Part shown: one piece after another, positions 1 through 64,000 of the stretch
Layout of the letters: the number at the start of each line of letters is the position of its first letter
Numbering within the stretch: the first letter of the stretch is position 1
From: Methanocella sp.
Lineage (GTDB): Archaea; Thermoproteota; Bathyarchaeia; Bathyarchaeales; Bathycorpusculaceae
Assembly (NCBI GenBank): GCA_050261115.1
Contig: JBLNCY010000008.1
Location: 1 to 64,000, forward strand
Length of the DNA: 64,000 nt
Direction: 5' to 3'
Notes under the pieces: model-generated
What the model saw: only the letters and a program-made list of their open reading frames with translations
Databases searched by the model: none
Told to the model about the DNA's origin: nothing
Translations under genes and position numbers: made by a program

Positions 1-352
1 CCGAGAAGGATTCCACTAGCACGATAAAACGCAGAGTTAACGCAAACGCGCCCTCAATGTTCTCCGCATATAGCGTGAAGTTATTTGTAAAATACGTTGT
101 AAAAACGTTTATAACAAAAATGAGTGTCGCTAAAAACGCTGCGCCTCGAAGAGAACGAATCCATTGCTTCTGCACCCGCGCGACGAAAACAAATGGTATC
201 TGCATCAAAAAAAGAATCATTAGCGGGAAGATTTTTGAGAAGAGAATAGCTGCAATAAAGATGACTATGACATAGGCAAACTTCATGCGAGGGTCAAGGT
301 TGTGAATTGGGCTTGAGACTTTGCGGAACTTTAAGCCATCAAAAACGCTCAT
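1..352 (-). CDS. ecfT: ECF transporter transmembrane component T (5' part; runs off window edge)
   Basis: Manual translation from ATG at 352: MSVFDGLKFRKVSSPIHNLDPRMK..., an 'LDPRxK' EcfT N-terminal motif followed by hydrophobic helices; ATGA overlap with the ecfA stop. Confidence 0.85.
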   Translation of the reverse strand, partial: MSVFDGLKFRKVSSPIHNLDPRMKFAYVIVIFIAAILFSKIFPLMILFLMQIPFVFVARVQKQWIRSLRGAAFLATLIFVINVFTTYFTNNFTLYAENIEGAFALTLRFIVLVESFS

Positions 353-1173
353 TGACCCAGCCTCCCCTTAAGCTTCATCAGCATCGCCTTAGCATCATAA
401 ATGTCGATAACATCCTTAGGTAAACCCAGAGGCTCCAGCTTTGTGAAAACTTGTGCTATCTGCGGTAGCACTATCGAAGCCATCTCAAGCATAGCGGGGT
501 CCGTGAGAATTTCTCTACCCACACCGTCTGCAACAATTCGGCCTTCCCTCATTAAAACTACCCGAGGGTTACATTCTGCAACAAACTCGACATCGTGAGT
601 GACTGCCACGATGGTTTTCTTTTGCGTCTGTAACTGCATAATAAACTGGCGCAGTTTTTCCTTCTGCTCATGGTCCTGCCCAATTGTTGGCTCATCAAGG
701 ATAAGAGTTTGGGGATCCCATGCTAAAACTGAGGCCAACGCCACACGCTTCCGCTCGCCTCCACTCAATAGGAAAGGAGAGGTTTTGCGGTACTGAGCAA
801 TCGAGAGCAACTCAAGGGCCCATGTTACCCGTTCCTCGATAACCTTCTGCTCAAAGCCAAAATTATTCAGGGCAAACGAGATTTCTTCTTCGACTGTTTC
901 ACTAAAAAGCTGATGATCGGGGTTCTGGAAAACAAAACCCACGTTTCGCGCTAACTTGGCGACGCTGGTCTTAGTGGTTTCTACCCCATCGATCTTAACG
1001 GTGCCCATTGTGGGTTTGAGGAGCCCATTAAAGTGTTTAACAAACGTGGATTTGCCTGCGCCATTTTGACCCATGATTGCAACAAATTCGCCGTCTTTGA
1101 TGGTTAGGGAGACGCCTTTGAGCGCTTCAACCTTGCTGGCGTAGCTGAAATGCACGTTTTCTGCTTCAATCAT
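349..1173 (-). CDS. ecfA2: ECF transporter ATPase
   Basis: Walker A GQNGAGKST, FQNPDHQLF Q-loop, LSGGE signature, LDEPT. Confidence 0.92.
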   Translation of the reverse strand: MIEAENVHFSYASKVEALKGVSLTIKDGEFVAIMGQNGAGKSTFVKHFNGLLKPTMGTVKIDGVETTKTSVAKLARNVGFVFQNPDHQLFSETVEEEISFALNNFGFEQKVIEERVTWALELLSIAQYRKTSPFLLSGGERKRVALASVLAWDPQTLILDEPTIGQDHEQKEKLRQFIMQLQTQKKTIVAVTHDVEFVAECNPRVVLMREGRIVADGVGREILTDPAMLEMASIVLPQIAQVFTKLEPLGLPKDVIDIYDAKAMLMKLKGRLGQ

Positions 1174-2022
1174 TTAGGGCCCAAGCGCCTCCAAGATTTG
1201 GTCTGCTAGCTCTTCTGAGGAAAGCGGGGTTTTGTCAGTGAGGTTAAAGTTTTCCTTTTTTAGCAACTGGTAAAGTAGGGTCGCTTTGGGGATGCCGACG
1301 CCGATGAGACGGGTTTCTTCGTTACTTAGAATGTCCCTTGGATTACCCTCGAGGCGAATGGCGCCCTTATCCATGACAACTAGGTGATCAGTGTATTTCG
1401 CTGTGAGGTCTAATCTATGTTCCACAAGAATAACCGTAATACCCTGCTCTTTGTTTAAGCGATAGATGACTTCAAAAATTTTCTGAGCACTTAGGGGATC
1501 CAGAAACGATGTGGGTTCATCGAGAACAATAATTTCGGGTTGCATCGCCAAAACCGAAGCAATCGCTACACGTTGCTGCTGTCCGCCGCTGATTTCATGA
1601 GGCGACCGCTCCCGTATACCGTAGATGCCTGTTTCTTTAAGTGCCCAATCAACCTTCTGCCGCATCTCCGCTCGGGGAACAGCGTTGTTCTCTAAACCGA
1701 ATGCAACATCCTTTTCTACTGAAAGCGCAAAAAGCTGGTTCTCCGGATTTTGGAAAACCAGCCCCACATGTTTTGCCATTTCGTACGTGTGATGTTCGAG
1801 CACATTGAGGCCTGCTACGGTAATTTCTCCTTTTAACTCACCCTGATAGAAATGTGGGACCAACCCGTTGAAGCATCGGCACAAAGTGGTTTTTCCGCAG
1901 CCGCTTGGCCCGGTGATTAGCACGAATTCTCCCTTCTCTATCTTTAATGACACATCACGCACTGAAGGGTTTGATACGCCCGGATAGGTATAGGAGAGGT
2001 TTTTGATTTCTATTAGTGCCAT
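1174..2022 (-). CDS. ecfA1: ECF transporter ATPase
   Basis: GPSGCGKTT, FQNPENQLF, ISGGQQQR, LDEPT; tandem with second ATPase and ecfT. Confidence 0.92.
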   Translation of the reverse strand: MALIEIKNLSYTYPGVSNPSVRDVSLKIEKGEFVLITGPSGCGKTTLCRCFNGLVPHFYQGELKGEITVAGLNVLEHHTYEMAKHVGLVFQNPENQLFALSVEKDVAFGLENNAVPRAEMRQKVDWALKETGIYGIRERSPHEISGGQQQRVAIASVLAMQPEIIVLDEPTSFLDPLSAQKIFEVIYRLNKEQGITVILVEHRLDLTAKYTDHLVVMDKGAIRLEGNPRDILSNEETRLIGVGIPKATLLYQLLKKENFNLTDKTPLSSEELADQILEALGP

Positions 2023-2120
2023 TTGTGCTTGCTCACCTTAAGCGTGAAGGTTTGTTCATTTAAGCGTAGCTACCCAGTTTTGATAATTTTCTCTTGAACT
2101 GATTCTTTTTTAAGAATTCT

Positions 2121-3128
2121 CTAAACCAGTTTTGACTCATGATTGGTGAGTTTTTGCTCTAACAGTTTCTGACACTGCTTTAAGGCGTCTTGGATTTCGC
2201 CGCTCCCGCTGACACCGGCAGCCATCGCGTGCCCACCACCGACGCCGCCAAGGTATTCGCCTAGAGGTGTAGCTATTTCGGTTCCAAGATGGACGTTTGT
2301 TTGCTCGTAGAAATCACGGGTGCTTCGCAGACTGATTTCGATTTTACCGCTTTTTTTACCTGCGACCGCTGATACATGGGCGCCCAAGTCAATCAAGGAT
2401 TTAGCAGCTGAAGCCTGGTAAGCGCTAACATGCGAGAGAGCTATAAGCCATTCACCGACCTTTAGAATTTTTGCCCGTTTACATGCTTTGAGTTTAGCTG
2501 TGCGCTCGGATAGATCGATCGGTAGCGAGTAAGCTAAGAGGGTCTTTTGGGCGTCAATGCCTTCTGCTACCAGTTTGGCAATTATTTGGAAGGTAGGTGA
2601 GTTTGCAAGGGCAAAGTGGCGAGTGTCAAATGCGATGCCAACAAACATCGCCGTAGCCTCCTGCAGGGTAGGGCGTATGTCTACCTCAGCGTAGAGACGG
2701 TAGATGAGTTCACAGTTAGCTGCTGCACTGTCATCGACAAAGCAAAGTTTACAGATCTGTAGGGTTTCTTGGTTGGGGGCATGATGGTCGATGATGATTT
2801 TCGCCGCTGGAGAATTTTGAACTACTTCTGCTGCTTCGTCAAGTTGCTTGACGGTGTTCATATCTAAGAGTATGAAAGTACCCGCTGATTCGAGGTTGGG
2901 CTTAAGGTTAACTGTTATAGGCAGATTCTCTAGGAGAGTTTTTGAGGGCTTGTTTATGCCGGCAGGACAACCAATCTCAAAGACAACATTAGGAAGAAAA
3001 CGCTTCAGCAACCCCTGTAGGGCATAGGCAGAGCATATGGCATCGGCGTCAGCGCTACGGTGGCATAGTAAAAGAACAAAGCTTGCCTGTTGCTGCTCTA
3101 TGGAGGCGACGATTTCTCTGAGGGTCAT
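2121..3128 (-). CDS. DHH-family phosphoesterase (DHH + DHHA1)
   Basis: HRSADADA, IIDHH, GGGHAMAAG motifs. Confidence 0.88.
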   Translation of the reverse strand: MTLREIVASIEQQQASFVLLLCHRSADADAICSAYALQGLLKRFLPNVVFEIGCPAGINKPSKTLLENLPITVNLKPNLESAGTFILLDMNTVKQLDEAAEVVQNSPAAKIIIDHHAPNQETLQICKLCFVDDSAAANCELIYRLYAEVDIRPTLQEATAMFVGIAFDTRHFALANSPTFQIIAKLVAEGIDAQKTLLAYSLPIDLSERTAKLKACKRAKILKVGEWLIALSHVSAYQASAAKSLIDLGAHVSAVAGKKSGKIEISLRSTRDFYEQTNVHLGTEIATPLGEYLGGVGGGHAMAAGVSGSGEIQDALKQCQKLLEQKLTNHESKLV

Positions 3129-3412
3129 TTTAGTTTACTCAAAAAGTTTTCTGTCGCCTCATGAGCTTTAGCTATCGCAGACTTTACATAAGCCTCTGCG
3201 TCGCCTTGGGTTGTTTTCGCCAAGAGGAGGTTGATTTCAACGGTTACGTTGACGGGTTTGGTTCCTTCAACTTCAACTGCGATGTCTAGGCGTTCGACGT
3301 CTTTGTTAGCCACATTAGACAAAATGCTCTTACGTGCTGCCTCTTCTGCGGTTTGGCATAAAAGTTCAATTTGCTCGGTGGATAGCTCAGGAAAGCCGAG
3401 CTCGTCCATCAA
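3125..3412 (-). CDS. DUF3194-like small archaeal protein
   Basis: 95 aa, 'LPELS.EQIE.LC..AEEAARK'; conserved position between prefoldin beta and DHH gene. Confidence 0.65.
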   Translation of the reverse strand: MMDELGFPELSTEQIELLCQTAEEAARKSILSNVANKDVERLDIAVEVEGTKPVNVTVEINLLLAKTTQGDAEAYVKSAIAKAHEATENFLSKLK

Positions 3413-3428
3413 GCATCAACTCTTCCGT

Positions 3429-3803
3429 TTAAGAGAGCGGTTGACCTGAGACGGGTCTTAGGTCTTCCTGAAGTTTAGTTTGCGACTCTTTGACCTGGGC
3501 TTTTATGCGTTCTTCCTGCCTGTTGATAACGGTGCTGCGTGTTTCAAGCAGTGATTTGCGTTCATTGAGCTTTTCAAGAACTTGGGCTTTGTCGGTTTTT
3601 ATCAGTAATGACCCTACTGAGTTGTAGATGACTGCGTCGTCTGCGGTTTTTTGTAGTTCAGCGAGGGTTTGTTCAACCTCGTTCTTTTCCATTTCAACCT
3701 GCTGTTTCTGAGCCATAATAGATTGAAGTGTTTGCTGAAGCTGTTGGAGCCTTAGGAGCCTTTCCTGTACATTAGGCGGTAACTTGGTTAATTCGTCACT
3801 CAA
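3429..3803 (-). CDS. pfdB: Prefoldin subunit beta
   Basis: LPPNVQ..L..LQQLQQ coiled coil, 'IYNSVGSLLIK' hairpin. Confidence 0.92.
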   Translation of the reverse strand: MSDELTKLPPNVQERLLRLQQLQQTLQSIMAQKQQVEMEKNEVEQTLAELQKTADDAVIYNSVGSLLIKTDKAQVLEKLNERKSLLETRSTVINRQEERIKAQVKESQTKLQEDLRPVSGQPLS

Positions 3804-3992
3804 AGTGAATCCCTTCCAGCACCAAATGTGGGACGCTATTAATTAAGGGTTTCCAGCAGATTTGATGCTAAGTATGTGATTTTTAATTTTTGGAGCAATT
3901 TGAGGATTTTTAGGCTCGCTTCTTTTGTTAGCCTATGGGTTTGCGCTTCTTGTTCTGCAACCAGTTCTACGTCTGGGGATGTGTTGATGTGA

Positions 3993-4050
3993 CCTGTTGC
4001 TCTCACAGGGACCCCCCTCCCTTATATATGAATCAACTACAGGTTCAACC
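3993..4050 (+). repeat. Dispersed ~55-bp intergenic element, copy 1
   Basis: CCTGTTGCTC...CCCCTCCCTTATATATGAATCAACTACAGGTTCAACC; matches copies at 41496, 47960 and 54269. Confidence 0.8.
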
Positions 4051-4070
4051 TACGCATCCCTAAATGGGTG

Positions 4071-4466
4071 TTAGATTTCGTCAGGGGCTTCTAGTTTCCA
4101 AGTGAAAATCGGCTGCAGAACCCTCTTAACATCATCAAGCATCAAAAACTCGTTTCCCTGCATAAACTGAATGCTCCACTGATACTTTTCTTTGCCTCTG
4201 TGGAGCCTGATTTGGATTGTGCGGAACGTCTTTTTGAGTTCTACACGATCCACTTCCCTGTAGGGTAGGGCAAAGTTGTTTTTGTCGCCGTTAAGCAGCA
4301 GCTGCTCAGGTATGAGGTTTGCCATCTCTTTTGCTTTAGACCGCTCGGTTCGGGCTACTATGAGTTTGTCTTTGGTGAAGTAGAGGGTCTCATAGATTTC
4401 AAAGCGAGCCCAACCTACCAACCTTATCCCGCCAAACAACGCCAAGGGCTTACTGTCAACAGACAT
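4071..4466 (-). CDS. Hypothetical protein (possible PH-like beta fold)
   Basis: 131-aa ORF; 'LYFTKDKLIVAR...NFALPYREVDRVELKK' pattern resembles PH-like domains. Confidence 0.5.
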   Translation of the reverse strand: MSVDSKPLALFGGIRLVGWARFEIYETLYFTKDKLIVARTERSKAKEMANLIPEQLLLNGDKNNFALPYREVDRVELKKTFRTIQIRLHRGKEKYQWSIQFMQGNEFLMLDDVKRVLQPIFTWKLEAPDEI

Positions 4467-4492
4467 ACAATCTACTTTGACAGTTTATGCAT

Positions 4493-4806
4493 TTAAGCTC
4501 TAGGAAACCCCAGGCAGTTGTCAGCAACTAATCGCCGAATTAGCGCTAAGAAGGGCTTGTAATAGTCAGGGTCAGATAATCTACTTTTCCGAAAAACAAG
4601 ATAACCCAAAGAGCCACCGATAACCGCACCAGCAGTCATGCTAACTATTATCCATAGATCGAAGGGCATAGAACTTTTTATAAGCCCAGCCCTTGATAGC
4701 CCAACTATCGCCAGTCCTCCGCCGAAGAAAAGCGCCACCGCTCCAATATAGCGCCAACAAAGATTAGCACCAACTTTGAAGCCAACATTACTCCTCGCGG
4801 CGTCAT
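4493..4806 (-). pseudogene. Small membrane protein with apparent 1-nt frameshift near 4743
   Basis: ATG at 4806 gives MTPRGVMLASKLVLIFVGAIL; restoring one G joins it to GAVALFFGGGLAIVGLS... in the track ORF frame, forming a continuous TM helix. Confidence 0.5.
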
Positions 4807-4856
4807 AAATGATAGTAGCACAGTTTGCTTTTACATTTTTTTGAGTAACCCTCTGT

Positions 4857-5744
4857 TTAGGGTTGGGGTTTTTGTTTGCGTGCGGTGACTTCATTGAGGG
4901 TTTCTTTCATTTTTCGTGCATCCACATCCAGCAGGGGTGATTCGCAGATCATGGTGGGATGCATCCCAAACTCTAAAAGCACCTCAGCTAGCATGGCGAA
5001 GTCTGGGCCGTATGCTGCTTCGTCAAGGGTGTGATGGCTTTTTTCTCCCGAGGCGCCAAATTCTATTTTAGAGAAGTGGCAGTGCATGGTGCGGAGGGTT
5101 TGGGTGCCGAGTTCCTGCTCGATTTTAATGGCGACTTTGCGCATATCCTCCACGGTTTTAAATGAGCCCTGATGTAGCGCATGGAGGTGCCCCCAGTCGA
5201 CCACTAGCTGCGTATTCTCTACTTCTCGGTTTATCGTTATTATTTCGTCTATGCCGCCTAGTTGGGTTTTGCGGCCCATCGTTTCGGGTCCAAGCTTGGC
5301 TTTTATGCCCATGGATTTCATGCGTGAAGAGATGTCTTTAAGTTCTGTTATGCAGGTTTTTAGTGCGTAGTCTTTGTCGAATTTTCCATAAAACGCCGTG
5401 TGGAAGACGATGACGTAGGCGTTCATCCAGTTTGCTGCGGTTGCGGCTGCGAGTATTCGTTCTTTGCTGGCTTGGACGACTTCTTTTTTGCCCAGCAGGT
5501 TGATGAAGTAGCTACCATGCATGCTTAGTTTAACGTCATTTTTGGTTGCTTCGTCGCCTAGTTTCTGGGCATCTGATTGTTTAATTTGCGGTTTAGTGCC
5601 CCAGCGTGAAGCCTGGTACTCAAATGCGTCCAATCCCTCCATTTTGAGTAGTTTAGGGACATCAAAGGTTGTTGCGCCCATTAATCGGAACATGGGTGGG
5701 ACGCCTGCGGGGCCAAACCGTGTATGCTCAGACATCAATTTCAC
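4857..5744 (-). CDS. nfo: Endonuclease IV / AP endonuclease family 2 (TIM barrel)
   Basis: RFGPAG, SMHGSYFINL, GPETMG, DWGHLHA, HCHFSKIE, ICESP motifs. Confidence 0.88.
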   Translation of the reverse strand: MKLMSEHTRFGPAGVPPMFRLMGATTFDVPKLLKMEGLDAFEYQASRWGTKPQIKQSDAQKLGDEATKNDVKLSMHGSYFINLLGKKEVVQASKERILAAATAANWMNAYVIVFHTAFYGKFDKDYALKTCITELKDISSRMKSMGIKAKLGPETMGRKTQLGGIDEIITINREVENTQLVVDWGHLHALHQGSFKTVEDMRKVAIKIEQELGTQTLRTMHCHFSKIEFGASGEKSHHTLDEAAYGPDFAMLAEVLLEFGMHPTMICESPLLDVDARKMKETLNEVTARKQKPQP

Positions 5745-5837
5745 TTACGGTGTAGTGGGAGTCATTGACATTAAGGCTTTCCGCTATATAGGAAAAAACG
5801 GATTGTCAATCCTAAAAATAATAAAAAGGAAGAAAGT

Positions 5838-7016
5838 TTAGGCTTTCTTGTATTCAGCTGCGGCTTTCTTTAAAATTTCAGCTTTGTCGCAGCATTCCCA
5901 TGGGAACTCGACATCGTCACGGCCAAAGTGACCGAAGGCTGCGGTTTTCTTGTAGATCGGTCTGCGCAGGTTTAGGGTTGTAATTATGCCGTGTGGGGTC
6001 ATGTCAAAGTTTTTCTGGACTATGTCGAGGATTTGCTCGTCTGGGAGTTTGCCTGTGCCGTTAGTGTTGACTAAGACGCTGATTGGTTTGGCGACACCGA
6101 TAGCGTAGCTTATTTGGACTTCGCATTGGTCTGCTAATCCTGCTGCAACAACGTTCTTTGCGATGTAGCGTGCCATGTAGCATCCGCTGCGGTCAACCTT
6201 GGAGGGGTCTTTGCCGCTGAAGCATCCGCCGCCGTGGCTGCCTACACCGCCGTAGGTGTCGACGATAATTTTGCGTCCAGTTAAGCCACTGTCTGCAAGT
6301 GTTCCACCGATGACAAAGCGGCCGGTACCGTTTATGACATAGTTTACGTCGGGGGAGAGCATGTCTGGTGGGATAACTTTTTTGATTACTTGTTCAATGA
6401 TTTGTTTTTTCAATACGGAGTCTTCTACAGAGCCGTTGTTTTGGGCTGCTATGACAACGGTTTTGACGCATTTTGGTTTGCCGTTTTCATATTCGACGGT
6501 TACTTGGGATTTGCAGTCTGGGCGTAGGTAGGGCATGGTGCCGTTATGGCGTACCTCTGCTAGACGCTTTACTAAGCGGTGGGCTAGCAGGATTGGTAGT
6601 GGCATGAGTTCTTTGGTTTCGTTTGTAGCGTAGCCGAAGACCATGCCTTGGTCGCCTGCGCCTTGCTCTTTACCGTTAGATTCCTGTACACCCATGGCGA
6701 TGTCTGGGGACTGCTCGGTGAGTGAAACTAGGATGCCGCAGGTTTCCCAGTCTAAGCCGTCTTTGGCGTTGTCAAAGCCGATTTCTTTGAGAGTATTGCG
6801 GACAATGTTTGGGATGTTGATTGTGGCTTTGGTGGTGATTTGGCCAGTGATTACGACTGTTCCCTGCATGACGAGGGTTTCGCAGTCGACGTGTGCTTTT
6901 GGATCCTGGCTAAAGATTGCATCTAGAACGCTGTCAGAGATTTGGTCGGCAACTTTGTCAGGGTGACCTTCTCCGACGGATTCGGATGTGAACAAATATT
7001 TTCCGTTTCGGTTCAA
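5838..7016 (-). CDS. metK: Methionine adenosyltransferase, bacterial/eukaryotic type
   Basis: [52 protein letters not shown]. Confidence 0.97.
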
Positions 7017-7170
7017 AGTTCTCTCTTCCTTAGTAAACTATTGTCTTAACCTACCTCTCGGTTTTCTTATAACGTTTTCTGAATAAAATATTCCAATCAT
7101 AATACATCATGGGAGAGGTAATCCTCCTCTACATAAGAGTTTAAAAATGAAACCCAACACACTAGTTACC

Positions 7171-7575
7171 ATGAAGCAAGCCATCACAAGCCCAAACGCG
7201 CCCAAACCAGTCGGCCCCTACAGCCAAGCCATCCAAACAGACAACACACTCTACATATCAGGCCAACTAGCAATCGACCCCAAAACCAACACGCTAGTCA
7301 CAGGAGACATCAAAGCACAGACAAAGCAGGTTATAGAAAACATCCAAGCCATCCTATTTGGGGCCGGTTATACTCTAAACGATGTTGTTCAAACAACTGT
7401 GTATCTCTCTTCTATGTCGTTGTTTAGTGCTTTTAACGAAGAATACAGCCGATACTTTCAGGAGCCCTATCCAGCCCGCGCCACGGTAGCCTGTGAACTC
7501 AAAGCGGGCGCATTAGTGGAGATCTCCGCTGTGGCCTACAAGAAGAACACTCAACGTCGAATCGACAAGTTATAA
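7171..7575 (+). CDS. ridA: RidA/YjgF/UK114 family enamine deaminase
   Basis: APKPVGPYSQAI, SGQL, YPARATV, LVEI; ATG 7171 preferred over 7147. Confidence 0.9.
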   Translation: MKQAITSPNAPKPVGPYSQAIQTDNTLYISGQLAIDPKTNTLVTGDIKAQTKQVIENIQAILFGAGYTLNDVVQTTVYLSSMSLFSAFNEEYSRYFQEPYPARATVACELKAGALVEISAVAYKKNTQRRIDKL

Positions 7576-7613
7576 GTATCTATTTGATGCTACAGTATAG
7601 CAGGGACCCCCAC

Positions 7614-8240
7614 ATGGCTACACCACTGAAAAAGTTTATGCTAGAACTCTCAGGCAAGAAAGCCCCCGGTCCCTCAACATCTTTTACGATATTTCATATT
7701 TACTATGCCCTGCAACTCTTAGCGCAGAGACAAATTGGACGCAACAAACTTGCCGAACAGCTACAAGTCGGGGACGGAACCATCAGAACCATCATCAGCC
7801 GCCTACGGGAAGCCGGTTTAATTGACACCTCAAAGGCAGGCTGTGGCTTAACAGAGAAAGGCCGAGAAATATGGCATAAATTCGAAACGTTATTTCCAAA
7901 AGAGATCGCTTTTGGCAAATCAGAATTGAACCCAAACGAGTACAACCATGCCATTTTAGTTAAGAACTGCGGCGAGAGAGTCGGCTCAGGCATAAATCAG
8001 CGTGACGCCGCCATAATTGCTGGTGCACGAAAAGCGCTCGTCATGGTTTATCAGCAGGGTCACTTGCGGATTGAATCTGTGGTGGATGATATGGAGAAGC
8101 AGTACCCAAAAACTGCCAAGCAGATGATTGAGCAGCTCCAGCCAGAGGAAAACGACGCCATCGTAATAGTCAGCGCCGAATCCGCGTTTAAGGCCAAGCG
8201 CGGCGCATTTGCCGCCAGTTGGTCGCTTATCAACGTCTAA
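7614..8240 (+). CDS. wHTH transcriptional regulator, DUF4443/DUF2111-like
   Basis: IGRNKLAEQLQVGDGTIRTII HTH, LTEKG wing, GINQRDAAIIAGA C-domain. Confidence 0.75.
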   Translation: MATPLKKFMLELSGKKAPGPSTSFTIFHIYYALQLLAQRQIGRNKLAEQLQVGDGTIRTIISRLREAGLIDTSKAGCGLTEKGREIWHKFETLFPKEIAFGKSELNPNEYNHAILVKNCGERVGSGINQRDAAIIAGARKALVMVYQQGHLRIESVVDDMEKQYPKTAKQMIEQLQPEENDAIVIVSAESAFKAKRGAFAASWSLINV

Positions 8241-8246
8241 AAAAGG

Positions 8247-9008
8247 TTAGGTTGTGTATTTTTCTCCATAGTTGAGGATGCGTTCGAGTGTGGTGTTAAT
8301 GTTTACCATGCCTTCGTTGGTTTTTGATGAGTTGGGCATGAGGAGGAATTTTAAGCCGAGTTTGTTGATGGCTGACATCATGTTTTGGCTAAAGAGGCGT
8401 TTAGTTTCGTCTAGTTTTGAGTGTAGGGCGTCTTCGAGTGCCATGGGATTAGCAGACCAGGATGCGACTGCTTGGGCATCTTTTTTGGGGATTAAATCAA
8501 CTTTGGAGAGGATATGGAGTTGGGGCTGGAAGAAGCGGTTGTAGACGGCTGCAGAGAGGAACATGTTAGAGACGTAGTTGAAGGGGTTAACGCTAAACAC
8601 TGCATCAAAGAGGTAAAGTAGCGCTTTGGGTTCACGGGTTAACTCGTCAACTATGTAGGGGCCTGAGGCGCGGAAAGCAAAAAGCTCCATTTGCCCAGGC
8701 GTATCCACAAGAACCAAGTCGGCGTGGACTTCGTCTATGTCGCGGGTGAGGTTATCGATTTCGTCAGCAATCAAGTCTGCTGCCATGATTAAGGCACCGT
8801 TGGGGCCCAAGTTGTACTTCTCCATGAGGTCGCCGACGTCTACGTAGTTGCGTACGTCTACATCGGGTTGGTAGGGTAGCTTTAAGGCGCCGGGGTCAAG
8901 GTTGACGATGGCGACGTCTTGTTTGTTCATTTTTAGCCATTCGGCGAATGATGCTGTGAAATGTGATTTGCCGCTTCCCGCGGTTCCGATGATGAATGCT
9001 AGGGGCAT
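8247..9008 (-). CDS. GPN-loop GTPase
   Basis: GTAGSGKS, VNLDPG, LGPNGAL, DTPGQMELF, SKVD. Confidence 0.93.
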   Translation of the reverse strand: MPLAFIIGTAGSGKSHFTASFAEWLKMNKQDVAIVNLDPGALKLPYQPDVDVRNYVDVGDLMEKYNLGPNGALIMAADLIADEIDNLTRDIDEVHADLVLVDTPGQMELFAFRASGPYIVDELTREPKALLYLFDAVFSVNPFNYVSNMFLSAAVYNRFFQPQLHILSKVDLIPKKDAQAVASWSANPMALEDALHSKLDETKRLFSQNMMSAINKLGLKFLLMPNSSKTNEGMVNINTTLERILNYGEKYTT

Positions 9009-9323
9009 AAGGGTTCTCCGAGTAGGTGTGCATCAAATCAGGTAATGAACCTTTCTGCACAACCCGCACAGCATGCGGCATGGAGTCGTCGATGCTAATT
9101 ATGGCTGCAACATGCAATTGCCGCCTTTAATGGGCACACCAGTTTTACCTATAGAGGAGCGCGATTTGGGTGGGATGGCAGTGTCTTAAGATAAGTGTTG
9201 TGTTACGGGTCCTACTGTTGTGCCTTGCATTAGCTAGGAAGCTGGGAAAAACTTATATCCCCTGCTATAGTTGTTGAATTCCAGCTTATACTCAAATAAT
9301 CTAGAAAAAATTGGTGAAACGTT

Positions 9324-10991
9324 ATGTCACAAGGTGGAGGAAACATCCCTGTTCTAGTACTAAAAGAAGGCACAGGCAGAAGCACTGGCCGCGAAGCGCA
9401 ACGAAACAACATCATGGCAGCAAAAATCGTTGCTGAAACCGTCAAAACCACACTGGGCCCCTGCGGCATGGACAAGATGCTGGTCAGCGGCATAGGTGAC
9501 GTCGCTATAACCAACGACGGCGCAACCATCATGAAGGAACTCGATGTCCAGCATCCGGCAGCTAAAATGCTAGTTGAAGTCGCCAAGGCTCAGGACAAAG
9601 AAGTCGGCGACGGAACTACAACCGCCGTTATCCTCGCAGGCGAACTTCTCGCAAAAGCAGAGGCCCTGCTAGACAAAAACATTCACCCTACCGTCATCAT
9701 TGAGGGCTATAAGAAAGCATCTGAGGAAGCCCAAAAAATCCTCAGCGATGTCGCCATGCCTGTAAAGGCAGACGATGAAAAAGTCCTCAAAGAAATCGCG
9801 ATTACATCTATCTCCAGCAAAAGCATAAACGTAGCCGAAGAGCTCTTCGCAAAAATCATTGTAGACGCAGTTAGGCAAGTAACCGAACAAGTCGACGGCA
9901 AAAATGTCGCAGACATTGACCTAATCAAAATCGTAAAGAAACATGGCAAAAGCCTAGACGAGACCGAACTCGTCAAAGGCATGGTTATCGACAAAGAAGT
10001 CGCAAGCAGCGGCATGCCCAAACTAGTCGACAACGCCAAAATCGCCCTCTTAAGCGGCAAACTCGAAGTTGAGAAAACTGAGTTTGACGCCAAAATCAAC
10101 ATCGAGAGCCCCGAGCAGATGCAGCTCTTCCTCGACGAAGAAGAACGCATGATAAAAGACATGGTTAACGCCGTTACAAAATCAGGCGCCAACGTCCTGT
10201 TCTGCGAGAAAGGCATTGATGACATGGCGCTTCACTTCCTAGGAAAAGCCGGCGTCCTTGCAGTCAAAAGCGTCAGCAGCAGCGACATGGAAAAACTCAG
10301 CAAAGCCATAGGCGCACAAATCGCAGCCTCAGTCAAAGAACTATCCCCCAGCACACTCGGTGAAGCCAAACGTGTCGACGAAGTCAAAATCGGTGACGAC
10401 AAAATGGTCTATATCCGCGACTGCAAGAACCCCAAAGCCGTAACCATCGTCATTCGAGGCGCAGGCGAACAATTCCTAGCAGAAGCAGAACGCAGCCTAC
10501 ACGATGGCTTATGCGTAGTCCGCAACGTCATAGAAGACGGCAAAATCGTTGCAGGCGGCGGCGCCCCCGAAGCTGAACTCAGCAAAGGCCTCAAAGCCTA
10601 TGCAGCAAAAATCGGCGGACGCGAGCAACTAGCTATCGAAGCCTTCGCAGAAGCACTCGAAGAAATCCCACTCACACTCGCCGAAAACGCAGGGCTTGAC
10701 CCCATTGACATAATGGTTGCATTACGCGCAGAACACGCAAAACCAGACACCAAAACCTTCGGCATCGACGTCAACACAGGCAAAATCATTGACATGTGCA
10801 CCAAGATGATCATCGAGCCGATCCGAGTAAAGCAGCAAGCCATCAAATCAGCCACCGAAGCCACCAACATGATCTTAAAGATTGATGACCTAATCAGCAT
10901 AAAAAGCGGCGGTAAGGCGCCTCCAATGCCACCCGGAGGAATGGGCGGCATGGGCGGTATGCCTGGTATGGGCGGCGGTATGCCCTACTAA
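9324..10991 (+). CDS. ths: Thermosome (group II chaperonin) subunit
   Basis: [28 protein letters not shown]-rich C-terminal tail. Confidence 0.97.
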
Positions 10992-10995
10992 GCCC

Positions 10996-11024
10996 ACCCT
11001 CTATTTCATTTTTAGAATTTTTTA
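10996..11024 (+). terminator. Pyrimidine/T-rich archaeal terminator after thermosome
   Basis: CCCTCTATTTCATTTTTAGAATTTTTT immediately after the stop codon. Confidence 0.5.
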
Positions 11025-11053
11025 GAAATCTTCTCCGGCTGTTGAGGGCGCGT

Positions 11054-11290
11054 TTACTTTATTGCTATTTTGAAGCCCTTTAGTTGCTTTTGGCGTCCTT
11101 TCTTTGTAATGTAGTATTTGTCGTCGGAGGTTTTTTGGATGACGCCGCTTCTTAGCATAATGTCGAGTAATTATTTGAGGTATATGGTTTGGATTGCGGA
11201 TGTCTGATCATACGCTTAGGTTGGTTAGGCTTTGAATTCAGAAGTTACTAGTATGCCTTGGGGTTCGATTTCTTCGTATTGACTCAAGCG
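11054..11290 (-). pseudogene. Degraded winged-helix transcription regulator
   Basis: Minus strand reads ...IYLK*LLDIMLRSGVIQKTSDDKYYITKKGRQKQL..*; a typical wHTH 'Y.IT.KG' wing interrupted by in-frame stops. Confidence 0.55.
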
Positions 11291-11673
11291 TTTCTTCCTC
11301 GCTAACTGTTTGGGTTGTTACTTGATTAGGCTTATGAATCCAAGCTCCATATTCAAAGCCTACATAGGAGGTTATTTGTTTCTTGAAAAGCAGACAAATT
11401 TTCTGTGTGAGAAAGAGTTGCTTACTTTGAAGCTGCGGTTTGATTGGTCGAGGCTTAGCATCACGATAGGGTTTATTTTGGCAGCGTCTAAATCGGCATC
11501 AGTGTTCTCGCCGCATGCTCTTTTTTGAATTGTTTTCATGTGTTTGTCCCCTTTTTTTGGGCTTAACACATGTCAATTATTAAATGCTATTACATAATAC
11601 ACGCTTATGGTTCATACAACCCGCCCAACACAAAGCAATTAAACACCAACAAACAATGAAATCAGCGAACAGC

Positions 11674-12399
11674 ATGAAACATGTAAAAATAACAGCCTTC
11701 GACCTTCCCGACGCCTGGTTCAAAACACTCAACGCCATCTGGCACCAAGGCGACACCTTCAAAGTCGGCTTCGGCTCAGAAGAAACCGAAACAAAAAAAC
11801 TCAACCTAACCATAGAAGTCACCCATCCCGAAAACAGACCCCTAACCAGCGACAAAGCCCCATGCGACCTCAAATACGTACAGGGCTATGCGCTTGAGTA
11901 TCTTTGGTGTGGCGAAAAAAAAGAAGACGAAACATATACCTACGGCAGCCGACTAAACGACCCCATAAACCAAATCGAAGAAGCCATCAACCGCTATACC
12001 CAAGAACAACGCGACCGTCAAGTAACCCTAGTAATTAGACGCCCAGAGGACATCAAGAAATTTGACGAGAAAGGCCACAAAAGCGAACCCCCATGCCTTA
12101 GCCTAATAGACACCGAAATCCTCGAGGGCCAAATGCACCTAACCTGCTACTTCCGCAGCTGGGACGCATACGCCGGCTTACCCGCCAACATAGCGGGGCT
12201 ACAACTATTCAACGAATCCTTCGTTAACGAAATCAACGAACGCATTGGCCTAAACCTAAAAACCGGCAAGTTGGTTTTTCACTCCAAAAACTGCCACATC
12301 TACCAACGCCAATACAGCCTAGTACAGGAACTCCTCGAACCCAAAGACAGCAAAACTAACCGGCTGGCAAAAGTGCTCAAAAACGAAAAAGACGTCTAA
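11674..12399 (+). CDS. thyA: Archaeal-type thymidylate synthase family protein
   Basis: YTYGSRL, PPCL catalytic Cys, FRSWD..AGLPAN, HIY; ATG 11674 preferred start. Confidence 0.8.
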   Translation: MKHVKITAFDLPDAWFKTLNAIWHQGDTFKVGFGSEETETKKLNLTIEVTHPENRPLTSDKAPCDLKYVQGYALEYLWCGEKKEDETYTYGSRLNDPINQIEEAINRYTQEQRDRQVTLVIRRPEDIKKFDEKGHKSEPPCLSLIDTEILEGQMHLTCYFRSWDAYAGLPANIAGLQLFNESFVNEINERIGLNLKTGKLVFHSKNCHIYQRQYSLVQELLEPKDSKTNRLAKVLKNEKDV

Positions 12400-13769
12400 A
12401 GAGCGCTTTTTACTGGGTACTTTAGGTTAGTCCACGCCTCCATTCCACCCAAAACATTGATTAACCCTGTGAAGCCAGCCCGCTCCAGAAGACTTAACCC
12501 GATGCTTGTTCGATTGCCAACCGAGCAGGTAACCGCAATTGGCTTATCTTTGGACAGCATGGTTGCTTTTTGGGGTAAATCGGCAAACGGAATCAGTTTG
12601 GCGCCCTCGATGTAGCAGTCTTCTTTCCACTCATGCGGTTCTCGAACATCAACAAGCGTAACTTCATTTCTGGCGAGTTTTTCTTTGAGTTCTGGGGCGG
12701 TTATGGTTTGGAAGCTTCGGAAGGGGTTGCCGGCTTCTTGCCATGTGTTCATGCCGCCGCAGAGGTAACCGCACATGTTAACAAAGCCCACTCTTCTGAA
12801 GTGGTTGGTTACTGTGCCTATGTCTTCGGGGCGTTCCAGTATGAAGAGGATGTATTGGTTGATATCCATGACCCAGCCGGTATATACACTTGTGCCGCCG
12901 CCCAGCCACAAATTAAGCGAGTTAGGGATATGCGCACCGGCAAAAGCATACGATCGTCTAGTATCGACGACTACCATGTTTTGTTCTTGCATTTCTTCTT
13001 TGAATTCCAAAAGCTGATAAGGCTTGGGCAAAGCTAAATCACTTAGCAGCTGCGGACCATTGAGGTTCACTTCCTCGATCTGTTTAAAATAACGCGGCAC
13101 AACCAACTCTGTGTCCAGCGACTTCTGAATAAACCCCTCCTTGTCTAGTTGCAGATAAGGGTTAATTCGTTTCTCATAGCCGATAGTTGTAAGGTCTCCG
13201 CCTTTGATTCCTTCGCCACAGACGCTTCCCGCACCATGAGCAGGATAAACCAAGACACCCCCATCGAGCACTAAGATTTTTCCGTGCAAACTGTCATAGA
13301 GCTTTTCGGCTTGTATGCGGTGAGCTTGCTTCCCGTAGAGGTCGGTCCTACCGACCGAGCCGGAAAACAGCGTATCGCCGGTGAAAAGCGCTTTTGGCTC
13401 TGAATCCTCAAACGCGAGGTAGCAGAGGGATTCGTTGGTGTGTCCTGGTGTGTGGATGGCTTGGATTTTTGTGTTTCCAACGTGGAGGGTGTCGCCGTTG
13501 CTGAGGTTGTGTTCGCCATACTTGAAGGGTAATTCTTTGCTGTGGGCGATTTCTGCTTCCGTCATGTTTTGGAGTTCAAGCGAGCCAACGACGTAGTCTT
13601 CGTTCCGATGGGTTTCAAGGATGTATTTTATCTTAGCGCAGCTCCTTGATGCTTGTTCAGCGTAGACGGCGCAGTCTCGACGTGGATCTATAACGGCGGC
13701 TTCGCCATCGCTGACTAACAGGTAACTGTTGTGCGCCAAGCCCTCTGATTTTATAACATCGACCTTCAT
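12396..13769 (-). CDS. MBL-fold hydrolase with two rhodanese domains
   Basis: ETHRNEDY variant MBL motif, HTPGHT, GDTLF.G.VGRTDL, PAHGAGSVC; C-terminal rhodanese CSVGNR. Confidence 0.85.
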   Translation of the reverse strand: MKVDVIKSEGLAHNSYLLVSDGEAAVIDPRRDCAVYAEQASRSCAKIKYILETHRNEDYVVGSLELQNMTEAEIAHSKELPFKYGEHNLSNGDTLHVGNTKIQAIHTPGHTNESLCYLAFEDSEPKALFTGDTLFSGSVGRTDLYGKQAHRIQAEKLYDSLHGKILVLDGGVLVYPAHGAGSVCGEGIKGGDLTTIGYEKRINPYLQLDKEGFIQKSLDTELVVPRYFKQIEEVNLNGPQLLSDLALPKPYQLLEFKEEMQEQNMVVVDTRRSYAFAGAHIPNSLNLWLGGGTSVYTGWVMDINQYILFILERPEDIGTVTNHFRRVGFVNMCGYLCGGMNTWQEAGNPFRSFQTITAPELKEKLARNEVTLVDVREPHEWKEDCYIEGAKLIPFADLPQKATMLSKDKPIAVTCSVGNRTSIGLSLLERAGFTGLINVLGGMEAWTNLKYPVKSAL

Positions 13770-13772
13770 CTA

Positions 13773-14999
13773 CTAGTCACTCCAATCTAGAAGCCGCTTC
13801 TCCCCCTTCAAGCCACGGATATCTGTGACGTCTTGGACAACTTCGACTGTGCCAAGATACTTACCTTCTACGTCCCGCATGGCAAAAAAGCGGATATAGA
13901 TGAAGCGCCCGTTTAGGGTAATCCAGAATTCAGCAGAGTCTTTTGCGCCGGACTTGAAGGACTGAACTATCTTCATCACGGTGTCTAGGCTTTTGGCTGG
14001 ATGGCAATTCTGGACTTTTCTTCCTATAATTGCTTTTGTGCGTATGAATATCATTTTTTGGGGTTTGTTGAAGTATCGGACGGTTTCGTCTTGGTCTATG
14101 AAGGTTATTTCTATGGGTAACGTGTTTAGTAGATGGTTTAATTGTGCGGGTTGGAGGCTACCGAAGTCAAAGGAAACTTCACCCTGCGGCGTTGGTGGCT
14201 GGGCGGCAGCCTCTTTTTTGGGGGGTACTGTGATTTCAGGTGGGGTGAAGCAGCAGTAGCCTATGCTATCAAATTCCGCCCTTACTTCACTCCATTCCTG
14301 TTCGGTTATGACGCTTAAGGCTGCTGGGAAGAGAATGTTGTTTTCCTTGTAAAAATGACCTGATAACTTGTTTGCGAGTTCACTTGATTCTTCCCAGAGT
14401 GTCTCTTTGAACCCCTCAAACCTGTCGGGTTTAAAATCCGCAATCAACGCCCGAAGCATTCTCTTGATTTCTCTAATCTGGTCATGCTCCATCCACATTA
14501 TACGGGGCGGCTCGGTTATGCCATGCTTCTCTAGCATTGGAAAAAGCACGTTCTCTTCACGGGCATAGTGCTTTTCGGCGTCAGTAAAGTCAGCTATTAA
14601 ATGTTCAACCTGATGAATATCTTCCTCTATGTACTTCTCGTCTTTGACTTGGCGTATTTTACTGGCATAGGACAGAAGGTCTTCAGCCATTTTAGTCATA
14701 ATCCTGTGCTCTTCTAGCAGAATGCTAATGGGCTGGCTGGGTTTTAGGTCAGGACGCTGTTTTTCGATTTGATCTTTGAAGACAGCGAGGTGGACGTCGC
14801 AGAGTTTCTGCATTTCCTCTCGCTTCATGCCTTCCTTAACCAATTCATCTTCGATTTTTGCTATTTCCAATGAATCGGTTCCTTCAAAAACGTCTTTGAA
14901 TTTCTCTTTAACCAGCTCAGGCGCTACCCCAGCATGCAACTGCCTAATAGCCTCTTTAATTTTAGCTTTCTTATTGTCTGACAAAAATAGAACCCTCAA
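13773..14999 (-). CDS. DUF438 / hemerythrin / PAS domain protein
   Basis: LCDVHLAVFK, HYAREENVLFP, MWMEHD, KENNILFP, C-terminal PAS with NCHP. Confidence 0.85.
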   Translation of the reverse strand: MRVLFLSDNKKAKIKEAIRQLHAGVAPELVKEKFKDVFEGTDSLEIAKIEDELVKEGMKREEMQKLCDVHLAVFKDQIEKQRPDLKPSQPISILLEEHRIMTKMAEDLLSYASKIRQVKDEKYIEEDIHQVEHLIADFTDAEKHYAREENVLFPMLEKHGITEPPRIMWMEHDQIREIKRMLRALIADFKPDRFEGFKETLWEESSELANKLSGHFYKENNILFPAALSVITEQEWSEVRAEFDSIGYCCFTPPEITVPPKKEAAAQPPTPQGEVSFDFGSLQPAQLNHLLNTLPIEITFIDQDETVRYFNKPQKMIFIRTKAIIGRKVQNCHPAKSLDTVMKIVQSFKSGAKDSAEFWITLNGRFIYIRFFAMRDVEGKYLGTVEVVQDVTDIRGLKGEKRLLDWSD

Positions 15000-15095
15000 A
15001 AGTAAGGAGGATTTGTAACGATTTATTCCTTTCCAACAGCAAAAATCTTGGAAGCCTTAAATCTGTTATTTAGGCTAAAGTAATTGGTTACATAG

Positions 15096-15608
15096 ATGGG
15101 TCATAATTTGGTTTCTTGGAAACTGCTTGAGGACATGGTTTTAGAGCTAAAGAAAGCAGGCACCACAATCCCCGCCAGAGTCATCGAGGACCTTAGATCA
15201 GCAAAAGCAATGATTCAACTCACCTACACCGAAGGCAGCCACGGTACCGCATTGCAGAAGGCTGAAGAGTACCTCAGCAATGTTGAAGCGTATGTTGTGA
15301 CTGAGGCTCAGAGTCGGTTTGGTGTTGGGAAGGCAGATCAGTGGCTTAGGCAGCTAGAGCAAACCGGCGGCAGAGTCACCACCGAGCCAGTTGCCCACGA
15401 CAAGTTTGTGTCTGGCGTGCCCCGTAACCAGCAGTTTGTGCGGATTGAACCCAGCGGTGACCTCACAGCCCAGAAGGTGCAGACATTGGCTAAAGAGTAT
15501 AGTATGCAAGTAAACCTGCAGCCGGACAATAAAATCGTTGTATACGGCTCCGCTGAGAGCCTAAAGCGTTTTCTTAGAAGAATAGCTGAAGAAAAGCCAA
15601 AACTGTAG
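15096..15608 (+). CDS. DUF2096-like archaeal protein
   Basis: 'W..LEDM..ELKK.G..IP..VI.DLRSAK' N-terminus. Confidence 0.6.
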   Translation: MGHNLVSWKLLEDMVLELKKAGTTIPARVIEDLRSAKAMIQLTYTEGSHGTALQKAEEYLSNVEAYVVTEAQSRFGVGKADQWLRQLEQTGGRVTTEPVAHDKFVSGVPRNQQFVRIEPSGDLTAQKVQTLAKEYSMQVNLQPDNKIVVYGSAESLKRFLRRIAEEKPKL

Positions 15609-15690
15609 TACTCTTTGGAAGAACGATTTTTGATGGTTAGGGTAAACTTATAAATTCAATGTATCCTGCAATTAAAGGTCAGGGAACCAA

Positions 15691-16041
15691 GTGGCCATAG
15701 TAACCTCCAAACAGAAACGTCACAACCAAGCCCGACTCATCTCGGTCGGATTCTACGCTTTTACGGGAGTTTTGCTGTTGGTGTTTTTGCCCTTTACTGG
15801 ATTTCCGCCTCACGTCGGCTTTTTGGGCATAGTAAGCTTAATCGCCGCCTATAACCTCTACATGAAACGTGCGTGGGCAGGTTGGCTGGTTGTTGTCCTG
15901 CTCTTTGCCGTTACCGCCTTCACAGTGGTGACTATATTCTCGGTTGCCCTCAGCAACATCTTAGTCACGGCAATCTTGGCGCCGTACCTGGTGCTCACTT
16001 GGTTAATCTCCATTGAGCTGTACCGCACAAAAATAGACTAA
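15691..16041 (+). CDS. Small multi-pass membrane protein
   Basis: 116 aa, about four hydrophobic segments. Confidence 0.6.
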   Translation: MAIVTSKQKRHNQARLISVGFYAFTGVLLLVFLPFTGFPPHVGFLGIVSLIAAYNLYMKRAWAGWLVVVLLFAVTAFTVVTIFSVALSNILVTAILAPYLVLTWLISIELYRTKID

Positions 16042-16044
16042 GCC

Positions 16045-17271
16045 TTAGGCTTTTGTGGCTATACCCCTCAACAGCCAAACCACAACTGCCTGGTCAACCT
16101 CTAAGAACTGCTCGTTCTCCGGGATCTCTACAAACCCATCCACATCGGCTAAGCCAGAAACTGCACCCTGCACTTCGCTGGAATCGACAATTAAGCGGCA
16201 CTGCTCATCAAACGACAACTTTACGGGCATAAATGTGCGGCTGCCCTTGGCGCTAAACAGCTTGGATCCCGCAACTGCAGAAAGAGCCCTCAAACCAGCC
16301 ACGGGTCGCCCCGCTAACCGCTGCACTTGTCCCCGTGCAAACAACTGGTACATAATCAAGACGGCGGTGGGGTTGCTGGGAAAAACAAAGACGGGTTTGC
16401 CTTCGACAGTTGCGGCCGCTGTGGATTTGCCGGGCCTTATGGCTACTCCGTTAACTATGATGGCGCTGTTTGGTAATGAACCTATAACCTCGGTGACTAG
16501 GGGGTTGTCGCTGCAAACAATCACCATATCAGAATCCGCGACCGCTGCAGACACCATTCGGCTAATCTCGGCTCTGTCCTCTGGAACCACGCCGAAGTAG
16601 ACGGGCTTAGCGCCGCATTCCATAATCGCCGTCGACAAACTATACCCGTTCACATCAAACCATCTACCCCTCTCAAGCGGCTTGCTTAATTCACTAACTT
16701 CATTGCTTACCGTTAAGACTGCAACCATGGGTAACTTGAGAACAGGAACCTGCTTTAGCCCCAACCCAGCCAACACACCGATTTCAGTGGCGCCTAAAAC
16801 CTGATTCCGCTCAAACACTACCGTCCCTAACTTTACATCAGAACCCCTCAAACAGACATTCTCACCCTCAGAGGCGGGACTGTAAACCTGCAGCGTATCA
16901 TCTTCGCGTACTATGTCCTCTAAGGCTATGACGGCGTCTGCGCCTTCTGGCAGCATCGCACCCGAGGTCACCTCAAACGATTCGCCAACACCAAGCTGAT
17001 GCCCTAAAACCTCACCCACAGCTATGGTGCCTGCGACTTTGAAGCATACGGGATTATCCTCACCTGCCCCAGCGGTATCTACAGATCTAACCGCATAACC
17101 AGCTACCCGTGCGCTGTTAACCCCCGGAATATCCAGCGGCGAAACAACATCGGCGGCTAAGACTCGGTTGTAGGCTTCCAGCAGAACAGCTTCTTCGTAA
17201 CCAAGCGATGCGGGTTTGAGGTTTGCGTCTATGGCGTGTTTGGCTTCTTCGTAGGTTAACAGTCTACTCAT
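16045..17271 (-). CDS. moeA: MoeA-like molybdopterin molybdo/tungstotransferase, motif-degenerate
   Basis: RVLAADVVSPLDIP, GYAVRS.D, GAMLPEGADAVI, IRPGK; canonical SAMDG, TGxE, SGG and GNP motifs are altered. Confidence 0.8.
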   Translation of the reverse strand: MSRLLTYEEAKHAIDANLKPASLGYEEAVLLEAYNRVLAADVVSPLDIPGVNSARVAGYAVRSVDTAGAGEDNPVCFKVAGTIAVGEVLGHQLGVGESFEVTSGAMLPEGADAVIALEDIVREDDTLQVYSPASEGENVCLRGSDVKLGTVVFERNQVLGATEIGVLAGLGLKQVPVLKLPMVAVLTVSNEVSELSKPLERGRWFDVNGYSLSTAIMECGAKPVYFGVVPEDRAEISRMVSAAVADSDMVIVCSDNPLVTEVIGSLPNSAIIVNGVAIRPGKSTAAATVEGKPVFVFPSNPTAVLIMYQLFARGQVQRLAGRPVAGLRALSAVAGSKLFSAKGSRTFMPVKLSFDEQCRLIVDSSEVQGAVSGLADVDGFVEIPENEQFLEVDQAVVVWLLRGIATKA

Positions 17272-17357
17272 CGGTTTTCCCGCTAGAGGATGAGGGCTTA
17301 GACGTAAAAACGTATCGAAGCCAACGCCGTAATGCCTGAGATGAAAAAGAGGGCGAG

Positions 17358-18833
17358 TTAGTTTTTCTTTTGGTGCTTATGGGTGTATTCTTTCTCGATT
17401 TGGACTCGGTGGACGTTGTTGTAGGCGCAGAAGGGGATGATTTTTTTGTCGGGTGTGATGTAGTGGACTACGCAACGGCGAACGCGGTTGACGTCAAAGT
17501 TGTAGCTGTCCATAAATGCCATGCAACCTAAGAGGAAGATGCGTCGGCGGATTTTGCCCAAAGACTTGTAGGTGGGGTTGATATGCATAGAGAGGATGCT
17601 TCTCATTAATGTGAAGGTGCCGACTTCCTTTGTGACCAGTAACATATTCATCGATACCATGGCACCCATGAATAGCGAAGCAAGCAGCTGAACCTGGTTC
17701 TTGGACTCAGCGTTCTCAGCGGTCTTTCGAATGGTATTGAAGAAGCGTTCAAAGTTTACAAAGCGGTTAATGGGGTACATTTTGCCGGTGCGTGGCGAGA
17801 CATAAACCCAGTTAACGATACCACATTGGGGACTGCAGCTAAAAAGCGGCCAAGGCTTCTGCATGAATTGCCTCATAATTTTAATCGGCGAAGTCATAAC
17901 CGACATAGGAAACAGGTCAACGGCTTTAATTTCGCCTCTTGTTTGGCTTTCTACGGATTCAGCAAAACTCCATTCGCGGAAGTTTTCACGGAAGGGGTTT
18001 TCAGTTGCTCGACCAGTGAAAGCAATGGGCTGGAAGATTAAGCCGCGGACGATGTCGGTGTTTTTGGCGGCGAAGCGTATCATATCACCGACTTCTTCGT
18101 CATTTAGACTTCTCATGAGTGTGTTTACGAGGATAACTTCCATGTCATACTTGCGGCAGACAGCGATAGCTCGGAGTTTATAGTCGAGGAGTTCTCTTCC
18201 TCGGATTTTTCTGTTAAAATCCTCATGGAAGCTGTCAAAGGACAGGTAAACGATGTTTAGGCCCGCTTTTTTGAACCGCTCAGCTAACGCGGGGTCGTCT
18301 GCAAGTTTCATGCCGTTAGTGGCGAGAATCGTCATGAATTTGAGGCGGTGTGCTTCGGCTATGATTTCGGGCATGTCTTCGCGCTCGCATGGTTCTCCGC
18401 CAGAGAAGAGGATCGCGGGGGGCTTGGGGTTGGCTTTGGCGGCGAATTCAAGCATGTCTACAAGTGCCTGCTTGGTGGGTTCGTAGTCCGTTGATTCCTG
18501 ATTGGGAAAAGTGCTGAAGCATACTGCACAGCGGAGGTTGCAGCGTTTGGTTACATCTATAACGCCGATAACGGTGCCGGACGCGTGGTTTTTACATGTT
18601 TCACAGACGTAGGGGCAGCCCTCGGGGTCTTTGGGTGCATTGAGATCGCCTAGATACTGGAATTGGTCGTATTTTCGCATGTGTTCAAAGATGGGTTGGC
18701 TTTGCCAGTGGGTGGCTTTGAAGTCTCCATGCTCGGGGCATTGTTTGCTGATTTGGATTTTACCGTTTACTTCTCTTAGTTGAGCATCGATTTTCTTTTG
18801 ACACTCAGGGCAGATGCTTTTTGTTTCATTCAA
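17358..18833 (-). CDS. tes: Tetraether lipid synthase (Tes / GDGT-MAS, MJ0619 family) radical SAM
   Basis: N-terminal SICPEC...CPEHG, CPYVCETCKNH, CNLRCAVC, CSPQCG, C-terminal RCVVHY...IIPFCAYN; directly downstream of DGGGP synthase. Confidence 0.85.
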   Translation of the reverse strand: MNETKSICPECQKKIDAQLREVNGKIQISKQCPEHGDFKATHWQSQPIFEHMRKYDQFQYLGDLNAPKDPEGCPYVCETCKNHASGTVIGVIDVTKRCNLRCAVCFSTFPNQESTDYEPTKQALVDMLEFAAKANPKPPAILFSGGEPCEREDMPEIIAEAHRLKFMTILATNGMKLADDPALAERFKKAGLNIVYLSFDSFHEDFNRKIRGRELLDYKLRAIAVCRKYDMEVILVNTLMRSLNDEEVGDMIRFAAKNTDIVRGLIFQPIAFTGRATENPFRENFREWSFAESVESQTRGEIKAVDLFPMSVMTSPIKIMRQFMQKPWPLFSCSPQCGIVNWVYVSPRTGKMYPINRFVNFERFFNTIRKTAENAESKNQVQLLASLFMGAMVSMNMLLVTKEVGTFTLMRSILSMHINPTYKSLGKIRRRIFLLGCMAFMDSYNFDVNRVRRCVVHYITPDKKIIPFCAYNNVHRVQIEKEYTHKHQKKN

Positions 18834-19733
18834 CTATAGGAGCACTCCGACGAGGGCTTGGACTATTAGCGCTATGATTAGCAGCATCATTGACATGGTT
18901 ACGATGCGCTCGTATTTACGTATACTCGCAACGTTGGTAGCGGACGTAAAGAGACGTACGGACACATAGATTAAAAGAGCGCTCCAAACCAGAATCAGCG
19001 CCAGATAGTAAACTGAGAATCCGCCAATCAGGTAAGGTAGGGGCGCTAGTATACCTGTTAAAAGGAAGAATACGCCGCCGACTTTAGCTGCGCTTATGCT
19101 GCCGATTTTCTGGGGTAGCGTGGGGTAACCGACTTTGGCGTCGCCCTCCAAGCTAAAAATGTCACGCAGCACGTTGCCGCCTATGGTACCAAACGCTATA
19201 GGATAGAGACTTAATGATGCGAGGGTGATTGTGCCAGTCATGGTTGCCTCGCCGTAGAGAAAAGCGGTACCAGTCAAGAAGCCCATCAGCAGGTTAGCTG
19301 CAAAGCCTGACTTTCGCTTTATCAGATAAGAGTAAACCAAGAGCAAGCCAGAGTCAACGGCGATTATGGCAAACGCCAGCCAGTTAATCAAAAATGCTAA
19401 CACTAAACCTAGCGCAAAAAGCATGCTAGAGATTGCCACCGCTGACTTGTAGGAGAGCGCTCCAGAGGGGATGGGCCGCTTGGGTTTAATGACGGCATCG
19501 CTTTCTCGATCGTAGTAATCGTTTATGGCAAAGCCGGCAGAAGCGGTAAAGGACAAGGAGAAGAAAGTCAACAAAGCCACTATGCCTACATTGAGGTTGC
19601 CTAAGGTGGTTAGTACATCTGCAAAGTTGTTGAGAATTGCAAAAGCGGTCAGTACGGCTAGGCCGCCTGTCATCATCCAATAGGGTAAACGTATTAGGGC
19701 GATTAATCCTCGAGCGGGGGAGGGTTGAGTCAT
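18834..19733 (-). CDS. Digeranylgeranylglyceryl-phosphate synthase (UbiA family)
   Basis: INDYYDRESDAVIKPKRPIPSG, RDIFSLEGD.KVG..TLP, multiple TM helices. Confidence 0.8.
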   Translation of the reverse strand: MTQPSPARGLIALIRLPYWMMTGGLAVLTAFAILNNFADVLTTLGNLNVGIVALLTFFSLSFTASAGFAINDYYDRESDAVIKPKRPIPSGALSYKSAVAISSMLFALGLVLAFLINWLAFAIIAVDSGLLLVYSYLIKRKSGFAANLLMGFLTGTAFLYGEATMTGTITLASLSLYPIAFGTIGGNVLRDIFSLEGDAKVGYPTLPQKIGSISAAKVGGVFFLLTGILAPLPYLIGGFSVYYLALILVWSALLIYVSVRLFTSATNVASIRKYERIVTMSMMLLIIALIVQALVGVLL

Positions 19734-20656
19734 ATACTTATTTTCCTGTCAGCGATGACTTCCTTGATGCTCTCTTCTAGGGGTACTTTGGGGGTCCAAC
19801 CGAGTTCATTCTTAGCTTTAGTGATGTCAAACCAGATTTTGGTTACGTCACCCTGCCAGGATACTCCCGTAGTTGTGACTTTTGTTCGGTTCTTTAGATT
19901 AAGAATCGATAGGATGAGGTCGGCGAGTTCAAGTATGGAAGTGGTTTTTCCTAAGCCCAAGTTGTAAACTTCACCGTTAACACCCTCCTTTTCACCGAGT
20001 AGAACGAGCGCGGCTACTACGTCGGAGACGTGAACGAAGTCACGGCATTGCTTGCCTGTGCCAAGGATTTCGAGTTTATCGGGGTTCTTCTGTAGCTTTC
20101 CTAGGAAGTCATGGATAACGCCGTGGCAGCGTAAGCCGTAGACGTTGGCGAAGCGGGTGATGACGACGTCTAATCCGTATTGTTCACGGTACATTTGGCA
20201 ATATTCTTCGCCGACTACTTTGCTTAAACCGTAACAGGAGAATGGATGGAACCCATAGGATTCGGGTGTGGGAAACACAGTGGGGTTACCATAAACCGCT
20301 GCTGAGGAGGCGAAAACAACTCTTGCGTCGTCTCGGCGGGCTTTCTCAAGCACATGGAGGGTGCCTTTGGCGTTGGTGTCAAAATCAGCCAGCGGGTTCT
20401 CCATGGAATAGCCTACGACGACTTGTGCGGCTAAGTGGTAGATTAGGTCCTGTTTGGGCACCTCGCAGAGGGTTTTGAGGTCTAAGATGTCGCCCTTCAC
20501 GAAATTTGCTTTGGGAATATCTGATACGTTCTGCATGGTGCCGCTTGATAAGTTATCGTAAATAGTCAAGTTACTGTTTAACTCAGAGAGCCTCTTACAC
20601 AGGTGATAACCTATGAATCCTGCCCCGCCAGTAACCATTACCTTTTTCCCTTCCAT
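19730..20656 (-). CDS. NAD-dependent epimerase/dehydratase (GalE-like SDR)
   Basis: VTGGAGFIG, HLAA, ASSAAVYG, YGLSK, RFANVYG, RDFVHVSD; ATG 20656 preferred start. Confidence 0.9.
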   Translation of the reverse strand: MEGKKVMVTGGAGFIGYHLCKRLSELNSNLTIYDNLSSGTMQNVSDIPKANFVKGDILDLKTLCEVPKQDLIYHLAAQVVVGYSMENPLADFDTNAKGTLHVLEKARRDDARVVFASSAAVYGNPTVFPTPESYGFHPFSCYGLSKVVGEEYCQMYREQYGLDVVITRFANVYGLRCHGVIHDFLGKLQKNPDKLEILGTGKQCRDFVHVSDVVAALVLLGEKEGVNGEVYNLGLGKTTSILELADLILSILNLKNRTKVTTTGVSWQGDVTKIWFDITKAKNELGWTPKVPLEESIKEVIADRKISI

Positions 20657-20713
20657 CCATGATACCCCTTTGACAATAAAGCCTATATTCACTATAGGCA
20701 AGTTGGTAGGTAT

Positions 20714-21562
20714 ATGTCGGCGATGAAAGCTATAAAAGTTTTCAAGGACTTGCTGTCATTCTTAACCATCATACCGATGGGTGGAAAAGAAGATTTTATC
20801 TTCACCACAGCCGCTAACATGTACCTTTTCCCAGTAATCGGAGCCTTCATCGGACTGCTAGCTGGGCTGTATTATGTTGCTGCAAGCACAATCGTGGGTT
20901 TGGTTTTGGGTTTAGTTGGCGCATATGTCGCCATACCCGCCGTTTTTGGCATGCTAATCCCAGCGGCTATGACAATCGCGTTCCTGCTGGTTATAACGGG
21001 GCTGCAGCACTTCGACGGCCTAATTGACCTCGGCAACGCTTTAGGTATACGTAACCTTCACGACCGCAAGATGAAGGCACACGAATGGACAGTAACCTAC
21101 GGCGGCGCTGTCTTGGCGTTTGCAGTGGAGGCATTGGCTTTTTTCGGCTTGTTCTGGATTGTTCGCGGCTCAATAGACACATGGCTGGCGTTTTCGGCGG
21201 TGTTTTTAGCGGAAGTCTCAGCAAAACTCGCTATGGTTACCATCGTCTGGGTTGGCAAGCCGTCGCATAAAGGGCTTGGGTCGATTTTCCTAGCAAAAGC
21301 AAAAAAGAAACTCAACATAGCGGCTTACGTGATTTCGGCTCTGCTTGTTCTCCCAGTTCTGTACTTCCTCGCGGGACCACTATTGGCGTTGGTTGCGGTG
21401 GCTGTGATGTTTGTCAGTATCCCGGTCGCGTTTGTGATGAATAAGGTTTCAAACAACGTGTTTGGCGGAGTTTCAGGTGACATGATTGGGGCGACTAATG
21501 AGGTTGCCCGAGCAGTTACGCTTATTCTGTTTGCTGTTGTGTTATTGGTGATGTCACTATGA
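20714..21562 (+). CDS. cobS: Cobalamin synthase CobS paralog 1 (divergent)
   Basis: LSFLTIIP, FPVIG, TGLQHFDGLID, FGGVSGDMIGATNE. Confidence 0.82.
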   Translation: MSAMKAIKVFKDLLSFLTIIPMGGKEDFIFTTAANMYLFPVIGAFIGLLAGLYYVAASTIVGLVLGLVGAYVAIPAVFGMLIPAAMTIAFLLVITGLQHFDGLIDLGNALGIRNLHDRKMKAHEWTVTYGGAVLAFAVEALAFFGLFWIVRGSIDTWLAFSAVFLAEVSAKLAMVTIVWVGKPSHKGLGSIFLAKAKKKLNIAAYVISALLVLPVLYFLAGPLLALVAVAVMFVSIPVAFVMNKVSNNVFGGVSGDMIGATNEVARAVTLILFAVVLLVMSL

Positions 21563-22176
21563 TGGTTCCCGCTTTGATAATGGCTGGCGGTAGAGGAAGC
21601 CGCATGGGGTTGCCTACTGAGAAGCCGATGTTACCGTTTCTTGGTAAGCCTCTGCTGGATTGGGTTGTGGAAGCAGCTTTATCGGCAAAGAGCGTTAGTG
21701 AAGTCTGTATCGTCACCAGCAGTAACACCCCCAAAACCGAGGCACACTGCAGAAGTAAAGGTTGGAGAACCCTATACACTGACGCTAAGGGTTACCATGA
21801 CGATTTGAAGCAGGCGGTAGCCAAGTTAGGCTGGATGGGTCCAGTGCTGACGATGCCCTCAGATGTGCCAGCCATTACAGGACCAATCTTGGATAGTGTA
21901 ATTAGCGAGTTTGAGGTTTCGGGGAAGGATTTTTTGGCGGTGTTTGTGCCGATTGAGAAGCGGCAGGCGCTGGGACTATCCATTTCCTCCACGGACGAAT
22001 ACAAGGGGGTATGGTATGCTGTTTCAGGGGTTAACATCATTAACGGCTCTAAAATTCTAGGAGAAGGCAAAATTGAGACAGCCGCCATAATCACCGAAGA
22101 AACCGAAGTTGTCCTAAACGTGAACACTACAAAGGACTTTGAAGTCGCCGAGAAACTCATGACTAAGCCCCGCTGA
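21559..22176 (+). CDS. cobY: Adenosylcobinamide-phosphate guanylyltransferase CobY paralog 1
   Basis: ALIMAGGRGSRM..EKP, TPKT, GYHDDL, SGVNII, NVNT; overlaps cobS stop. Confidence 0.85.
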   Translation: MMVPALIMAGGRGSRMGLPTEKPMLPFLGKPLLDWVVEAALSAKSVSEVCIVTSSNTPKTEAHCRSKGWRTLYTDAKGYHDDLKQAVAKLGWMGPVLTMPSDVPAITGPILDSVISEFEVSGKDFLAVFVPIEKRQALGLSISSTDEYKGVWYAVSGVNIINGSKILGEGKIETAAIITEETEVVLNVNTTKDFEVAEKLMTKPR

Positions 22177-22251
22177 AACTCTTGCTGTGGTGCGCCTACA
22201 ACATAATTGTGTAAAGCGATAACTCGCATTTTAACTAAGAGGTACTTTATT

Positions 22252-22530
22252 TTGTCAACCAAAGTCAACAACGACGGGTTACCGATTGCCCAATGCAAAT
22301 GTGATGCAAAGATTTTGATTCTTCCAGACGCTAAAGCCATGGATAAAGCTATAAATGCACACCTAGCACACTGCCCCCTAATCGAACAGTCCAATAATAA
22401 ATCCACTGTCAAACGGGAACTCTGCGATTACATAATCACACAGGTTTTCAAATTAGCAGCACAACACCCGCTTAGCAAAAAAGCAGATTATTGGCCGCTG
22501 CTAGAAGGCGACACTATCCTCACCGTATGA
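22252..22530 (+). CDS. Small hypothetical protein with CxC...H..H/C possible Zn ligands
   Basis: LPIAQCKCDAKILILPDAKAMDKAINAHLAHC; start uncertain (22207 or 22252). Confidence 0.5.
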   Translation: MSTKVNNDGLPIAQCKCDAKILILPDAKAMDKAINAHLAHCPLIEQSNNKSTVKRELCDYIITQVFKLAAQHPLSKKADYWPLLEGDTILTV

Positions 22531-22583
22531 GCTAGCCCGATAGGAAAAAAAGGCCCGTGGCGACCGAAATGGTTTATTGTCGT

Positions 22584-24137
22584 TTAGGGTGAGACAACCA
22601 GCAGTTTACCATCCAAAACAACAAAATCAACCGCAACCTCACTAATCCTATCAGCACTTATGGCATCAAGGTTTTCGGCAAGTATAGTTAAATCGGCTAG
22701 TTTACCTTCCTCAATTGATCCCTTGATGGCTTCTTCGCCTGAGCAATAAGCAGCATTTAGGGTGTATAAACGGATGGCTTCGTCAAGGCCTAGTCTCTGC
22801 TCGGGGTAGCTGAGTCTATTGGTAAGCTCTTGCATACCAAGTAACGCGCTCAGAGGCTCCATGGGGCAGTCAGAGCCAGCAGCAACCATAACCCCTTCAT
22901 CGAGAAGAGTTTTGATGGGATGGAGTAGGCGGGCGCGGTTGCCGAGGTGCTGTTTAGCTGACCAAACTGAGAATTCGGTGGTGATGACTTTGGGTTGGAT
23001 GGTAACTATCACTTTTTGTGCTTTGAGACGCTTGATGAGGGAATTGTCAAGAACAGCTGCCTGCTCAATTCGAAAACGCACATCGCGCCGTTTTGATTGC
23101 TCGATTACCGTGAGTGCCGCATCGATAGCGCGATCGCCCATAGCGTGGATAACAGGTTGCACACCAAACGATAGGGCATGCTTAACCGAAGCCTCTAAAG
23201 CCTCAGCGGTTAGCAGCATCTTACCATAATTCGCAGGGTCATCGCTGTAGGGCTCTTGCAATGCAGCCTCCTTAGAATCCAAGTAACCATCAACTACAAT
23301 GAATGCACCCCCAACCTTTAGCACCTCAGAGCACTTTGAAGTCAACTCCGATACTGCTTTTTCCAGCATCACCTCGGGAACCACAACATTAACCCGAAAC
23401 AACAAACGGTCCTGTTCATGCAACCTTCTGATAATTGAAAGCTCGCTTTCAGAGATGACTAACCAGACGATACTGGTTATGCCTGCCTGGAAAATTTTCT
23501 GGCACGCTTGCGCCGCCGCCTCCAACAGTTCATCCTCAGTGGGTTCAGGCACAGCCTGCCAAATCAAATTAGCAGCGGCATCGCGGAAAACCCCTATCAA
23601 CTCGCCCTCGACGGTTTTGTCTATTGTGCCGCCTGGGGGTGTGGGGGTCTGTTGGGTTATTTTTGCGAGTTGGATGGCTTTTGTGTTGGCTGCGCAGATC
23701 ATGGCTGCTTCGCGGTAGAGGATAACTGGGTTGTCGGGTGCAGCCTCATCTAGTTCCTCTTTTGTGGGGGCGCGTTGCTCTTTTAGGCGATTTTCGCTCC
23801 ATCCTTGCCCTATAATCCACCTGCCTGGGCAAGTCAGTTTAGCTTTCTCTTTGATGAGTTGCTGTAGTTCTATGATGGATTTTGCGGAGGTTAGGTCTAG
23901 CCACATTAGGCAGCGCCCGTAATCAGCTACGTGTATGTGGGTATCAATCAAGCCTGGGAGAACGGTTTTTCCCTCAAGGTTCATGACGGTGGTTTCGGGG
24001 CTGATTAGAGTTTGAATTTCCTGGTTGGTGCCCACTTTGAGGATTTTGTTTCCAGAAATCGCTAGGGCTTGTGCGGTGGGTTGATTGGGATTCATGGTTT
24101 TGATATTCGCGTTAATGATTGCTAGATGTGCGTACAA
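22584..24137 (-). CDS. Amidohydrolase 3 family (YtcJ-like)
   Basis: LPGLIDTHIH, HAMGD, GSDCP, GSIEEGKLADL. Confidence 0.85.
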   Translation of the reverse strand: MYAHLAIINANIKTMNPNQPTAQALAISGNKILKVGTNQEIQTLISPETTVMNLEGKTVLPGLIDTHIHVADYGRCLMWLDLTSAKSIIELQQLIKEKAKLTCPGRWIIGQGWSENRLKEQRAPTKEELDEAAPDNPVILYREAAMICAANTKAIQLAKITQQTPTPPGGTIDKTVEGELIGVFRDAAANLIWQAVPEPTEDELLEAAAQACQKIFQAGITSIVWLVISESELSIIRRLHEQDRLLFRVNVVVPEVMLEKAVSELTSKCSEVLKVGGAFIVVDGYLDSKEAALQEPYSDDPANYGKMLLTAEALEASVKHALSFGVQPVIHAMGDRAIDAALTVIEQSKRRDVRFRIEQAAVLDNSLIKRLKAQKVIVTIQPKVITTEFSVWSAKQHLGNRARLLHPIKTLLDEGVMVAAGSDCPMEPLSALLGMQELTNRLSYPEQRLGLDEAIRLYTLNAAYCSGEEAIKGSIEEGKLADLTILAENLDAISADRISEVAVDFVVLDGKLLVVSP

Positions 24138-24287
24138 GCCCTACTTCTCCAAGTGACATTTGTAGCGCTAGTTGGATGGATGTCATAAAAAACCTTCCGT
24201 TACGCCAAACTTACCTTAGCTGGGCCTGTTTACGTAAAACATAATAGCTTCGCGCGCGGTGTCTTGATTAAATCTCGGGGTTCAACC

Positions 24288-25769
24288 GTGAAAGCTCACG
24301 TAACACTTGTAAATCCGCCTTATCCAAAAGGAGCCACACAATCCATTTTTCTGCCGCTTGGCATCGGCTACTTGGCAGCGGTACTAGAACAGGAAGACTA
24401 CCAAGTTAGCGTAGTAGACTGCCAAATTACCCGACCCAACGAGAAGACACTTACAGAGAAATTTCAGAGTCTAAACCCTGACATCATCGGCGTAACCAGC
24501 GCCACAGTCACCTATTTACCGGCATTAGAAATTCTAAAAATCGCCAAAACTGCTGTACCCAACGCCTTGACGCTCATGGGCGGCCCGCATGTCACCGTGC
24601 TTGACCAAGAAGCCGTCACCGAAAGCCCCGACCTTGACATCGTGGTGCGCGGCGAAGGCGAACAGACCATGCTGGAACTTGCTAAACTTGTCAGTGAAGG
24701 CAACCTCAAAAATCTAGGTCAGGTCCAGGGCATCACCTTTAAGCGCAATAAAGAAATCATCCGCACTCCCGACCGGCCCTTTATAGCTGACATCGACAGC
24801 CTACCAAGGCCAGCGCATCACCATTTTGATACTAACATGTATCGGCTCTTTGGAGTCAACTACATGCCCATCATAACCAGCCGCGGCTGTCCCAGCGCCT
24901 GCACCTTCTGCTTAGCCTCAAAGATGTGTGGCCATGCGTTCCGCGCACGTAGCCCTAGCAAGGTTGTAGATGAGTTGGAGTGGCTTCGTGACGAATTCCA
25001 TGCTGGCGCCTTTGCGTTTTATGATGATACGTTTACGTTTGATTTGAAGCGGGCGTTTGCTATCTGTGATGAGATGCAGAAGCGCAAGCTGGATTTGCCT
25101 TGGGACTGCCGTACCCGCGTCGACCGCGTCAATAAAGAGTTGCTGGCAAAGCTTAAGGCAACAAACTGTCAGCTTATCCACTTTGGCGTTGAATCGGGCA
25201 GTCCAGAGATGCTAAAGTTAATGCGCAAAGGTACCACCGTGGAGCTTAATGCGCAGGCGATTAAGTGGGCTAAGGAGGCAGGTATATCGGTTGCGGTTTC
25301 GCTGGTCATCGGTTATCCCACTGAGACCCCTGAGATGTTAAAGCAGACCATCGACTTCCTCTACAAGACCAAACCCGATTATGTTTACATGTGTGAAGCG
25401 GTGCCTTATCCCGGCACTGAACTTGCCCACTTCATCAAGACACTGGGACTTGAGGTGCCAACAGACTGGAACCAGTACAGAGAGGAAACCCAGATATTCA
25501 AAAATGAACTACTCCCCCTTGAGAAGCTTGAGGAAGTTAAAAAGGACTATTTTGACCACTTCTTCACCAAACGCTACTTCCTCTCCAAGAAACTAAAGGG
25601 GGACTTCTACAGCCAAATCATGGCCCGCGCCGCCTTAAACCACATCGTCTGGAACAGCAAAACCGCCATGTGGGCCTTCCGTCGCCTAAGCAAAGTACGC
25701 GGTAAAAAGAAGAGCGCAGGAGGCTACAGCACCTCCCCCGAGGAGCAGGAAGCCCAAGCCAAAGTTTAA
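24288..25769 (+). CDS. Cobalamin-binding radical SAM protein (class B-like) #1
   Basis: LVNPP..PLGIGYLAAVL, GGPHVT, VRGEGE, TSRGCPSACTFC, GVESG, PYPGT. Confidence 0.9.
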   Translation: MKAHVTLVNPPYPKGATQSIFLPLGIGYLAAVLEQEDYQVSVVDCQITRPNEKTLTEKFQSLNPDIIGVTSATVTYLPALEILKIAKTAVPNALTLMGGPHVTVLDQEAVTESPDLDIVVRGEGEQTMLELAKLVSEGNLKNLGQVQGITFKRNKEIIRTPDRPFIADIDSLPRPAHHHFDTNMYRLFGVNYMPIITSRGCPSACTFCLASKMCGHAFRARSPSKVVDELEWLRDEFHAGAFAFYDDTFTFDLKRAFAICDEMQKRKLDLPWDCRTRVDRVNKELLAKLKATNCQLIHFGVESGSPEMLKLMRKGTTVELNAQAIKWAKEAGISVAVSLVIGYPTETPEMLKQTIDFLYKTKPDYVYMCEAVPYPGTELAHFIKTLGLEVPTDWNQYREETQIFKNELLPLEKLEEVKKDYFDHFFTKRYFLSKKLKGDFYSQIMARAALNHIVWNSKTAMWAFRRLSKVRGKKKSAGGYSTSPEEQEAQAKV

Positions 25770-28294
25770 GCGATTGCGTATTTGGCTTTTTTAACTCTGT
25801 AGGCCAGTAACGCTGCTATGACGAGGACAGCAACTATTAGGAGTGCAACCATGAGTTCTTGGGGGACTTCAGGGCCGCTGCTTGTAGGGGTTGGTGTGGC
25901 TTCTGTGGCTATAGTGGTTATGTTTTCTTTGAAGCTATAGACGTTCCAGTCGTTGCAGCCAACGAAGAGACGATTGTTGGCGATCGTTGGGGAGCTCCAG
26001 CTGCTAGAAAGCGTGGTTGTGGATGCGAGGATGTTGCCTTGGTTGTTTGTGTCAAGGACGAATATGTTGCGTTGGCTTGTAACCATGTAGATTTTGCCGT
26101 CGGCATATGAGGGGGACACGTATAGTTCGTCGCCAGTATATTTGCTCCAGATAACAGAGCCAGTGGTTCCGTTGACGGCTGCCAGGTCGAATTTGTCAAT
26201 CAGGTAGACTATGCCGTCAACCCATATGGGGGAGGAAACGATGAATTCTGTAGCTGTCTCATCAACGAAGTGCCAAAGCACGCCGCCAGTCTCAGTGTCG
26301 AGGCAGTAGTAGTCACCCCAGTTAGAGGAGGCAAATACTCTACCCTCTGCAACACTTGGGGAACCTAGCATTTGGTTACCGCCAGTGAATGATGGGCGAT
26401 AGGGGATGCTAAAGATCCATTGGACTTGGCCCGTGGCGGCATCGACCTTATAGAGGGCGCCAGTTTCGGGCTCTTCTGCGCTGAAGTAGACTGCCCCGTC
26501 CGCGTAAGCGGGTGAAGATTGAACAGGCCCCTTAGCTTGGATTTTCCACAGGATAGCACCAGTATTCCAATCCAGCGCATATAAGTGCCCATCGAGTGAG
26601 CCAATGTAGACTGCTCCATCTGCTACTGCCGGCGAGGACTTTAGCACCAGATTGCCAAACGTGAACTCCAAGTTACCGTTCACAAAGGTTTTCCACCGCA
26701 GTGCGCCTGTTTGGGCATTAAGGCAGTAGACGTAGCCGTCGTCGCCGCCCGTGTAGAGCCATCCGTTAGCTATGGCTACGGTGGATTCGATTGGTGCGTC
26801 TGTCTTAAACTTCCAATACAACTCGCCAGTCCATGCGTCGACGGCGTAGATGTAGGTGTCAGTGGAGCCGAAGTATACTACGTCATCAGAGACAGTGGGA
26901 GAGGAGATGACTGAGCCGCCGGTCTGGTACTTCCATGCAACGGTGAGGTTTGAGGGGCCCACGGGCGCAATTGAGGAGTGCGCGGGGTCGGTTCGCCACT
27001 GCTGCCAATTGGTGGATACTTTGACGGGTTCATCTTGGACTATCTCTTTTATTGCCCAGACCTGCTCGTCTGTGGCATACTCGTTGCCCGATATGGTATC
27101 TACGGAGGTGGTGACGTCTCCGGGGATGATGTAGAGAGCGCCGTAGGCAACTGCAACTGATTCACGAGGTGGTAGCGCTTCCATGTCAAACTTCCAAAGT
27201 TGCCGCCCCGTGTAGGCATCTATGCAGGAGAACTCTGAGGTGCCAAACGGCTTGTTGTACTGGGCAGCTTCGCCGGTGGTTAGGTAAATTTTTCCATCCG
27301 CAACTGTCGGCATACCTGGCCACATGAGCGAATCATTAGGGCCCCTATAGCGCCAAACAACCTCGCCAGTGTACATGTCAAAGGCATAGAAGTAGCCGTC
27401 CTTATTCATCGAGTACACCATACCGTAGCCGACTGCGCAGCCGGTGACGAAGTAGCCGTCGGTGTCGGGGCGGTAGCGCCAGATTATTTGGCCTGTGGAT
27501 GCGTTGAAGGCATACATGGTGTTGTCGTCGCTGCCTCCTTTGAAGTAGATGCCATCAGCGTAGGCGCCTGTGAATATCATGGGGCCCTTGGTTGGGGCTA
27601 CCCAGAGGACTTTGCCTGTTTTTGCGTCAAGGGCATATTGCATGTTCTCGAAGCTGCCAGTGAAGACTTTGCCGTCGCCATATGCGGTGCCTATGCCGGT
27701 TATGCCGCCGCCGTGGATGTAGGTTCGCCAGGCCACGGTGGGAGGTTGGGAGGGGTTCTTGAAGTTCCAGGCGACGATGTAGCTGTCAATTTTGGTGTAG
27801 AACATTTGCTCTTGGGGGCTGTAAACGTTGGTGTTAAAGATGCCTGTGTATGTGTTGAAGTCGGGGCTGGTCCAGAGGAGTTCGCCTGTTTCGGGGTTAA
27901 AGCCGTATTTCTCGATAACCATGTGGGTGTCGTCGATTTTGTAGGCGATTGGCCAGTGGGTAGGTTCGGGGAAGTCTGTTTGCCAAACAATTTCGCCCTC
28001 CTGATTGAGCGCATAGGCGGTGGTGGTGCTGCATACGTAAATTTTGCCGTTAAACGCGGTGAGGTAGGGTTGGATGCCGGTTATGTTTGCTTTCCATAGT
28101 ATGTTTGGGGTGTCGGGTGCACTTCCGGCGGCAAAGCGGGTCATGGAGGGGCCTCCGTTAATTTGGGTCCACTCGCTAATGGCATCGACAGCTTGAACCT
28201 GCGGAATAAAGGTTAACGAAACAAAACTGGATGAAACAAGCATAAACACTAAAGCCGTGAGTAAGATTTTTTTGTTGATTACGTTTACCCCCAA
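25766..28294 (-). CDS. Secreted, membrane-anchored PQQ-like beta-propeller repeat protein
   Basis: N-terminal signal peptide, repeated 'SSP.V.DG.VY.GS.D..LYALD..TG...W', TPTP linker, C-terminal TM helix plus basic tail. Confidence 0.85.
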   Translation of the reverse strand: MGVNVINKKILLTALVFMLVSSSFVSLTFIPQVQAVDAISEWTQINGGPSMTRFAAGSAPDTPNILWKANITGIQPYLTAFNGKIYVCSTTTAYALNQEGEIVWQTDFPEPTHWPIAYKIDDTHMVIEKYGFNPETGELLWTSPDFNTYTGIFNTNVYSPQEQMFYTKIDSYIVAWNFKNPSQPPTVAWRTYIHGGGITGIGTAYGDGKVFTGSFENMQYALDAKTGKVLWVAPTKGPMIFTGAYADGIYFKGGSDDNTMYAFNASTGQIIWRYRPDTDGYFVTGCAVGYGMVYSMNKDGYFYAFDMYTGEVVWRYRGPNDSLMWPGMPTVADGKIYLTTGEAAQYNKPFGTSEFSCIDAYTGRQLWKFDMEALPPRESVAVAYGALYIIPGDVTTSVDTISGNEYATDEQVWAIKEIVQDEPVKVSTNWQQWRTDPAHSSIAPVGPSNLTVAWKYQTGGSVISSPTVSDDVVYFGSTDTYIYAVDAWTGELYWKFKTDAPIESTVAIANGWLYTGGDDGYVYCLNAQTGALRWKTFVNGNLEFTFGNLVLKSSPAVADGAVYIGSLDGHLYALDWNTGAILWKIQAKGPVQSSPAYADGAVYFSAEEPETGALYKVDAATGQVQWIFSIPYRPSFTGGNQMLGSPSVAEGRVFASSNWGDYYCLDTETGGVLWHFVDETATEFIVSSPIWVDGIVYLIDKFDLAAVNGTTGSVIWSKYTGDELYVSPSYADGKIYMVTSQRNIFVLDTNNQGNILASTTTLSSSWSSPTIANNRLFVGCNDWNVYSFKENITTIATEATPTPTSSGPEVPQELMVALLIVAVLVIAALLAYRVKKAKYAIA

Positions 28295-28299
28295 TTTAT

Positions 28300-28339
28300 G
28301 GGCAAGACTGAGTTAGCTAAGTATACTGGTTTCTTGCCC
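28300..28339 (-). promoter_or_regulatory. 5'-leader stem-loop of beta-propeller gene
   Basis: Minus strand GGGCAAGA-N24-TCTTGCCC, beginning 24 nt after TATA-like TTTATGT. Confidence 0.6.
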
Positions 28340-28411
28340 GAGCTTAAAAGAGCGGTGCTTTCAACATAAAGTTTACTGAAAAAATGCAAACGGAGGCTTT
28401 GTGGTTTTCAG

Positions 28412-28426
28412 CTGCAACAGTTGCAG
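28412..28426. promoter_or_regulatory. Perfect palindrome in divergent promoter region
   Basis: CTGCAAC-A-GTTGCAG between the divergent 28294 and 28527 genes. Confidence 0.35.
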
Positions 28427-28526
28427 AAAGACAGCGATAACATAAACAGCTAAGCTACAAGTAAACTATTTTAAGACCCAAAAACCCTTAACGGGTACAA
28501 TATATGGAGCAGAGAAGGGATTCTCA

Positions 28527-29624
28527 TTGACTAACGAACAAACAGGTCCACTCCTAATGACTTCTTGGCGGGCAACCGGTGCCTGCAACGCCCGATGCAA
28601 ATACTGTAACGTAGACGCCACAGGAGCACACGCGCCAAGAGAAATGACTACCCAAGAAGCCTTCCACTTAGTCGACGAAGTGAAAAAATTCGGCGTAAGA
28701 TGGTTTGGCCTAAAAGGCGGCGAACCCCTCACGCGCCCAGACATCTTCGAGATCGCTACCTACGCCAAAAGCAAAGGCTTAAACGTATGCCTCCTAACCA
28801 ACGGCACATTCGTAGACGGAAGCATATATGACAACTTGGTTAAAAACCAGATTTGGACTTCAGTCAGTATCGATGGCCCCGAAGAAATCAACGATGAACT
28901 CCGCGGCAAAGGCAGCTACAAAAAAGCCATAGCAGCAATCGAAAAGCTAGCGGAAGGCAAAATCCTAAACGGACTCGCCTGCGCCATAACCACGGTTAAC
29001 CTAAAGCATCTTGACCACGTCGCCGAATTAGCCGAGAAGTACCACGCGAACTTTGTCTGGTACAACGCCCTGGTGCCTAGCGGTAGAGCCAAAACCAAGA
29101 TGGAACTAGAGCCGTCACCTGAAGAGTACGATTGGGTCCTCAACCACATCTGGGATATCACCCAGAAGTACCGAAATAAGTTTGAGGTTCATGTGCACTG
29201 CCCATTCTTTGCCCGCATAGTCAAACAGCGTCTGCCAGAGAAGGAATTCAACGAATGGTACGAAAAAGAATTCCACGGCAAATGCACCTACTTCGCATTC
29301 GGCGGTTACTTGTCTGTTACTGAGAACGGCGACTTGATTCCCTGCTTCTACACCGACCTAACACCCAGCGAACCCATGATGCTGGGCAACATCCGCAGCA
29401 AACCGCTGGTACAGGCATGGGAAGAAGTCAAAGCCTCCCCCTTCTACAACAGGTTCCAAGACCGCAAAATCGTCAAGGGCAAATGCGGCGTCTGCGAATA
29501 CCTAGACATATGCGGCGGCTGCAGAAACCGAGCATACGCTTACACCGGAGATATCACTGAGGCTGATCCAGCCTGCGGATATATCCCTAAGAAATGGGAA
29601 GAAATGCAGAAACAAAGAGAGTAA
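28527..29624 (+). CDS. Radical SAM/SPASM protein (NirJ/AhbC-D/PqqE-like architecture)
   Basis: CNARCKYC, GGEPL, C...G.L...GDLIPC, C-terminal CGVCEYLDICGGCRNRA...DPAC. Confidence 0.88.
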   Translation: MTNEQTGPLLMTSWRATGACNARCKYCNVDATGAHAPREMTTQEAFHLVDEVKKFGVRWFGLKGGEPLTRPDIFEIATYAKSKGLNVCLLTNGTFVDGSIYDNLVKNQIWTSVSIDGPEEINDELRGKGSYKKAIAAIEKLAEGKILNGLACAITTVNLKHLDHVAELAEKYHANFVWYNALVPSGRAKTKMELEPSPEEYDWVLNHIWDITQKYRNKFEVHVHCPFFARIVKQRLPEKEFNEWYEKEFHGKCTYFAFGGYLSVTENGDLIPCFYTDLTPSEPMMLGNIRSKPLVQAWEEVKASPFYNRFQDRKIVKGKCGVCEYLDICGGCRNRAYAYTGDITEADPACGYIPKKWEEMQKQRE

Positions 29625-29702
29625 AACCCCTTTTATTTTCCTCTTTATAGTCTGATTTTTCAGCGAAACCGTCTTTAATCCAAAATTACCATTCTTATTT
29701 GG

Positions 29703-31928
29703 GTGTCAGAAGTTAACAAGACATTGGCTTACTTAACACTCATCTTAATTCTCATAGCTCCAATGGCTGCCTATGCTCAATCAAACGTAGGTAGCGGTTG
29801 GCCGATGTTCCACAAAACCCCCTCACTCACCGGCTACACTGATTCCGTGGTACCGTTAACTAATCAGACGCTTTGGAAGTTTAACACCGGTGGCCAAGTA
29901 GGCTCCCCAACCGTTGTTGACGGCGTATTGTATGTGGGTTCATATGATCATAACCTCTATGCCTTTGACGTCCAAACCGGCGAAGTTTTATGGACCGCGG
30001 AAACCGGCGCCATTGTTATCTCTAAACCGGCGGTTGCCGAGGGCATTGTGTGTGTAGGTTCGGAGGACTATAACCTCTATGCTTTTGATGCCGCAACGGG
30101 CAGGGAGCTTTGGCGGTTTGGCACAGGCTACTATGTCGATTCTGACCCAGCCATTGTTGATGGCATAGTCTATTTCGGCTCTGAAGACAGCAAAGTCTAC
30201 GCCCTTTCCCTATACACGGGTGCGCCTCTTTGGAGCTATGGGACGGGTGGTGCAATCATGCTCTCCGCAACCATGATTGCCGATGGCATTGTCTATGTGG
30301 GTTCACTTGATGGCAAACTCTACGCACTAAACGCGGCCACGGGAGAACTAGAATGGAGCTATGCGACCGGCGGCGAAATCGTCTCGGTACCCTCAGTGAC
30401 AGACGGCACCGTATACTTCGGCTCCTCGGACGGCAACCTCTATGCCCTAGACGCATATAGCGGCGAAATTAAATGGAGCTACGCAACAGGCGACGCCGTG
30501 TTCTCTTCCCCCGCCATCTCAGGTAGCAAAGTGGTTTTTGGTTCGCTGGATAATCAGGTTTATGCGTTAGATGCTTTAACTGGAGAAAAAGTCTGGAGCT
30601 ATCAAACTGGGGCAGGCGTTGCGTCCTCGCCAAACATAGCGGATGGAGTTGTTTTTATCGGGTCAAACGATTTCCGGGTTTATGCGCTTAGCCTCCAAGA
30701 TGGCACCCCCATTTGGAGTTATGCAACTGGTGACCAAGTGATTTCGCGGCCTGAAGTTGCTGACGGCAAAGTGTTTGTGGGGTCATGGGATGGTCGACTC
30801 TATGCCCTAAACGCCTCAAACGGGGAGTTGCTGTGGCGGTTTGCTACAGGCGGCAAAGTAGACGCCTCGCCCACCGCCGCTTATGGGTTGCTATATGTGG
30901 GGTCGCATGACGGCAAAATCTACTGCCTAAACGCCTCCACAGGCATGGTGGGCTACGATTGGGAACTCCACAACACTGTTGTGTGGAGCTTTGCCACTGA
31001 GGACATGATTATGTTTTCGGCGCCTGCAATTGCAGACGGGAAACTGTATGTGGGCGGCTATGATGGTAAAATCTATGCATTAAACGCCTTGACGGGGGCT
31101 TATCTTTGGAGTTACCAAACGGGTTTTGCGGTTGTGTCTTCCCCAACCGTTGTTGACGGAGTTGTTTATGTCGGTTCGGAGGATTTCAGCGTCTATGCAC
31201 TCAAAGCGGATAGTGGCGAGTTGCTCTGGAAGTTCACCACCGGCGACCAAGTAACGCTCTCGTCCCCCGCCTACGTTGACGGCTTAGTCTATGTTGGTTC
31301 AAATGACGGTAACCTCTATGCCCTTGGCGCAGCTACGGGAGACCTAATCTGGAAGTATGCCACAGGCGGTTATGTCGTGGGCTCCCCCGCAGTTCAAGAC
31401 GGCATAGTCTACTTCGGCTCATACGACAGCAACGTCTATGCGCTAGATACAGCAACCGGAGAGTACCTCTGGAGCTATAAAACCGGCGGGGCGGTTTCGT
31501 CTTCGCCGGCGCTGGCCAACGGTTATGTCTATGTGGGTTCTGCGGACAACAACCTCTACGCATTAAACGCTGTAGACGGCCAGCTTGTATGGAAATACAC
31601 CACAGAAGGAGAAGTCGCCTCTTCACCTGCAGCAACAAACCAAGTGGTAGTGTTTGGCTCTTATGACGGCAAACTCTATGTTCTAGACGCACTATCTGGG
31701 ACGCTTAGGTGGAGCTACCAGACAGAGGATAAGGTTGTCTCCTCTCCAGCCATCGCATACGGCAACATCTATGTCGGCTCATACGACCACATGGTCTACG
31801 CCTTTGGCTCAAACTCTGCTGTGCCACCGGATGTATGGCCGCTTTGGATTTGGACAGTCATCATTATTATCGTTATTTTGGTTATGTTGGCAGCGGTTCT
31901 TTTGCTAAAAGTCTTCATGAAACCGTAG
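29703..31928 (+). CDS. Secreted, membrane-anchored PQQ-like beta-propeller protein (~16 repeats)
   Basis: Signal peptide, WPMF start, highly regular ~40-aa repeats, C-terminal TM helix. Confidence 0.88.
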   Translation: MSEVNKTLAYLTLILILIAPMAAYAQSNVGSGWPMFHKTPSLTGYTDSVVPLTNQTLWKFNTGGQVGSPTVVDGVLYVGSYDHNLYAFDVQTGEVLWTAETGAIVISKPAVAEGIVCVGSEDYNLYAFDAATGRELWRFGTGYYVDSDPAIVDGIVYFGSEDSKVYALSLYTGAPLWSYGTGGAIMLSATMIADGIVYVGSLDGKLYALNAATGELEWSYATGGEIVSVPSVTDGTVYFGSSDGNLYALDAYSGEIKWSYATGDAVFSSPAISGSKVVFGSLDNQVYALDALTGEKVWSYQTGAGVASSPNIADGVVFIGSNDFRVYALSLQDGTPIWSYATGDQVISRPEVADGKVFVGSWDGRLYALNASNGELLWRFATGGKVDASPTAAYGLLYVGSHDGKIYCLNASTGMVGYDWELHNTVVWSFATEDMIMFSAPAIADGKLYVGGYDGKIYALNALTGAYLWSYQTGFAVVSSPTVVDGVVYVGSEDFSVYALKADSGELLWKFTTGDQVTLSSPAYVDGLVYVGSNDGNLYALGAATGDLIWKYATGGYVVGSPAVQDGIVYFGSYDSNVYALDTATGEYLWSYKTGGAVSSSPALANGYVYVGSADNNLYALNAVDGQLVWKYTTEGEVASSPAATNQVVVFGSYDGKLYVLDALSGTLRWSYQTEDKVVSSPAIAYGNIYVGSYDHMVYAFGSNSAVPPDVWPLWIWTVIIIIVILVMLAAVLLLKVFMKP

Positions 31929-31949
31929 CAGGCTGCGCAGACGCATAGG

Positions 31950-32387
31950 CTATGTTCTTTTTGTTTTTTGCCTGAACCGCAACCCCTCATAAGCAAAGAT
32001 AGCCGCGGAAACAACAGTAATGATGGTCAATAGCCAAAAGGATTCCTGCACCGGCGAGCCGTTAAGCAAGTGGGGAACCAGAACGGCGATTTCAGCAACC
32101 AATACAGCCACAAACACCAACGCAAAAACCGCAAACCTCGGAACCAGCCTTTTGCCTACCCAAAAATAGCCTCTTAGGCTAACTTTCCGCTTAACCATAT
32201 AGTTGCCGTAATCATCTTTTGCCACTAAGTCCAAATCTATTAGGCGCTGCAGGTTACGATATGCAACTGATGGGCTGCTTAGGTTTGCGCCTCGCATGAG
32301 GTCTCTTGGACCGACGGGTTTCCCTGCTTTTACCAAAAACACGTAGGTGTCAAACAGGGTTGGGCTGAGTTCTTCTGGGTTCTCCAA
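31950..32387 (-). CDS. Membrane-anchored wHTH transcription regulator
   Basis: VGPRDLMRGANLSSPSVAYRNLQRLIDLDLV HTH followed by two TM helices. Confidence 0.72.
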   Translation of the reverse strand: MENPEELSPTLFDTYVFLVKAGKPVGPRDLMRGANLSSPSVAYRNLQRLIDLDLVAKDDYGNYMVKRKVSLRGYFWVGKRLVPRFAVFALVFVAVLVAEIAVLVPHLLNGSPVQESFWLLTIITVVSAAIFAYEGLRFRQKTKRT

Positions 32388-32445
32388 GCGTTGGTACCTT
32401 ATTGTCTATTGGATGGGTGAGCCTTAAAAAGCTAATCTACCTAAC

Positions 32446-33522
32446 TTGTCCTGTACCGTAATTGATATAAACGCAGTATCCAGTATCGATGCGATGCTTG
32501 ACCTCTCGGTTTGGATGACACAAAACATCTGGGCTATAGCGACCGCTATCGCCATGCTTGTTCTAGCCGTCTTGCTGGATCTTGTTCTGGGTGACCCCTC
32601 GCCGAATTACCCCAATCGTTTAGCATTTAAGCTGCATCCAACCGTTGTTATAGGTAACTTTATCAAGAAAATCGAACCCGCCTTCAAAAGCCCAAACAAT
32701 CCGAGAATGGAGAAGCTGCTGGGTGTGTTTCTTGGGTTAACTGCGATTGCAGCGTTTGCGGTTCCGACTTTTCTATGTTTATGGGCGCTCTACACTTACG
32801 CACCCTTCTACCTAAACCTCCTTGTCTACGCCGCCATAGGTATCATACTGCTCAAAATGACCATATGCATAAAACTCGAAACCGACTGGGCAAAAGCCAC
32901 CGCTAAAGCCATAAACGCCGACGACGCCGCCGAAACAAAAAAATACGCCCACTTCAGCCGCCGAGACAGCACCAACCTAAACGCCCAGCAAATGGGCAGC
33001 GCAGTAATCGAATCCATGTCTGAGAACCTAATTGACTTCAAGCTGTCACCCATGATGGCATTCGCACTATTCGGCGTCACTGGAGCCATAGCGTTTCGAG
33101 TCATAAACACTCTTGACGGCATGGTTGGCTTCAAAACCAAAGAGCACATAAACACCGGCTGGTTTAGCGCCAATCTAGACAACATAGTCAACTACATCCC
33201 AACCCGCCTAACAGCGCTGCTCATGATAGTAGCCGCATGGATACTACGCATGGATGCTAAAAACGCTTGGAGAATAGCCAAACGAGACCACCATAAAACC
33301 CAAAGCAGAAACCACGGCTGGCCCATGGCCGCCACCGCCGGCGCCCTACACATTCAGCTAGAAAAGCCCGACAGATACATTCTTGGAGACGCTGACGAGC
33401 CGATAACGGGCGACAAAGTCATAGGTGCACTGCGCATACGCGATGTCACCATTGTTCTTTGGGGCTTGTTGTGCGTGGCTGTTTTGGTATTGGTCCGGCT
33501 GTACCTGTTTGTTCCGATTTAG
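32446..33522 (+). CDS. cbiB: Adenosylcobinamide-phosphate synthase CbiB/CobD
   Basis: LDLVLGDP, HPTV..G, IESMSEN..D, NTLDGMVG, ANLDNIVNYIPTRL, SRNHGWPMAA.AGAL. Confidence 0.92.
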   Translation: MSCTVIDINAVSSIDAMLDLSVWMTQNIWAIATAIAMLVLAVLLDLVLGDPSPNYPNRLAFKLHPTVVIGNFIKKIEPAFKSPNNPRMEKLLGVFLGLTAIAAFAVPTFLCLWALYTYAPFYLNLLVYAAIGIILLKMTICIKLETDWAKATAKAINADDAAETKKYAHFSRRDSTNLNAQQMGSAVIESMSENLIDFKLSPMMAFALFGVTGAIAFRVINTLDGMVGFKTKEHINTGWFSANLDNIVNYIPTRLTALLMIVAAWILRMDAKNAWRIAKRDHHKTQSRNHGWPMAATAGALHIQLEKPDRYILGDADEPITGDKVIGALRIRDVTIVLWGLLCVAVLVLVRLYLFVPI

Positions 33523-33572
33523 TGCAAACTTTTAATCACTCAATACGCATGGTTTGCAGAGAAGTGCCTTCC

Positions 33573-35024
33573 ATGCGTGTCTGCCTCATCAATCCGCCCC
33601 GCATTCAGCCTAAAGCATGGGGTAAACCCAACGTTTTTCCACCCATCGCCATGGCATCAGTCGCGGCAGTTCTAGAAAAAAAGGGGCACAAAGTCACAAT
33701 CATTGATTCGCCTACGGAGGGCTGGGAAAACCTCGAGGAGCTGGATGCAACCAAGTTCCGTGTCGGCTTAAGCGCGCAGGTTATAGCTGGGCGGATTAGG
33801 GAGTTTGGGCCTGAGGTGGTGGCTGTTGAGATTCCGTTTTCGGGATGGTCAAAAACCGCCTTTGAGGTAGTCTCAACCGCAAAAGAAGTCAACCCCGACG
33901 TTACGGTTGTTGTGTTTGGGCTGCATCCCTCTTCACGGCCCGAAGCTTGCCTTACCGACTCACAGGCAGATTTTGCGGTAATCGGTGAACCGGAAATTAC
34001 CATCGCTGAATTAGTCACAGCCCTCCAAAACCACAACACCAACACCCACGACATAGCCGGTTTAGCCTTCAAAGAAAATGGCAAACCTAACCTAACCACC
34101 AAACGCGAATTCATAGCAGACCTCGATACGCTACCTATGCCCGCGCGGCACCTGCTGCCCATGAAAGTGTATGCAGAAGCCGTAAAACAGAACCCCCTAA
34201 GAGGCGAAATAACCAAGCCCTACACCATAATCATAACCAGCCGAGGATGCCCCTTTAGCTGCGTATTCTGCACCCACAGCATCGTGTGGGGAAAACAGTG
34301 GCGCCACAGAAGCCCAAAAAACGTCGTGGACGAAATCGAGCACGTCATCAAAACCTACGGCATCAAACAAATCGACTTTGCCGACGACAACATGACCTGG
34401 AGCCGAGAGCGGATGGCGCAGATTTGCGATTTGATTGTGCAACGCGGATTGCGGTTTGAATGGTTTACCCCAAACGGTGTCCGCGCAGACACCCTAGACG
34501 AGCAACTGCTGGCCAAGATGAAGCGGGCGGGCTGCAAAAAAATCCGCCTAGCCCCCGAATCAGGCGTACAACGCGTTGTAACAAACATAGCCAAAAAGAA
34601 CTTAGACTTAAAAAAAGTAGAAGACGCCATCGTGGCAGCAAGGAAAGTCGGTATAAAAGTCGGCTGCTTCTTTGTCATGGGCTTAATCGGGGAAACCAAA
34701 GCAGACATCGAAGAAACCATCCGCTACGCATACAAGCTCAAGAAGCTAGGCGCGGAGAGTTTTGTTTTCAGTATTGCGATGCCGCTTTATGGCACGGAGT
34801 TCTTTGAGCAGGCAAAAGCAGGCGGCTACATACACAGCGGCTTCTGCGACTACGCCTTAGCTGCAACTGAGCCGCTGGTAGAGACGCCCGAGTTCACGGC
34901 TGCGGAAATTGCGGAGTTGTGTATGAAGGCAAACGCGATTAACAGGACCCTGACGCGAAAAAAGGTGCTGAAGGCTATGCGGCACCCAGTGAAGACCGCA
35001 AAGCTACTTCTAAAGCTAAAATAA
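33573..35024 (+). CDS. Cobalamin-binding radical SAM protein #2
   Basis: LINPP, GLHPS, IGEPE, TSRGCPFSCVFC, APESG, PLYGT; ATG 33573 preferred start. Confidence 0.9.
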   Translation: MRVCLINPPRIQPKAWGKPNVFPPIAMASVAAVLEKKGHKVTIIDSPTEGWENLEELDATKFRVGLSAQVIAGRIREFGPEVVAVEIPFSGWSKTAFEVVSTAKEVNPDVTVVVFGLHPSSRPEACLTDSQADFAVIGEPEITIAELVTALQNHNTNTHDIAGLAFKENGKPNLTTKREFIADLDTLPMPARHLLPMKVYAEAVKQNPLRGEITKPYTIIITSRGCPFSCVFCTHSIVWGKQWRHRSPKNVVDEIEHVIKTYGIKQIDFADDNMTWSRERMAQICDLIVQRGLRFEWFTPNGVRADTLDEQLLAKMKRAGCKKIRLAPESGVQRVVTNIAKKNLDLKKVEDAIVAARKVGIKVGCFFVMGLIGETKADIEETIRYAYKLKKLGAESFVFSIAMPLYGTEFFEQAKAGGYIHSGFCDYALAATEPLVETPEFTAAEIAELCMKANAINRTLTRKKVLKAMRHPVKTAKLLLKLK

Positions 35025-35051
35025 ACCGCCTCTTGCCCATTGAATCTATCG

Positions 35052-36197
35052 CTATATATGCGTCTCGGGTGCACTTATAGGTGAAGTTGCGCTACGTCGT
35101 CGCCTAATTAACTTGAAGACAAAAACCAAGAACACACACAACGCAGCCCAAGTCACCACAATCAAAACCAAGTAAGCTGAAACCACAGACACCCCCACCA
35201 CCGCGCTAGCTGAACCGTTCAGATAGTCGTTTCCCTCCCAGACCGCTTGAACCTCCATTAATCCCTCTGTCTGAATAAACCAGCTATAGCTGAACTGGCC
35301 GTCGGCGTCTGTTTGGGCTTGGTCCACCACGAACCATTCGCCGTTGTTGTTACGGGCTTTGAGGGTGACGTTCTCGCCTGCCTGTGCTGGTAGAATCTGT
35401 CCGCTTATGGTAACGTAGCTGTTTTGAAGCAGGACTGATGCTGATAGTTGTAGGGTTAGGGTGCTGGGGTCTAGCTGCTGGATGACTGCGGATACTTGGC
35501 CGAGGGAGGTTTGCTCCATAGTTGTGGGCGCTATGACTTCGGATGTGGCGTTTTGATACGTTGGGGGGCATTCGCCGACCCGCCAGCCATACCTCCAAGA
35601 ACTGCCGGTGGTTTCGGCCACATAGTATTTCTTGACTTCGTATGTGACGCTGTAGATGTCTCCTCGGGCATCCACAGGCGCCTTGTCAAGGCCGACGCCT
35701 AGCTCCATGTGTTTGAGGTCACGGTAGAACAAGAGGACTACGGGGACGCCTCCTGCTTCAAGAATGGATGCGGCTATGTAGACAAATAGGTCACAGTCCC
35801 CTTGGCCTTCCATGAGGGTTTCTATGGGGTACTTGCTTGGTTCAACCTGCACATAATCTATCTGATGAACCAGGGCTAGGACGGCGTTAACAAAGTCCTC
35901 TGTGCTGTTGGTGATTTGCCGGAGTTGGTCGGCGACGGGTTGGAAGGGGTAGGGGGTGATGAATTTGCTGAAGTCTCGGGGTGAGAATACGAAGTGGCTT
36001 TTTTGGTTGTAATACTGGTAGAGGCTGTGGGGGATGGTTATGTTGAGTCTGTAGGTGTCTGCGCCCGGGCGATTCTGCACCAGAAAAGACACCGTTTTGT
36101 CCTGGATGCTACTTTGGGCTTGTATAGTGGGCACTATCGAGAATAATATAGCCAGCAACATGGCGAGGCTTAATGCTTTTAGGTATGCCGTCCTCAT
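35052..36197 (-). CDS. Secreted transglutaminase-like (Cys-His-Glu) protein with Ig-like domain and C-terminal TM
   Basis: YPIETL.EG.GDCD, HMELGV, YYVAETT; signal peptide; TM anchor + RRRR. Confidence 0.7.
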   Translation of the reverse strand: MRTAYLKALSLAMLLAILFSIVPTIQAQSSIQDKTVSFLVQNRPGADTYRLNITIPHSLYQYYNQKSHFVFSPRDFSKFITPYPFQPVADQLRQITNSTEDFVNAVLALVHQIDYVQVEPSKYPIETLMEGQGDCDLFVYIAASILEAGGVPVVLLFYRDLKHMELGVGLDKAPVDARGDIYSVTYEVKKYYVAETTGSSWRYGWRVGECPPTYQNATSEVIAPTTMEQTSLGQVSAVIQQLDPSTLTLQLSASVLLQNSYVTISGQILPAQAGENVTLKARNNNGEWFVVDQAQTDADGQFSYSWFIQTEGLMEVQAVWEGNDYLNGSASAVVGVSVVSAYLVLIVVTWAALCVFLVFVFKLIRRRRSATSPISAPETHI

Positions 36198-36280
36198 AGG
36201 CAGCAGTAGCCAACCGTACGTCTTTTCCTGTAGGTATGATTCTTTAAAATGTTATGCCCAAACCCCGCAAGTAAGGTCTG

Positions 36281-37099
36281 CTACTCCACTTGACCACCAT
36301 TTGCCACAATAAGCGCCCTGAGCTGTTTTGTGGCGCAAGAAAGGACCTCGCATGGCGAGGAGGCGTGGTTGGCAAGCATAGTTAGGTGAAGCTCCACGCG
36401 GGGGCACCTCTCCGAGGTTAACGGATGAGACTTGATATAGACACCCGGGTTATCCCTCATCACTGTGTCAATGAGGGGCGCAAGCTTTGACTCGGCTTCC
36501 AGAACAAAGAGGCTCTGCTCAAAAAACCCCGCATCACCCACCGCATACCGGATGGCAGGGGCTATGGATTGGTTAAAAATCGCTTCCATCTCCGCAGGTA
36601 TACCCGGCAATGAATAAACATCCGTACAGCCGACCTTAACATGCAGGGCAGGCGCCGTGCCAATAGGATTCACCACAACCTCTGTACCCTGGGGGAACAT
36701 CGCCATCTTGAGTCGCGGCTGAGTCATCTCCAACGGCTCAGTTATGCCCCGTTTTTTAAAGTAGGCTTGCATTCGGTCTTTAACCATCTTTAGCGCCGCT
36801 TCGTCTACTTGGAGTGTGCGGTTTAGGGCAGCGGCGATGCCTTGGAAGGTTTTGTCATCAAAGGTGGGACCTAAGCCCCCTGTGAGTATTATGAACCGCG
36901 GCTGACGTGCGAGAGCCTCATTTAGGGTAGAGGCGATTTCAGCTACGATATCTTGGATAACGGTGACGCGCTTAACGTTGGCGCCCAGCGCGGTTGCTTG
37001 TAGGCCAAGCCAATGGGCGTTGGTGTTTTGGACTTTTCCGATGAGTAATTCGTTGCCAACGCAGATAACCTCTACATCTACCGTCAACGTGGATTCCAA
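36281..37099 (-). CDS. cinA: CinA-like molybdopterin-binding domain protein (MocF N-terminal type)
   Basis: VGNELLIG.V.NTNA.WL, TGGLGPTFDD.T, NPIGTAP, LPGIP.EM, YIKSHP. Confidence 0.85.
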   Translation of the reverse strand: MESTLTVDVEVICVGNELLIGKVQNTNAHWLGLQATALGANVKRVTVIQDIVAEIASTLNEALARQPRFIILTGGLGPTFDDKTFQGIAAALNRTLQVDEAALKMVKDRMQAYFKKRGITEPLEMTQPRLKMAMFPQGTEVVVNPIGTAPALHVKVGCTDVYSLPGIPAEMEAIFNQSIAPAIRYAVGDAGFFEQSLFVLEAESKLAPLIDTVMRDNPGVYIKSHPLTSERCPRVELHLTMLANHASSPCEVLSCATKQLRALIVANGGQVE

Positions 37100-37201
37100 A
37101 GAGGTAAGGCGATTTTACACTATTAGGGTTTGCTTTGTGGAAAGAAAAACCTGATTGAGAGGCAAAGCTAAGGCAAAACAGAGTTGTCCGCGTAGTGCGG
37201 T

Positions 37202-37408
37202 TTACTTTTTACTGAGATACCATTTGAGGTACTCTTTGCGGGCGGCTTGACGTTTCTCTTCGGCAGTTTCGAAGTCGGGCCGGTTTTTGTCGTGGGCGTC
37301 GTTTAGTTCCTGTCCGGTGCAGTATAATCCGCAGCTTTTGCAGCAGTACTTCTTTGTCAACGAGATGTAGGTCATATCTCCGCCGCATTCAGGACAATAG
37401 TTTACCAT
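37202..37408 (-). CDS. Small zinc-ribbon protein
   Basis: MVNYCPECGG...YCCKSCG, C-terminal 'KEYLKWYLSKK'. Confidence 0.7.
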   Translation of the reverse strand: MVNYCPECGGDMTYISLTKKYCCKSCGLYCTGQELNDAHDKNRPDFETAEEKRQAARKEYLKWYLSKK

Positions 37409-37553
37409 GCACTTGTGTCTCTTTGTGGTTTGTATGTATTGCATGGCTTGGGAAATATTAGCCTTGTGTGTAGTTTTGCACCATTTCAGGGCGAATGCAT
37501 CAGACGCCAATCAAAGAAACAGGTTTAAAAAAAAGAGAAGGGATGATGGTTTT

Positions 37554-40164
37554 TTATGGTCTTCTTCGGGCAATCATCAAACCAACTAGGACTATAGCGA
37601 CGATAATGACGATGACTCCAACGGACATATAGAGCATTAGATCGCTGGTTGTTACAAGGTTGGGTTGAGGTAGGTTGCGGTGTTGCTAGCACATCGCTTG
37701 CATAGAAAGCCGTGGAGGCTTGCGTGGGGTAGTATGCTCCTGTGCCCGTGAAGGCGGCGGTCACTGTGTAGTCGCCAGAAATGTCGGGGGTCCAGGTGTA
37801 TGCAAATGTTCCGTCTAGATTGCTTGTGGTGGTGCCGATCACGCGGTAGTTACCGTTAGCATCGACTACGCTTAGGGTGATTGTTACGCCTGTGATGTTT
37901 GTTGGCATAGGCTGCTGCTGATAGACTGCTTCCATAAATCGGTCTTGACTTTCGTCAGAGACGCAGGGCAAGCCGTTTGGGAATCGGGTTGCAACGAGGT
38001 CTTGTTTTGTGCCTGCAGAGATGTCGGTGATTCTTCCTGTGATTGTTATGGGTGTTGCTGTTATGATGCCTATGTTGGGTGCGTTGACTGTTATCTTGGT
38101 TGGTCCTCTTCCGTAGGCGTAGATTTGGTTGTCATATCCGTTGAACCAGAGCATTATACCGTCTGCGATGGCTGGGGAGCTGATTATGTTAAAGTTTAAT
38201 GTATCCCAGATTGGTTCTCCGTTGGTTGCGTTTATGCAGTAGAGTTTGGCGCCTTTGAATACTGGTGGGGTGTAGTCATGGCCTGCGCATACGTAGAGTT
38301 TGCCGTCTGCTAAGATATGCTGTATTGGCCAAGTGCCAAGGGGCCATGTTCCGTAGGGGGTGTCGACGCCCGCGTTACCTGTTGACCAAGACCAGTTAAT
38401 TACGCCGGTTCGGAGGTTATATGCATGGACTTCTCCGTTGATACTCCACGCATAGAGGTTTCCATAGCCAATGACTGCTTTGCCAGAGGGTATATCGTAG
38501 TAACCCCAAGAGCTATTGTATGGCTGCGAGGGTCCCCAGAGTTTCTCGCCTGTTTTAATATCGTAGGCTGCCCAAGTCATCGGTTGGTTGGTAAATTCTG
38601 TGTAGACTCCTTCAGAAGCGGGTCCTAAGCTTACCGCGGTCCAAGGCGTTAGGGTTCGGTTTATGGGTCCCCAAACCAGGCGTCCATCAACTGCACTGTA
38701 GCCTGCGTCGACGCGCCAGCCGATCTGTGATCTTCCAGGTACGCTGCTGTCTATGGCGGTCAGTAGCACTATGCCGTCGCTTACTTTAGAAATGCCCAGA
38801 CTGTATGGTGCAAACGGTACTCCTGAAATGTTTGTTGCTACTGGAACAGACCATTCGTTGCCAAGGCTCCAATCAATCGTTAAGCCTTGTGGGGGTCGCC
38901 AGATTTCGAATGCGCTGTAGGATGAGAAGGTGAGGTTTCTTGCGCCTGCTTCTTGGATGCATTTTGTGGCGTTCCACAGTGATAAACGGTTGTTGGCTAC
39001 CCGATAGGATAAGAGTTCGCCGTTTTCGCCCTCGACTAGTGTGCCAGCGGTGACGTTGGCGATGTCTAGTATCCACTGTCCCGTCATTGCGTCATACATT
39101 GACCACTTAACTGGGTTTGTGTTAGTTATAAAGCCAAGCGAGGAGTATCCGGTGAATAGGTAGGCATGTCCACCATATTGGTTGCCTGTTTTTAGGTTGT
39201 AGATCATGCCGCATCTAAGGGGGTTGCTGGCATTCACGGTCCAAAGTGTTTGACCTGTACGTAAATCTACTGCTGTTAAGGGGCCCATGTTGTTTGCTGC
39301 CCCAGGATACTGAGTATAGTAGAGTACGCCGTTGAGGATGACTGCGCCGAATTTAGTTTCATAAGCTGTCCCGGTTGCATAGAGGGAGGTTTCGTCTTCG
39401 CCGAATTCTCCGCCTATTTGTCCGCCGAAGGCTTCGGGCTTTGTCCATAACACGTGGGCAGTGTTTGGTGCGGTTGTGTAGGGGTTAAAGTTCCCGTTGT
39501 TGCTGTTATATACGCCGCCATTGCCGAACTGTACCGCTCCAAGTCCAAGCCAGTTTCCAGCGATTGAATACCAATTACGATTCATTGAACTTATGGGACG
39601 TGTCCAGTACTCGTTTGGCAACGGTGTGCTGGGAACCGTTGACTCTACGGGCTCTTCTTGCACGACAAGCGTGGTGATGGCGCTGCTTCCTGTGTAGGTG
39701 TCATTGATGTAGTCAAAAGTGGGTATGGTCCCAGAGGGCAGCTCGTAGGGGTATGGGTTTTCGTATTGCACAACTTGACCTGGGAAGCTAAAGCCAAAGG
39801 TGTATACGCCAACTTTTTCTGGAACATAGGTTGTCCATGCGCCTGCGACTGCATCTGAGTCGAAGGTTCCTAAGTCCGTGGTGATTCCATCGGGGTCGGT
39901 TACGTTGATTTTAAAGTTGTGCCACATCATGCCCCAATTGCCAATAGAGGTCGGGGGTACCTTGTCGATGAAGACGTTTACGTATGCTGTTTGGCCTACG
40001 CCGATTGGGTTGGGTGAGACGATGATGTATGCATATGTCGATATTGTCCAGGGTGGTGTGTGTGCATCCGCACTGGGTAGCAGCGTCATTGAGGCGCCTA
40101 TAGAGAGCACCAGTATGGCTGCGATAAAAAACTGTAGGGGTTTATTGCCTATTAAAAAACGCAT
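37554..40164 (-). CDS. Large secreted PQQ-like beta-propeller/Ig surface protein; C-terminal anchor out of frame (frameshift ~37668)
   Basis: Paralog of 51448..54057 (PLP.EYW.RPI, NFNPY..APN..H..W.KP.AFGGQ, CVSDESQ, IGTTTS); TM anchor LVTTSDLMLYMSVGVIVIIVAIVLVGLMIARRRP* lies in an alternate frame ending at 37554. Confidence 0.82.
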
Positions 40165-40190
40165 TTTTTATTCCTCCTAAAAATTTATTC

Positions 40191-40213
40191 GAGCAGAAGA
40201 CTTACTTCTACCC
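40191..40213 (-). promoter_or_regulatory. 5'-leader stem-loop of beta-propeller gene
   Basis: Minus strand GGGTAGAAG-taagt-CTTCTGCTC (two G-U pairs), 24 nt after ATTAATA; AGGAGGA SD follows. Confidence 0.55.
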
Positions 40214-40323
40214 TATTTAGTTTGTAGACATTTTAGGTATTAATCGATTTCCTTTCTAGTGATCACTTTTAGGGCAACAGCTAAACAATCAAGTGTAACA
40301 AAAATAGAACCCTAAAGGGGGTG

Positions 40324-41379
40324 TTAGACATGGCGGTAAACTTCACTGCTGCTATAGTTACCCGAATTCATCTCCTGCTCGATCTCCTTTAGCAGAAGAA
40401 TACGCCTAAACGTTGCGGGGTGCGTAGAGAAGAGCCCGCCGCCTTGCGCCCAAGTCGAAGCAGCTTCCTGCTCCATCGCTAACTCTAACTCGCGCTCGTC
40501 AAGCACGCCATCGTTGTCTAAGTCGTACTTGTTCTTGTTCTCCAAAATCGACGCGATTTCCTGCTTAGCCATGGCAGGATCGGAGATGTAGAAGGAGCGT
40601 GCGCTTGAATCGTTTTTAGGCGCTATAGATAAGCCATAGGTTATTTTTGCCAATGCACTTGCAAGTGAACGCGGAGAACTCGTAGCGTAGGCGGAGAAGG
40701 CGTCGGCAAAGTGCTCACGAAGTCGACTCAGACGCATAACGATTAGGAAGGTTATGATGTATATGGCATAAGCGATAATGCCAATGACTAGTAAGATGGC
40801 GCCTGAGTTATCCTTGTCGCGTCTGCTTCTGCTTCGACCGCCGCCGCTGAATATGCCAGCAAACAGCGTTACCTGTGCAATATAGTAGGAGATGAGGGGG
40901 AGGCAGGAGAGTACGGTCATGACTATGTAGTCTTTGTGTTTTATATGGCCTAATTCGTGGGCTATGACGGCTCGGATTTCAGCTTGGTTGAGTTGCCGCA
41001 AAAGCCCTTCGTGGACGGCTAGGACGGCGCCGCTGGTGCTTCGGCCAAACGTGAAGGCGTTGGGTGTATTGTTTGGGACTGTTGCCAGTCGGGGCATAGG
41101 TAAGCCTGCCTTGTCAGCTAGCTCCTTAACTGTGTTCTCAAGCCAAGGGTTTTCACCAGGTTTAAGGTAGTTTAGGTGAGTGGTCCACTCTACGATGACG
41201 GGGCCAATTGCGTACTGGAACAGAATGAACAGTCCAGAGCCGCCGATGGCGAGGGCTAAGCCGACAAAAACGTCTAGCTCCAGGAAATATACTATTATGA
41301 AGATGAGCAGTGAGAATATGAAGGCTGATAGGAATATGCTGATTCCCATTGCGAATTTAAGTTGTGAAAGATTAGCCAA
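40324..41379 (-). CDS. htpX: Zinc metalloprotease HtpX (M48) with EF-hand-like insert
   Basis: PNAFTFG, HELGH, SRLREHFAD, STHP; insert DLDNDGVLDERE. Confidence 0.9.
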   Translation of the reverse strand: MANLSQLKFAMGISIFLSAFIFSLLIFIIVYFLELDVFVGLALAIGGSGLFILFQYAIGPVIVEWTTHLNYLKPGENPWLENTVKELADKAGLPMPRLATVPNNTPNAFTFGRSTSGAVLAVHEGLLRQLNQAEIRAVIAHELGHIKHKDYIVMTVLSCLPLISYYIAQVTLFAGIFSGGGRSRSRRDKDNSGAILLVIGIIAYAIYIITFLIVMRLSRLREHFADAFSAYATSSPRSLASALAKITYGLSIAPKNDSSARSFYISDPAMAKQEIASILENKNKYDLDNDGVLDERELELAMEQEAASTWAQGGGLFSTHPATFRRILLLKEIEQEMNSGNYSSSEVYRHV

Positions 41380-41495
41380 ATTAGCCCCTCTCGAGTAAAT
41401 TTAGAAATAAACGCTTAAACAATTAAGGCTTTCTAAAAGCATAAACCCAAAACTAACCGCTCTGATAGAAACAAAACACAGGCCTCAATGGGAGA

Positions 41496-41553
41496 GTTGA
41501 ACCTGTGGTTGATTCTATATATAAGGGAGGGGATAGGTCGGCTGAGCAACAGG
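41496..41553 (-). repeat. Dispersed ~55-bp intergenic element, copy 2
   Basis: Reverse complement CCTGTTGCTCAGCCGACCTATCCCCTCCCTTATATATAGAATCAACCACAGGTTCAAC. Confidence 0.8.
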
Positions 41554-41585
41554 CGCTTTTCTACGTGAAATCAGGATAAGGATGG

Positions 41586-42974
41586 CTAGTTTCTTCGGAG
41601 CTTTAACTTGATGTTAGCCACAAAGTGCATACCAACCACCAGCGCAGTTGAAAGTTTGAAGCGCCGATTCTTATCCATAAAGTACGCCCGCCTAAGATAG
41701 TAGTGGTGGAATGCGCCCTCGCGGAGTTTGCCCAGTTCTTTCATGCTAAGCTGCGGCGTCTCAAAGATGGGCCTTGTAGTATCATATTTGTCAAAGTCGG
41801 TGACCCTTAGCCACCCGTTAGCTTTGACTTGATCGTAGAGAGGCGTGCCGGGGAAGGGGGTGGCAACGTTGTAGAAGCCCACCATATCCGGCGCGACTTT
41901 CTCGATGAACTTTATGGTGCTCCATGCGGATGCTTTGGTTTCGCCGGGGAACCCTAAAATGACGTTGGGTACGGGTTTTAAGCCGACTTCTCTGACCATG
42001 CTTAAGGTTTTGGCGGTTAATTCGGGGGTGATGCCCTTCTTCATGGCTTTTAGCATCTCTTCTGTGCCCGACTCCACACCGAACCAAACTGAGACACAGC
42101 CAGCATCCTTCATGGTCACAAGCAAGTCTCTGGTTAGCATGTCAACACGGGTGCCGCAGTTCCACTCGATCTTCAATCCGCGCTTCTTAATTTCGCTACA
42201 AAGTTCCACTACACGTTCAGGATCAACGGTGAAGGCGTCGTCACAGAATGTGAACTTGGTTTTCCCATAAGTCTTATAGAGATACTCCAGTTCGTCGACG
42301 ACGTTTTTTGCGCTTCGCATCCGGTAAGCGCGGCCATGCATGCGCACGGTGCAGCAGAATTCACACCAGTAAACGCAACCCCTTGTCATGGCAAGATAGA
42401 GGACGTCTTCATATTGGGCGAACTTGTCCATGGGCCAGAGGTGCCGCGCGGGAAAAGGCAGACTGTCGAGGTCTTCGATGTAGGGGCGGTCAGGGTTACG
42501 CACTACTTTGCCGTCTGATCCCCGATATGTGATGCCTAAAACGTCTTTGCAGCTTTGCCCCGCCTCGATGCGCTGAACTAACTCAAGGAGAGTTAATTCG
42601 CCTTCTCTGCGAATAACCATATCCAACTCGGGGCATTCCTCAAGAGCATGATCATCCCAAAACGTTACATGCGGACCGCCTGCAAGGGTTATGCAGTTGG
42701 GCAGGGTTTCGCGTGCGGCTTTGATGAGTTTGAGCCCGGTTTTATAGGTGAGGGTGGAGGAGGTTACGCCGACTATGTCGGGTTGGCGCTTATCAATTTC
42801 TTTTTTAAATTCTTCAAGGGTGAGAGGTGTGACTTGGCAGTCAATTACGTCGACTTTGTAGTTGGCTTTTTCTAAAACAGCTGCTAGGTACCCTAAGCCT
42901 AAGAGCGCAAAAGGCCAGTGCATGACTGCTCCGGCGGGCGCCGCGGGATTAACCAAGGTTATGTGAGGCTTCAT
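41586..42974 (-). CDS. Cobalamin-binding radical SAM protein #3
   Basis: LVNPA..LGLGYLAAVL, GGPHVT, EGE, TRGCVYWCEFC, GVESG, PFPGT; ATG 42974 preferred start. Confidence 0.9.
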   Translation of the reverse strand: MKPHITLVNPAAPAGAVMHWPFALLGLGYLAAVLEKANYKVDVIDCQVTPLTLEEFKKEIDKRQPDIVGVTSSTLTYKTGLKLIKAARETLPNCITLAGGPHVTFWDDHALEECPELDMVIRREGELTLLELVQRIEAGQSCKDVLGITYRGSDGKVVRNPDRPYIEDLDSLPFPARHLWPMDKFAQYEDVLYLAMTRGCVYWCEFCCTVRMHGRAYRMRSAKNVVDELEYLYKTYGKTKFTFCDDAFTVDPERVVELCSEIKKRGLKIEWNCGTRVDMLTRDLLVTMKDAGCVSVWFGVESGTEEMLKAMKKGITPELTAKTLSMVREVGLKPVPNVILGFPGETKASAWSTIKFIEKVAPDMVGFYNVATPFPGTPLYDQVKANGWLRVTDFDKYDTTRPIFETPQLSMKELGKLREGAFHHYYLRRAYFMDKNRRFKLSTALVVGMHFVANIKLKLRRN

Positions 42975-43170
42975 CCTGTTCACGCTTGAAGTGTTGTCTG
43001 TGTGAAGGCGTTTGATGCTTAAATCGTTTCGCATTCCAACCCAAAACATGGCACCATACCATCGCCCAGCAGAAACTGCACCTATGGTGCAATAACAGAA
43101 TAAGAGTGCCTGTCGCTGAAACTATTTATGTTAAAAAGCATAATGCAATGTAGCTTCGGAGGACAACCAG

Positions 43171-43983
43171 ACGACAAAAAACCGCACATTAGCAGAACAG
43201 ATACACCAAGCCAACATAGAGGTCCACCGAAGCGAAGCAAAATACTACGAAGCCATCCACCCCGAAGTCTACAGCAAAAAAGAACAAAAACGCATAACCA
43301 CACAACTAAAAACAGTAGACAAAATCATCGAAAACAACCAGAAGCGAGCTCTCGACGTGGGCGCGGGCACCGGCAACCTTACCGGCAAACTCCTAACCAT
43401 AGGCTACCATGTAACCGCAACCGATATCTCGCCCGAAATGTGTGCCATACTCAAGAAGAGATATGCAAGCTACATGCCAGAGAAGCTGGCGGTATTTAAC
43501 GCTCCAATTGAGGCCTTGGGCTTCGGTGAGGGCGAGTTTGATTTAATCACAAGCTACTCTGTGCTTCATCACCTGCCCGATTACGAGGCGACACTCCGCA
43601 CACTCTGCCGATACCTAAAGAGGGGCGGCGTAATCTACATAGACCATGAAGCCTCGCCCTACTACTGGATTAGCGAGAAGGGTATGCTGGCAAGCATAGT
43701 AAAAGGGCTCACTTTCCATGCTAACCCTATGCTTAACAGCCTCTACTTCGGCATGGCTGGCTTAAGGATACCGACAATCGACTATACCCTGTCGGATTAC
43801 TGGTTCAAGAAAGAACACGCACTAAACCATCAAACCCTCGCGCGGGTTTTTCGTGAGGAAGGCTTCAGGCTTTATGTTCGGACGGATCATTACCTGACGG
43901 GGAGTTGGCTACCTAATCCATTAGCCTACATTTATCGGTTGGTATGTAGGCCTGAGATGAGTTTTTGGGTAGCAAAAAAATAG
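43171..43983 (+). CDS. Class I SAM-dependent methyltransferase, probable non-canonical ACG start
   Basis: Frame open from 43144; RALDVGAGTG motif I, DISPEM, FDLIT.YSVLHH, LKRGG; GGAGG at 43158-43162 sits 8 nt before ACG 43171. Confidence 0.8.
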   Translation, partial: TTKNRTLAEQIHQANIEVHRSEAKYYEAIHPEVYSKKEQKRITTQLKTVDKIIENNQKRALDVGAGTGNLTGKLLTIGYHVTATDISPEMCAILKKRYASYMPEKLAVFNAPIEALGFGEGEFDLITSYSVLHHLPDYEATLRTLCRYLKRGGVIYIDHEASPYYWISEKGMLASIVKGLTFHANPMLNSLYFGMAGLRIPTIDYTLSDYWFKKEHALNHQTLARVFREEGFRLYVRTDHYLTGSWLPNPLAYIYRLVCRPEMSFWVAKK

Positions 43984-43984
43984 G

Positions 43985-45061
43985 TTACTCGTCTGGGTTT
44001 TGGTTGGCTGGGTGATCACTGGGCAGTCTTTCAGGTACGCTGATGTCGGGGCTGTAGTAGTATTTTGGCATGACGTCGGCTTCAAGCAGTGACGAGAAGA
44101 GGTTAAAGGGCCAGGAAGGCACCATGGGTGTTAGGAAGAAGTAGGGTTTCTCGATGCCGCTGATTTTGCTGATTCTCTCTGAGACATCAAACATTTTACT
44201 AAAATCTTCTAACGCAACCGCAACGTAGAGGTCATAGTCGCCTAGCAGTCGTATGATAACGATAACGTTTGGAATCTGCAAGAGTTGGCTATAGATTTCG
44301 GTTAGTTTACTTCGGTTGGTGACTTTTATCAGCAGATCCGCCAGGGCTTTGTAGCCAAGCTTATTCATATCAATGGTTATGGTTGAGCGGACGAGGAGTT
44401 TTTCGCGTAGTTTTTTGTAACGTTGGATAACGGTTTTGGTGGATACGCCGACTTCTTCTGCTATGTGCCTAAAGGGTGTTCGGGCTTTGGTTGAGACGAT
44501 TATGGCGATTTTTCGGTCTATTTCATCGAGTTCTATGGGTGCTTGGTCGATGTTGGTTAGGGGTGGTCTTTGGAGTTTTGTGTCGCTTGGCGGGAGGGGT
44601 CTTATGACTAGGTTAGTGGGGAACTCGCAGTTGATGGCTTCTGCCCAGATTAGGGTGTCTACGTGTTTTATTTTTGGGTTAGACTCCAAGTCTTCAACGA
44701 TTGCTGAAAGCTTGTTTAGGTCGCTTAAGGCGACTTTTGCATAAAAGTTGTATTTGCCAAGGTGAGGTACGACTTGCCCAATGACGCGTTTATTTTCTAG
44801 GTATTTGGCTACTTCTTGTTCGTCGTTGGAGTCGCAAAATATACCTAAATCAACTATGTGACGATACCCAAGGCAGTGGGGGTTTACAAGGGTTACTTCG
44901 CCATTTATGATGCCTTCGCGTACTAAGCGTTTGTAGCGCATTCTTACGGCGCCAACGGTGATTCCGCATTCTTTGGCGATTGCGGTGAAGCTTGTGCGCG
45001 ATTCTTTTAGGAGCATTTGAAGGATGGTGGCGTCGGTTTTATCTAGTTTAGGTGTTGTCAC
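43985..45061 (-). CDS. Tandem (double) Lrp/AsnC family transcriptional regulator
   Basis: Two HTH+RAM units: LDKTD..IL..L..ESRTSF..IAKE and LDEIDRKI......ARTPF..IAEEVG. Confidence 0.88.
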   Translation of the reverse strand: MTTPKLDKTDATILQMLLKESRTSFTAIAKECGITVGAVRMRYKRLVREGIINGEVTLVNPHCLGYRHIVDLGIFCDSNDEQEVAKYLENKRVIGQVVPHLGKYNFYAKVALSDLNKLSAIVEDLESNPKIKHVDTLIWAEAINCEFPTNLVIRPLPPSDTKLQRPPLTNIDQAPIELDEIDRKIAIIVSTKARTPFRHIAEEVGVSTKTVIQRYKKLREKLLVRSTITIDMNKLGYKALADLLIKVTNRSKLTEIYSQLLQIPNVIVIIRLLGDYDLYVAVALEDFSKMFDVSERISKISGIEKPYFFLTPMVPSWPFNLFSSLLEADVMPKYYYSPDISVPERLPSDHPANQNPDE

Positions 45062-45178
45062 ACGTTTCCACTTGAACCCCAGGGTTTACTATGGGCTAAT
45101 GGTTGCTTGCCAATAAGCCTATAGCCATTTTTTGAACATATAACAACTTACTTTTATATAAATTTTAAAAAATACCGC

Positions 45179-45199
45179 TTTACATAAAAAATATGTAAA
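45179..45199. promoter_or_regulatory. Putative Lrp-type operator
   Basis: Perfect inverted repeat TTTACATA-AAAAA-TATGTAAA in the AT-rich region between divergent lrp and radical SAM genes. Confidence 0.5.
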
Positions 45200-45304
45200 C
45201 GAAAGGTCAGCAAAAGACATAACAAACCACTTTTTAGGCGCATATTCCGTTAAAGCTATAAACCCCGCACAGCATCAAACCCTAAAACAAGCCGAGGCCA
45301 GCCC

Positions 45305-46732
45305 ATGCCCAAAAAAACCAAACCCAAAAATTCTGACATAACCCCCGCCCAATACCGCGTACTCCTCATGACCACGCCTCCACCAGAAAACGGCGCATGG
45401 TACCTTGGCAAACGCCTACCCCCCCTTGGCTTGATGTATGTTGCCGCAGCGCTAGAAAAAGCGGGCTTTACTGTGCAGATGCTAGATAATTATCTGCAGA
45501 AAAAACCCATCGAAGAACTCAAACAGATAATCTCTTCATTTAATCCCAAGATGGTGGGCATAACCTGTGGCTCCGCCACCTATGCTAAATGTATAGAGAC
45601 CGCTAAGGCCATCAAAGAAGCCAACCCCGACTGCACCATAGTAGTGGGAGGTTGGCATGCATCATACTTACCCGAAACGCTCCTGTCACACCCAGAAATC
45701 GACTATGCAGTTATGGGTGAAGGGGAACGGGCAATAGTGCAACTAGCCACCGCCCTAGCCGCAGGAAAACTATCTGAAGCCTCAGCCATAGCTGGTGTTG
45801 CCAGCAGAGGCAAAGACGGCGTCACCATAAACCCACCCAAATTCATAGAGGACATGGATGAAATCCCCTATCCAGCCCGCCACCTCCTCCCACTCCAAGA
45901 GTACGACCGCACCATCGAGTTCTTAGACGCCAAACCCGCCGATGTCATGAGCATCAGTCGAGGATGCGTCTTTAACTGCGGATTCTGTGAAACCCGTAAA
46001 CTCTGGGGCAACATATGCCGCAGCTTTAGCCCCCAGCGAGTAATAGGCGAAATAGAAGACCTCATCAACCGATACGGCACCAGAGGTATCTACTTCATAA
46101 ACGACAACTTTACCCTCAACAAAGAAAAAACCAAACAGCTCTGCAACCTCCTCATCGAGAAGAATCTAGGCATAGAATGGGTCTGCGATACACGCGTGGA
46201 TTTGGTTGATGATGAGTTGCTTGGCTTGATGAGTAAGGCTGGCTGCAAAGTTATTTGGTTTGGCGTCGAATCGGGCTCTGAGAAGGTGCTGCAGCGAATC
46301 GGCAGAAACGTCAAGCCCCAACAGGTAGAAGCCGCATTCAAACTATGCAAAAAACATGGCATCAAAACTGCCTGCTCATTCATGCTGGGCTTACCCGACG
46401 AGACCTTAGCTGACATGGAAGTCTCCCTTAAATTCGCCAAGAAGCTTGACCCCGACTTCTGCATGTTCAACATTTTCATCGCAAACCCCGATAGCCGACT
46501 ATACAACGAGCTACTGCAATCAGGTAAATACACACAACTCGACGATTACCTGCTTAGCGTAAAAACCCACGAATATGACTTTGAATCCCTAAAAGCCGTC
46601 CAGTGGCGCTTCTTCAGAAGCTTCCACATGTCACCCCGCCAAATCCTAAAGCGCATCAAACGCGAAGGCCCCCTAACCTTTGCTAAACGCAGACTTACAG
46701 GCGGCGTCCGCAAAGCAAACGGAACCGCATAG
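45305..46732 (+). CDS. Cobalamin-binding radical SAM protein #4
   Basis: PPLGLMYVAAAL, GGWHAS, GEGE, SRGCVFNCGFC, GVESG. Confidence 0.9.
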   Translation: MPKKTKPKNSDITPAQYRVLLMTTPPPENGAWYLGKRLPPLGLMYVAAALEKAGFTVQMLDNYLQKKPIEELKQIISSFNPKMVGITCGSATYAKCIETAKAIKEANPDCTIVVGGWHASYLPETLLSHPEIDYAVMGEGERAIVQLATALAAGKLSEASAIAGVASRGKDGVTINPPKFIEDMDEIPYPARHLLPLQEYDRTIEFLDAKPADVMSISRGCVFNCGFCETRKLWGNICRSFSPQRVIGEIEDLINRYGTRGIYFINDNFTLNKEKTKQLCNLLIEKNLGIEWVCDTRVDLVDDELLGLMSKAGCKVIWFGVESGSEKVLQRIGRNVKPQQVEAAFKLCKKHGIKTACSFMLGLPDETLADMEVSLKFAKKLDPDFCMFNIFIANPDSRLYNELLQSGKYTQLDDYLLSVKTHEYDFESLKAVQWRFFRSFHMSPRQILKRIKREGPLTFAKRRLTGGVRKANGTA

Positions 46733-47818
46733 GTGAAGTGGTTGGATAAGCGGCAGCTTGGACGAACAAACCTCATGGCCTCACAGGTAGGCTTCGGCGG
46801 GACATGGATTGCAGAGTTGCCCATGGACATGGCCATTTCCGTGGTAAGAACCGCCTTTGAGTTGGGAATTAACTATTTTGATACAGCACCCCTAGACGGG
46901 GATAGCGAAATCAAAATCGGCATCGCCTTAGAGGATGTTCGAGAAGAATGTATTTTGGCGACAAAGACGGGGTCTAGGACAAAGCGGGAATCCCTCCAAG
47001 ACGTCCAAAACAGCCTAAACCGGTTACGAACCGAACGCTTAGACATTATCCAGCTTCATGGCATCGACGACGAAAAAACCCTAACTAAAGCCATGAGCGA
47101 AGATGGAGCGCTGCAGACGTGCAAAGAAGCAAAAAAAGAGGGACTGGCAGATTTCATCGGCATCACAGGGCACAAACCTCGTGTTTTAGCTAAAGCCATC
47201 CAGACAGGCGAGTTTGACACCGTTCTGGTACCGCTAAACATCCTTACTCGGCAGGCACTTGAAGACTTACTCCCCACCGCCAAAGCGCACGATGTGGGCG
47301 TGGTGGCCATGAAGCCCCTTATGGCTAAAACCTCAAACCTAATCACCTGCCTCTACCAACCCTCCCTCTCACTAGTCTCGCAGGAACCCGAACTAAAAGC
47401 GCTCCTAGGAGAAACTGCCGAGCAACAGGTTGCAAGCGCCCTGCGATATGTTCTCTCACAGGACATAGCCACCGTGATTCCCGGGTTGCGGTCCATCCAT
47501 GAGGCGGAAGTGGCAGCCGAAGTCGGCAACAACTACCATGGCCTAACAGCCGAGGAGCAGAAGCGGTTTAGCTTCAACTTAGAAGGCTACTGCCATGACT
47601 GCGGCTTGTGCATGCCCTGCCCACAAAACATCAACATCCCAGCAGTTCTGAGGTTCCACAACTTCTATGAGGTTTATGCGCTTAGGGAGTGGGCAAAAAA
47701 ACTCTACGGCGGCTTAGAAGTTAAAGTGGACAAGTGCACTCGATGCGGAGAATGCGAAGCAAAATGCCCCTACAAGCTGTCGATTTGCGAAAAACTCAAG
47801 CTATTCAAAGAGACTTAA
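46733..47818 (+). CDS. Aldo/keto reductase with C-terminal 4Fe-4S dicluster domain
   Basis: RQLGRT, GINYFDTA, LATK, IGITGH, AMKPL; CHDCGLCMPCP and CTRCGECEAKCP. Confidence 0.9.
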   Translation: MKWLDKRQLGRTNLMASQVGFGGTWIAELPMDMAISVVRTAFELGINYFDTAPLDGDSEIKIGIALEDVREECILATKTGSRTKRESLQDVQNSLNRLRTERLDIIQLHGIDDEKTLTKAMSEDGALQTCKEAKKEGLADFIGITGHKPRVLAKAIQTGEFDTVLVPLNILTRQALEDLLPTAKAHDVGVVAMKPLMAKTSNLITCLYQPSLSLVSQEPELKALLGETAEQQVASALRYVLSQDIATVIPGLRSIHEAEVAAEVGNNYHGLTAEEQKRFSFNLEGYCHDCGLCMPCPQNINIPAVLRFHNFYEVYALREWAKKLYGGLEVKVDKCTRCGECEAKCPYKLSICEKLKLFKET

Positions 47819-47959
47819 GCAACCAAGACCTTATAGAAGTCACCATTGAATGGAAAGCTATTCGAAACGGTTATGCAGTCAATCGATAATCCAGCCTGCA
47901 GCAACAGGGTAGCAGTTGCCAAGAACCCACAAACAAATAGGCATACCCCGCCTGTTATC

Positions 47960-48005
47960 TGCGGTTGTTGAGTCTATATATAAGGGCAGGTCAGCAAAGC
48001 AACAG
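47960..48005 (-). repeat. Dispersed intergenic element, degenerate copy 3
   Basis: Reverse complement CTGTTGCTTTGCTGACCTGCCCTTATATATAGACTCAACAACCGCA. Confidence 0.6.
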
Positions 48006-48017
48006 ACGTGGGGCAAA

Positions 48018-48644
48018 TCATGGTGCGCAACTGTTTCTTTTAGCAAGCAACTGTTCAGCCAACTGCAATTCCGCCACCGTGTTAATGTTCACTGCCAACT
48101 CTTTGTAGTCGAGCACAAAGATGTCTTGGTCGAGCCATTCGTCGCCATAGCGTTTGCTGCCGTCGATGACGTTAACGCCTACGGGCACGACTTCACGGCC
48201 GTCGTCGGTTTTGAAGCTGTACTCGACACCCATACCCAGCCGGGTTTTGGCTTCTATGGGTACTGCAACGGTTAAGGCGGGTTTACCGCTTTTCTCATAC
48301 CGCTCAACTATCTCATCAATCATTTCAGGCTTAACTAGTGGCAGGTCGGCTGCAATCGCCAAGAAAACTCCCAGCTTAAGCGTCTGCACAGTGTAACCCA
48401 TGTCGGAGACGTAGTCTTGGCCTGGAGTCTGAATGACTTTGACGCCGAGCTGCTGCATCAGCGCCGTAGTCTTTGGCGTAACGGAGGTGGTCGCCACGAT
48501 TACCTCATCAATCCTTTGGGCATCCTTTAGGGCTGCAAGCACATATTCGATGCTGGGTTTTCCGCAGACGCTGATGAGCGGCTTTTCTACCGCTAATTTC
48601 ATGCGGGTGCCTTTACCGCCTGCCATAACAAGTGCTGTTACCAT
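48018..48644 (-). CDS. cobY: CobY paralog 2
   Basis: ALVMAGGKGTRM..EKPL, TPKT, DYVSD, ADLP, PVGVNVI, NINT; ATG 48644 preferred start. Confidence 0.88.
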   Translation of the reverse strand: MVTALVMAGGKGTRMKLAVEKPLISVCGKPSIEYVLAALKDAQRIDEVIVATTSVTPKTTALMQQLGVKVIQTPGQDYVSDMGYTVQTLKLGVFLAIAADLPLVKPEMIDEIVERYEKSGKPALTVAVPIEAKTRLGMGVEYSFKTDDGREVVPVGVNVIDGSKRYGDEWLDQDIFVLDYKELAVNINTVAELQLAEQLLAKRNSCAP

Positions 48645-49417
48645 GAAATCACCGCCACCAATACCACTGCACATACAGCACGTGTCAACTCGTTTGTGGA
48701 GCCAAATACGTCGCCTGTGACGCCGCCAAAGTGCCTATGCGCAATACCCACCATAACTAAGCCCATGACAACCGCCGATAGGATTACAATGGCGCCGTCA
48801 ACCCCAAGCAAAGGTAACGCAACAAGAAGCGAGAGCACTAGGGCCAACGCCAGCCGCCAGTTACCGCCGCCTCCATGCATAGCTTGAAGGAAGCTAGTGT
48901 TCATGCCTTCATGTACCGCTCGACCTGCATGGGCAGCCACAACCATACCCAACTTGGCACATAACTCAACCACAATCAACGCTGGGAAAATATTGGGGAA
49001 ATTGACGCCTAAGAAGCGTTGGCTACCTGCGATTGAGGCTAATGCGAAGGCTGTTACAATGTAGGTCATGAGTGCTAAGCCGATTGCGCCTGCCCCTGTT
49101 AGCTGGTCATGCATAACCGCGATTTTCTTCTCAGGTGTGCCATGCACCATAACGCCGTCACCGAAATCCAAAAGGCCATCCGTATGATGCAGCCCAGTCA
49201 TCCACAAAAGCAACGCCAACGCGACTGCACCCACAACTAAGCTAGGTAAAAAGTAGCTAGCAACCCAGCCAAATAGTCCTGCCAGTAAACCCAAAAAAGC
49301 GCCAATTAGGGGGAATGCCCACATGTTTTTGGCGCAGTCGCTAAGCAGGTCTTTGTCCATCGATACGGGAAAGACTGTAAGGAAAGAGAGGAGATTTTTT
49401 AGTTGTTTAATAACCAA
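48638..49417 (-). CDS. cobS: Cobalamin synthase CobS paralog 2 (canonical motifs)
   Basis: LSFLT, FPLIG, TGLHHTDGLLDFGDG, MHD..TGA, FGGVTGDVFG..NE. Confidence 0.9.
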   Translation of the reverse strand: MVIKQLKNLLSFLTVFPVSMDKDLLSDCAKNMWAFPLIGAFLGLLAGLFGWVASYFLPSLVVGAVALALLLWMTGLHHTDGLLDFGDGVMVHGTPEKKIAVMHDQLTGAGAIGLALMTYIVTAFALASIAGSQRFLGVNFPNIFPALIVVELCAKLGMVVAAHAGRAVHEGMNTSFLQAMHGGGGNWRLALALVLSLLVALPLLGVDGAIVILSAVVMGLVMVGIAHRHFGGVTGDVFGSTNELTRAVCAVVLVAVISW

Positions 49418-49424
49418 GCATGTC

Positions 49425-50516
49425 TCACTTTGTTTGCATCAGTGAGGCATAATTACGCTCAATCTCCTTAAGAAGAATTTGCTTGTCTACAGCTCCATCA
49501 GTCTTAGCCATGGCTGCTATTGCGGCGCCGCCTGCACCGACCCCTTCCTTCACAAGCCCCGTCTCGTAAATCCGCAAACCCGGGTACTGGCTAGGACCAA
49601 AGTCGAGGTCAGCGGCTAAAATGGGAACCTCACAGAACTGCTGAACTATGCCACAGATATCCGAAGTGGCGTCCTTTGCTACCCAACGGGTAGTTCCAAC
49701 CGCAACATTACAAAGCGCCGAGCTATCGAGCGCATTGATTACAGCTAAAACCGCAGTCATCTGGGTTCCGCCCGCCATTAACACTGGCGCCTGTTTGCTG
49801 GCACCGATAACTAATCCGGCTACCGCAGCCATCATGGGGTCACCAACTGCGGACACCGCCTTAATGGGGTCGCCTTTGATGTCGCCGAACTTTTCGGTTG
49901 CAGCCTTCAAGCCGGCGTTGACCACTTCAGACTTTAGGTTATGGGGGTTCTCTGGCAGTGTGCTGCTGACTTTCCCGTATGCGTTAATGCCGAGCGCAGT
50001 CAAAACACCCAAGGCCGTCGTGGTTCCGCCTGGTATGCTCTCGCCGATAACAAGATAATCCGATACCTTCGCAAGGTGTTCACCGACACCCGTGGCACGT
50101 TCGATGACTTCCTCTACGTTGTCAACGGAGTCGCCAGTGCGGATGTCTCGGCCGGGGCTGCCGTTTACGTCGATATAGGGGATTTGTGGTCTCACTTTTA
50201 CTCCGCCGTTAACGACAAGCACCGGAATGTCGGCTAAGTGTAGCGCAGAGGTGGTGATTAAGGCGGGTGTTGGTATGCCATCAGGGGTGATGGGTACGCC
50301 CTGAATAGAGCGGCACTTACCCAGCAATAATAGCTCGGCGTCAGCGGGGGGTGTGAAGTCTGTGAAGTCAGGGTTTGCGCCAGCCGCTGATAAGCCGGGG
50401 ATTTTGCCGGTTTCGGTGGTGGCAATGGTTGCTACAAAGAGGGGATTTTTTTTGCCTCTAATCTCGTCAAGGAAGGCGTTTGCTTTTAACTCGTTATTCG
50501 TGGTTAGGACATCCAT
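49425..50516 (-). CDS. cobT: Archaeal nicotinate-nucleotide:DMB phosphoribosyltransferase CobT
   Basis: TETGKIPGLSAAG, TPPADAE, GIPTPALIT, GESIPGGTTTA, AGGTQM, VKEGVGAGG. Confidence 0.92.
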   Translation of the reverse strand: MDVLTTNNELKANAFLDEIRGKKNPLFVATIATTETGKIPGLSAAGANPDFTDFTPPADAELLLLGKCRSIQGVPITPDGIPTPALITTSALHLADIPVLVVNGGVKVRPQIPYIDVNGSPGRDIRTGDSVDNVEEVIERATGVGEHLAKVSDYLVIGESIPGGTTTALGVLTALGINAYGKVSSTLPENPHNLKSEVVNAGLKAATEKFGDIKGDPIKAVSAVGDPMMAAVAGLVIGASKQAPVLMAGGTQMTAVLAVINALDSSALCNVAVGTTRWVAKDATSDICGIVQQFCEVPILAADLDFGPSQYPGLRIYETGLVKEGVGAGGAAIAAMAKTDGAVDKQILLKEIERNYASLMQTK

Positions 50517-50526
50517 TTTGGCTCAC

Positions 50527-51195
50527 TTATTTGGGGGTTACTTTCCACCTTTTAATTTCTAGGTACCCAAAGCCGTTATCTAACCTTTTCTTTTCAGCGT
50601 CCTCTATGACGATTTTCTGCTTAAAGTTGGGGCCATCGGTGACTACGGTGTGGTATTCTCCGCCTTCCCCGCAGGGATCGACTCCGGGTAGCTTTTGGAT
50701 TTCTTCGTAGAATTGCAGGTCTAATACACGGCCAAGCCAATCTAAACTAAGATCGCGGTTTGTACGTACAACGGTTGCTTTGAAACCTGCTTTGATGTAG
50801 TCTTGATAGATTTGTTTGGTGTCTAGCATCCAAAGCGGCTTTACGGGTGTTAATCCGATTTCTTTGCAGATTCTATCCAGCCAGCCCTCTTCGTGACCCG
50901 CTACCTCATAGATGTCGCCGGTAACTAAGCCTTCGGCGCCTTTTGCTTTGGCGTCTGTAAGGAGCGCTTTGAAGTCTTGCTCGTAGGTTTGGGGGGTGGT
51001 GGCTTTTTTGATTATCGGAACCTGCATGGCTGCTGCTTGGGCGTCGATTATTCCTGTGGGAATCATGTGGAAGTTTGATTTGTCCGGGTTCATCATCATG
51101 GTGAATAGAGAGAGAATTTGGTGGCCTTGCTCTTTGGCAAGGTAATGGGCATAGCAGCTGTCTTTGCCGCCGCTCCACGAAGCTATAACCTTCAT
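50527..51195 (-). CDS. Diphthine-ammonia ligase family PP-loop ATPase (MJ0570/Dph6-like)
   Basis: SWSGGKDS, TGDI, PLW, DPCGEGGEYHT.V.DGP. Confidence 0.88.
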   Translation of the reverse strand: MKVIASWSGGKDSCYAHYLAKEQGHQILSLFTMMMNPDKSNFHMIPTGIIDAQAAAMQVPIIKKATTPQTYEQDFKALLTDAKAKGAEGLVTGDIYEVAGHEEGWLDRICKEIGLTPVKPLWMLDTKQIYQDYIKAGFKATVVRTNRDLSLDWLGRVLDLQFYEEIQKLPGVDPCGEGGEYHTVVTDGPNFKQKIVIEDAEKKRLDNGFGYLEIKRWKVTPK

Positions 51196-51413
51196 TTGTA
51201 TTCCTCGGTTACTTTTTAACAGTTAAACAGTGAATTAAGGTTTTACTTGCCAAACACTCAGACTGAATAGTTTTTGTGGGATTTTTGATGGATACTTAGA
51301 GGGTTTGCTTGATGTTTAGCAAATACACCGCAAACTGTTGGTTGGCTTATCCAACCTTTTAATATAAGGCTTACGGAAAAAAGCAAATACTAAAAAGACT
51401 ATACATCGACATA

Positions 51414-51438
51414 AAAAAAGAAAAGGGGAAAGAAGGGC
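51414..51438 (-). terminator. Pyrimidine-rich terminator after beta-propeller gene
   Basis: Minus strand CCCTTCTTTCCCCTTTTCTTTTTTT just after the 51448 stop. Confidence 0.55.
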
Positions 51439-51447
51439 GTAGGTGGC

Positions 51448-54057
51448 TTATCGTCTTCTTGTCAGCAGGACCGTAGCGGCGCCGACTATGATGACGACGA
51501 TGATGATGGCCAGTACGCTTGGTAAGAAGTACTGCTCAGTCATGCTTCCAGTGGCGGACGGTGTTGGGGTTGCGGTTGCTTGTGGTTCTTCATTAACCGT
51601 AAATGAAGTTGCTGCCTGTGAGGGCCAATAAGATTCGCTTCCATCGAATGAGGCATAGACGTAGTAGTCGCCGGGAATGTCAGGTGTCCATGTAAAGGTG
51701 AAGAAGCCATCAACGCTGCTTGTGGTGGTGCCGATGCTGCGGAAGTTGCCGTTAGCGTCTATAACGTTTAGTGTGACAGGAACGCCGGTGGCGTTGGTTG
51801 GTTTTGGCTGCTGCATGTAAACATACGCCATCCAGTCAGCCTGGCTCTCATCAGAAACACACCCCACTCCATTGGGGAATCTTGCGCTACGATCAGCATC
51901 TCTTGTGCCGGAGGATATGTCGGTTATGGTTCCGCTGATAACTAGGGGTCTGCCGAATTCAAGACTGGTTTTTGGTGCATCAACCGTCAGTTTTGTGGGG
52001 CCTTTGCCGTAGGTATAGATTTGGCAGTCATAGCTGTTCCACGCAACTAGGTATCCATCTGCGATTGCGCTTGGTTCGCGGCCATAAAAGCCCAATGAGC
52101 TCCAGACCAGTGAGCCGTCGGTGCAGTTCAATGCGATCTTGTGTGCGTCGGAGAATAGTGGCGGGTCATACATACGGCTTTCTGAGAGGAATAGTTTGCC
52201 GTCTGCGATGCTGTGTGAGCCGAAGTGCCAGAATGGGTAGATGCCGTAGGGTGTGTTGTAGCCTGCGGGACGAGGTTCATAGGTCCAGTTAAGTGTTCCA
52301 GTCTTTAATGTGATGGCGTTAACATATCCGCCGAAGTCCCAGATATAGCAGTTACCGTATGCGATAGCCCCGCCTCTCGAAAGAGTACTAAGGGCGCTGC
52401 CTTTGAGCTGAATTGGTGAGCCGATTTGAGCTCCGGTATACAGGTTGTATACATATGCGATATTGGTGTCTTTGTCATGTTCGACATAGTATCCGTCGCC
52501 TGCTGCAATCACACTAACCTCGTGGTACCTTGGAACGGTTCTGTTCACGGCTCCCCAGAGAAGTTCTCCAGTTTTTGCATCCATACCTAGCTCGATTTCT
52601 GAGTCTTCGCCGAATTCAGCTGCAAACGTATCCAGCGACTCGCCATATGCGCGTAGCAGAATCACTTCGTTGGTTCTTGCAGCGATGCTTAAGGGGGGAT
52701 TCTTTAGAGTGTTTCGTACGTCGGTGATGTTTACTCCGTTGATGGTTGATGGGATGGGTACGGACCATTGGTAGCCTCGCGTGTAGTTGATGTTGCCTGA
52801 GGGACGAATGACGGAACTGCCGGTGGGTCCCTGAAGACATAGAGTGGAATTCCACATGGTAAGGGTTAGGTTGGGGTAGGTGCCGTTGATACTGTGGATG
52901 TAAACTGCTCCCTGAGTATTATCGTCGTCTGTTTCAACTAAGCCAGCTGCGGTAGTTGCTGGGACGTTAGTGATATTTGCGATAAAATGTCCCGTCATGG
53001 GATCAAAAAGCTGCCAAGTGTAGCCTGATGGCTGCGGAATACCGAACAATGCGGGGCTGTTTGCGCTTCCAACTAGGAAGGCCTGTGTTCCGTATTCTTG
53101 AACGGTATGGAACTGCATGACAAAGCCGAAGTCGAGTGTGTCCTTTGTGTCTTTGGTCCATAGGGTCTCGCCTGTGCGCAAATCAACTGCTGCCCAGCCA
53201 GGGGTCTCAGCGCTGGTTTCAGTTGTTGGCACGTTGGGGTACAGCTTGTAGAAAATGATACCATTGAGTATGACTGGCTCAAATTGCCGGTACAGAATCG
53301 AGGTTGAGGTGTATTGGCTTTCTTGGTCTGCACTTACGGGTAACCCGACTTGGCCGCCGAACGCGGTTGGTTTAACCCAGACGATGTGTGCTGAGTTTGG
53401 TGCGAGGCTGTAGGGGTTAAAGTTGTTGCCTGACGCGTCGTATCCGCCCGTGTCGGTGAAAGAGGGTTTGCCTAAGCCCCACCAGTTGCCGCCGAGTTTT
53501 GCCCATTCATAGTTGGTTGCATAGATTGGCCTTGACCAGTACTCGGTTGGAAGTGGAACTATGGGTTTGCCGGAAATAGGTTCCTCTTGGACTGTGAAGG
53601 TTACGGGATCGCTTAGGGTTGCAAGTATGTTGTAGGTGAGGGTACGGCCGCCGACTGTGCCGTTGATTGTTTGGCCGTCATAGAATGCTTGCACAGTATA
53701 GTTTCCAGTTTGGTCGGGGGTGAATTCTATGCCGCCGACTCCTCCGGTTGTGTCGCTTACGTAGGGTCCAAGGGTGCTGTTGCTGCCGCCTGGTGGCACA
53801 ATGTTTAGTCTGAGTCCTGTGTATAGACTGGCTCCGCCTGATGCGCCTACGACGGGGATGGGTTTTGTGAAGAAGAGGCTGATGTATACGGTTTGTCCGA
53901 CGCCTACTGGGCTGGGTTCAGCATGGACCTTTAGGTATACGGGTATGTCTTGTGCTGTTTGAGCATCTACGGGTATCATGGCTGCTGTTGAGAGGACTAG
54001 AAGTGCTGCTGTCACGAGGGCTATTAGCGGTTTTGAGTTGTTTTTCTTAAAATTCAA
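51448..54057 (-). CDS. Large secreted PQQ-like beta-propeller/Ig surface protein, membrane-anchored
   Basis: Signal peptide, PLPTEYWSRPI, DLRTGETLW, IADGKL, CVSDESQ, TPTP linker, C-terminal TM + RRR. Confidence 0.85.
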   Translation of the reverse strand: MNFKKNNSKPLIALVTAALLVLSTAAMIPVDAQTAQDIPVYLKVHAEPSPVGVGQTVYISLFFTKPIPVVGASGGASLYTGLRLNIVPPGGSNSTLGPYVSDTTGGVGGIEFTPDQTGNYTVQAFYDGQTINGTVGGRTLTYNILATLSDPVTFTVQEEPISGKPIVPLPTEYWSRPIYATNYEWAKLGGNWWGLGKPSFTDTGGYDASGNNFNPYSLAPNSAHIVWVKPTAFGGQVGLPVSADQESQYTSTSILYRQFEPVILNGIIFYKLYPNVPTTETSAETPGWAAVDLRTGETLWTKDTKDTLDFGFVMQFHTVQEYGTQAFLVGSANSPALFGIPQPSGYTWQLFDPMTGHFIANITNVPATTAAGLVETDDDNTQGAVYIHSINGTYPNLTLTMWNSTLCLQGPTGSSVIRPSGNINYTRGYQWSVPIPSTINGVNITDVRNTLKNPPLSIAARTNEVILLRAYGESLDTFAAEFGEDSEIELGMDAKTGELLWGAVNRTVPRYHEVSVIAAGDGYYVEHDKDTNIAYVYNLYTGAQIGSPIQLKGSALSTLSRGGAIAYGNCYIWDFGGYVNAITLKTGTLNWTYEPRPAGYNTPYGIYPFWHFGSHSIADGKLFLSESRMYDPPLFSDAHKIALNCTDGSLVWSSLGFYGREPSAIADGYLVAWNSYDCQIYTYGKGPTKLTVDAPKTSLEFGRPLVISGTITDISSGTRDADRSARFPNGVGCVSDESQADWMAYVYMQQPKPTNATGVPVTLNVIDANGNFRSIGTTTSSVDGFFTFTWTPDIPGDYYVYASFDGSESYWPSQAATSFTVNEEPQATATPTPSATGSMTEQYFLPSVLAIIIVVIIVGAATVLLTRRR

Positions 54058-54073
54058 TTTTTATCATCTTTCC

Positions 54074-54138
54074 TAGGCAAGAAAGCCCTCAGAAGTTGAA
54101 TTATTTAAAAAAACTTTGCTTTGGGCTTGCTTGCCCTA
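54074..54138 (-). promoter_or_regulatory. 5'-leader stem-loop of beta-propeller gene
   Basis: Minus strand GGGCAAGCAAGCCC...GGGCTTTCTTGCCT, starting 24 nt after TTATAAA. Confidence 0.6.
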
Positions 54139-54268
54139 CAATTTATTATGCGTTTTGGTGTTTATAATTGTTGTGAAGATAGCTGCGGGATACACCAAAA
54201 TGTAAAGTATTACAACCCATTTGCTTAATTAAATGTCAGTTCCTCATTTTTTGGATTAGGGGAGCGGT

Positions 54269-54322
54269 CTGCTGCTCTGCCACCTACCCCCCCTATATAT
54301 AGAACCAACCACGGGTTCAACC
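54269..54322 (+). repeat. Dispersed ~55-bp intergenic element, copy 4
   Basis: CTGCTGCTCTGCCACCTACCCCCCCTATATATAGAACCAACCACGGGTTCAACC. Confidence 0.8.
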
Positions 54323-54485
54323 CTAGCTTGGATGCAAATCAGCAAAGATATGCCCTTATCTAACAGAAAACAGCTCAGTCAGCCTGTAACCCAAAAATTT
54401 TCCAAAACAGCTAAAACTTCATAAGTGAAAACAACGACGGTTAAGCTATACCCAACATTATCCACCAGCATAGCGCGTGCAAACC

Positions 54486-55892
54486 ATGACCACAAACAGG
54501 AAAATAGCCCTCGTAAACCCCCCTCTCCCAGTCGACATCGGCCACCACCCACAGTTCCCGCCGCTAGGCCTCGCCTACATGGCCTCTGTGCTGGACCAAA
54601 ACGGTTTCGAAGTCAAAATCATCGATTGCCCCGTTAACGGCATCAGCCACGACAAGCTCAAAGACGAGCTCCAAGCTTTCCAACCGACGCTAATCGGCAC
54701 AGGCTCCATGACACCAACCATTGAATCCGCCTTCAGGGTTTGCCAGGTTGCCAAGGAAGTCTGCCCCCAAGCCACTGTTGTCATGGGTGGCCCGCATGCC
54801 ACTTTCTGTGACAAGGAAGTCTTGTTTAATGAAAAATCTGTGGACATAATCGTGAGAGGCGAGGGCGAAGAGACCCTGCTTGAGTTGGCAAAGCAACCCG
54901 AAACAGACCAGAAACTCCAAGAAATCAAAGGCATAACCTTTCGGCACAACGGCGAAATCATCCAGACCGCAAACCGGCCCTTCATACAAGACCTCGACGC
55001 CCTGCCGCTCCCGGGCTACAAGTTCCTAAACCTCGAAAGATACTTCGTAGCCAAACGAAAACTCCTACCCGTCATCACCAGCCGAGGATGCCCCTATGCC
55101 TGCAGCTTCTGTGTCGCATCCCAGATGTTTGGCCAAAAATTCCGAGCCCGCAGCCCCAAAAACGTGTTAATGGAACTAGAGTGGCTCCAAAACGAATACG
55201 GTGCTGAAGGAATCGCCTTCCAAGATGACACATTCACTTTTGACCGCAAGCGCGTCACGGAAATCTGTAACGGCATGATAGAGCGCAAACTAAAGCTGCA
55301 CTGGGGATGCGGAACCCGCGCTGACGTCGTTAACAAAGAAACCCTTGAAGTCATGGCTAAGGCGCATTGTGACGAAACCATGTTTGGCGTCGAAGCCGGC
55401 TGCCCTAGCATGCGTGCTATTCTAAAAAAAGGTGTCACCAACGAGCAGATAGAGAACGCTGTCAGGTGGGCTAAAGAAGTAGGTATGTTTGTGACGGTTT
55501 CAGTAATCATGGGGTACCCAGGCGAAACCCGAGAGACACTAAATGAGACGTTGGATTTTGCGGCTAAACTTAAGCCTGACGATGTTTGGCTCTGCCACGC
55601 CACACCCTACCCCGGAACGCATCTACGAGAAATCGTAATCAAAAACGGCTGGCCAATGTCACAGGACTGGAAAACATACAACACCATGAACCCCATCTTT
55701 GAAGACCCCAACTTGCCCGCCAAAGACATCGCTGAAATGCGCCGCCGATTCTATAACAAATTTTACAGCCCCGCCTATATCATGCGCCAAGCCAGCAAAG
55801 GATACCTCAAAGGGAACCTTTATAGCAAAATCATGACCCGCACCGCCATAAACTATAATCTCTGGCGAGTTATGTCGGCATTCCACCGCTAA
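54486..55892 (+). CDS. Cobalamin-binding radical SAM protein #5
   Basis: LVNPP..PPLGLAYMASVL, GGPHAT, VRGEGE, TSRGCPYACSFC, GVEAG, PYPGT. Confidence 0.9.
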   Translation: MTTNRKIALVNPPLPVDIGHHPQFPPLGLAYMASVLDQNGFEVKIIDCPVNGISHDKLKDELQAFQPTLIGTGSMTPTIESAFRVCQVAKEVCPQATVVMGGPHATFCDKEVLFNEKSVDIIVRGEGEETLLELAKQPETDQKLQEIKGITFRHNGEIIQTANRPFIQDLDALPLPGYKFLNLERYFVAKRKLLPVITSRGCPYACSFCVASQMFGQKFRARSPKNVLMELEWLQNEYGAEGIAFQDDTFTFDRKRVTEICNGMIERKLKLHWGCGTRADVVNKETLEVMAKAHCDETMFGVEAGCPSMRAILKKGVTNEQIENAVRWAKEVGMFVTVSVIMGYPGETRETLNETLDFAAKLKPDDVWLCHATPYPGTHLREIVIKNGWPMSQDWKTYNTMNPIFEDPNLPAKDIAEMRRRFYNKFYSPAYIMRQASKGYLKGNLYSKIMTRTAINYNLWRVMSAFHR

Positions 55893-55991
55893 ACAGCGGC
55901 TTACCCAATTTTCTGCAGAGTTGCCTCTAACCAGTAAACTTTATTACATTACCAACCCGTTTTAACGTACAATCAAAGGGGAAAATGTTCG

Positions 55992-57293
55992 ATGACAAAG
56001 ACCTCTGCAACTGACCAACAGTCAGAAGTTTACGAAGCACGGGAAAACTGGCCCCCGTACACTTACCGTGATTACCCAGACATCAAAGCTGAAACCTATG
56101 AATCCTTCATGCAATTCTTAAACACCGAAAACACTTCGGGTCGCCTTATGGAGTTGCAGCCTTGGGTTTCAGTCTGTGACAGTCGATGCGCATTCTGCTA
56201 TTTCCCAACCACCGCGTCAAGCAAAGTCCAGATTGGACCATACCTCGAGTTACTCAAAAAAGAACTCGGCATGTACGCTAAAACCAAATATGTGAAAACA
56301 AGCACCTTTGACGAGATCGTTTTAGGTGGAGGAACCCCAAGTGTTTTAGGCGCTGAACAAATTATCGACTTGATCGATTACTGTAAAGCTAACTTTAACA
56401 CCAGCAAAGAATACTTTATCAAAATCACTGGATCCTCCAAAACCCTTGCATTACCAAAAATAAAAAAGCTTGCTGAATACGGTGTCTACCAGATGGATAT
56501 GGGCGCCCAAACCTTTGACGACAACCTACGCAAGGCGCTTTGCTTACCAGACAGCGCCAAAGACGTCGAGGAAGCCATACGATACGCCCGCAAACTCGGC
56601 TTAGTCGTCTGCGCAGACATAATGTACAACCTGCCAGGCCAAACCATGGAAAGCTGGGAAGCCACACTTAAAAAAGCAATAGAACTCGACGCAGAAGTAG
56701 ACTGCTACAGTCTTCACGTCGACCCCGGTACCATCCTTGAAAAAATGATAAAAAATGGGCAGTCACCCCCACAGGGCGATGCAGAATACGAGAAACAGAT
56801 GTTCCTCAAAGCCCACGAGATACTCACTAAAGCAGGCTACAAAGCCGTCGGACACGACCGCTACAGCCGCGTAGAGTGGCACATGCGCGAGAACTGCCTC
56901 AACGGTTGGCCATGGGGCGGCATTCTAACCACTGGCGCTGGCTGCTTTATGGGTTACCTTCAGAGGTTTAGCTACTCAAACATAGAAGACATCAATGCTT
57001 ACATGGAAACCGTAAAGTCAGGTAAGCTACCCATCTCTAGGCTGTCGGAGTCCACGATGGATGACATGATGCGTCGCACAATGTCAAGACTCTACCTCAG
57101 ATTGCCCGTCAGCAAAAAAGAGTTCAAGGAGAAATTCAACACAACCCCCGAAGCGGCTTTCCCCAAACAGATCGAGAAACTCAAAGCAGAAGGATTGCTG
57201 GAAACTGACGAAAACGAGGTTCGCTTGACTAAGAAGGGCGAGCTTTGGAAAGGTAACATTGCCTGGGAATTTGCGCCCCAAGCAAAAACCTAA
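55992..57293 (+). CDS. HemN/HemW-like (class C-type) radical SAM protein
   Basis: CDSRCAFCYF, GGGTPS, MGAQTFDD, DIMYNLPGQT, GAGC, RLTKKG C-terminus. Confidence 0.85.
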   Translation: MTKTSATDQQSEVYEARENWPPYTYRDYPDIKAETYESFMQFLNTENTSGRLMELQPWVSVCDSRCAFCYFPTTASSKVQIGPYLELLKKELGMYAKTKYVKTSTFDEIVLGGGTPSVLGAEQIIDLIDYCKANFNTSKEYFIKITGSSKTLALPKIKKLAEYGVYQMDMGAQTFDDNLRKALCLPDSAKDVEEAIRYARKLGLVVCADIMYNLPGQTMESWEATLKKAIELDAEVDCYSLHVDPGTILEKMIKNGQSPPQGDAEYEKQMFLKAHEILTKAGYKAVGHDRYSRVEWHMRENCLNGWPWGGILTTGAGCFMGYLQRFSYSNIEDINAYMETVKSGKLPISRLSESTMDDMMRRTMSRLYLRLPVSKKEFKEKFNTTPEAAFPKQIEKLKAEGLLETDENEVRLTKKGELWKGNIAWEFAPQAKT

Positions 57294-57331
57294 ATTTTCT
57301 TTAACTTAACTTTTAACGCAAGGTAAAATCT

Positions 57332-57814
57332 ATGAAAAACCAGACCCCACCCCTACTAACCTACCTAGAAAGCAAAGGCATAACACTTCAAAGCCTAATT
57401 GACTGCGCCCTAGAAATGTACGTCCCACATCCAGGCATAGAGACCCCTGAAAAAGCCACCGAACTACTCAAAGAAGAGTTCCTCGACGTTCTCTCAGACG
57501 TTAACATATCCATCCTTGAATGGGCCGCGTTCCATGCGCAGGAAGACGCCGAAAAAGGCTTAATCCCCGGCTTAACCCAGGAACGCTTCCGCGGAAGACC
57601 CGGACCCATCTCAGATGAAATCCTGGGCATAGCAATCGCTGAATACATCGGTGGCACCCGCGGGGTCTTCGAATACGTTCGGTTCGACCAAGCGAAACCC
57701 GGCATCCTAAAGAGCCTCGGCTCAATCACAAATGACGCCATCGGCGCCCTTGTTGCAGGTGTATCCTCGAACGTTTACACCAGAGCCATAAAAGCAGCAG
57801 GAACAACCTGCTAA
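57332..57814 (+). CDS. cobZ: Alpha-ribazole phosphatase CobZ (PgpA-like archaeal type)
   Basis: LSDVNI, DEILG.AIAEYIGG..G.FEYVRFD..KPGIL, DAIGALVAG. Confidence 0.8.
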   Translation: MKNQTPPLLTYLESKGITLQSLIDCALEMYVPHPGIETPEKATELLKEEFLDVLSDVNISILEWAAFHAQEDAEKGLIPGLTQERFRGRPGPISDEILGIAIAEYIGGTRGVFEYVRFDQAKPGILKSLGSITNDAIGALVAGVSSNVYTRAIKAAGTTC

Positions 57815-57863
57815 GCCTTTTTCCGTAAATTTTAATACCGTGCTGGCTGACGTTTAGTCGTCG

Positions 57864-59030
57864 TTGGCGGCCATGGATAGAACTTCACTCTGCATTGTAA
57901 CCCACACATTTCTGCCTCATGTCGGCGGCATAGAAAAGGTCGTTAACGAGCAAAGCAAACGGTTGGTGCATCATGGCTATACGCCGATGGTTGTGACTAA
58001 CCAGATTGGGACGCCTCGAAGGTACAGTGTGGATGGGGTGCCGGTGGATTGTTACCGATCTTTTAACATGGGTTTCCGTTTAGGGATTCCGTACTCGATT
58101 CCGACAGTGGACAGCTATGCAACTTTCACCAAAGCCGTCAAACAGCATAGACTCGTTCATGCCCATGGCCACCCCTACCTCACCTCGCTGCTTGCGGGGA
58201 AACTTGCCAAGTTCTACGGCAAACCCTTCATACTCACCCAACACAACACCTACATCGAATACAACAACATCTTCAACCATATAGAAACACTAAACGATTT
58301 AGCCATAGGCAAACAAAACCTAAACTTAGCCGACAAAATCATAGTCATAAGCAGCGCCACCAAAGAATACGTGCTCAGGTTAGGGGCAAAACCCCGCAAA
58401 GTCACCGTAATCTACAACGGCGTTGACGTCTCAAGGTTCCGAATAATCCCCGGAAAACGCGAAGAAATGCGTAGAAAACTCGGCATCGCCCAAGATGCAG
58501 TTGTGGTTTTGACTGTCCGCAGACTCGTCTACAAAAACGGCGTTGACACATTGCTGGATTGCGCTAATCTTGTGGTTAAAAAGAACCCTAAAATCGTGTT
58601 TGTCACGGTGGGGAAAGGCCCCGACATGGAAAGCGTCCGGCAGCGGGCTATGCAGTATGGGATTGCTTCGAACTTTAGGCTTGCGGGGTTTGTAAGCGAC
58701 GCCGATTTACCCTCTTATTATAATATGGCGGATGTGTTTGTGTTGCCATCTAAGTCGGGTGAGGGGTTGCCGCTTGTTGCTATGGAGGCTATGGCTTGCG
58801 GGTTACCCGTAGTGGCAACTGATGTGGGTGGTATTAAGGAAGTGTTGCCCAGAAAGTTTGGTAAGCTTGTGCCGCCTAACCAGCCCGAGCTGCTTGCTGA
58901 TGCGGTTTTGGAGTTTGCCTCGCTGGATTTTGCTGCGCGCAGGGCGGATCTTCATGCAGCCGTAAAAACTCAGTTCAGCTGGGACGTTAACGTTAACAGG
59001 CTCAGGGAATTATACGAAGAGCTTATTTAA
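57864..59030 (+). CDS. Glycosyltransferase family 4
   Basis: FLPHVGGIE, HAHG, IYNGVD, GEGLPLVAMEAMACGLPVVATDVGG. Confidence 0.92.
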   Translation: MAAMDRTSLCIVTHTFLPHVGGIEKVVNEQSKRLVHHGYTPMVVTNQIGTPRRYSVDGVPVDCYRSFNMGFRLGIPYSIPTVDSYATFTKAVKQHRLVHAHGHPYLTSLLAGKLAKFYGKPFILTQHNTYIEYNNIFNHIETLNDLAIGKQNLNLADKIIVISSATKEYVLRLGAKPRKVTVIYNGVDVSRFRIIPGKREEMRRKLGIAQDAVVVLTVRRLVYKNGVDTLLDCANLVVKKNPKIVFVTVGKGPDMESVRQRAMQYGIASNFRLAGFVSDADLPSYYNMADVFVLPSKSGEGLPLVAMEAMACGLPVVATDVGGIKEVLPRKFGKLVPPNQPELLADAVLEFASLDFAARRADLHAAVKTQFSWDVNVNRLRELYEELI

Positions 59031-59078
59031 CATCGTGACGGAAACATTATAACCCCTTGATGCGGAAGTAAGCTGCTG

Positions 59079-59816
59079 ATGACTTCAAAAGTCGAATTGG
59101 TCTCAATTGTCATTCCGACGCTCAACGAGGCAGGTACCATACGTTATGCGATTGAAACGATCGATAAGTATGTGACTTATCCAAAAGAAATTATCATCGT
59201 AGACGGTAGCTCAACTGATGGCACTATAGAGATTGTTAAAGATACAAAAAAATGTAAACTCATAATTGAACCCAGACGGGGCTACGGCTTAGCCTTAAGA
59301 ACCGGCATGAAAGCAGCCAATGGCAACGTCCTAATCATGGTGGACGCCGACGGAACCTACGAATTCAAGCACATCGACCGCCTCGTAACCCGACTGCTAG
59401 AAAAAGACGCCGATATGGTCTTAGCTACCCGCATGTATGACCCCAACAAAGCCATGGGTTTTCTGAACTTTTTGGGGAATAAAGTCATCACGTTCACCTT
59501 TGACTTCTTCTACAGCCAATTCCTAAGCGACACCCAATCCGGCTTCCGCGCGATTTCACGCGAAAAGTATGATAGTGTAGAGTTTAGGGAAACTGATATG
59601 CCCTTTGCAACTGAGATGCTTATTCGATTCGCAAGAGAGGGCTACAACATGGTGGAGATTCCCACCACCTATAAGCCTCGAACGTATGGCCAAACTAAGC
59701 TTAGACCGTTCCAGTCGGGGATTAGGATTTTTAGCACTATATTTAGGGGGTTTTTGGATGCAAAGACGTTTAGGGTCTGTTATGCGCATTGGAAGAAAAA
59801 TCGGTTTAAGCGATGA
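59079..59816 (+). CDS. Glycosyltransferase family 2 (polyprenol-phosphate glycosyltransferase-like)
   Basis: IPTLNE, VDGSSTDGT, GYG.A, VDADGTY, DTQSGFRA. Confidence 0.9.
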   Translation: MTSKVELVSIVIPTLNEAGTIRYAIETIDKYVTYPKEIIIVDGSSTDGTIEIVKDTKKCKLIIEPRRGYGLALRTGMKAANGNVLIMVDADGTYEFKHIDRLVTRLLEKDADMVLATRMYDPNKAMGFLNFLGNKVITFTFDFFYSQFLSDTQSGFRAISREKYDSVEFRETDMPFATEMLIRFAREGYNMVEIPTTYKPRTYGQTKLRPFQSGIRIFSTIFRGFLDAKTFRVCYAHWKKNRFKR

Positions 59817-60297
59817 AGAAGGCTACAAGCTTCCAGTACTCATCGCCCTCATAGTCGTTATCATATCCTTTCCCATCGTTATCGGAATTTCCTACTACTT
59901 TGCATCCCAGCCCCCCGAGCAGTATAACACCATGTATCTGCTGGATAGCCAGGGCATGGCAACCAACTACCCCAAAGTCCTCATCGCAGGCCAAAATAGC
60001 ACCTTTAGCGTCAACGTTAACGTCGAAAATCACATGCACAAAGAGCAGACATACCAGGTTCGCACAAAAATAGTAGAACACTTCATGTCGACCGCCAACG
60101 GCGTAGACGCCCCACCCATCAACACCTACGAATTTACCCTAGAAAAAGGCCAAACACACCAAAACACCGTCACCATCACTGAGAACAATGCGGGGAACTA
60201 TGCGGTGGTTTTTGAGCTCTGGTTGCTTGACGAAGATGAAAACTATGTCTTTACCTTCAATTACTGTGTGCTGGATATTCAAGTCATCAACCAATAG
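59782..60297 (+). CDS. DUF1616-like membrane-anchored protein
   Basis: One TM helix, then 'EQYNTMYLLD.QG.A.NYP', V.VENH, VFELW; start uncertain. Confidence 0.65.
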   Translation: MRIGRKIGLSDEEGYKLPVLIALIVVIISFPIVIGISYYFASQPPEQYNTMYLLDSQGMATNYPKVLIAGQNSTFSVNVNVENHMHKEQTYQVRTKIVEHFMSTANGVDAPPINTYEFTLEKGQTHQNTVTITENNAGNYAVVFELWLLDEDENYVFTFNYCVLDIQVINQ

Positions 60298-60411
60298 CAT
60301 TACTCGGCGTAGGCTGCTCCTGCAGGTTAGAGGCGGATTGCATACCGTTTAGAGTAACCTTTACATCCACCCATAGACGATTAACTATCAAACCTGCCCG
60401 AGAAGAAACCG

Positions 60412-61839
60412 ATGAGCATCCTAAGCCATGATACTTTCTGGAACGCCATCGTCTCCATGCCCATGACCAAGCGCATGCTCCAACTCTCCCTACAAAAGTG
60501 CCCCCAATGCGGAAGAACCGTACTCGAAGCGGCGCTAGATGACTACGGCGGCAAAACCGACCGCAACTGCAGCAAATGCAGCCCGCTCTACTCCAAAATC
60601 ATCGCCTTCTGGATAGAGTTTCTACGTCGCGCCTTAGGGTTTAAGCGGGCCAAAGTCGAAAAACTCTTAACCGATCGATATGCACGCAACGCCGTCCTCA
60701 ACCTGGTGGAGTCCTTTGAGCATTTTGGCATACAAAAGCCTATGGCGCTAGTTGCGCCGTTTCTTGTGGTTTGGGATTTCACCCACAAATGTAACCTCCG
60801 TTGCAAACACTGCTACAGCAACAGCGGCGAACCCGACCCAGACGAACTCACCACGGAACAAGCCCTCAACGTCGTGGACCAGCTGGCCGATGCCCACGTT
60901 ACTGCGTTGGCGTTTAGCGGAGGTGAACCCATAACCCGAAAAGACTTCTTCGAGGTAGCCAGGCACGCTTCTGAGCGGGGGCTCTATGTTTCGCTTGCCT
61001 CAAACGGCACCCTACTTACTAAAGAAATCGCCGCTAAACTCAAGCAAGCCGGCGTAAACTATGTCGACATAAGCATCGATGGCGCCACGGCCAAAACACA
61101 TGACGACTTCCGAGGCGTTCCCGGCGCCTTTGACAGGGCTGTTGCTGGACTCAAAAACTGTGTGGAAGCGGACATATGCGCCTGCATAGCCACCACTGTG
61201 GGCAAAAACAACATGGCAGAGCTCCCCGCGATTATCGATTTAGCCGAGCAGCTTGAGGTGGAACGCTTCACTTACTTCAATTTCATCCCCGCAGGTCGCG
61301 GTAAAAACCACTCTGATCAGGATCTCTCAGCGCAGGAGCGGGAAGATGTCATGCGGTACCTGATTAATCGTATGTCTGCTGGCTGCAAAACCACCATCCT
61401 TGCCACGGCTCCACAGCTTGCCCGTGTAGCGACTCAATGCCAAGGCGATGCAGGCACTGGTGATGTGACGTTAGCGCTGGCGCATATGCAAACCGTCAAG
61501 GTTACCAAGAAAGCGGTGCCTCTGGGCGAGTTCATCGGTGGATGCGGTGCAGGTAGACTCTACTGCGCTATATCCCCGCAAGGCGACGTGCGGCCCTGTG
61601 TGTTCCTACCCGTTAACGTGGGTAACCTTAAGGAGCGCTCTTTTCATGACATATGGCTTAACGCGCCACTCTTCAACGCCTTCCGCAACCGAGCTAACCT
61701 TAAAGGCAGCTGCAGCAAATGCACCTACAAGTTCATCTGTGGCGGATGCCGCGCCCGCAGCGCAGCCTACCATGACGGTGACACCCTCTGCGGCGACCCC
61801 GGATGCTTGAATGGAGTGAAAATCGCCAATGGCTGCTAA
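60412..61839 (+). CDS. Radical SAM/SPASM protein with N-terminal CxxC...CxxC extension
   Basis: CPQC..CSKC, APFLVVWDFTHKCNLRCKHC, GGCGAGRLYC, PCVF, CSKC...CGGCRAR...DPGC. Confidence 0.88.
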   Translation: MSILSHDTFWNAIVSMPMTKRMLQLSLQKCPQCGRTVLEAALDDYGGKTDRNCSKCSPLYSKIIAFWIEFLRRALGFKRAKVEKLLTDRYARNAVLNLVESFEHFGIQKPMALVAPFLVVWDFTHKCNLRCKHCYSNSGEPDPDELTTEQALNVVDQLADAHVTALAFSGGEPITRKDFFEVARHASERGLYVSLASNGTLLTKEIAAKLKQAGVNYVDISIDGATAKTHDDFRGVPGAFDRAVAGLKNCVEADICACIATTVGKNNMAELPAIIDLAEQLEVERFTYFNFIPAGRGKNHSDQDLSAQEREDVMRYLINRMSAGCKTTILATAPQLARVATQCQGDAGTGDVTLALAHMQTVKVTKKAVPLGEFIGGCGAGRLYCAISPQGDVRPCVFLPVNVGNLKERSFHDIWLNAPLFNAFRNRANLKGSCSKCTYKFICGGCRARSAAYHDGDTLCGDPGCLNGVKIANGC

Positions 61840-62782
61840 TTCTGTTAGGATTAGTCGTGCAAGCGAAGACATAAGCGGCATCATAAAAGAAGCCATCAAC
61901 AACGCTGGACTGCGCGGCAAAAAGCGGATTTTCATTAAACCCAACCTCAGCCACCCCGAATACCTCCCGGGTGTTGTGACATGCCCCGACGTCATGCATA
62001 AAGTCGTCAGCCTACTCCGTGATGGCAACAGAGAAGTAATCGTGGGCGAATCCAACGGCATCAACTATCCCTGCTGGACAGCCTTTGACAAGACAGGCAT
62101 GAAAGAAGCAGTTGAATCCGCGGGTGGAGTCGCCGTTAATCTCTCTGATGATAAAGTGGTGGAAGTTAAATTCCAAACCCACACGCCGCTCAAGCGCCTC
62201 TATCTGCCTAAAACCGTGCTTGACGCCGACGCCGTTGTGGATTTGCCTTTGATGAAGACGCATGAGTTTATGGCGTATACAGGGGCGCTTAAGAATCTGT
62301 TTGGCTGCATCCCAAGCAACCGCCGCATCTACCTCCACCCCTACCTGCCAGAGGTCTTCTACCGCCTCTACCAAGTGCTCAAGCCCACGTTGACCATAAT
62401 GGATGCCCGCATAGGCATCGAAGGTAACGGCCCAACCAAGGGCAAACCCAAAAAGATGGGGCTATTCCTCACCGGCAACGACGCCCTAGCACTCGACATC
62501 ATTGCAACCGATGTGATGATGCTGAACTGGCGGAAAACCTACCTCAAATACGTCGCTGACAAAGTAAACTTTGACGCTGCATCTATCCGGGTCGAAGGGG
62601 TGCCAGTGAAGGAGGTTGCAAGCCGATTTGAGCATCCCAACATCGATTTACCAGTGAAGCTACAGATGAAAATATACCAACATGAATACGCCACCAAGTT
62701 GATGTTCTGCTCACTTGATATTATTCACTTGTTTCAGCGGATAACAAAGATGTACCGACGCGAACCTATACAACTCGTATAG
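61829..62782 (+). CDS. DUF362 domain protein
   Basis: IFIKPNL, VGES, LPLMKTH...TGALKNLFG, IMD..IGIEGNGP..G, D.LALD. Confidence 0.85.
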   Translation: MAANSVRISRASEDISGIIKEAINNAGLRGKKRIFIKPNLSHPEYLPGVVTCPDVMHKVVSLLRDGNREVIVGESNGINYPCWTAFDKTGMKEAVESAGGVAVNLSDDKVVEVKFQTHTPLKRLYLPKTVLDADAVVDLPLMKTHEFMAYTGALKNLFGCIPSNRRIYLHPYLPEVFYRLYQVLKPTLTIMDARIGIEGNGPTKGKPKKMGLFLTGNDALALDIIATDVMMLNWRKTYLKYVADKVNFDAASIRVEGVPVKEVASRFEHPNIDLPVKLQMKIYQHEYATKLMFCSLDIIHLFQRITKMYRREPIQLV

Positions 62783-62794
62783 CCATACCTCTGG

Positions 62795-63988
62795 TCAGCG
62801 TAATGCTTGGTCGTAGACTTTCATAGCATCCTTTACCACAATTCGCCAATCCAGTTCTTGCTCAACGGTTTCTCTTGCTGCTGCACCCATCTCGGATGCG
62901 AACGTTTTATGCTCAAGCAGATAGAGAATGCGGTCGGCGAACGCTTCTTCATCAAAGGGTTTGACCAGGAACCCGTTTTTGCCGCTTTGAATCGTCTCAG
63001 GTATGCCACCAACGGTGGTAGTAACGACGGGCAGCCCAGTGGAAAGCGCCTCCAAAACGGCAAAGGGATGATGCTCATAGAAAGTTGAGAACGCAAACAC
63101 GTCCGCCGCCTGGTAGAGTTTGGGCAGCTTCTGGTCGGGGTAGTAGCCTGTGAAAATGATATTGTCTATGACGCCGAGTCGTGTGGCGTGTGTGATGAGT
63201 TTTTGCATTTCGTCGCTTTGCCCTTTACCGCTGATTATGAACTTCGCGTTGGGAAACTTTTTGATTACTGGGGGCATGGATTCGATTAGGGTAAATAGAC
63301 CCTTGCGTGCATAGAGGCGCCCCACAGAGACGATTGCTATGTCATCTGGGTTGAATCCGAGCTCGCCTTTGATTTTTCTTTTGTCGGCGGCTGGCTGGAA
63401 TTTTTTGGTGTCAACTCCGTTATGGATAACTTTGATTTTGTGGGCCGGAATCTTGTAATAGTTTGTCAGTTCCCATTTTGTGAATTCGCTTACGGCTATG
63501 ACTTTTCGGGCGCGGTGAATCATAGTTTCTTCAAAGAACCGCAGCATCGGATTGAGAGTTATGAGCACTTTTTCGTTGGCGTTTAGGCGCATGAAGGGTT
63601 CGCTGCGGATTGCTTCTGCTTCGCCTTTCCAAGTAGAGTGTACGGTGCAGACAAGCGTTTTGCCATAGTTTGGGGGCACCGCAAAGTTGGGTGTGAGCGG
63701 CAATTGGGGATGCATGACGTCGATGTCTGCGGTGTCTTTGATGCTCTGTAGCTTTCGATAGCTGCTACCAGCAAGGATGAAGGATTTAACGGCGGGCATT
63801 TTTGGGCTTTTTAGGAAGGAGACGTCAAGTTGAGGGTTTACATGGACGTCTTGGGTTTGGTTGCTGCCGGTGACGACGTGAATGCGGTAGCCGTTTCTTA
63901 TGAGTTCATTGCTGAGGTAGTAGACATAGCTGCCGGTGCCGCCTGTGAGGGGCCAGAATTCGGGTGAGACAAAGCAGACTTTAGTCAT
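62795..63988 (-). CDS. Glycosyltransferase family 4
   Basis: PEFWP.TGG, IHNGVD, VGRLYARKG, EHHPFAVLEALSTGLPVV. Confidence 0.92.
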   Translation of the reverse strand: MTKVCFVSPEFWPLTGGTGSYVYYLSNELIRNGYRIHVVTGSNQTQDVHVNPQLDVSFLKSPKMPAVKSFILAGSSYRKLQSIKDTADIDVMHPQLPLTPNFAVPPNYGKTLVCTVHSTWKGEAEAIRSEPFMRLNANEKVLITLNPMLRFFEETMIHRARKVIAVSEFTKWELTNYYKIPAHKIKVIHNGVDTKKFQPAADKRKIKGELGFNPDDIAIVSVGRLYARKGLFTLIESMPPVIKKFPNAKFIISGKGQSDEMQKLITHATRLGVIDNIIFTGYYPDQKLPKLYQAADVFAFSTFYEHHPFAVLEALSTGLPVVTTTVGGIPETIQSGKNGFLVKPFDEEAFADRILYLLEHKTFASEMGAAARETVEQELDWRIVVKDAMKVYDQALR

Positions 63989-64000
63989 GGATGGCTTCTC

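Follow-up and report, generated by a model that had tools for sequence, protein, structure and literature searches.

The window, a 64,000-nucleotide stretch of bathyarchaeal DNA, is part of a 70 to 90 kb gene island conserved in one group of Bathyarchaeia, and the clustering of the genes listed in Table 1 is real and exceeds what chance would give. With a probability that we put at roughly 55%, the island encodes an accessory line that would make a bridged, methylated, and glycosylated tetraether lipid beside the housekeeping one. Gene identities, duplication, family placement, conserved linkage, and co-distribution are the observed basis of this reading, and all substrates and products named below are predicted ones.

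Content, conservation, and distribution of the island

A preliminary description of this DNA had outlined an island of about 47 kb. The cluster is real but forms part of the larger island and runs beyond 63988, and some genes within it are not island-specific. On the same contig it is followed by two GT2 genes, a DUF4234-like gene, and a second cobD (cobD2), and three other contigs (C62, C11, and C56) carry genes that better-assembled relatives have inside the island. All the genes that had been listed lie where they were placed, including two cobS, two cobY, cbiB, cobT, a cobZ-like gene, and three glycosyltransferase genes. The count of nine radical SAM genes is correct, and all five B12-binding ones are present, with three of the starts originally given (24288, 33573, and 54486) slightly downstream of the ORF starts (24264, 33459, and 54477).

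Linkage with tes, named in the preliminary description among the points on which its proposal could fail, is conserved in relatives. The order epi-ubiA2-tes2 is kept in 29 of 29 loci of the genus, making it the tightest conserved unit, and 14 island genes recur in all 10 islands compared, one of which comes from a second family; the shared content of the 10 persists at protein identities down to 40 to 60%. The B12 array and tes2 are on separate contigs in G008, and gms is on a different contig from tes2 in G313, G117, G244, and G255. Five of the genome's 13 PF02310 matches fall within the 47 kb (binomial p of about 3e-6 for five of 12 in a given 47 kb). Among 251 genomes of the class, Tes2 is present in 36, every one with two CobS, and the B3 clade occurs in 35 of these 36 and in none of the 215 others; the island is restricted to two families of one order. 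Because related genomes are not independent, this co-distribution amounts to few gains and losses. Contigs from RNA libraries of four studies cover 24 to 26 of the 30 bins across 16000–35900, a measure of presence in RNA libraries and not of strand or level. Neither tRNA genes nor Rfam matches were found in the stretch searched.

Table 1 Features of the island between positions 17358 and 63988 of the window
Position	Strand	Assignment	Occurrence or basis
17358–18833	−	Tes2, diverged second tetraether synthase (candidate)	NF045702, motif alignment, own clade
18834–19733	−	UbiA2, second DGGGP-synthase-like prenyltransferase	best PDB match DGGGP synthase 6M31
19730–20701	−	NDP-sugar epimerase, GalE-like SDR, first operon gene	likely start near 20656
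20714–21562	+	CobS1, altered CobS duplicate, head to head with lipid operon	TIGR00317
21559–22176	+	CobY1, second CobY-type nucleotidyltransferase	
22584–24137	−	amidohydrolase-3 protein, core island gene	10/10 islands
24264–25769	+	B1, B12 radical SAM, Bathyarchaeia B1/B3/B5 clade, Gmm-like by score	7/10 islands by best match
25766–28294	−	membrane-anchored beta-propeller surface protein	9/10 islands
28527–29624	+	AhbD-like radical SAM/SPASM without N-terminal extension, not Gms	9/10 islands
29703–31928	+	double beta-propeller surface protein	7/10 islands
32446–33522	+	CbiB2, second CbiB	10/10 islands
33459–35024	+	B2, B12 radical SAM, outside Gmm cut-off	10/10 islands
37525–40164	−	surface protein, genome-wide expanded family	copies often inside islands
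41586–43049	−	B3, B12 radical SAM, nearest of the five to Gmm1 proxies	clade in 35/36 Tes2 genomes
43171–43983	+	class I methyltransferase	9/10 islands
43985–45061	−	tandem Lrp/AsnC regulator	8/10 islands
45305–46732	+	B4, B12 radical SAM, own deep clade, narrowly past Gmm cut-off	10/10 islands
46733–47818	+	aldo/keto reductase with 4Fe-4S dicluster	5/10 islands
48018–51195	−	operon: Dph6-like ATP pyrophosphatase, cobT, canonical cobS2, cobY2	8/10 islands
51448–54057	−	surface protein, paralog of 37525	37% identical
54477–55892	+	B5, B12 radical SAM, B1/B3/B5 clade	8/10 islands
55992–57293	+	HemN/ChuW-like radical SAM	9/10 islands
57332–60297	+	block: cobZ-like, GT4, GT2 (AglJ-like), DUF1616	abuts tes2 in most relatives
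60412–61839	+	Gms (GMGT synthase) family member, N-terminal extension	10/10 islands
61829–62782	+	DUF362 protein, overlaps gms	9/10 islands
62795–63988	−	GT4 glycosyltransferase; then GT2, GT2, DUF4234-like, cobD2	10/10 islands

A second Tes and a second UbiA in one operon

The island is not built around the main tetraether synthase, as had been supposed: its tes and DGGGP synthase genes are diverged second copies, with housekeeping copies elsewhere in the genome. Tes2 scored 459.4 bits on NF045702, marginal against the cut-off of 450, whereas the housekeeping Tes (C6:75530–77107), to which it is 36 to 39% identical, scored 665. Aligned to PDB 7TOL, Tes2 has the N-terminal metal/Fe-S Cys motifs, CxxxCxxC, and the C-terminal Cys/Met/Tyr motif M-x-F-M-D-x-Y-N-F, which are invariant across six Tes2 sequences. 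In the tree it is long-branched and forms its own clade with no close relative outside, and we regard it as a candidate tetraether synthase, a second copy of the Tes family. An AlphaFold model of Tes2 (six sequences) was set aside for its mean pLDDT of 54.

The best PDB match of UbiA2 was DGGGP synthase 6M31 (E 3e-31). Its family-model scores (162 to 165 bits) are below the cut-offs of 269 to 296, as is that of the housekeeping copy (C16:19923; 237 bits), and the first of its Asp-rich motifs is kept and the second altered. In each of six duplicated pairs (Tes, UbiA, CobD, CbiB, CobY, and CobS), the family model gives the lower score to the tes-linked copy. A single RNA-library contig covers 18380–20682 of the operon. 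RNA contigs from two studies stop at 20682, which hints weakly at where the operon's 5' end lies; scanning the divergent promoter for sigma-70 sites yielded matches at chance level.

A Gms family member

The idea that GDGTs are tailored by the island gained an additional proven tailoring family, Gms, which the preliminary description had missed. Judged by sequence, the protein of ORF 60412 belongs to the GMGT synthase (Gms) family. The family is delimited by an E value of 1e-80 or lower to Gms, at least 400 aa, an N-terminal extension of approximately 100 residues (COG4001), and a position in a non-AhbD clade, and the protein shows all of these. It matched 12 of 12 gmm-adjacent Gms proteins, used as proxies in place of the Thermococcus guaymasensis query, at 1e-98 to 1e-124. 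The AhbD model spans residues 118–466, the extension, judged by alignment and not by the COG4001 model, aligns with the proxies, and the protein falls in a clade with them (support 98/98) apart from AhbD-type proteins. Five accessions that Dataset S2 of PMC11214058 gives as Gms fall in the cluster of the Acidilobus proxy.

Five B12 radical SAM enzymes

Five proteins (ORFs 24264, 33459, 41586, 45305, and 54477; B1 to B5) combine PF02310 and PF04055, and lipid tailoring had been proposed for them. By the Gmm superfamily cut-off of the Gmm paper (E of 1e-65 or lower and at least 400 aa; database size set to 1e11), four are Gmm-like: B1, B3, B4, and B5 matched six gms-adjacent Gmm1 proxies at 1e-68 to 1e-93, whereas B2 (1e-51 to 1e-55) fell outside. 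None is a canonical Gmm1, and the cut-off is not specific because bacterial B12 radical SAM enzymes reach similar identities (35 to 41%). In the tree, none of the five lay inside the gms-adjacent Gmm1 groups of methylated-GMGT producers, and B2 grouped with a paralog on contig C61 and bacterial proteins; the deep branches are weak, with Gmm1 as a single clade at 64/94. None of four NCBIfam cut-offs was reached by the B12 radical SAM enzymes, the best scores being 266 for BchE (cut-off 481), 252 for HpnJ (578), 142 for HpnR (650), and 154 for BzaD (450).

The proposed cyclization of tetraethers found no counterpart among the five. A ring synthase role was rejected on their tree placement and on their at most 23% identity and 48 bits to C29:27664 and C34:20197, two genes that appear to be of Grs type. 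Since these genes are on other contigs, ring formation is unlikely to be encoded in the island. Their probable Grs identity is based on two homologs in an Acidilobus genome against none in a Methanobacterium genome, and on one such gene adjoining gms in G125. ORF 35052, beside B2, was rejected as the partner in a Ted-Hgs pair: it is not AttH-like and has weak transglutaminase/Ig matches, and a CrtC/AttH hydratase (PF07143) was found neither in the five island genomes searched nor in the window. A C-terminal amphipathic/basic helix, considered as a sign of membrane binding, was uninformative because bacterial relatives score equally.

Proposed function

We favor a lipid line because Tes, a DGGGP-synthase-like UbiA, and Gms, which have proven or structurally anchored core-lipid roles, sit together. 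UbiA2 would make a diether from a substrate that the housekeeping DGGGP synthase handles poorly, Tes2 would couple the tails, and Gms would cross-link the coupled tails to give a GMGT. With methylcobalamin, some of B1, B3, B4, and B5 may methylate the lipid or, like Ted, introduce double bonds; the B12 required by the radical SAM enzymes is presumably finished by the canonical cobT-cobS2-cobY2-cobZ products. The epimerase and the GT2/GT4 enzymes could build a sugar head group, to which CobD2-CbiB2-CobY1-CobS1 might add an amino-alcohol phosphodiester unit; alternatively, these four could make a variant cobamide. A fairly unlikely elaboration is that the four have been repurposed to join an activated amino-alcohol phosphate through a phosphodiester to a sugar on the bridged, multiply methylated UbiA2/Tes2/Gms tetraether; in its boldest form, the unit would be cobinamide and the product a lipid-anchored corrinoid. 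Core genes that resemble tetrapyrrole enzymes (AhbD-like, HemN-like, amidohydrolase, and the cob duplicates) count against the lipid line, as do the position of all five B12 enzymes outside the Gmm1 groups and the splitting of the island between contigs in some genomes.

Cobamide genes and a cobamide-centered alternative

CobD, CbiB, CobY, and CobS are each present twice in the genome. On TIGR00317, CobS1 scored 113.5 (cut-off 110) and CobS2 154.8. CobS1 keeps the His and two Asp of HxDxxxDxxD (loop-2), and GxxGDxxG (loop-6) in 15 of 15 island copies, but the last Asp is Asn in all 15, whereas it is Asp in 9 of 9 canonical copies. This Asn stands at the equivalent of D89 in Salmonella CobS, where D89A abolishes function (PMC8092220), and M104 has no equivalent. 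CbiB2 scored 226 on TIGR00380 versus 287 for the housekeeping CbiB, which is paired with cobD on contig C32. CobS2 retains HxDxxxDxxD, and the genome's only cobT is in the same operon; the cobZ-like gene (123.6 bits) is below its cut-off of 152.5. The notion that the island completes its own cobamide thus survives in part: canonical finishing genes travel with it and were not found in island-less family members, but half of the cobamide genes belong to a modified second set whose product may not be ordinary B12.

The island might instead be centered on the cobamide, with the duplicate cob genes, CbiZ, the amidohydrolase, the AhbD/HemN-like proteins, and some B12 radical SAM enzymes remodeling a corrinoid or building a variant one, and the lipid genes clustered because the cofactor is shared. 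A full second cobD-cbiB-cobY-cobS set, the residues kept by CobS1, and the absence of CobS from 14 of 14 family members without Tes2 would agree with this, as would cbiZ, an MtrH-like protein, and a small corrinoid protein (each in 5 to 7 of 10 islands) and a CobB/CbiA in the G052 island. We nevertheless consider it rather improbable, given that a lone canonical CobS occurs without Tes2 in 50 other genomes of the class, that CobS1 is altered at the D89 and M104 equivalents, that the best BzaD score is far under the cut-off, and that cobS1-cobY1 adjoins the lipid operon head to head and, in both G052 and G060, continues into cobD2 and the GT/gms block.

Butanetriol tetraethers as a possible product

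As a special case of the lipid line, a B12 radical SAM enzyme could methylate the glycerol backbone, with UbiA2 and Tes2 accepting a butanetriol intermediate. An altered backbone could account for the duplicate UbiA and Tes, the island occurs only in two families belonging to a single order, and Baizosediminiarchaeum, reported with BDGTs, is placed in the named order that also contains the subgroup-6 genus (PMC12694404). BDGT/PDGT synthesis, suggested in the preliminary description, is still distinctly unlikely: no orthologs were found in 29 mcrA-bearing Thermoplasmata (Methanomassiliicoccales-type), 2 of which have a B3 match at 1e-40 or lower (30 to 36% identity), their enzymes group inside no window clade, and Tes2 is isolated in its tree. 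C19:13816, a B12 radical SAM gene that looked BDGT-related because of a 51% ortholog in the mcrA-bearing G670, was rejected as a BDGT candidate, being found in 1 of the 251 class genomes.

Surface proteins and glycosyltransferases

Three of the four proteins first described as beta-propellers have Pfam propeller matches; the fourth (51448) has a weak match alone, although it is 37% identical to the protein at 37525. The frame of the class I methyltransferase matches relatives from 43171 (ACG), the first standard start being 43357. DUF1616 adjoins tes2 in 19 of 29 genus loci. AglJ-like GT2s, GT4s, DUF1616/DUF6541 membrane proteins, and surface proteins in the island raise the alternative that a lipid-linked glycan, either one destined for surface proteins or a lipoglycan, is modified by the B12 radical SAM enzymes together with methyltransferases and amide ligases, with Tes2, UbiA2, and Gms supplying no more than the anchor or being passengers. 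The sister group of the B1/B3/B5 clade includes two enzymes situated among GT4 genes, which points to sugar substrates and speaks against the lipid line. We find this alternative very doubtful, however, as the tightest conserved unit is the lipid operon, Gms is in every island, and the 37525/51448 family is spread genome-wide with at least 10 paralogs. Chance or recent juxtaposition of unrelated genes, compatible with the shuffled gene order between genomes and with the few passengers inside the 47 kb (ORF 35052 in 1, cinA in 4, and htpX in 3 of 10 islands), is hardly credible and is refuted by synteny, given the conserved content and near-exact co-distribution.

Implications

Anoxic sediments, soils, and digesters harbor abundant Bathyarchaeia, which have been proposed as sources of the GMGTs and BDGTs that serve as environmental markers; in the literature searched, the enzymes for several such lipids are without assignment. 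With the island, the candidates come down to some 15 genes that are inherited together and can be expressed in hosts already available. Either an additional Tes-UbiA pair acting on a substrate of its own or a CobS departed from B12 synthesis would be new chemistry if true; should Gms and a single methylase be the only lipid-active enzymes, the island would be an enlarged form of a cluster already known.

Comparison with known systems

The preliminary description had suggested that the module might be undescribed. Our literature search, with subscription journals mostly outside its scope, found no description of the island, but a preprint (10.1101/2023.10.20.563219) already describes Bathyarchaeota genomes that each carry several Gmm2 genes, in some cases on a single scaffold, and the island B12 enzymes fit this Gmm2 (clade D) in copy number and host by description. 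In that work, published as Garcia et al. 2024 (PMC11214058), a gms-gmm-grs cluster is reported in T. guaymasensis. The island similarly pairs a Gms gene with Gmm-superfamily B12 radical SAM enzymes, but it lacks grs and its B12 enzymes are not Gmm1; it adds a second Tes, a second UbiA, glycosyltransferases, and a duplicate cobamide-loop pathway, of which the accessible text of Garcia et al. makes no mention. Cgm, Pgm, Ted, and Hgs (10.1101/2025.10.20.683597) comprise GDGT methylases and a desaturase from Bathyarchaeia that is 31% identical to Gmm, and the activities of Cgm, Pgm, and Ted indicate that diverged Gmm members still act on tetraethers. Unlike Ted-Hgs, the island has no grs neighbor, and no hydratase was found in any of the five island genomes searched; Ted, Cgm, and Pgm were compared by description only.

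Tes2 shares its domain layout, Cys/Met/Tyr motifs, and family cut-off with Tes/GDGT-MAS (Zeng et al. 2022, PMC8941075; 7TOL; NF045702), but, unlike housekeeping Tes, it is long-branched and shares an operon with a dedicated UbiA and an epimerase. Extra Tes copies are already known: in a test, Methanosarcina acetivorans MA_1114 made no GDGT and only trace macrocyclic archaeol, a result that counts against the lipid-line reading of Tes2. CobS1 resembles the enzyme of cobamide nucleotide-loop assembly (Salmonella CobS, PMC8092220) in GxxGDxxG and three of the four HxDxxxDxxD residues. It differs from the canonical pathway in the Asn at D89 and the absent M104 motif, and the duplicate set is tied to lipid and sugar genes, not to cobT.

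Conservation and co-distribution of the island

Pfam and NCBIfam scans of 57 window ORFs bore out the gene list of the preliminary description, including its nine radical SAM genes. The source genome is 2.15 Mb (completeness 95%; the window is C8:1–64000), and 5 of its 13 B12-binding matches fall within the 47 kb; the GC content was 49.8%, compared with 47.4% genome-wide. We compared 60 to 120 kb around tes2 in ten long-contig genomes, nine belonging to the genus plus G052, which comes from a different family; this matrix leaves out G008 and G010, which were inspected separately. The proposed linkage with tes was kept: epi-ubiA2-tes2 was unbroken in 29 of 29 genus loci, and fourteen genes occurred in all ten islands at ≥38% identity (Tes2, UbiA2, the epimerase, CobS1, CobY1, CobD2, CbiB2, Gms, a GT4, two GT2, an amidohydrolase, B2, and B4), in shuffled order. 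An RnfD-like protein was found in nine islands, an MtrH-like protein accompanied by a small corrinoid protein in seven, two large membrane proteins in six, and cbiZ in five; in the source genome, these lie on C62, C56, and C11. By contrast, the B12 array of G008 is on a separate contig, and tes2 and gms are on different contigs in four genomes of two other genera. The metK gene scored as bacterial-type TIGR01034 and lies at the island's edge in 4 of 10 relatives. Two window ORFs encode members of a family of surface proteins (850 to 900 aa) that Pfam barely covers and that numbers 10 or more paralogs genome-wide.

Tes2 was present in 36 of the 251 class genomes drawn, including 28 of 42 family members besides the source genome and 7 of 12 genomes of one further family, and in none from other orders. 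Two CobS were found in all 36 Tes2 genomes versus 2 of the remaining 215, and the 14 family members without Tes2 had no CobS. The B3 clade was represented in 35/36 Tes2 genomes and 0/215 others, counted among kin that are not independent. Four island-less genomes gave 0 to 3 B12-binding matches and a fifth, G331 (90% complete), gave 11; its lack of the island is probably an assembly gap. G529 (92% complete) has Tes2 and two CobS without a B3-clade match, and two congeneric genomes lack both Tes2 and CobS. We conclude that the supercluster is real, conserved, and co-inherited.

Of 24 sequencing runs that contained part of the tes2 region, 23 are recorded as RNA; anaerobic digesters and sludge were the main sources. 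Contigs from four runs covered 24 to 26 of 30 bins, one spanning tes2-ubiA2-epi; they indicate presence in RNA libraries only. The methyltransferase frame agrees with relatives from an ACG codon, 8 bases downstream of a GGAGG motif; a start there yields a 270-aa protein, the length seen in relatives, and the ACG is a nonstandard start, a start mutation, or a consensus error.

Positions of features in the window and on other contigs of the source genome
Feature	Contig	Position (strand)
metK	window	5838–7016
tes2	window	17358–18833 (−)
ubiA2	window	18834–19733 (−)
epi (epimerase)	window	19730–20701 (−)
cobS1	window	20714–21562 (+)
cobY1	window	21559–22176 (+)
B1, B2, B3, B4, B5 (B12-binding radical SAMs)	window	ORFs 24264, 33459, 41586, 45305, 54477
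SPASM protein	window	ORF 28527
cbiB2	window	32446–33522 (+)
Surface proteins	window	37525–40164; 51448–54057
Methyltransferase ACG codon	window	43171 (within 43158–43173)
Second Dph6-like ATP pyrophosphatase	window; C13	50527–51195; 15799
gms	window	60412–61839
HpnJ-like radical SAM	C19	13816–15264 (L002:5817–7265); also L231:8317–9732
Grs-type genes	C29; C34	27664–29295; 20197–21687
B3-clade and MtrH-like/corrinoid set	C62	4322–13760

Tes2 and UbiA2 are second copies

The tetraether synthase assignment held as to family, but the gene is a second copy, and the housekeeping-type Tes is encoded on C6. In a search of 61 genomes, these were the two Tes genes of the source genome; the window copy was 78 to 91% identical across the genus, and the C6 copy had counterparts throughout the order. 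Against NF045702 (cut-off 450), they scored 459 and 665, respectively. The window copy retains motifs aligning to PDB 7TOL. The top 50%-identity cluster in a Tes2 profile search scored 815 bits and the second-ranked 403, and a quick tree placed Tes2, weakly, outside the housekeeping clade on a long branch. The window UbiA is also a second copy, with 31% identity to the UbiA on C16. Since the second Tes of Methanosarcina acetivorans yields merely trace macrocyclic archaeol, according to Zeng et al. (PMC8941075), the activity of Tes2 cannot be taken for granted.

Two sets of cobamide genes

The cobamide genes make up two sets. The de novo corrin operon is on C10 and a cobD-cbiB pair on C32, and the canonical set in the window comprises cobS2-cobY2, a single cobT, and a single cobZ-like gene; the island contributes, in addition, cbiB2, cobY1, cobS1, and, directly past the window edge, cobD2. 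For each of the six duplicated pairs, the lower family-model score belonged to the tes-linked copy. PMC8092220 describes D82, D86, and D89 of the HxDxxxDxxD motif in Salmonella CobS as each essential; the last position of this motif is N in 15/15 island CobS copies and D in 9/9 canonical copies. An island devoted to remodelling cobamides, a reading to which these altered duplicates are relevant, is a rather unlikely rival of the tetraether line proposed below.

In 8 of 10 islands, the first gene of the cobT-cobS2-cobY2 operon encodes a second Dph6-like ATP pyrophosphatase, and additional paralogs adjoin B12 radical SAMs in relatives. No CobQ/CbiP scored above the cut-off in 5 genomes searched; the Dph6-like protein is a candidate to replace it as the amide ligase of cobyric acid synthesis.

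Gms and the B12 radical SAM enzymes

The preliminary description did not include a Gms gene. Gms is defined by Garcia et al. (PMC11214058) as an AhbD homolog with an N-terminal extension of ~100 residues, and ORF 60412 matches this build. It had matches at E ≤ 1e-60 in 154 of 301 phylum genomes. Its close homologs come from named Bathyarchaeia, one of them Bathycorpusculum. In six distant loci, a B12 radical SAM follows the match, which is the gms-gmm pattern. Five accessions that Dataset S2 of PMC11214058 lists as Gms share a cluster with the Acidilobus Gms proxy, and the cluster of the proxy's neighbor contains adjacent accessions. In the tree, the window Gms and the proxies grouped together with 98/98 support; seven SPASM proteins of the source genome that lack the extension, ORF 28527 among them, fell outside this group. 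A longer, different Gms-type gene, 37 to 39% identical to the window protein, lies near cinA in island-less family members (L119 and L120; G319 and G195).

Compared with six gms-adjacent Gmm1 proxies, B1, B3, B4, and B5 gave E values of 1e-68 to 1e-93, and B2 gave 1e-51 to 1e-55; the Gmm cut-off in a preprint (10.1101/2023.10.20.563219) is 1e-65. In trees of 172 rows and a 61-row subset, B1, B3, and B5 formed one Bathyarchaeia clade with two C62 paralogs (100/99), B4 a separate clade (100/99), and B2 grouped (99/97) with bacterial proteins and a C61 paralog. Neither tree, each with unresolved deep branches, placed any of the five inside a gms-adjacent group. The putative Grs-type genes, assigned by inference, lie outside the island and are ≤23% identical to B1–B5. 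A search of 5 genomes turned up no Hgs-type hydratase. In addition to two further enzymes of the B3 clade, the C62 segment carries genes for an MtrH-like methyltransferase, two large membrane proteins, and a small corrinoid protein; this set is part of the island in 6 to 7 of 10 relatives and may supply methyl groups from the folate/methanopterin pool. An HpnJ-like B12 radical SAM among GT4 genes on C19 is 51% identical to another such enzyme in an mcrA-bearing Thermoplasmata genome and was present in 1 of the 251 genomes of Bathyarchaeia. The sister group of the B1/B3/B5 clade includes two enzymes located among GT4 genes; an island for glycans, with which these neighbors and the conserved glycosyltransferases would fit, is nonetheless very unlikely for genes kept with epi-ubiA2-tes2.

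Proposed role and comparison with known systems

The best-supported reading, with a probability of roughly 0.55, is a parallel line for a putative bridged, methylated, and glycosylated tetraether. BDGT synthesis, suggested in the preliminary description, fared poorly and is a weakly supported, improbable sub-case of this tetraether line. Methanomassiliicoccus luminyensis methylates its backbone. Of 151 Thermoplasmata-class genomes, 29 carry mcrA, and only two of these gave a B3 match at E ≤ 1e-40 (30 to 36% identity), none grouping inside any window clade in the tree. Because B3 was the sole query and its paralogs are 30 to 41% identical to it, this search could miss a distant ortholog of B2 or B4. 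A review (PMC12694404) names BDGTs as Baizosediminiarchaeum markers.

No description of a second Tes-UbiA operon or of an altered duplicate loop pathway was found in the literature searched. The island is composed of genes from known families, and the Gmm2 expansion has already been published: 10.1101/2023.10.20.563219 reports Bathyarchaeota with at least four Gmm2 copies, some sharing one scaffold. In 10.1101/2025.10.20.683597, diverged Gmm homologs are shown to function as GDGT methylases or, in the case of Ted from a bathyarchaeon, as a desaturase.
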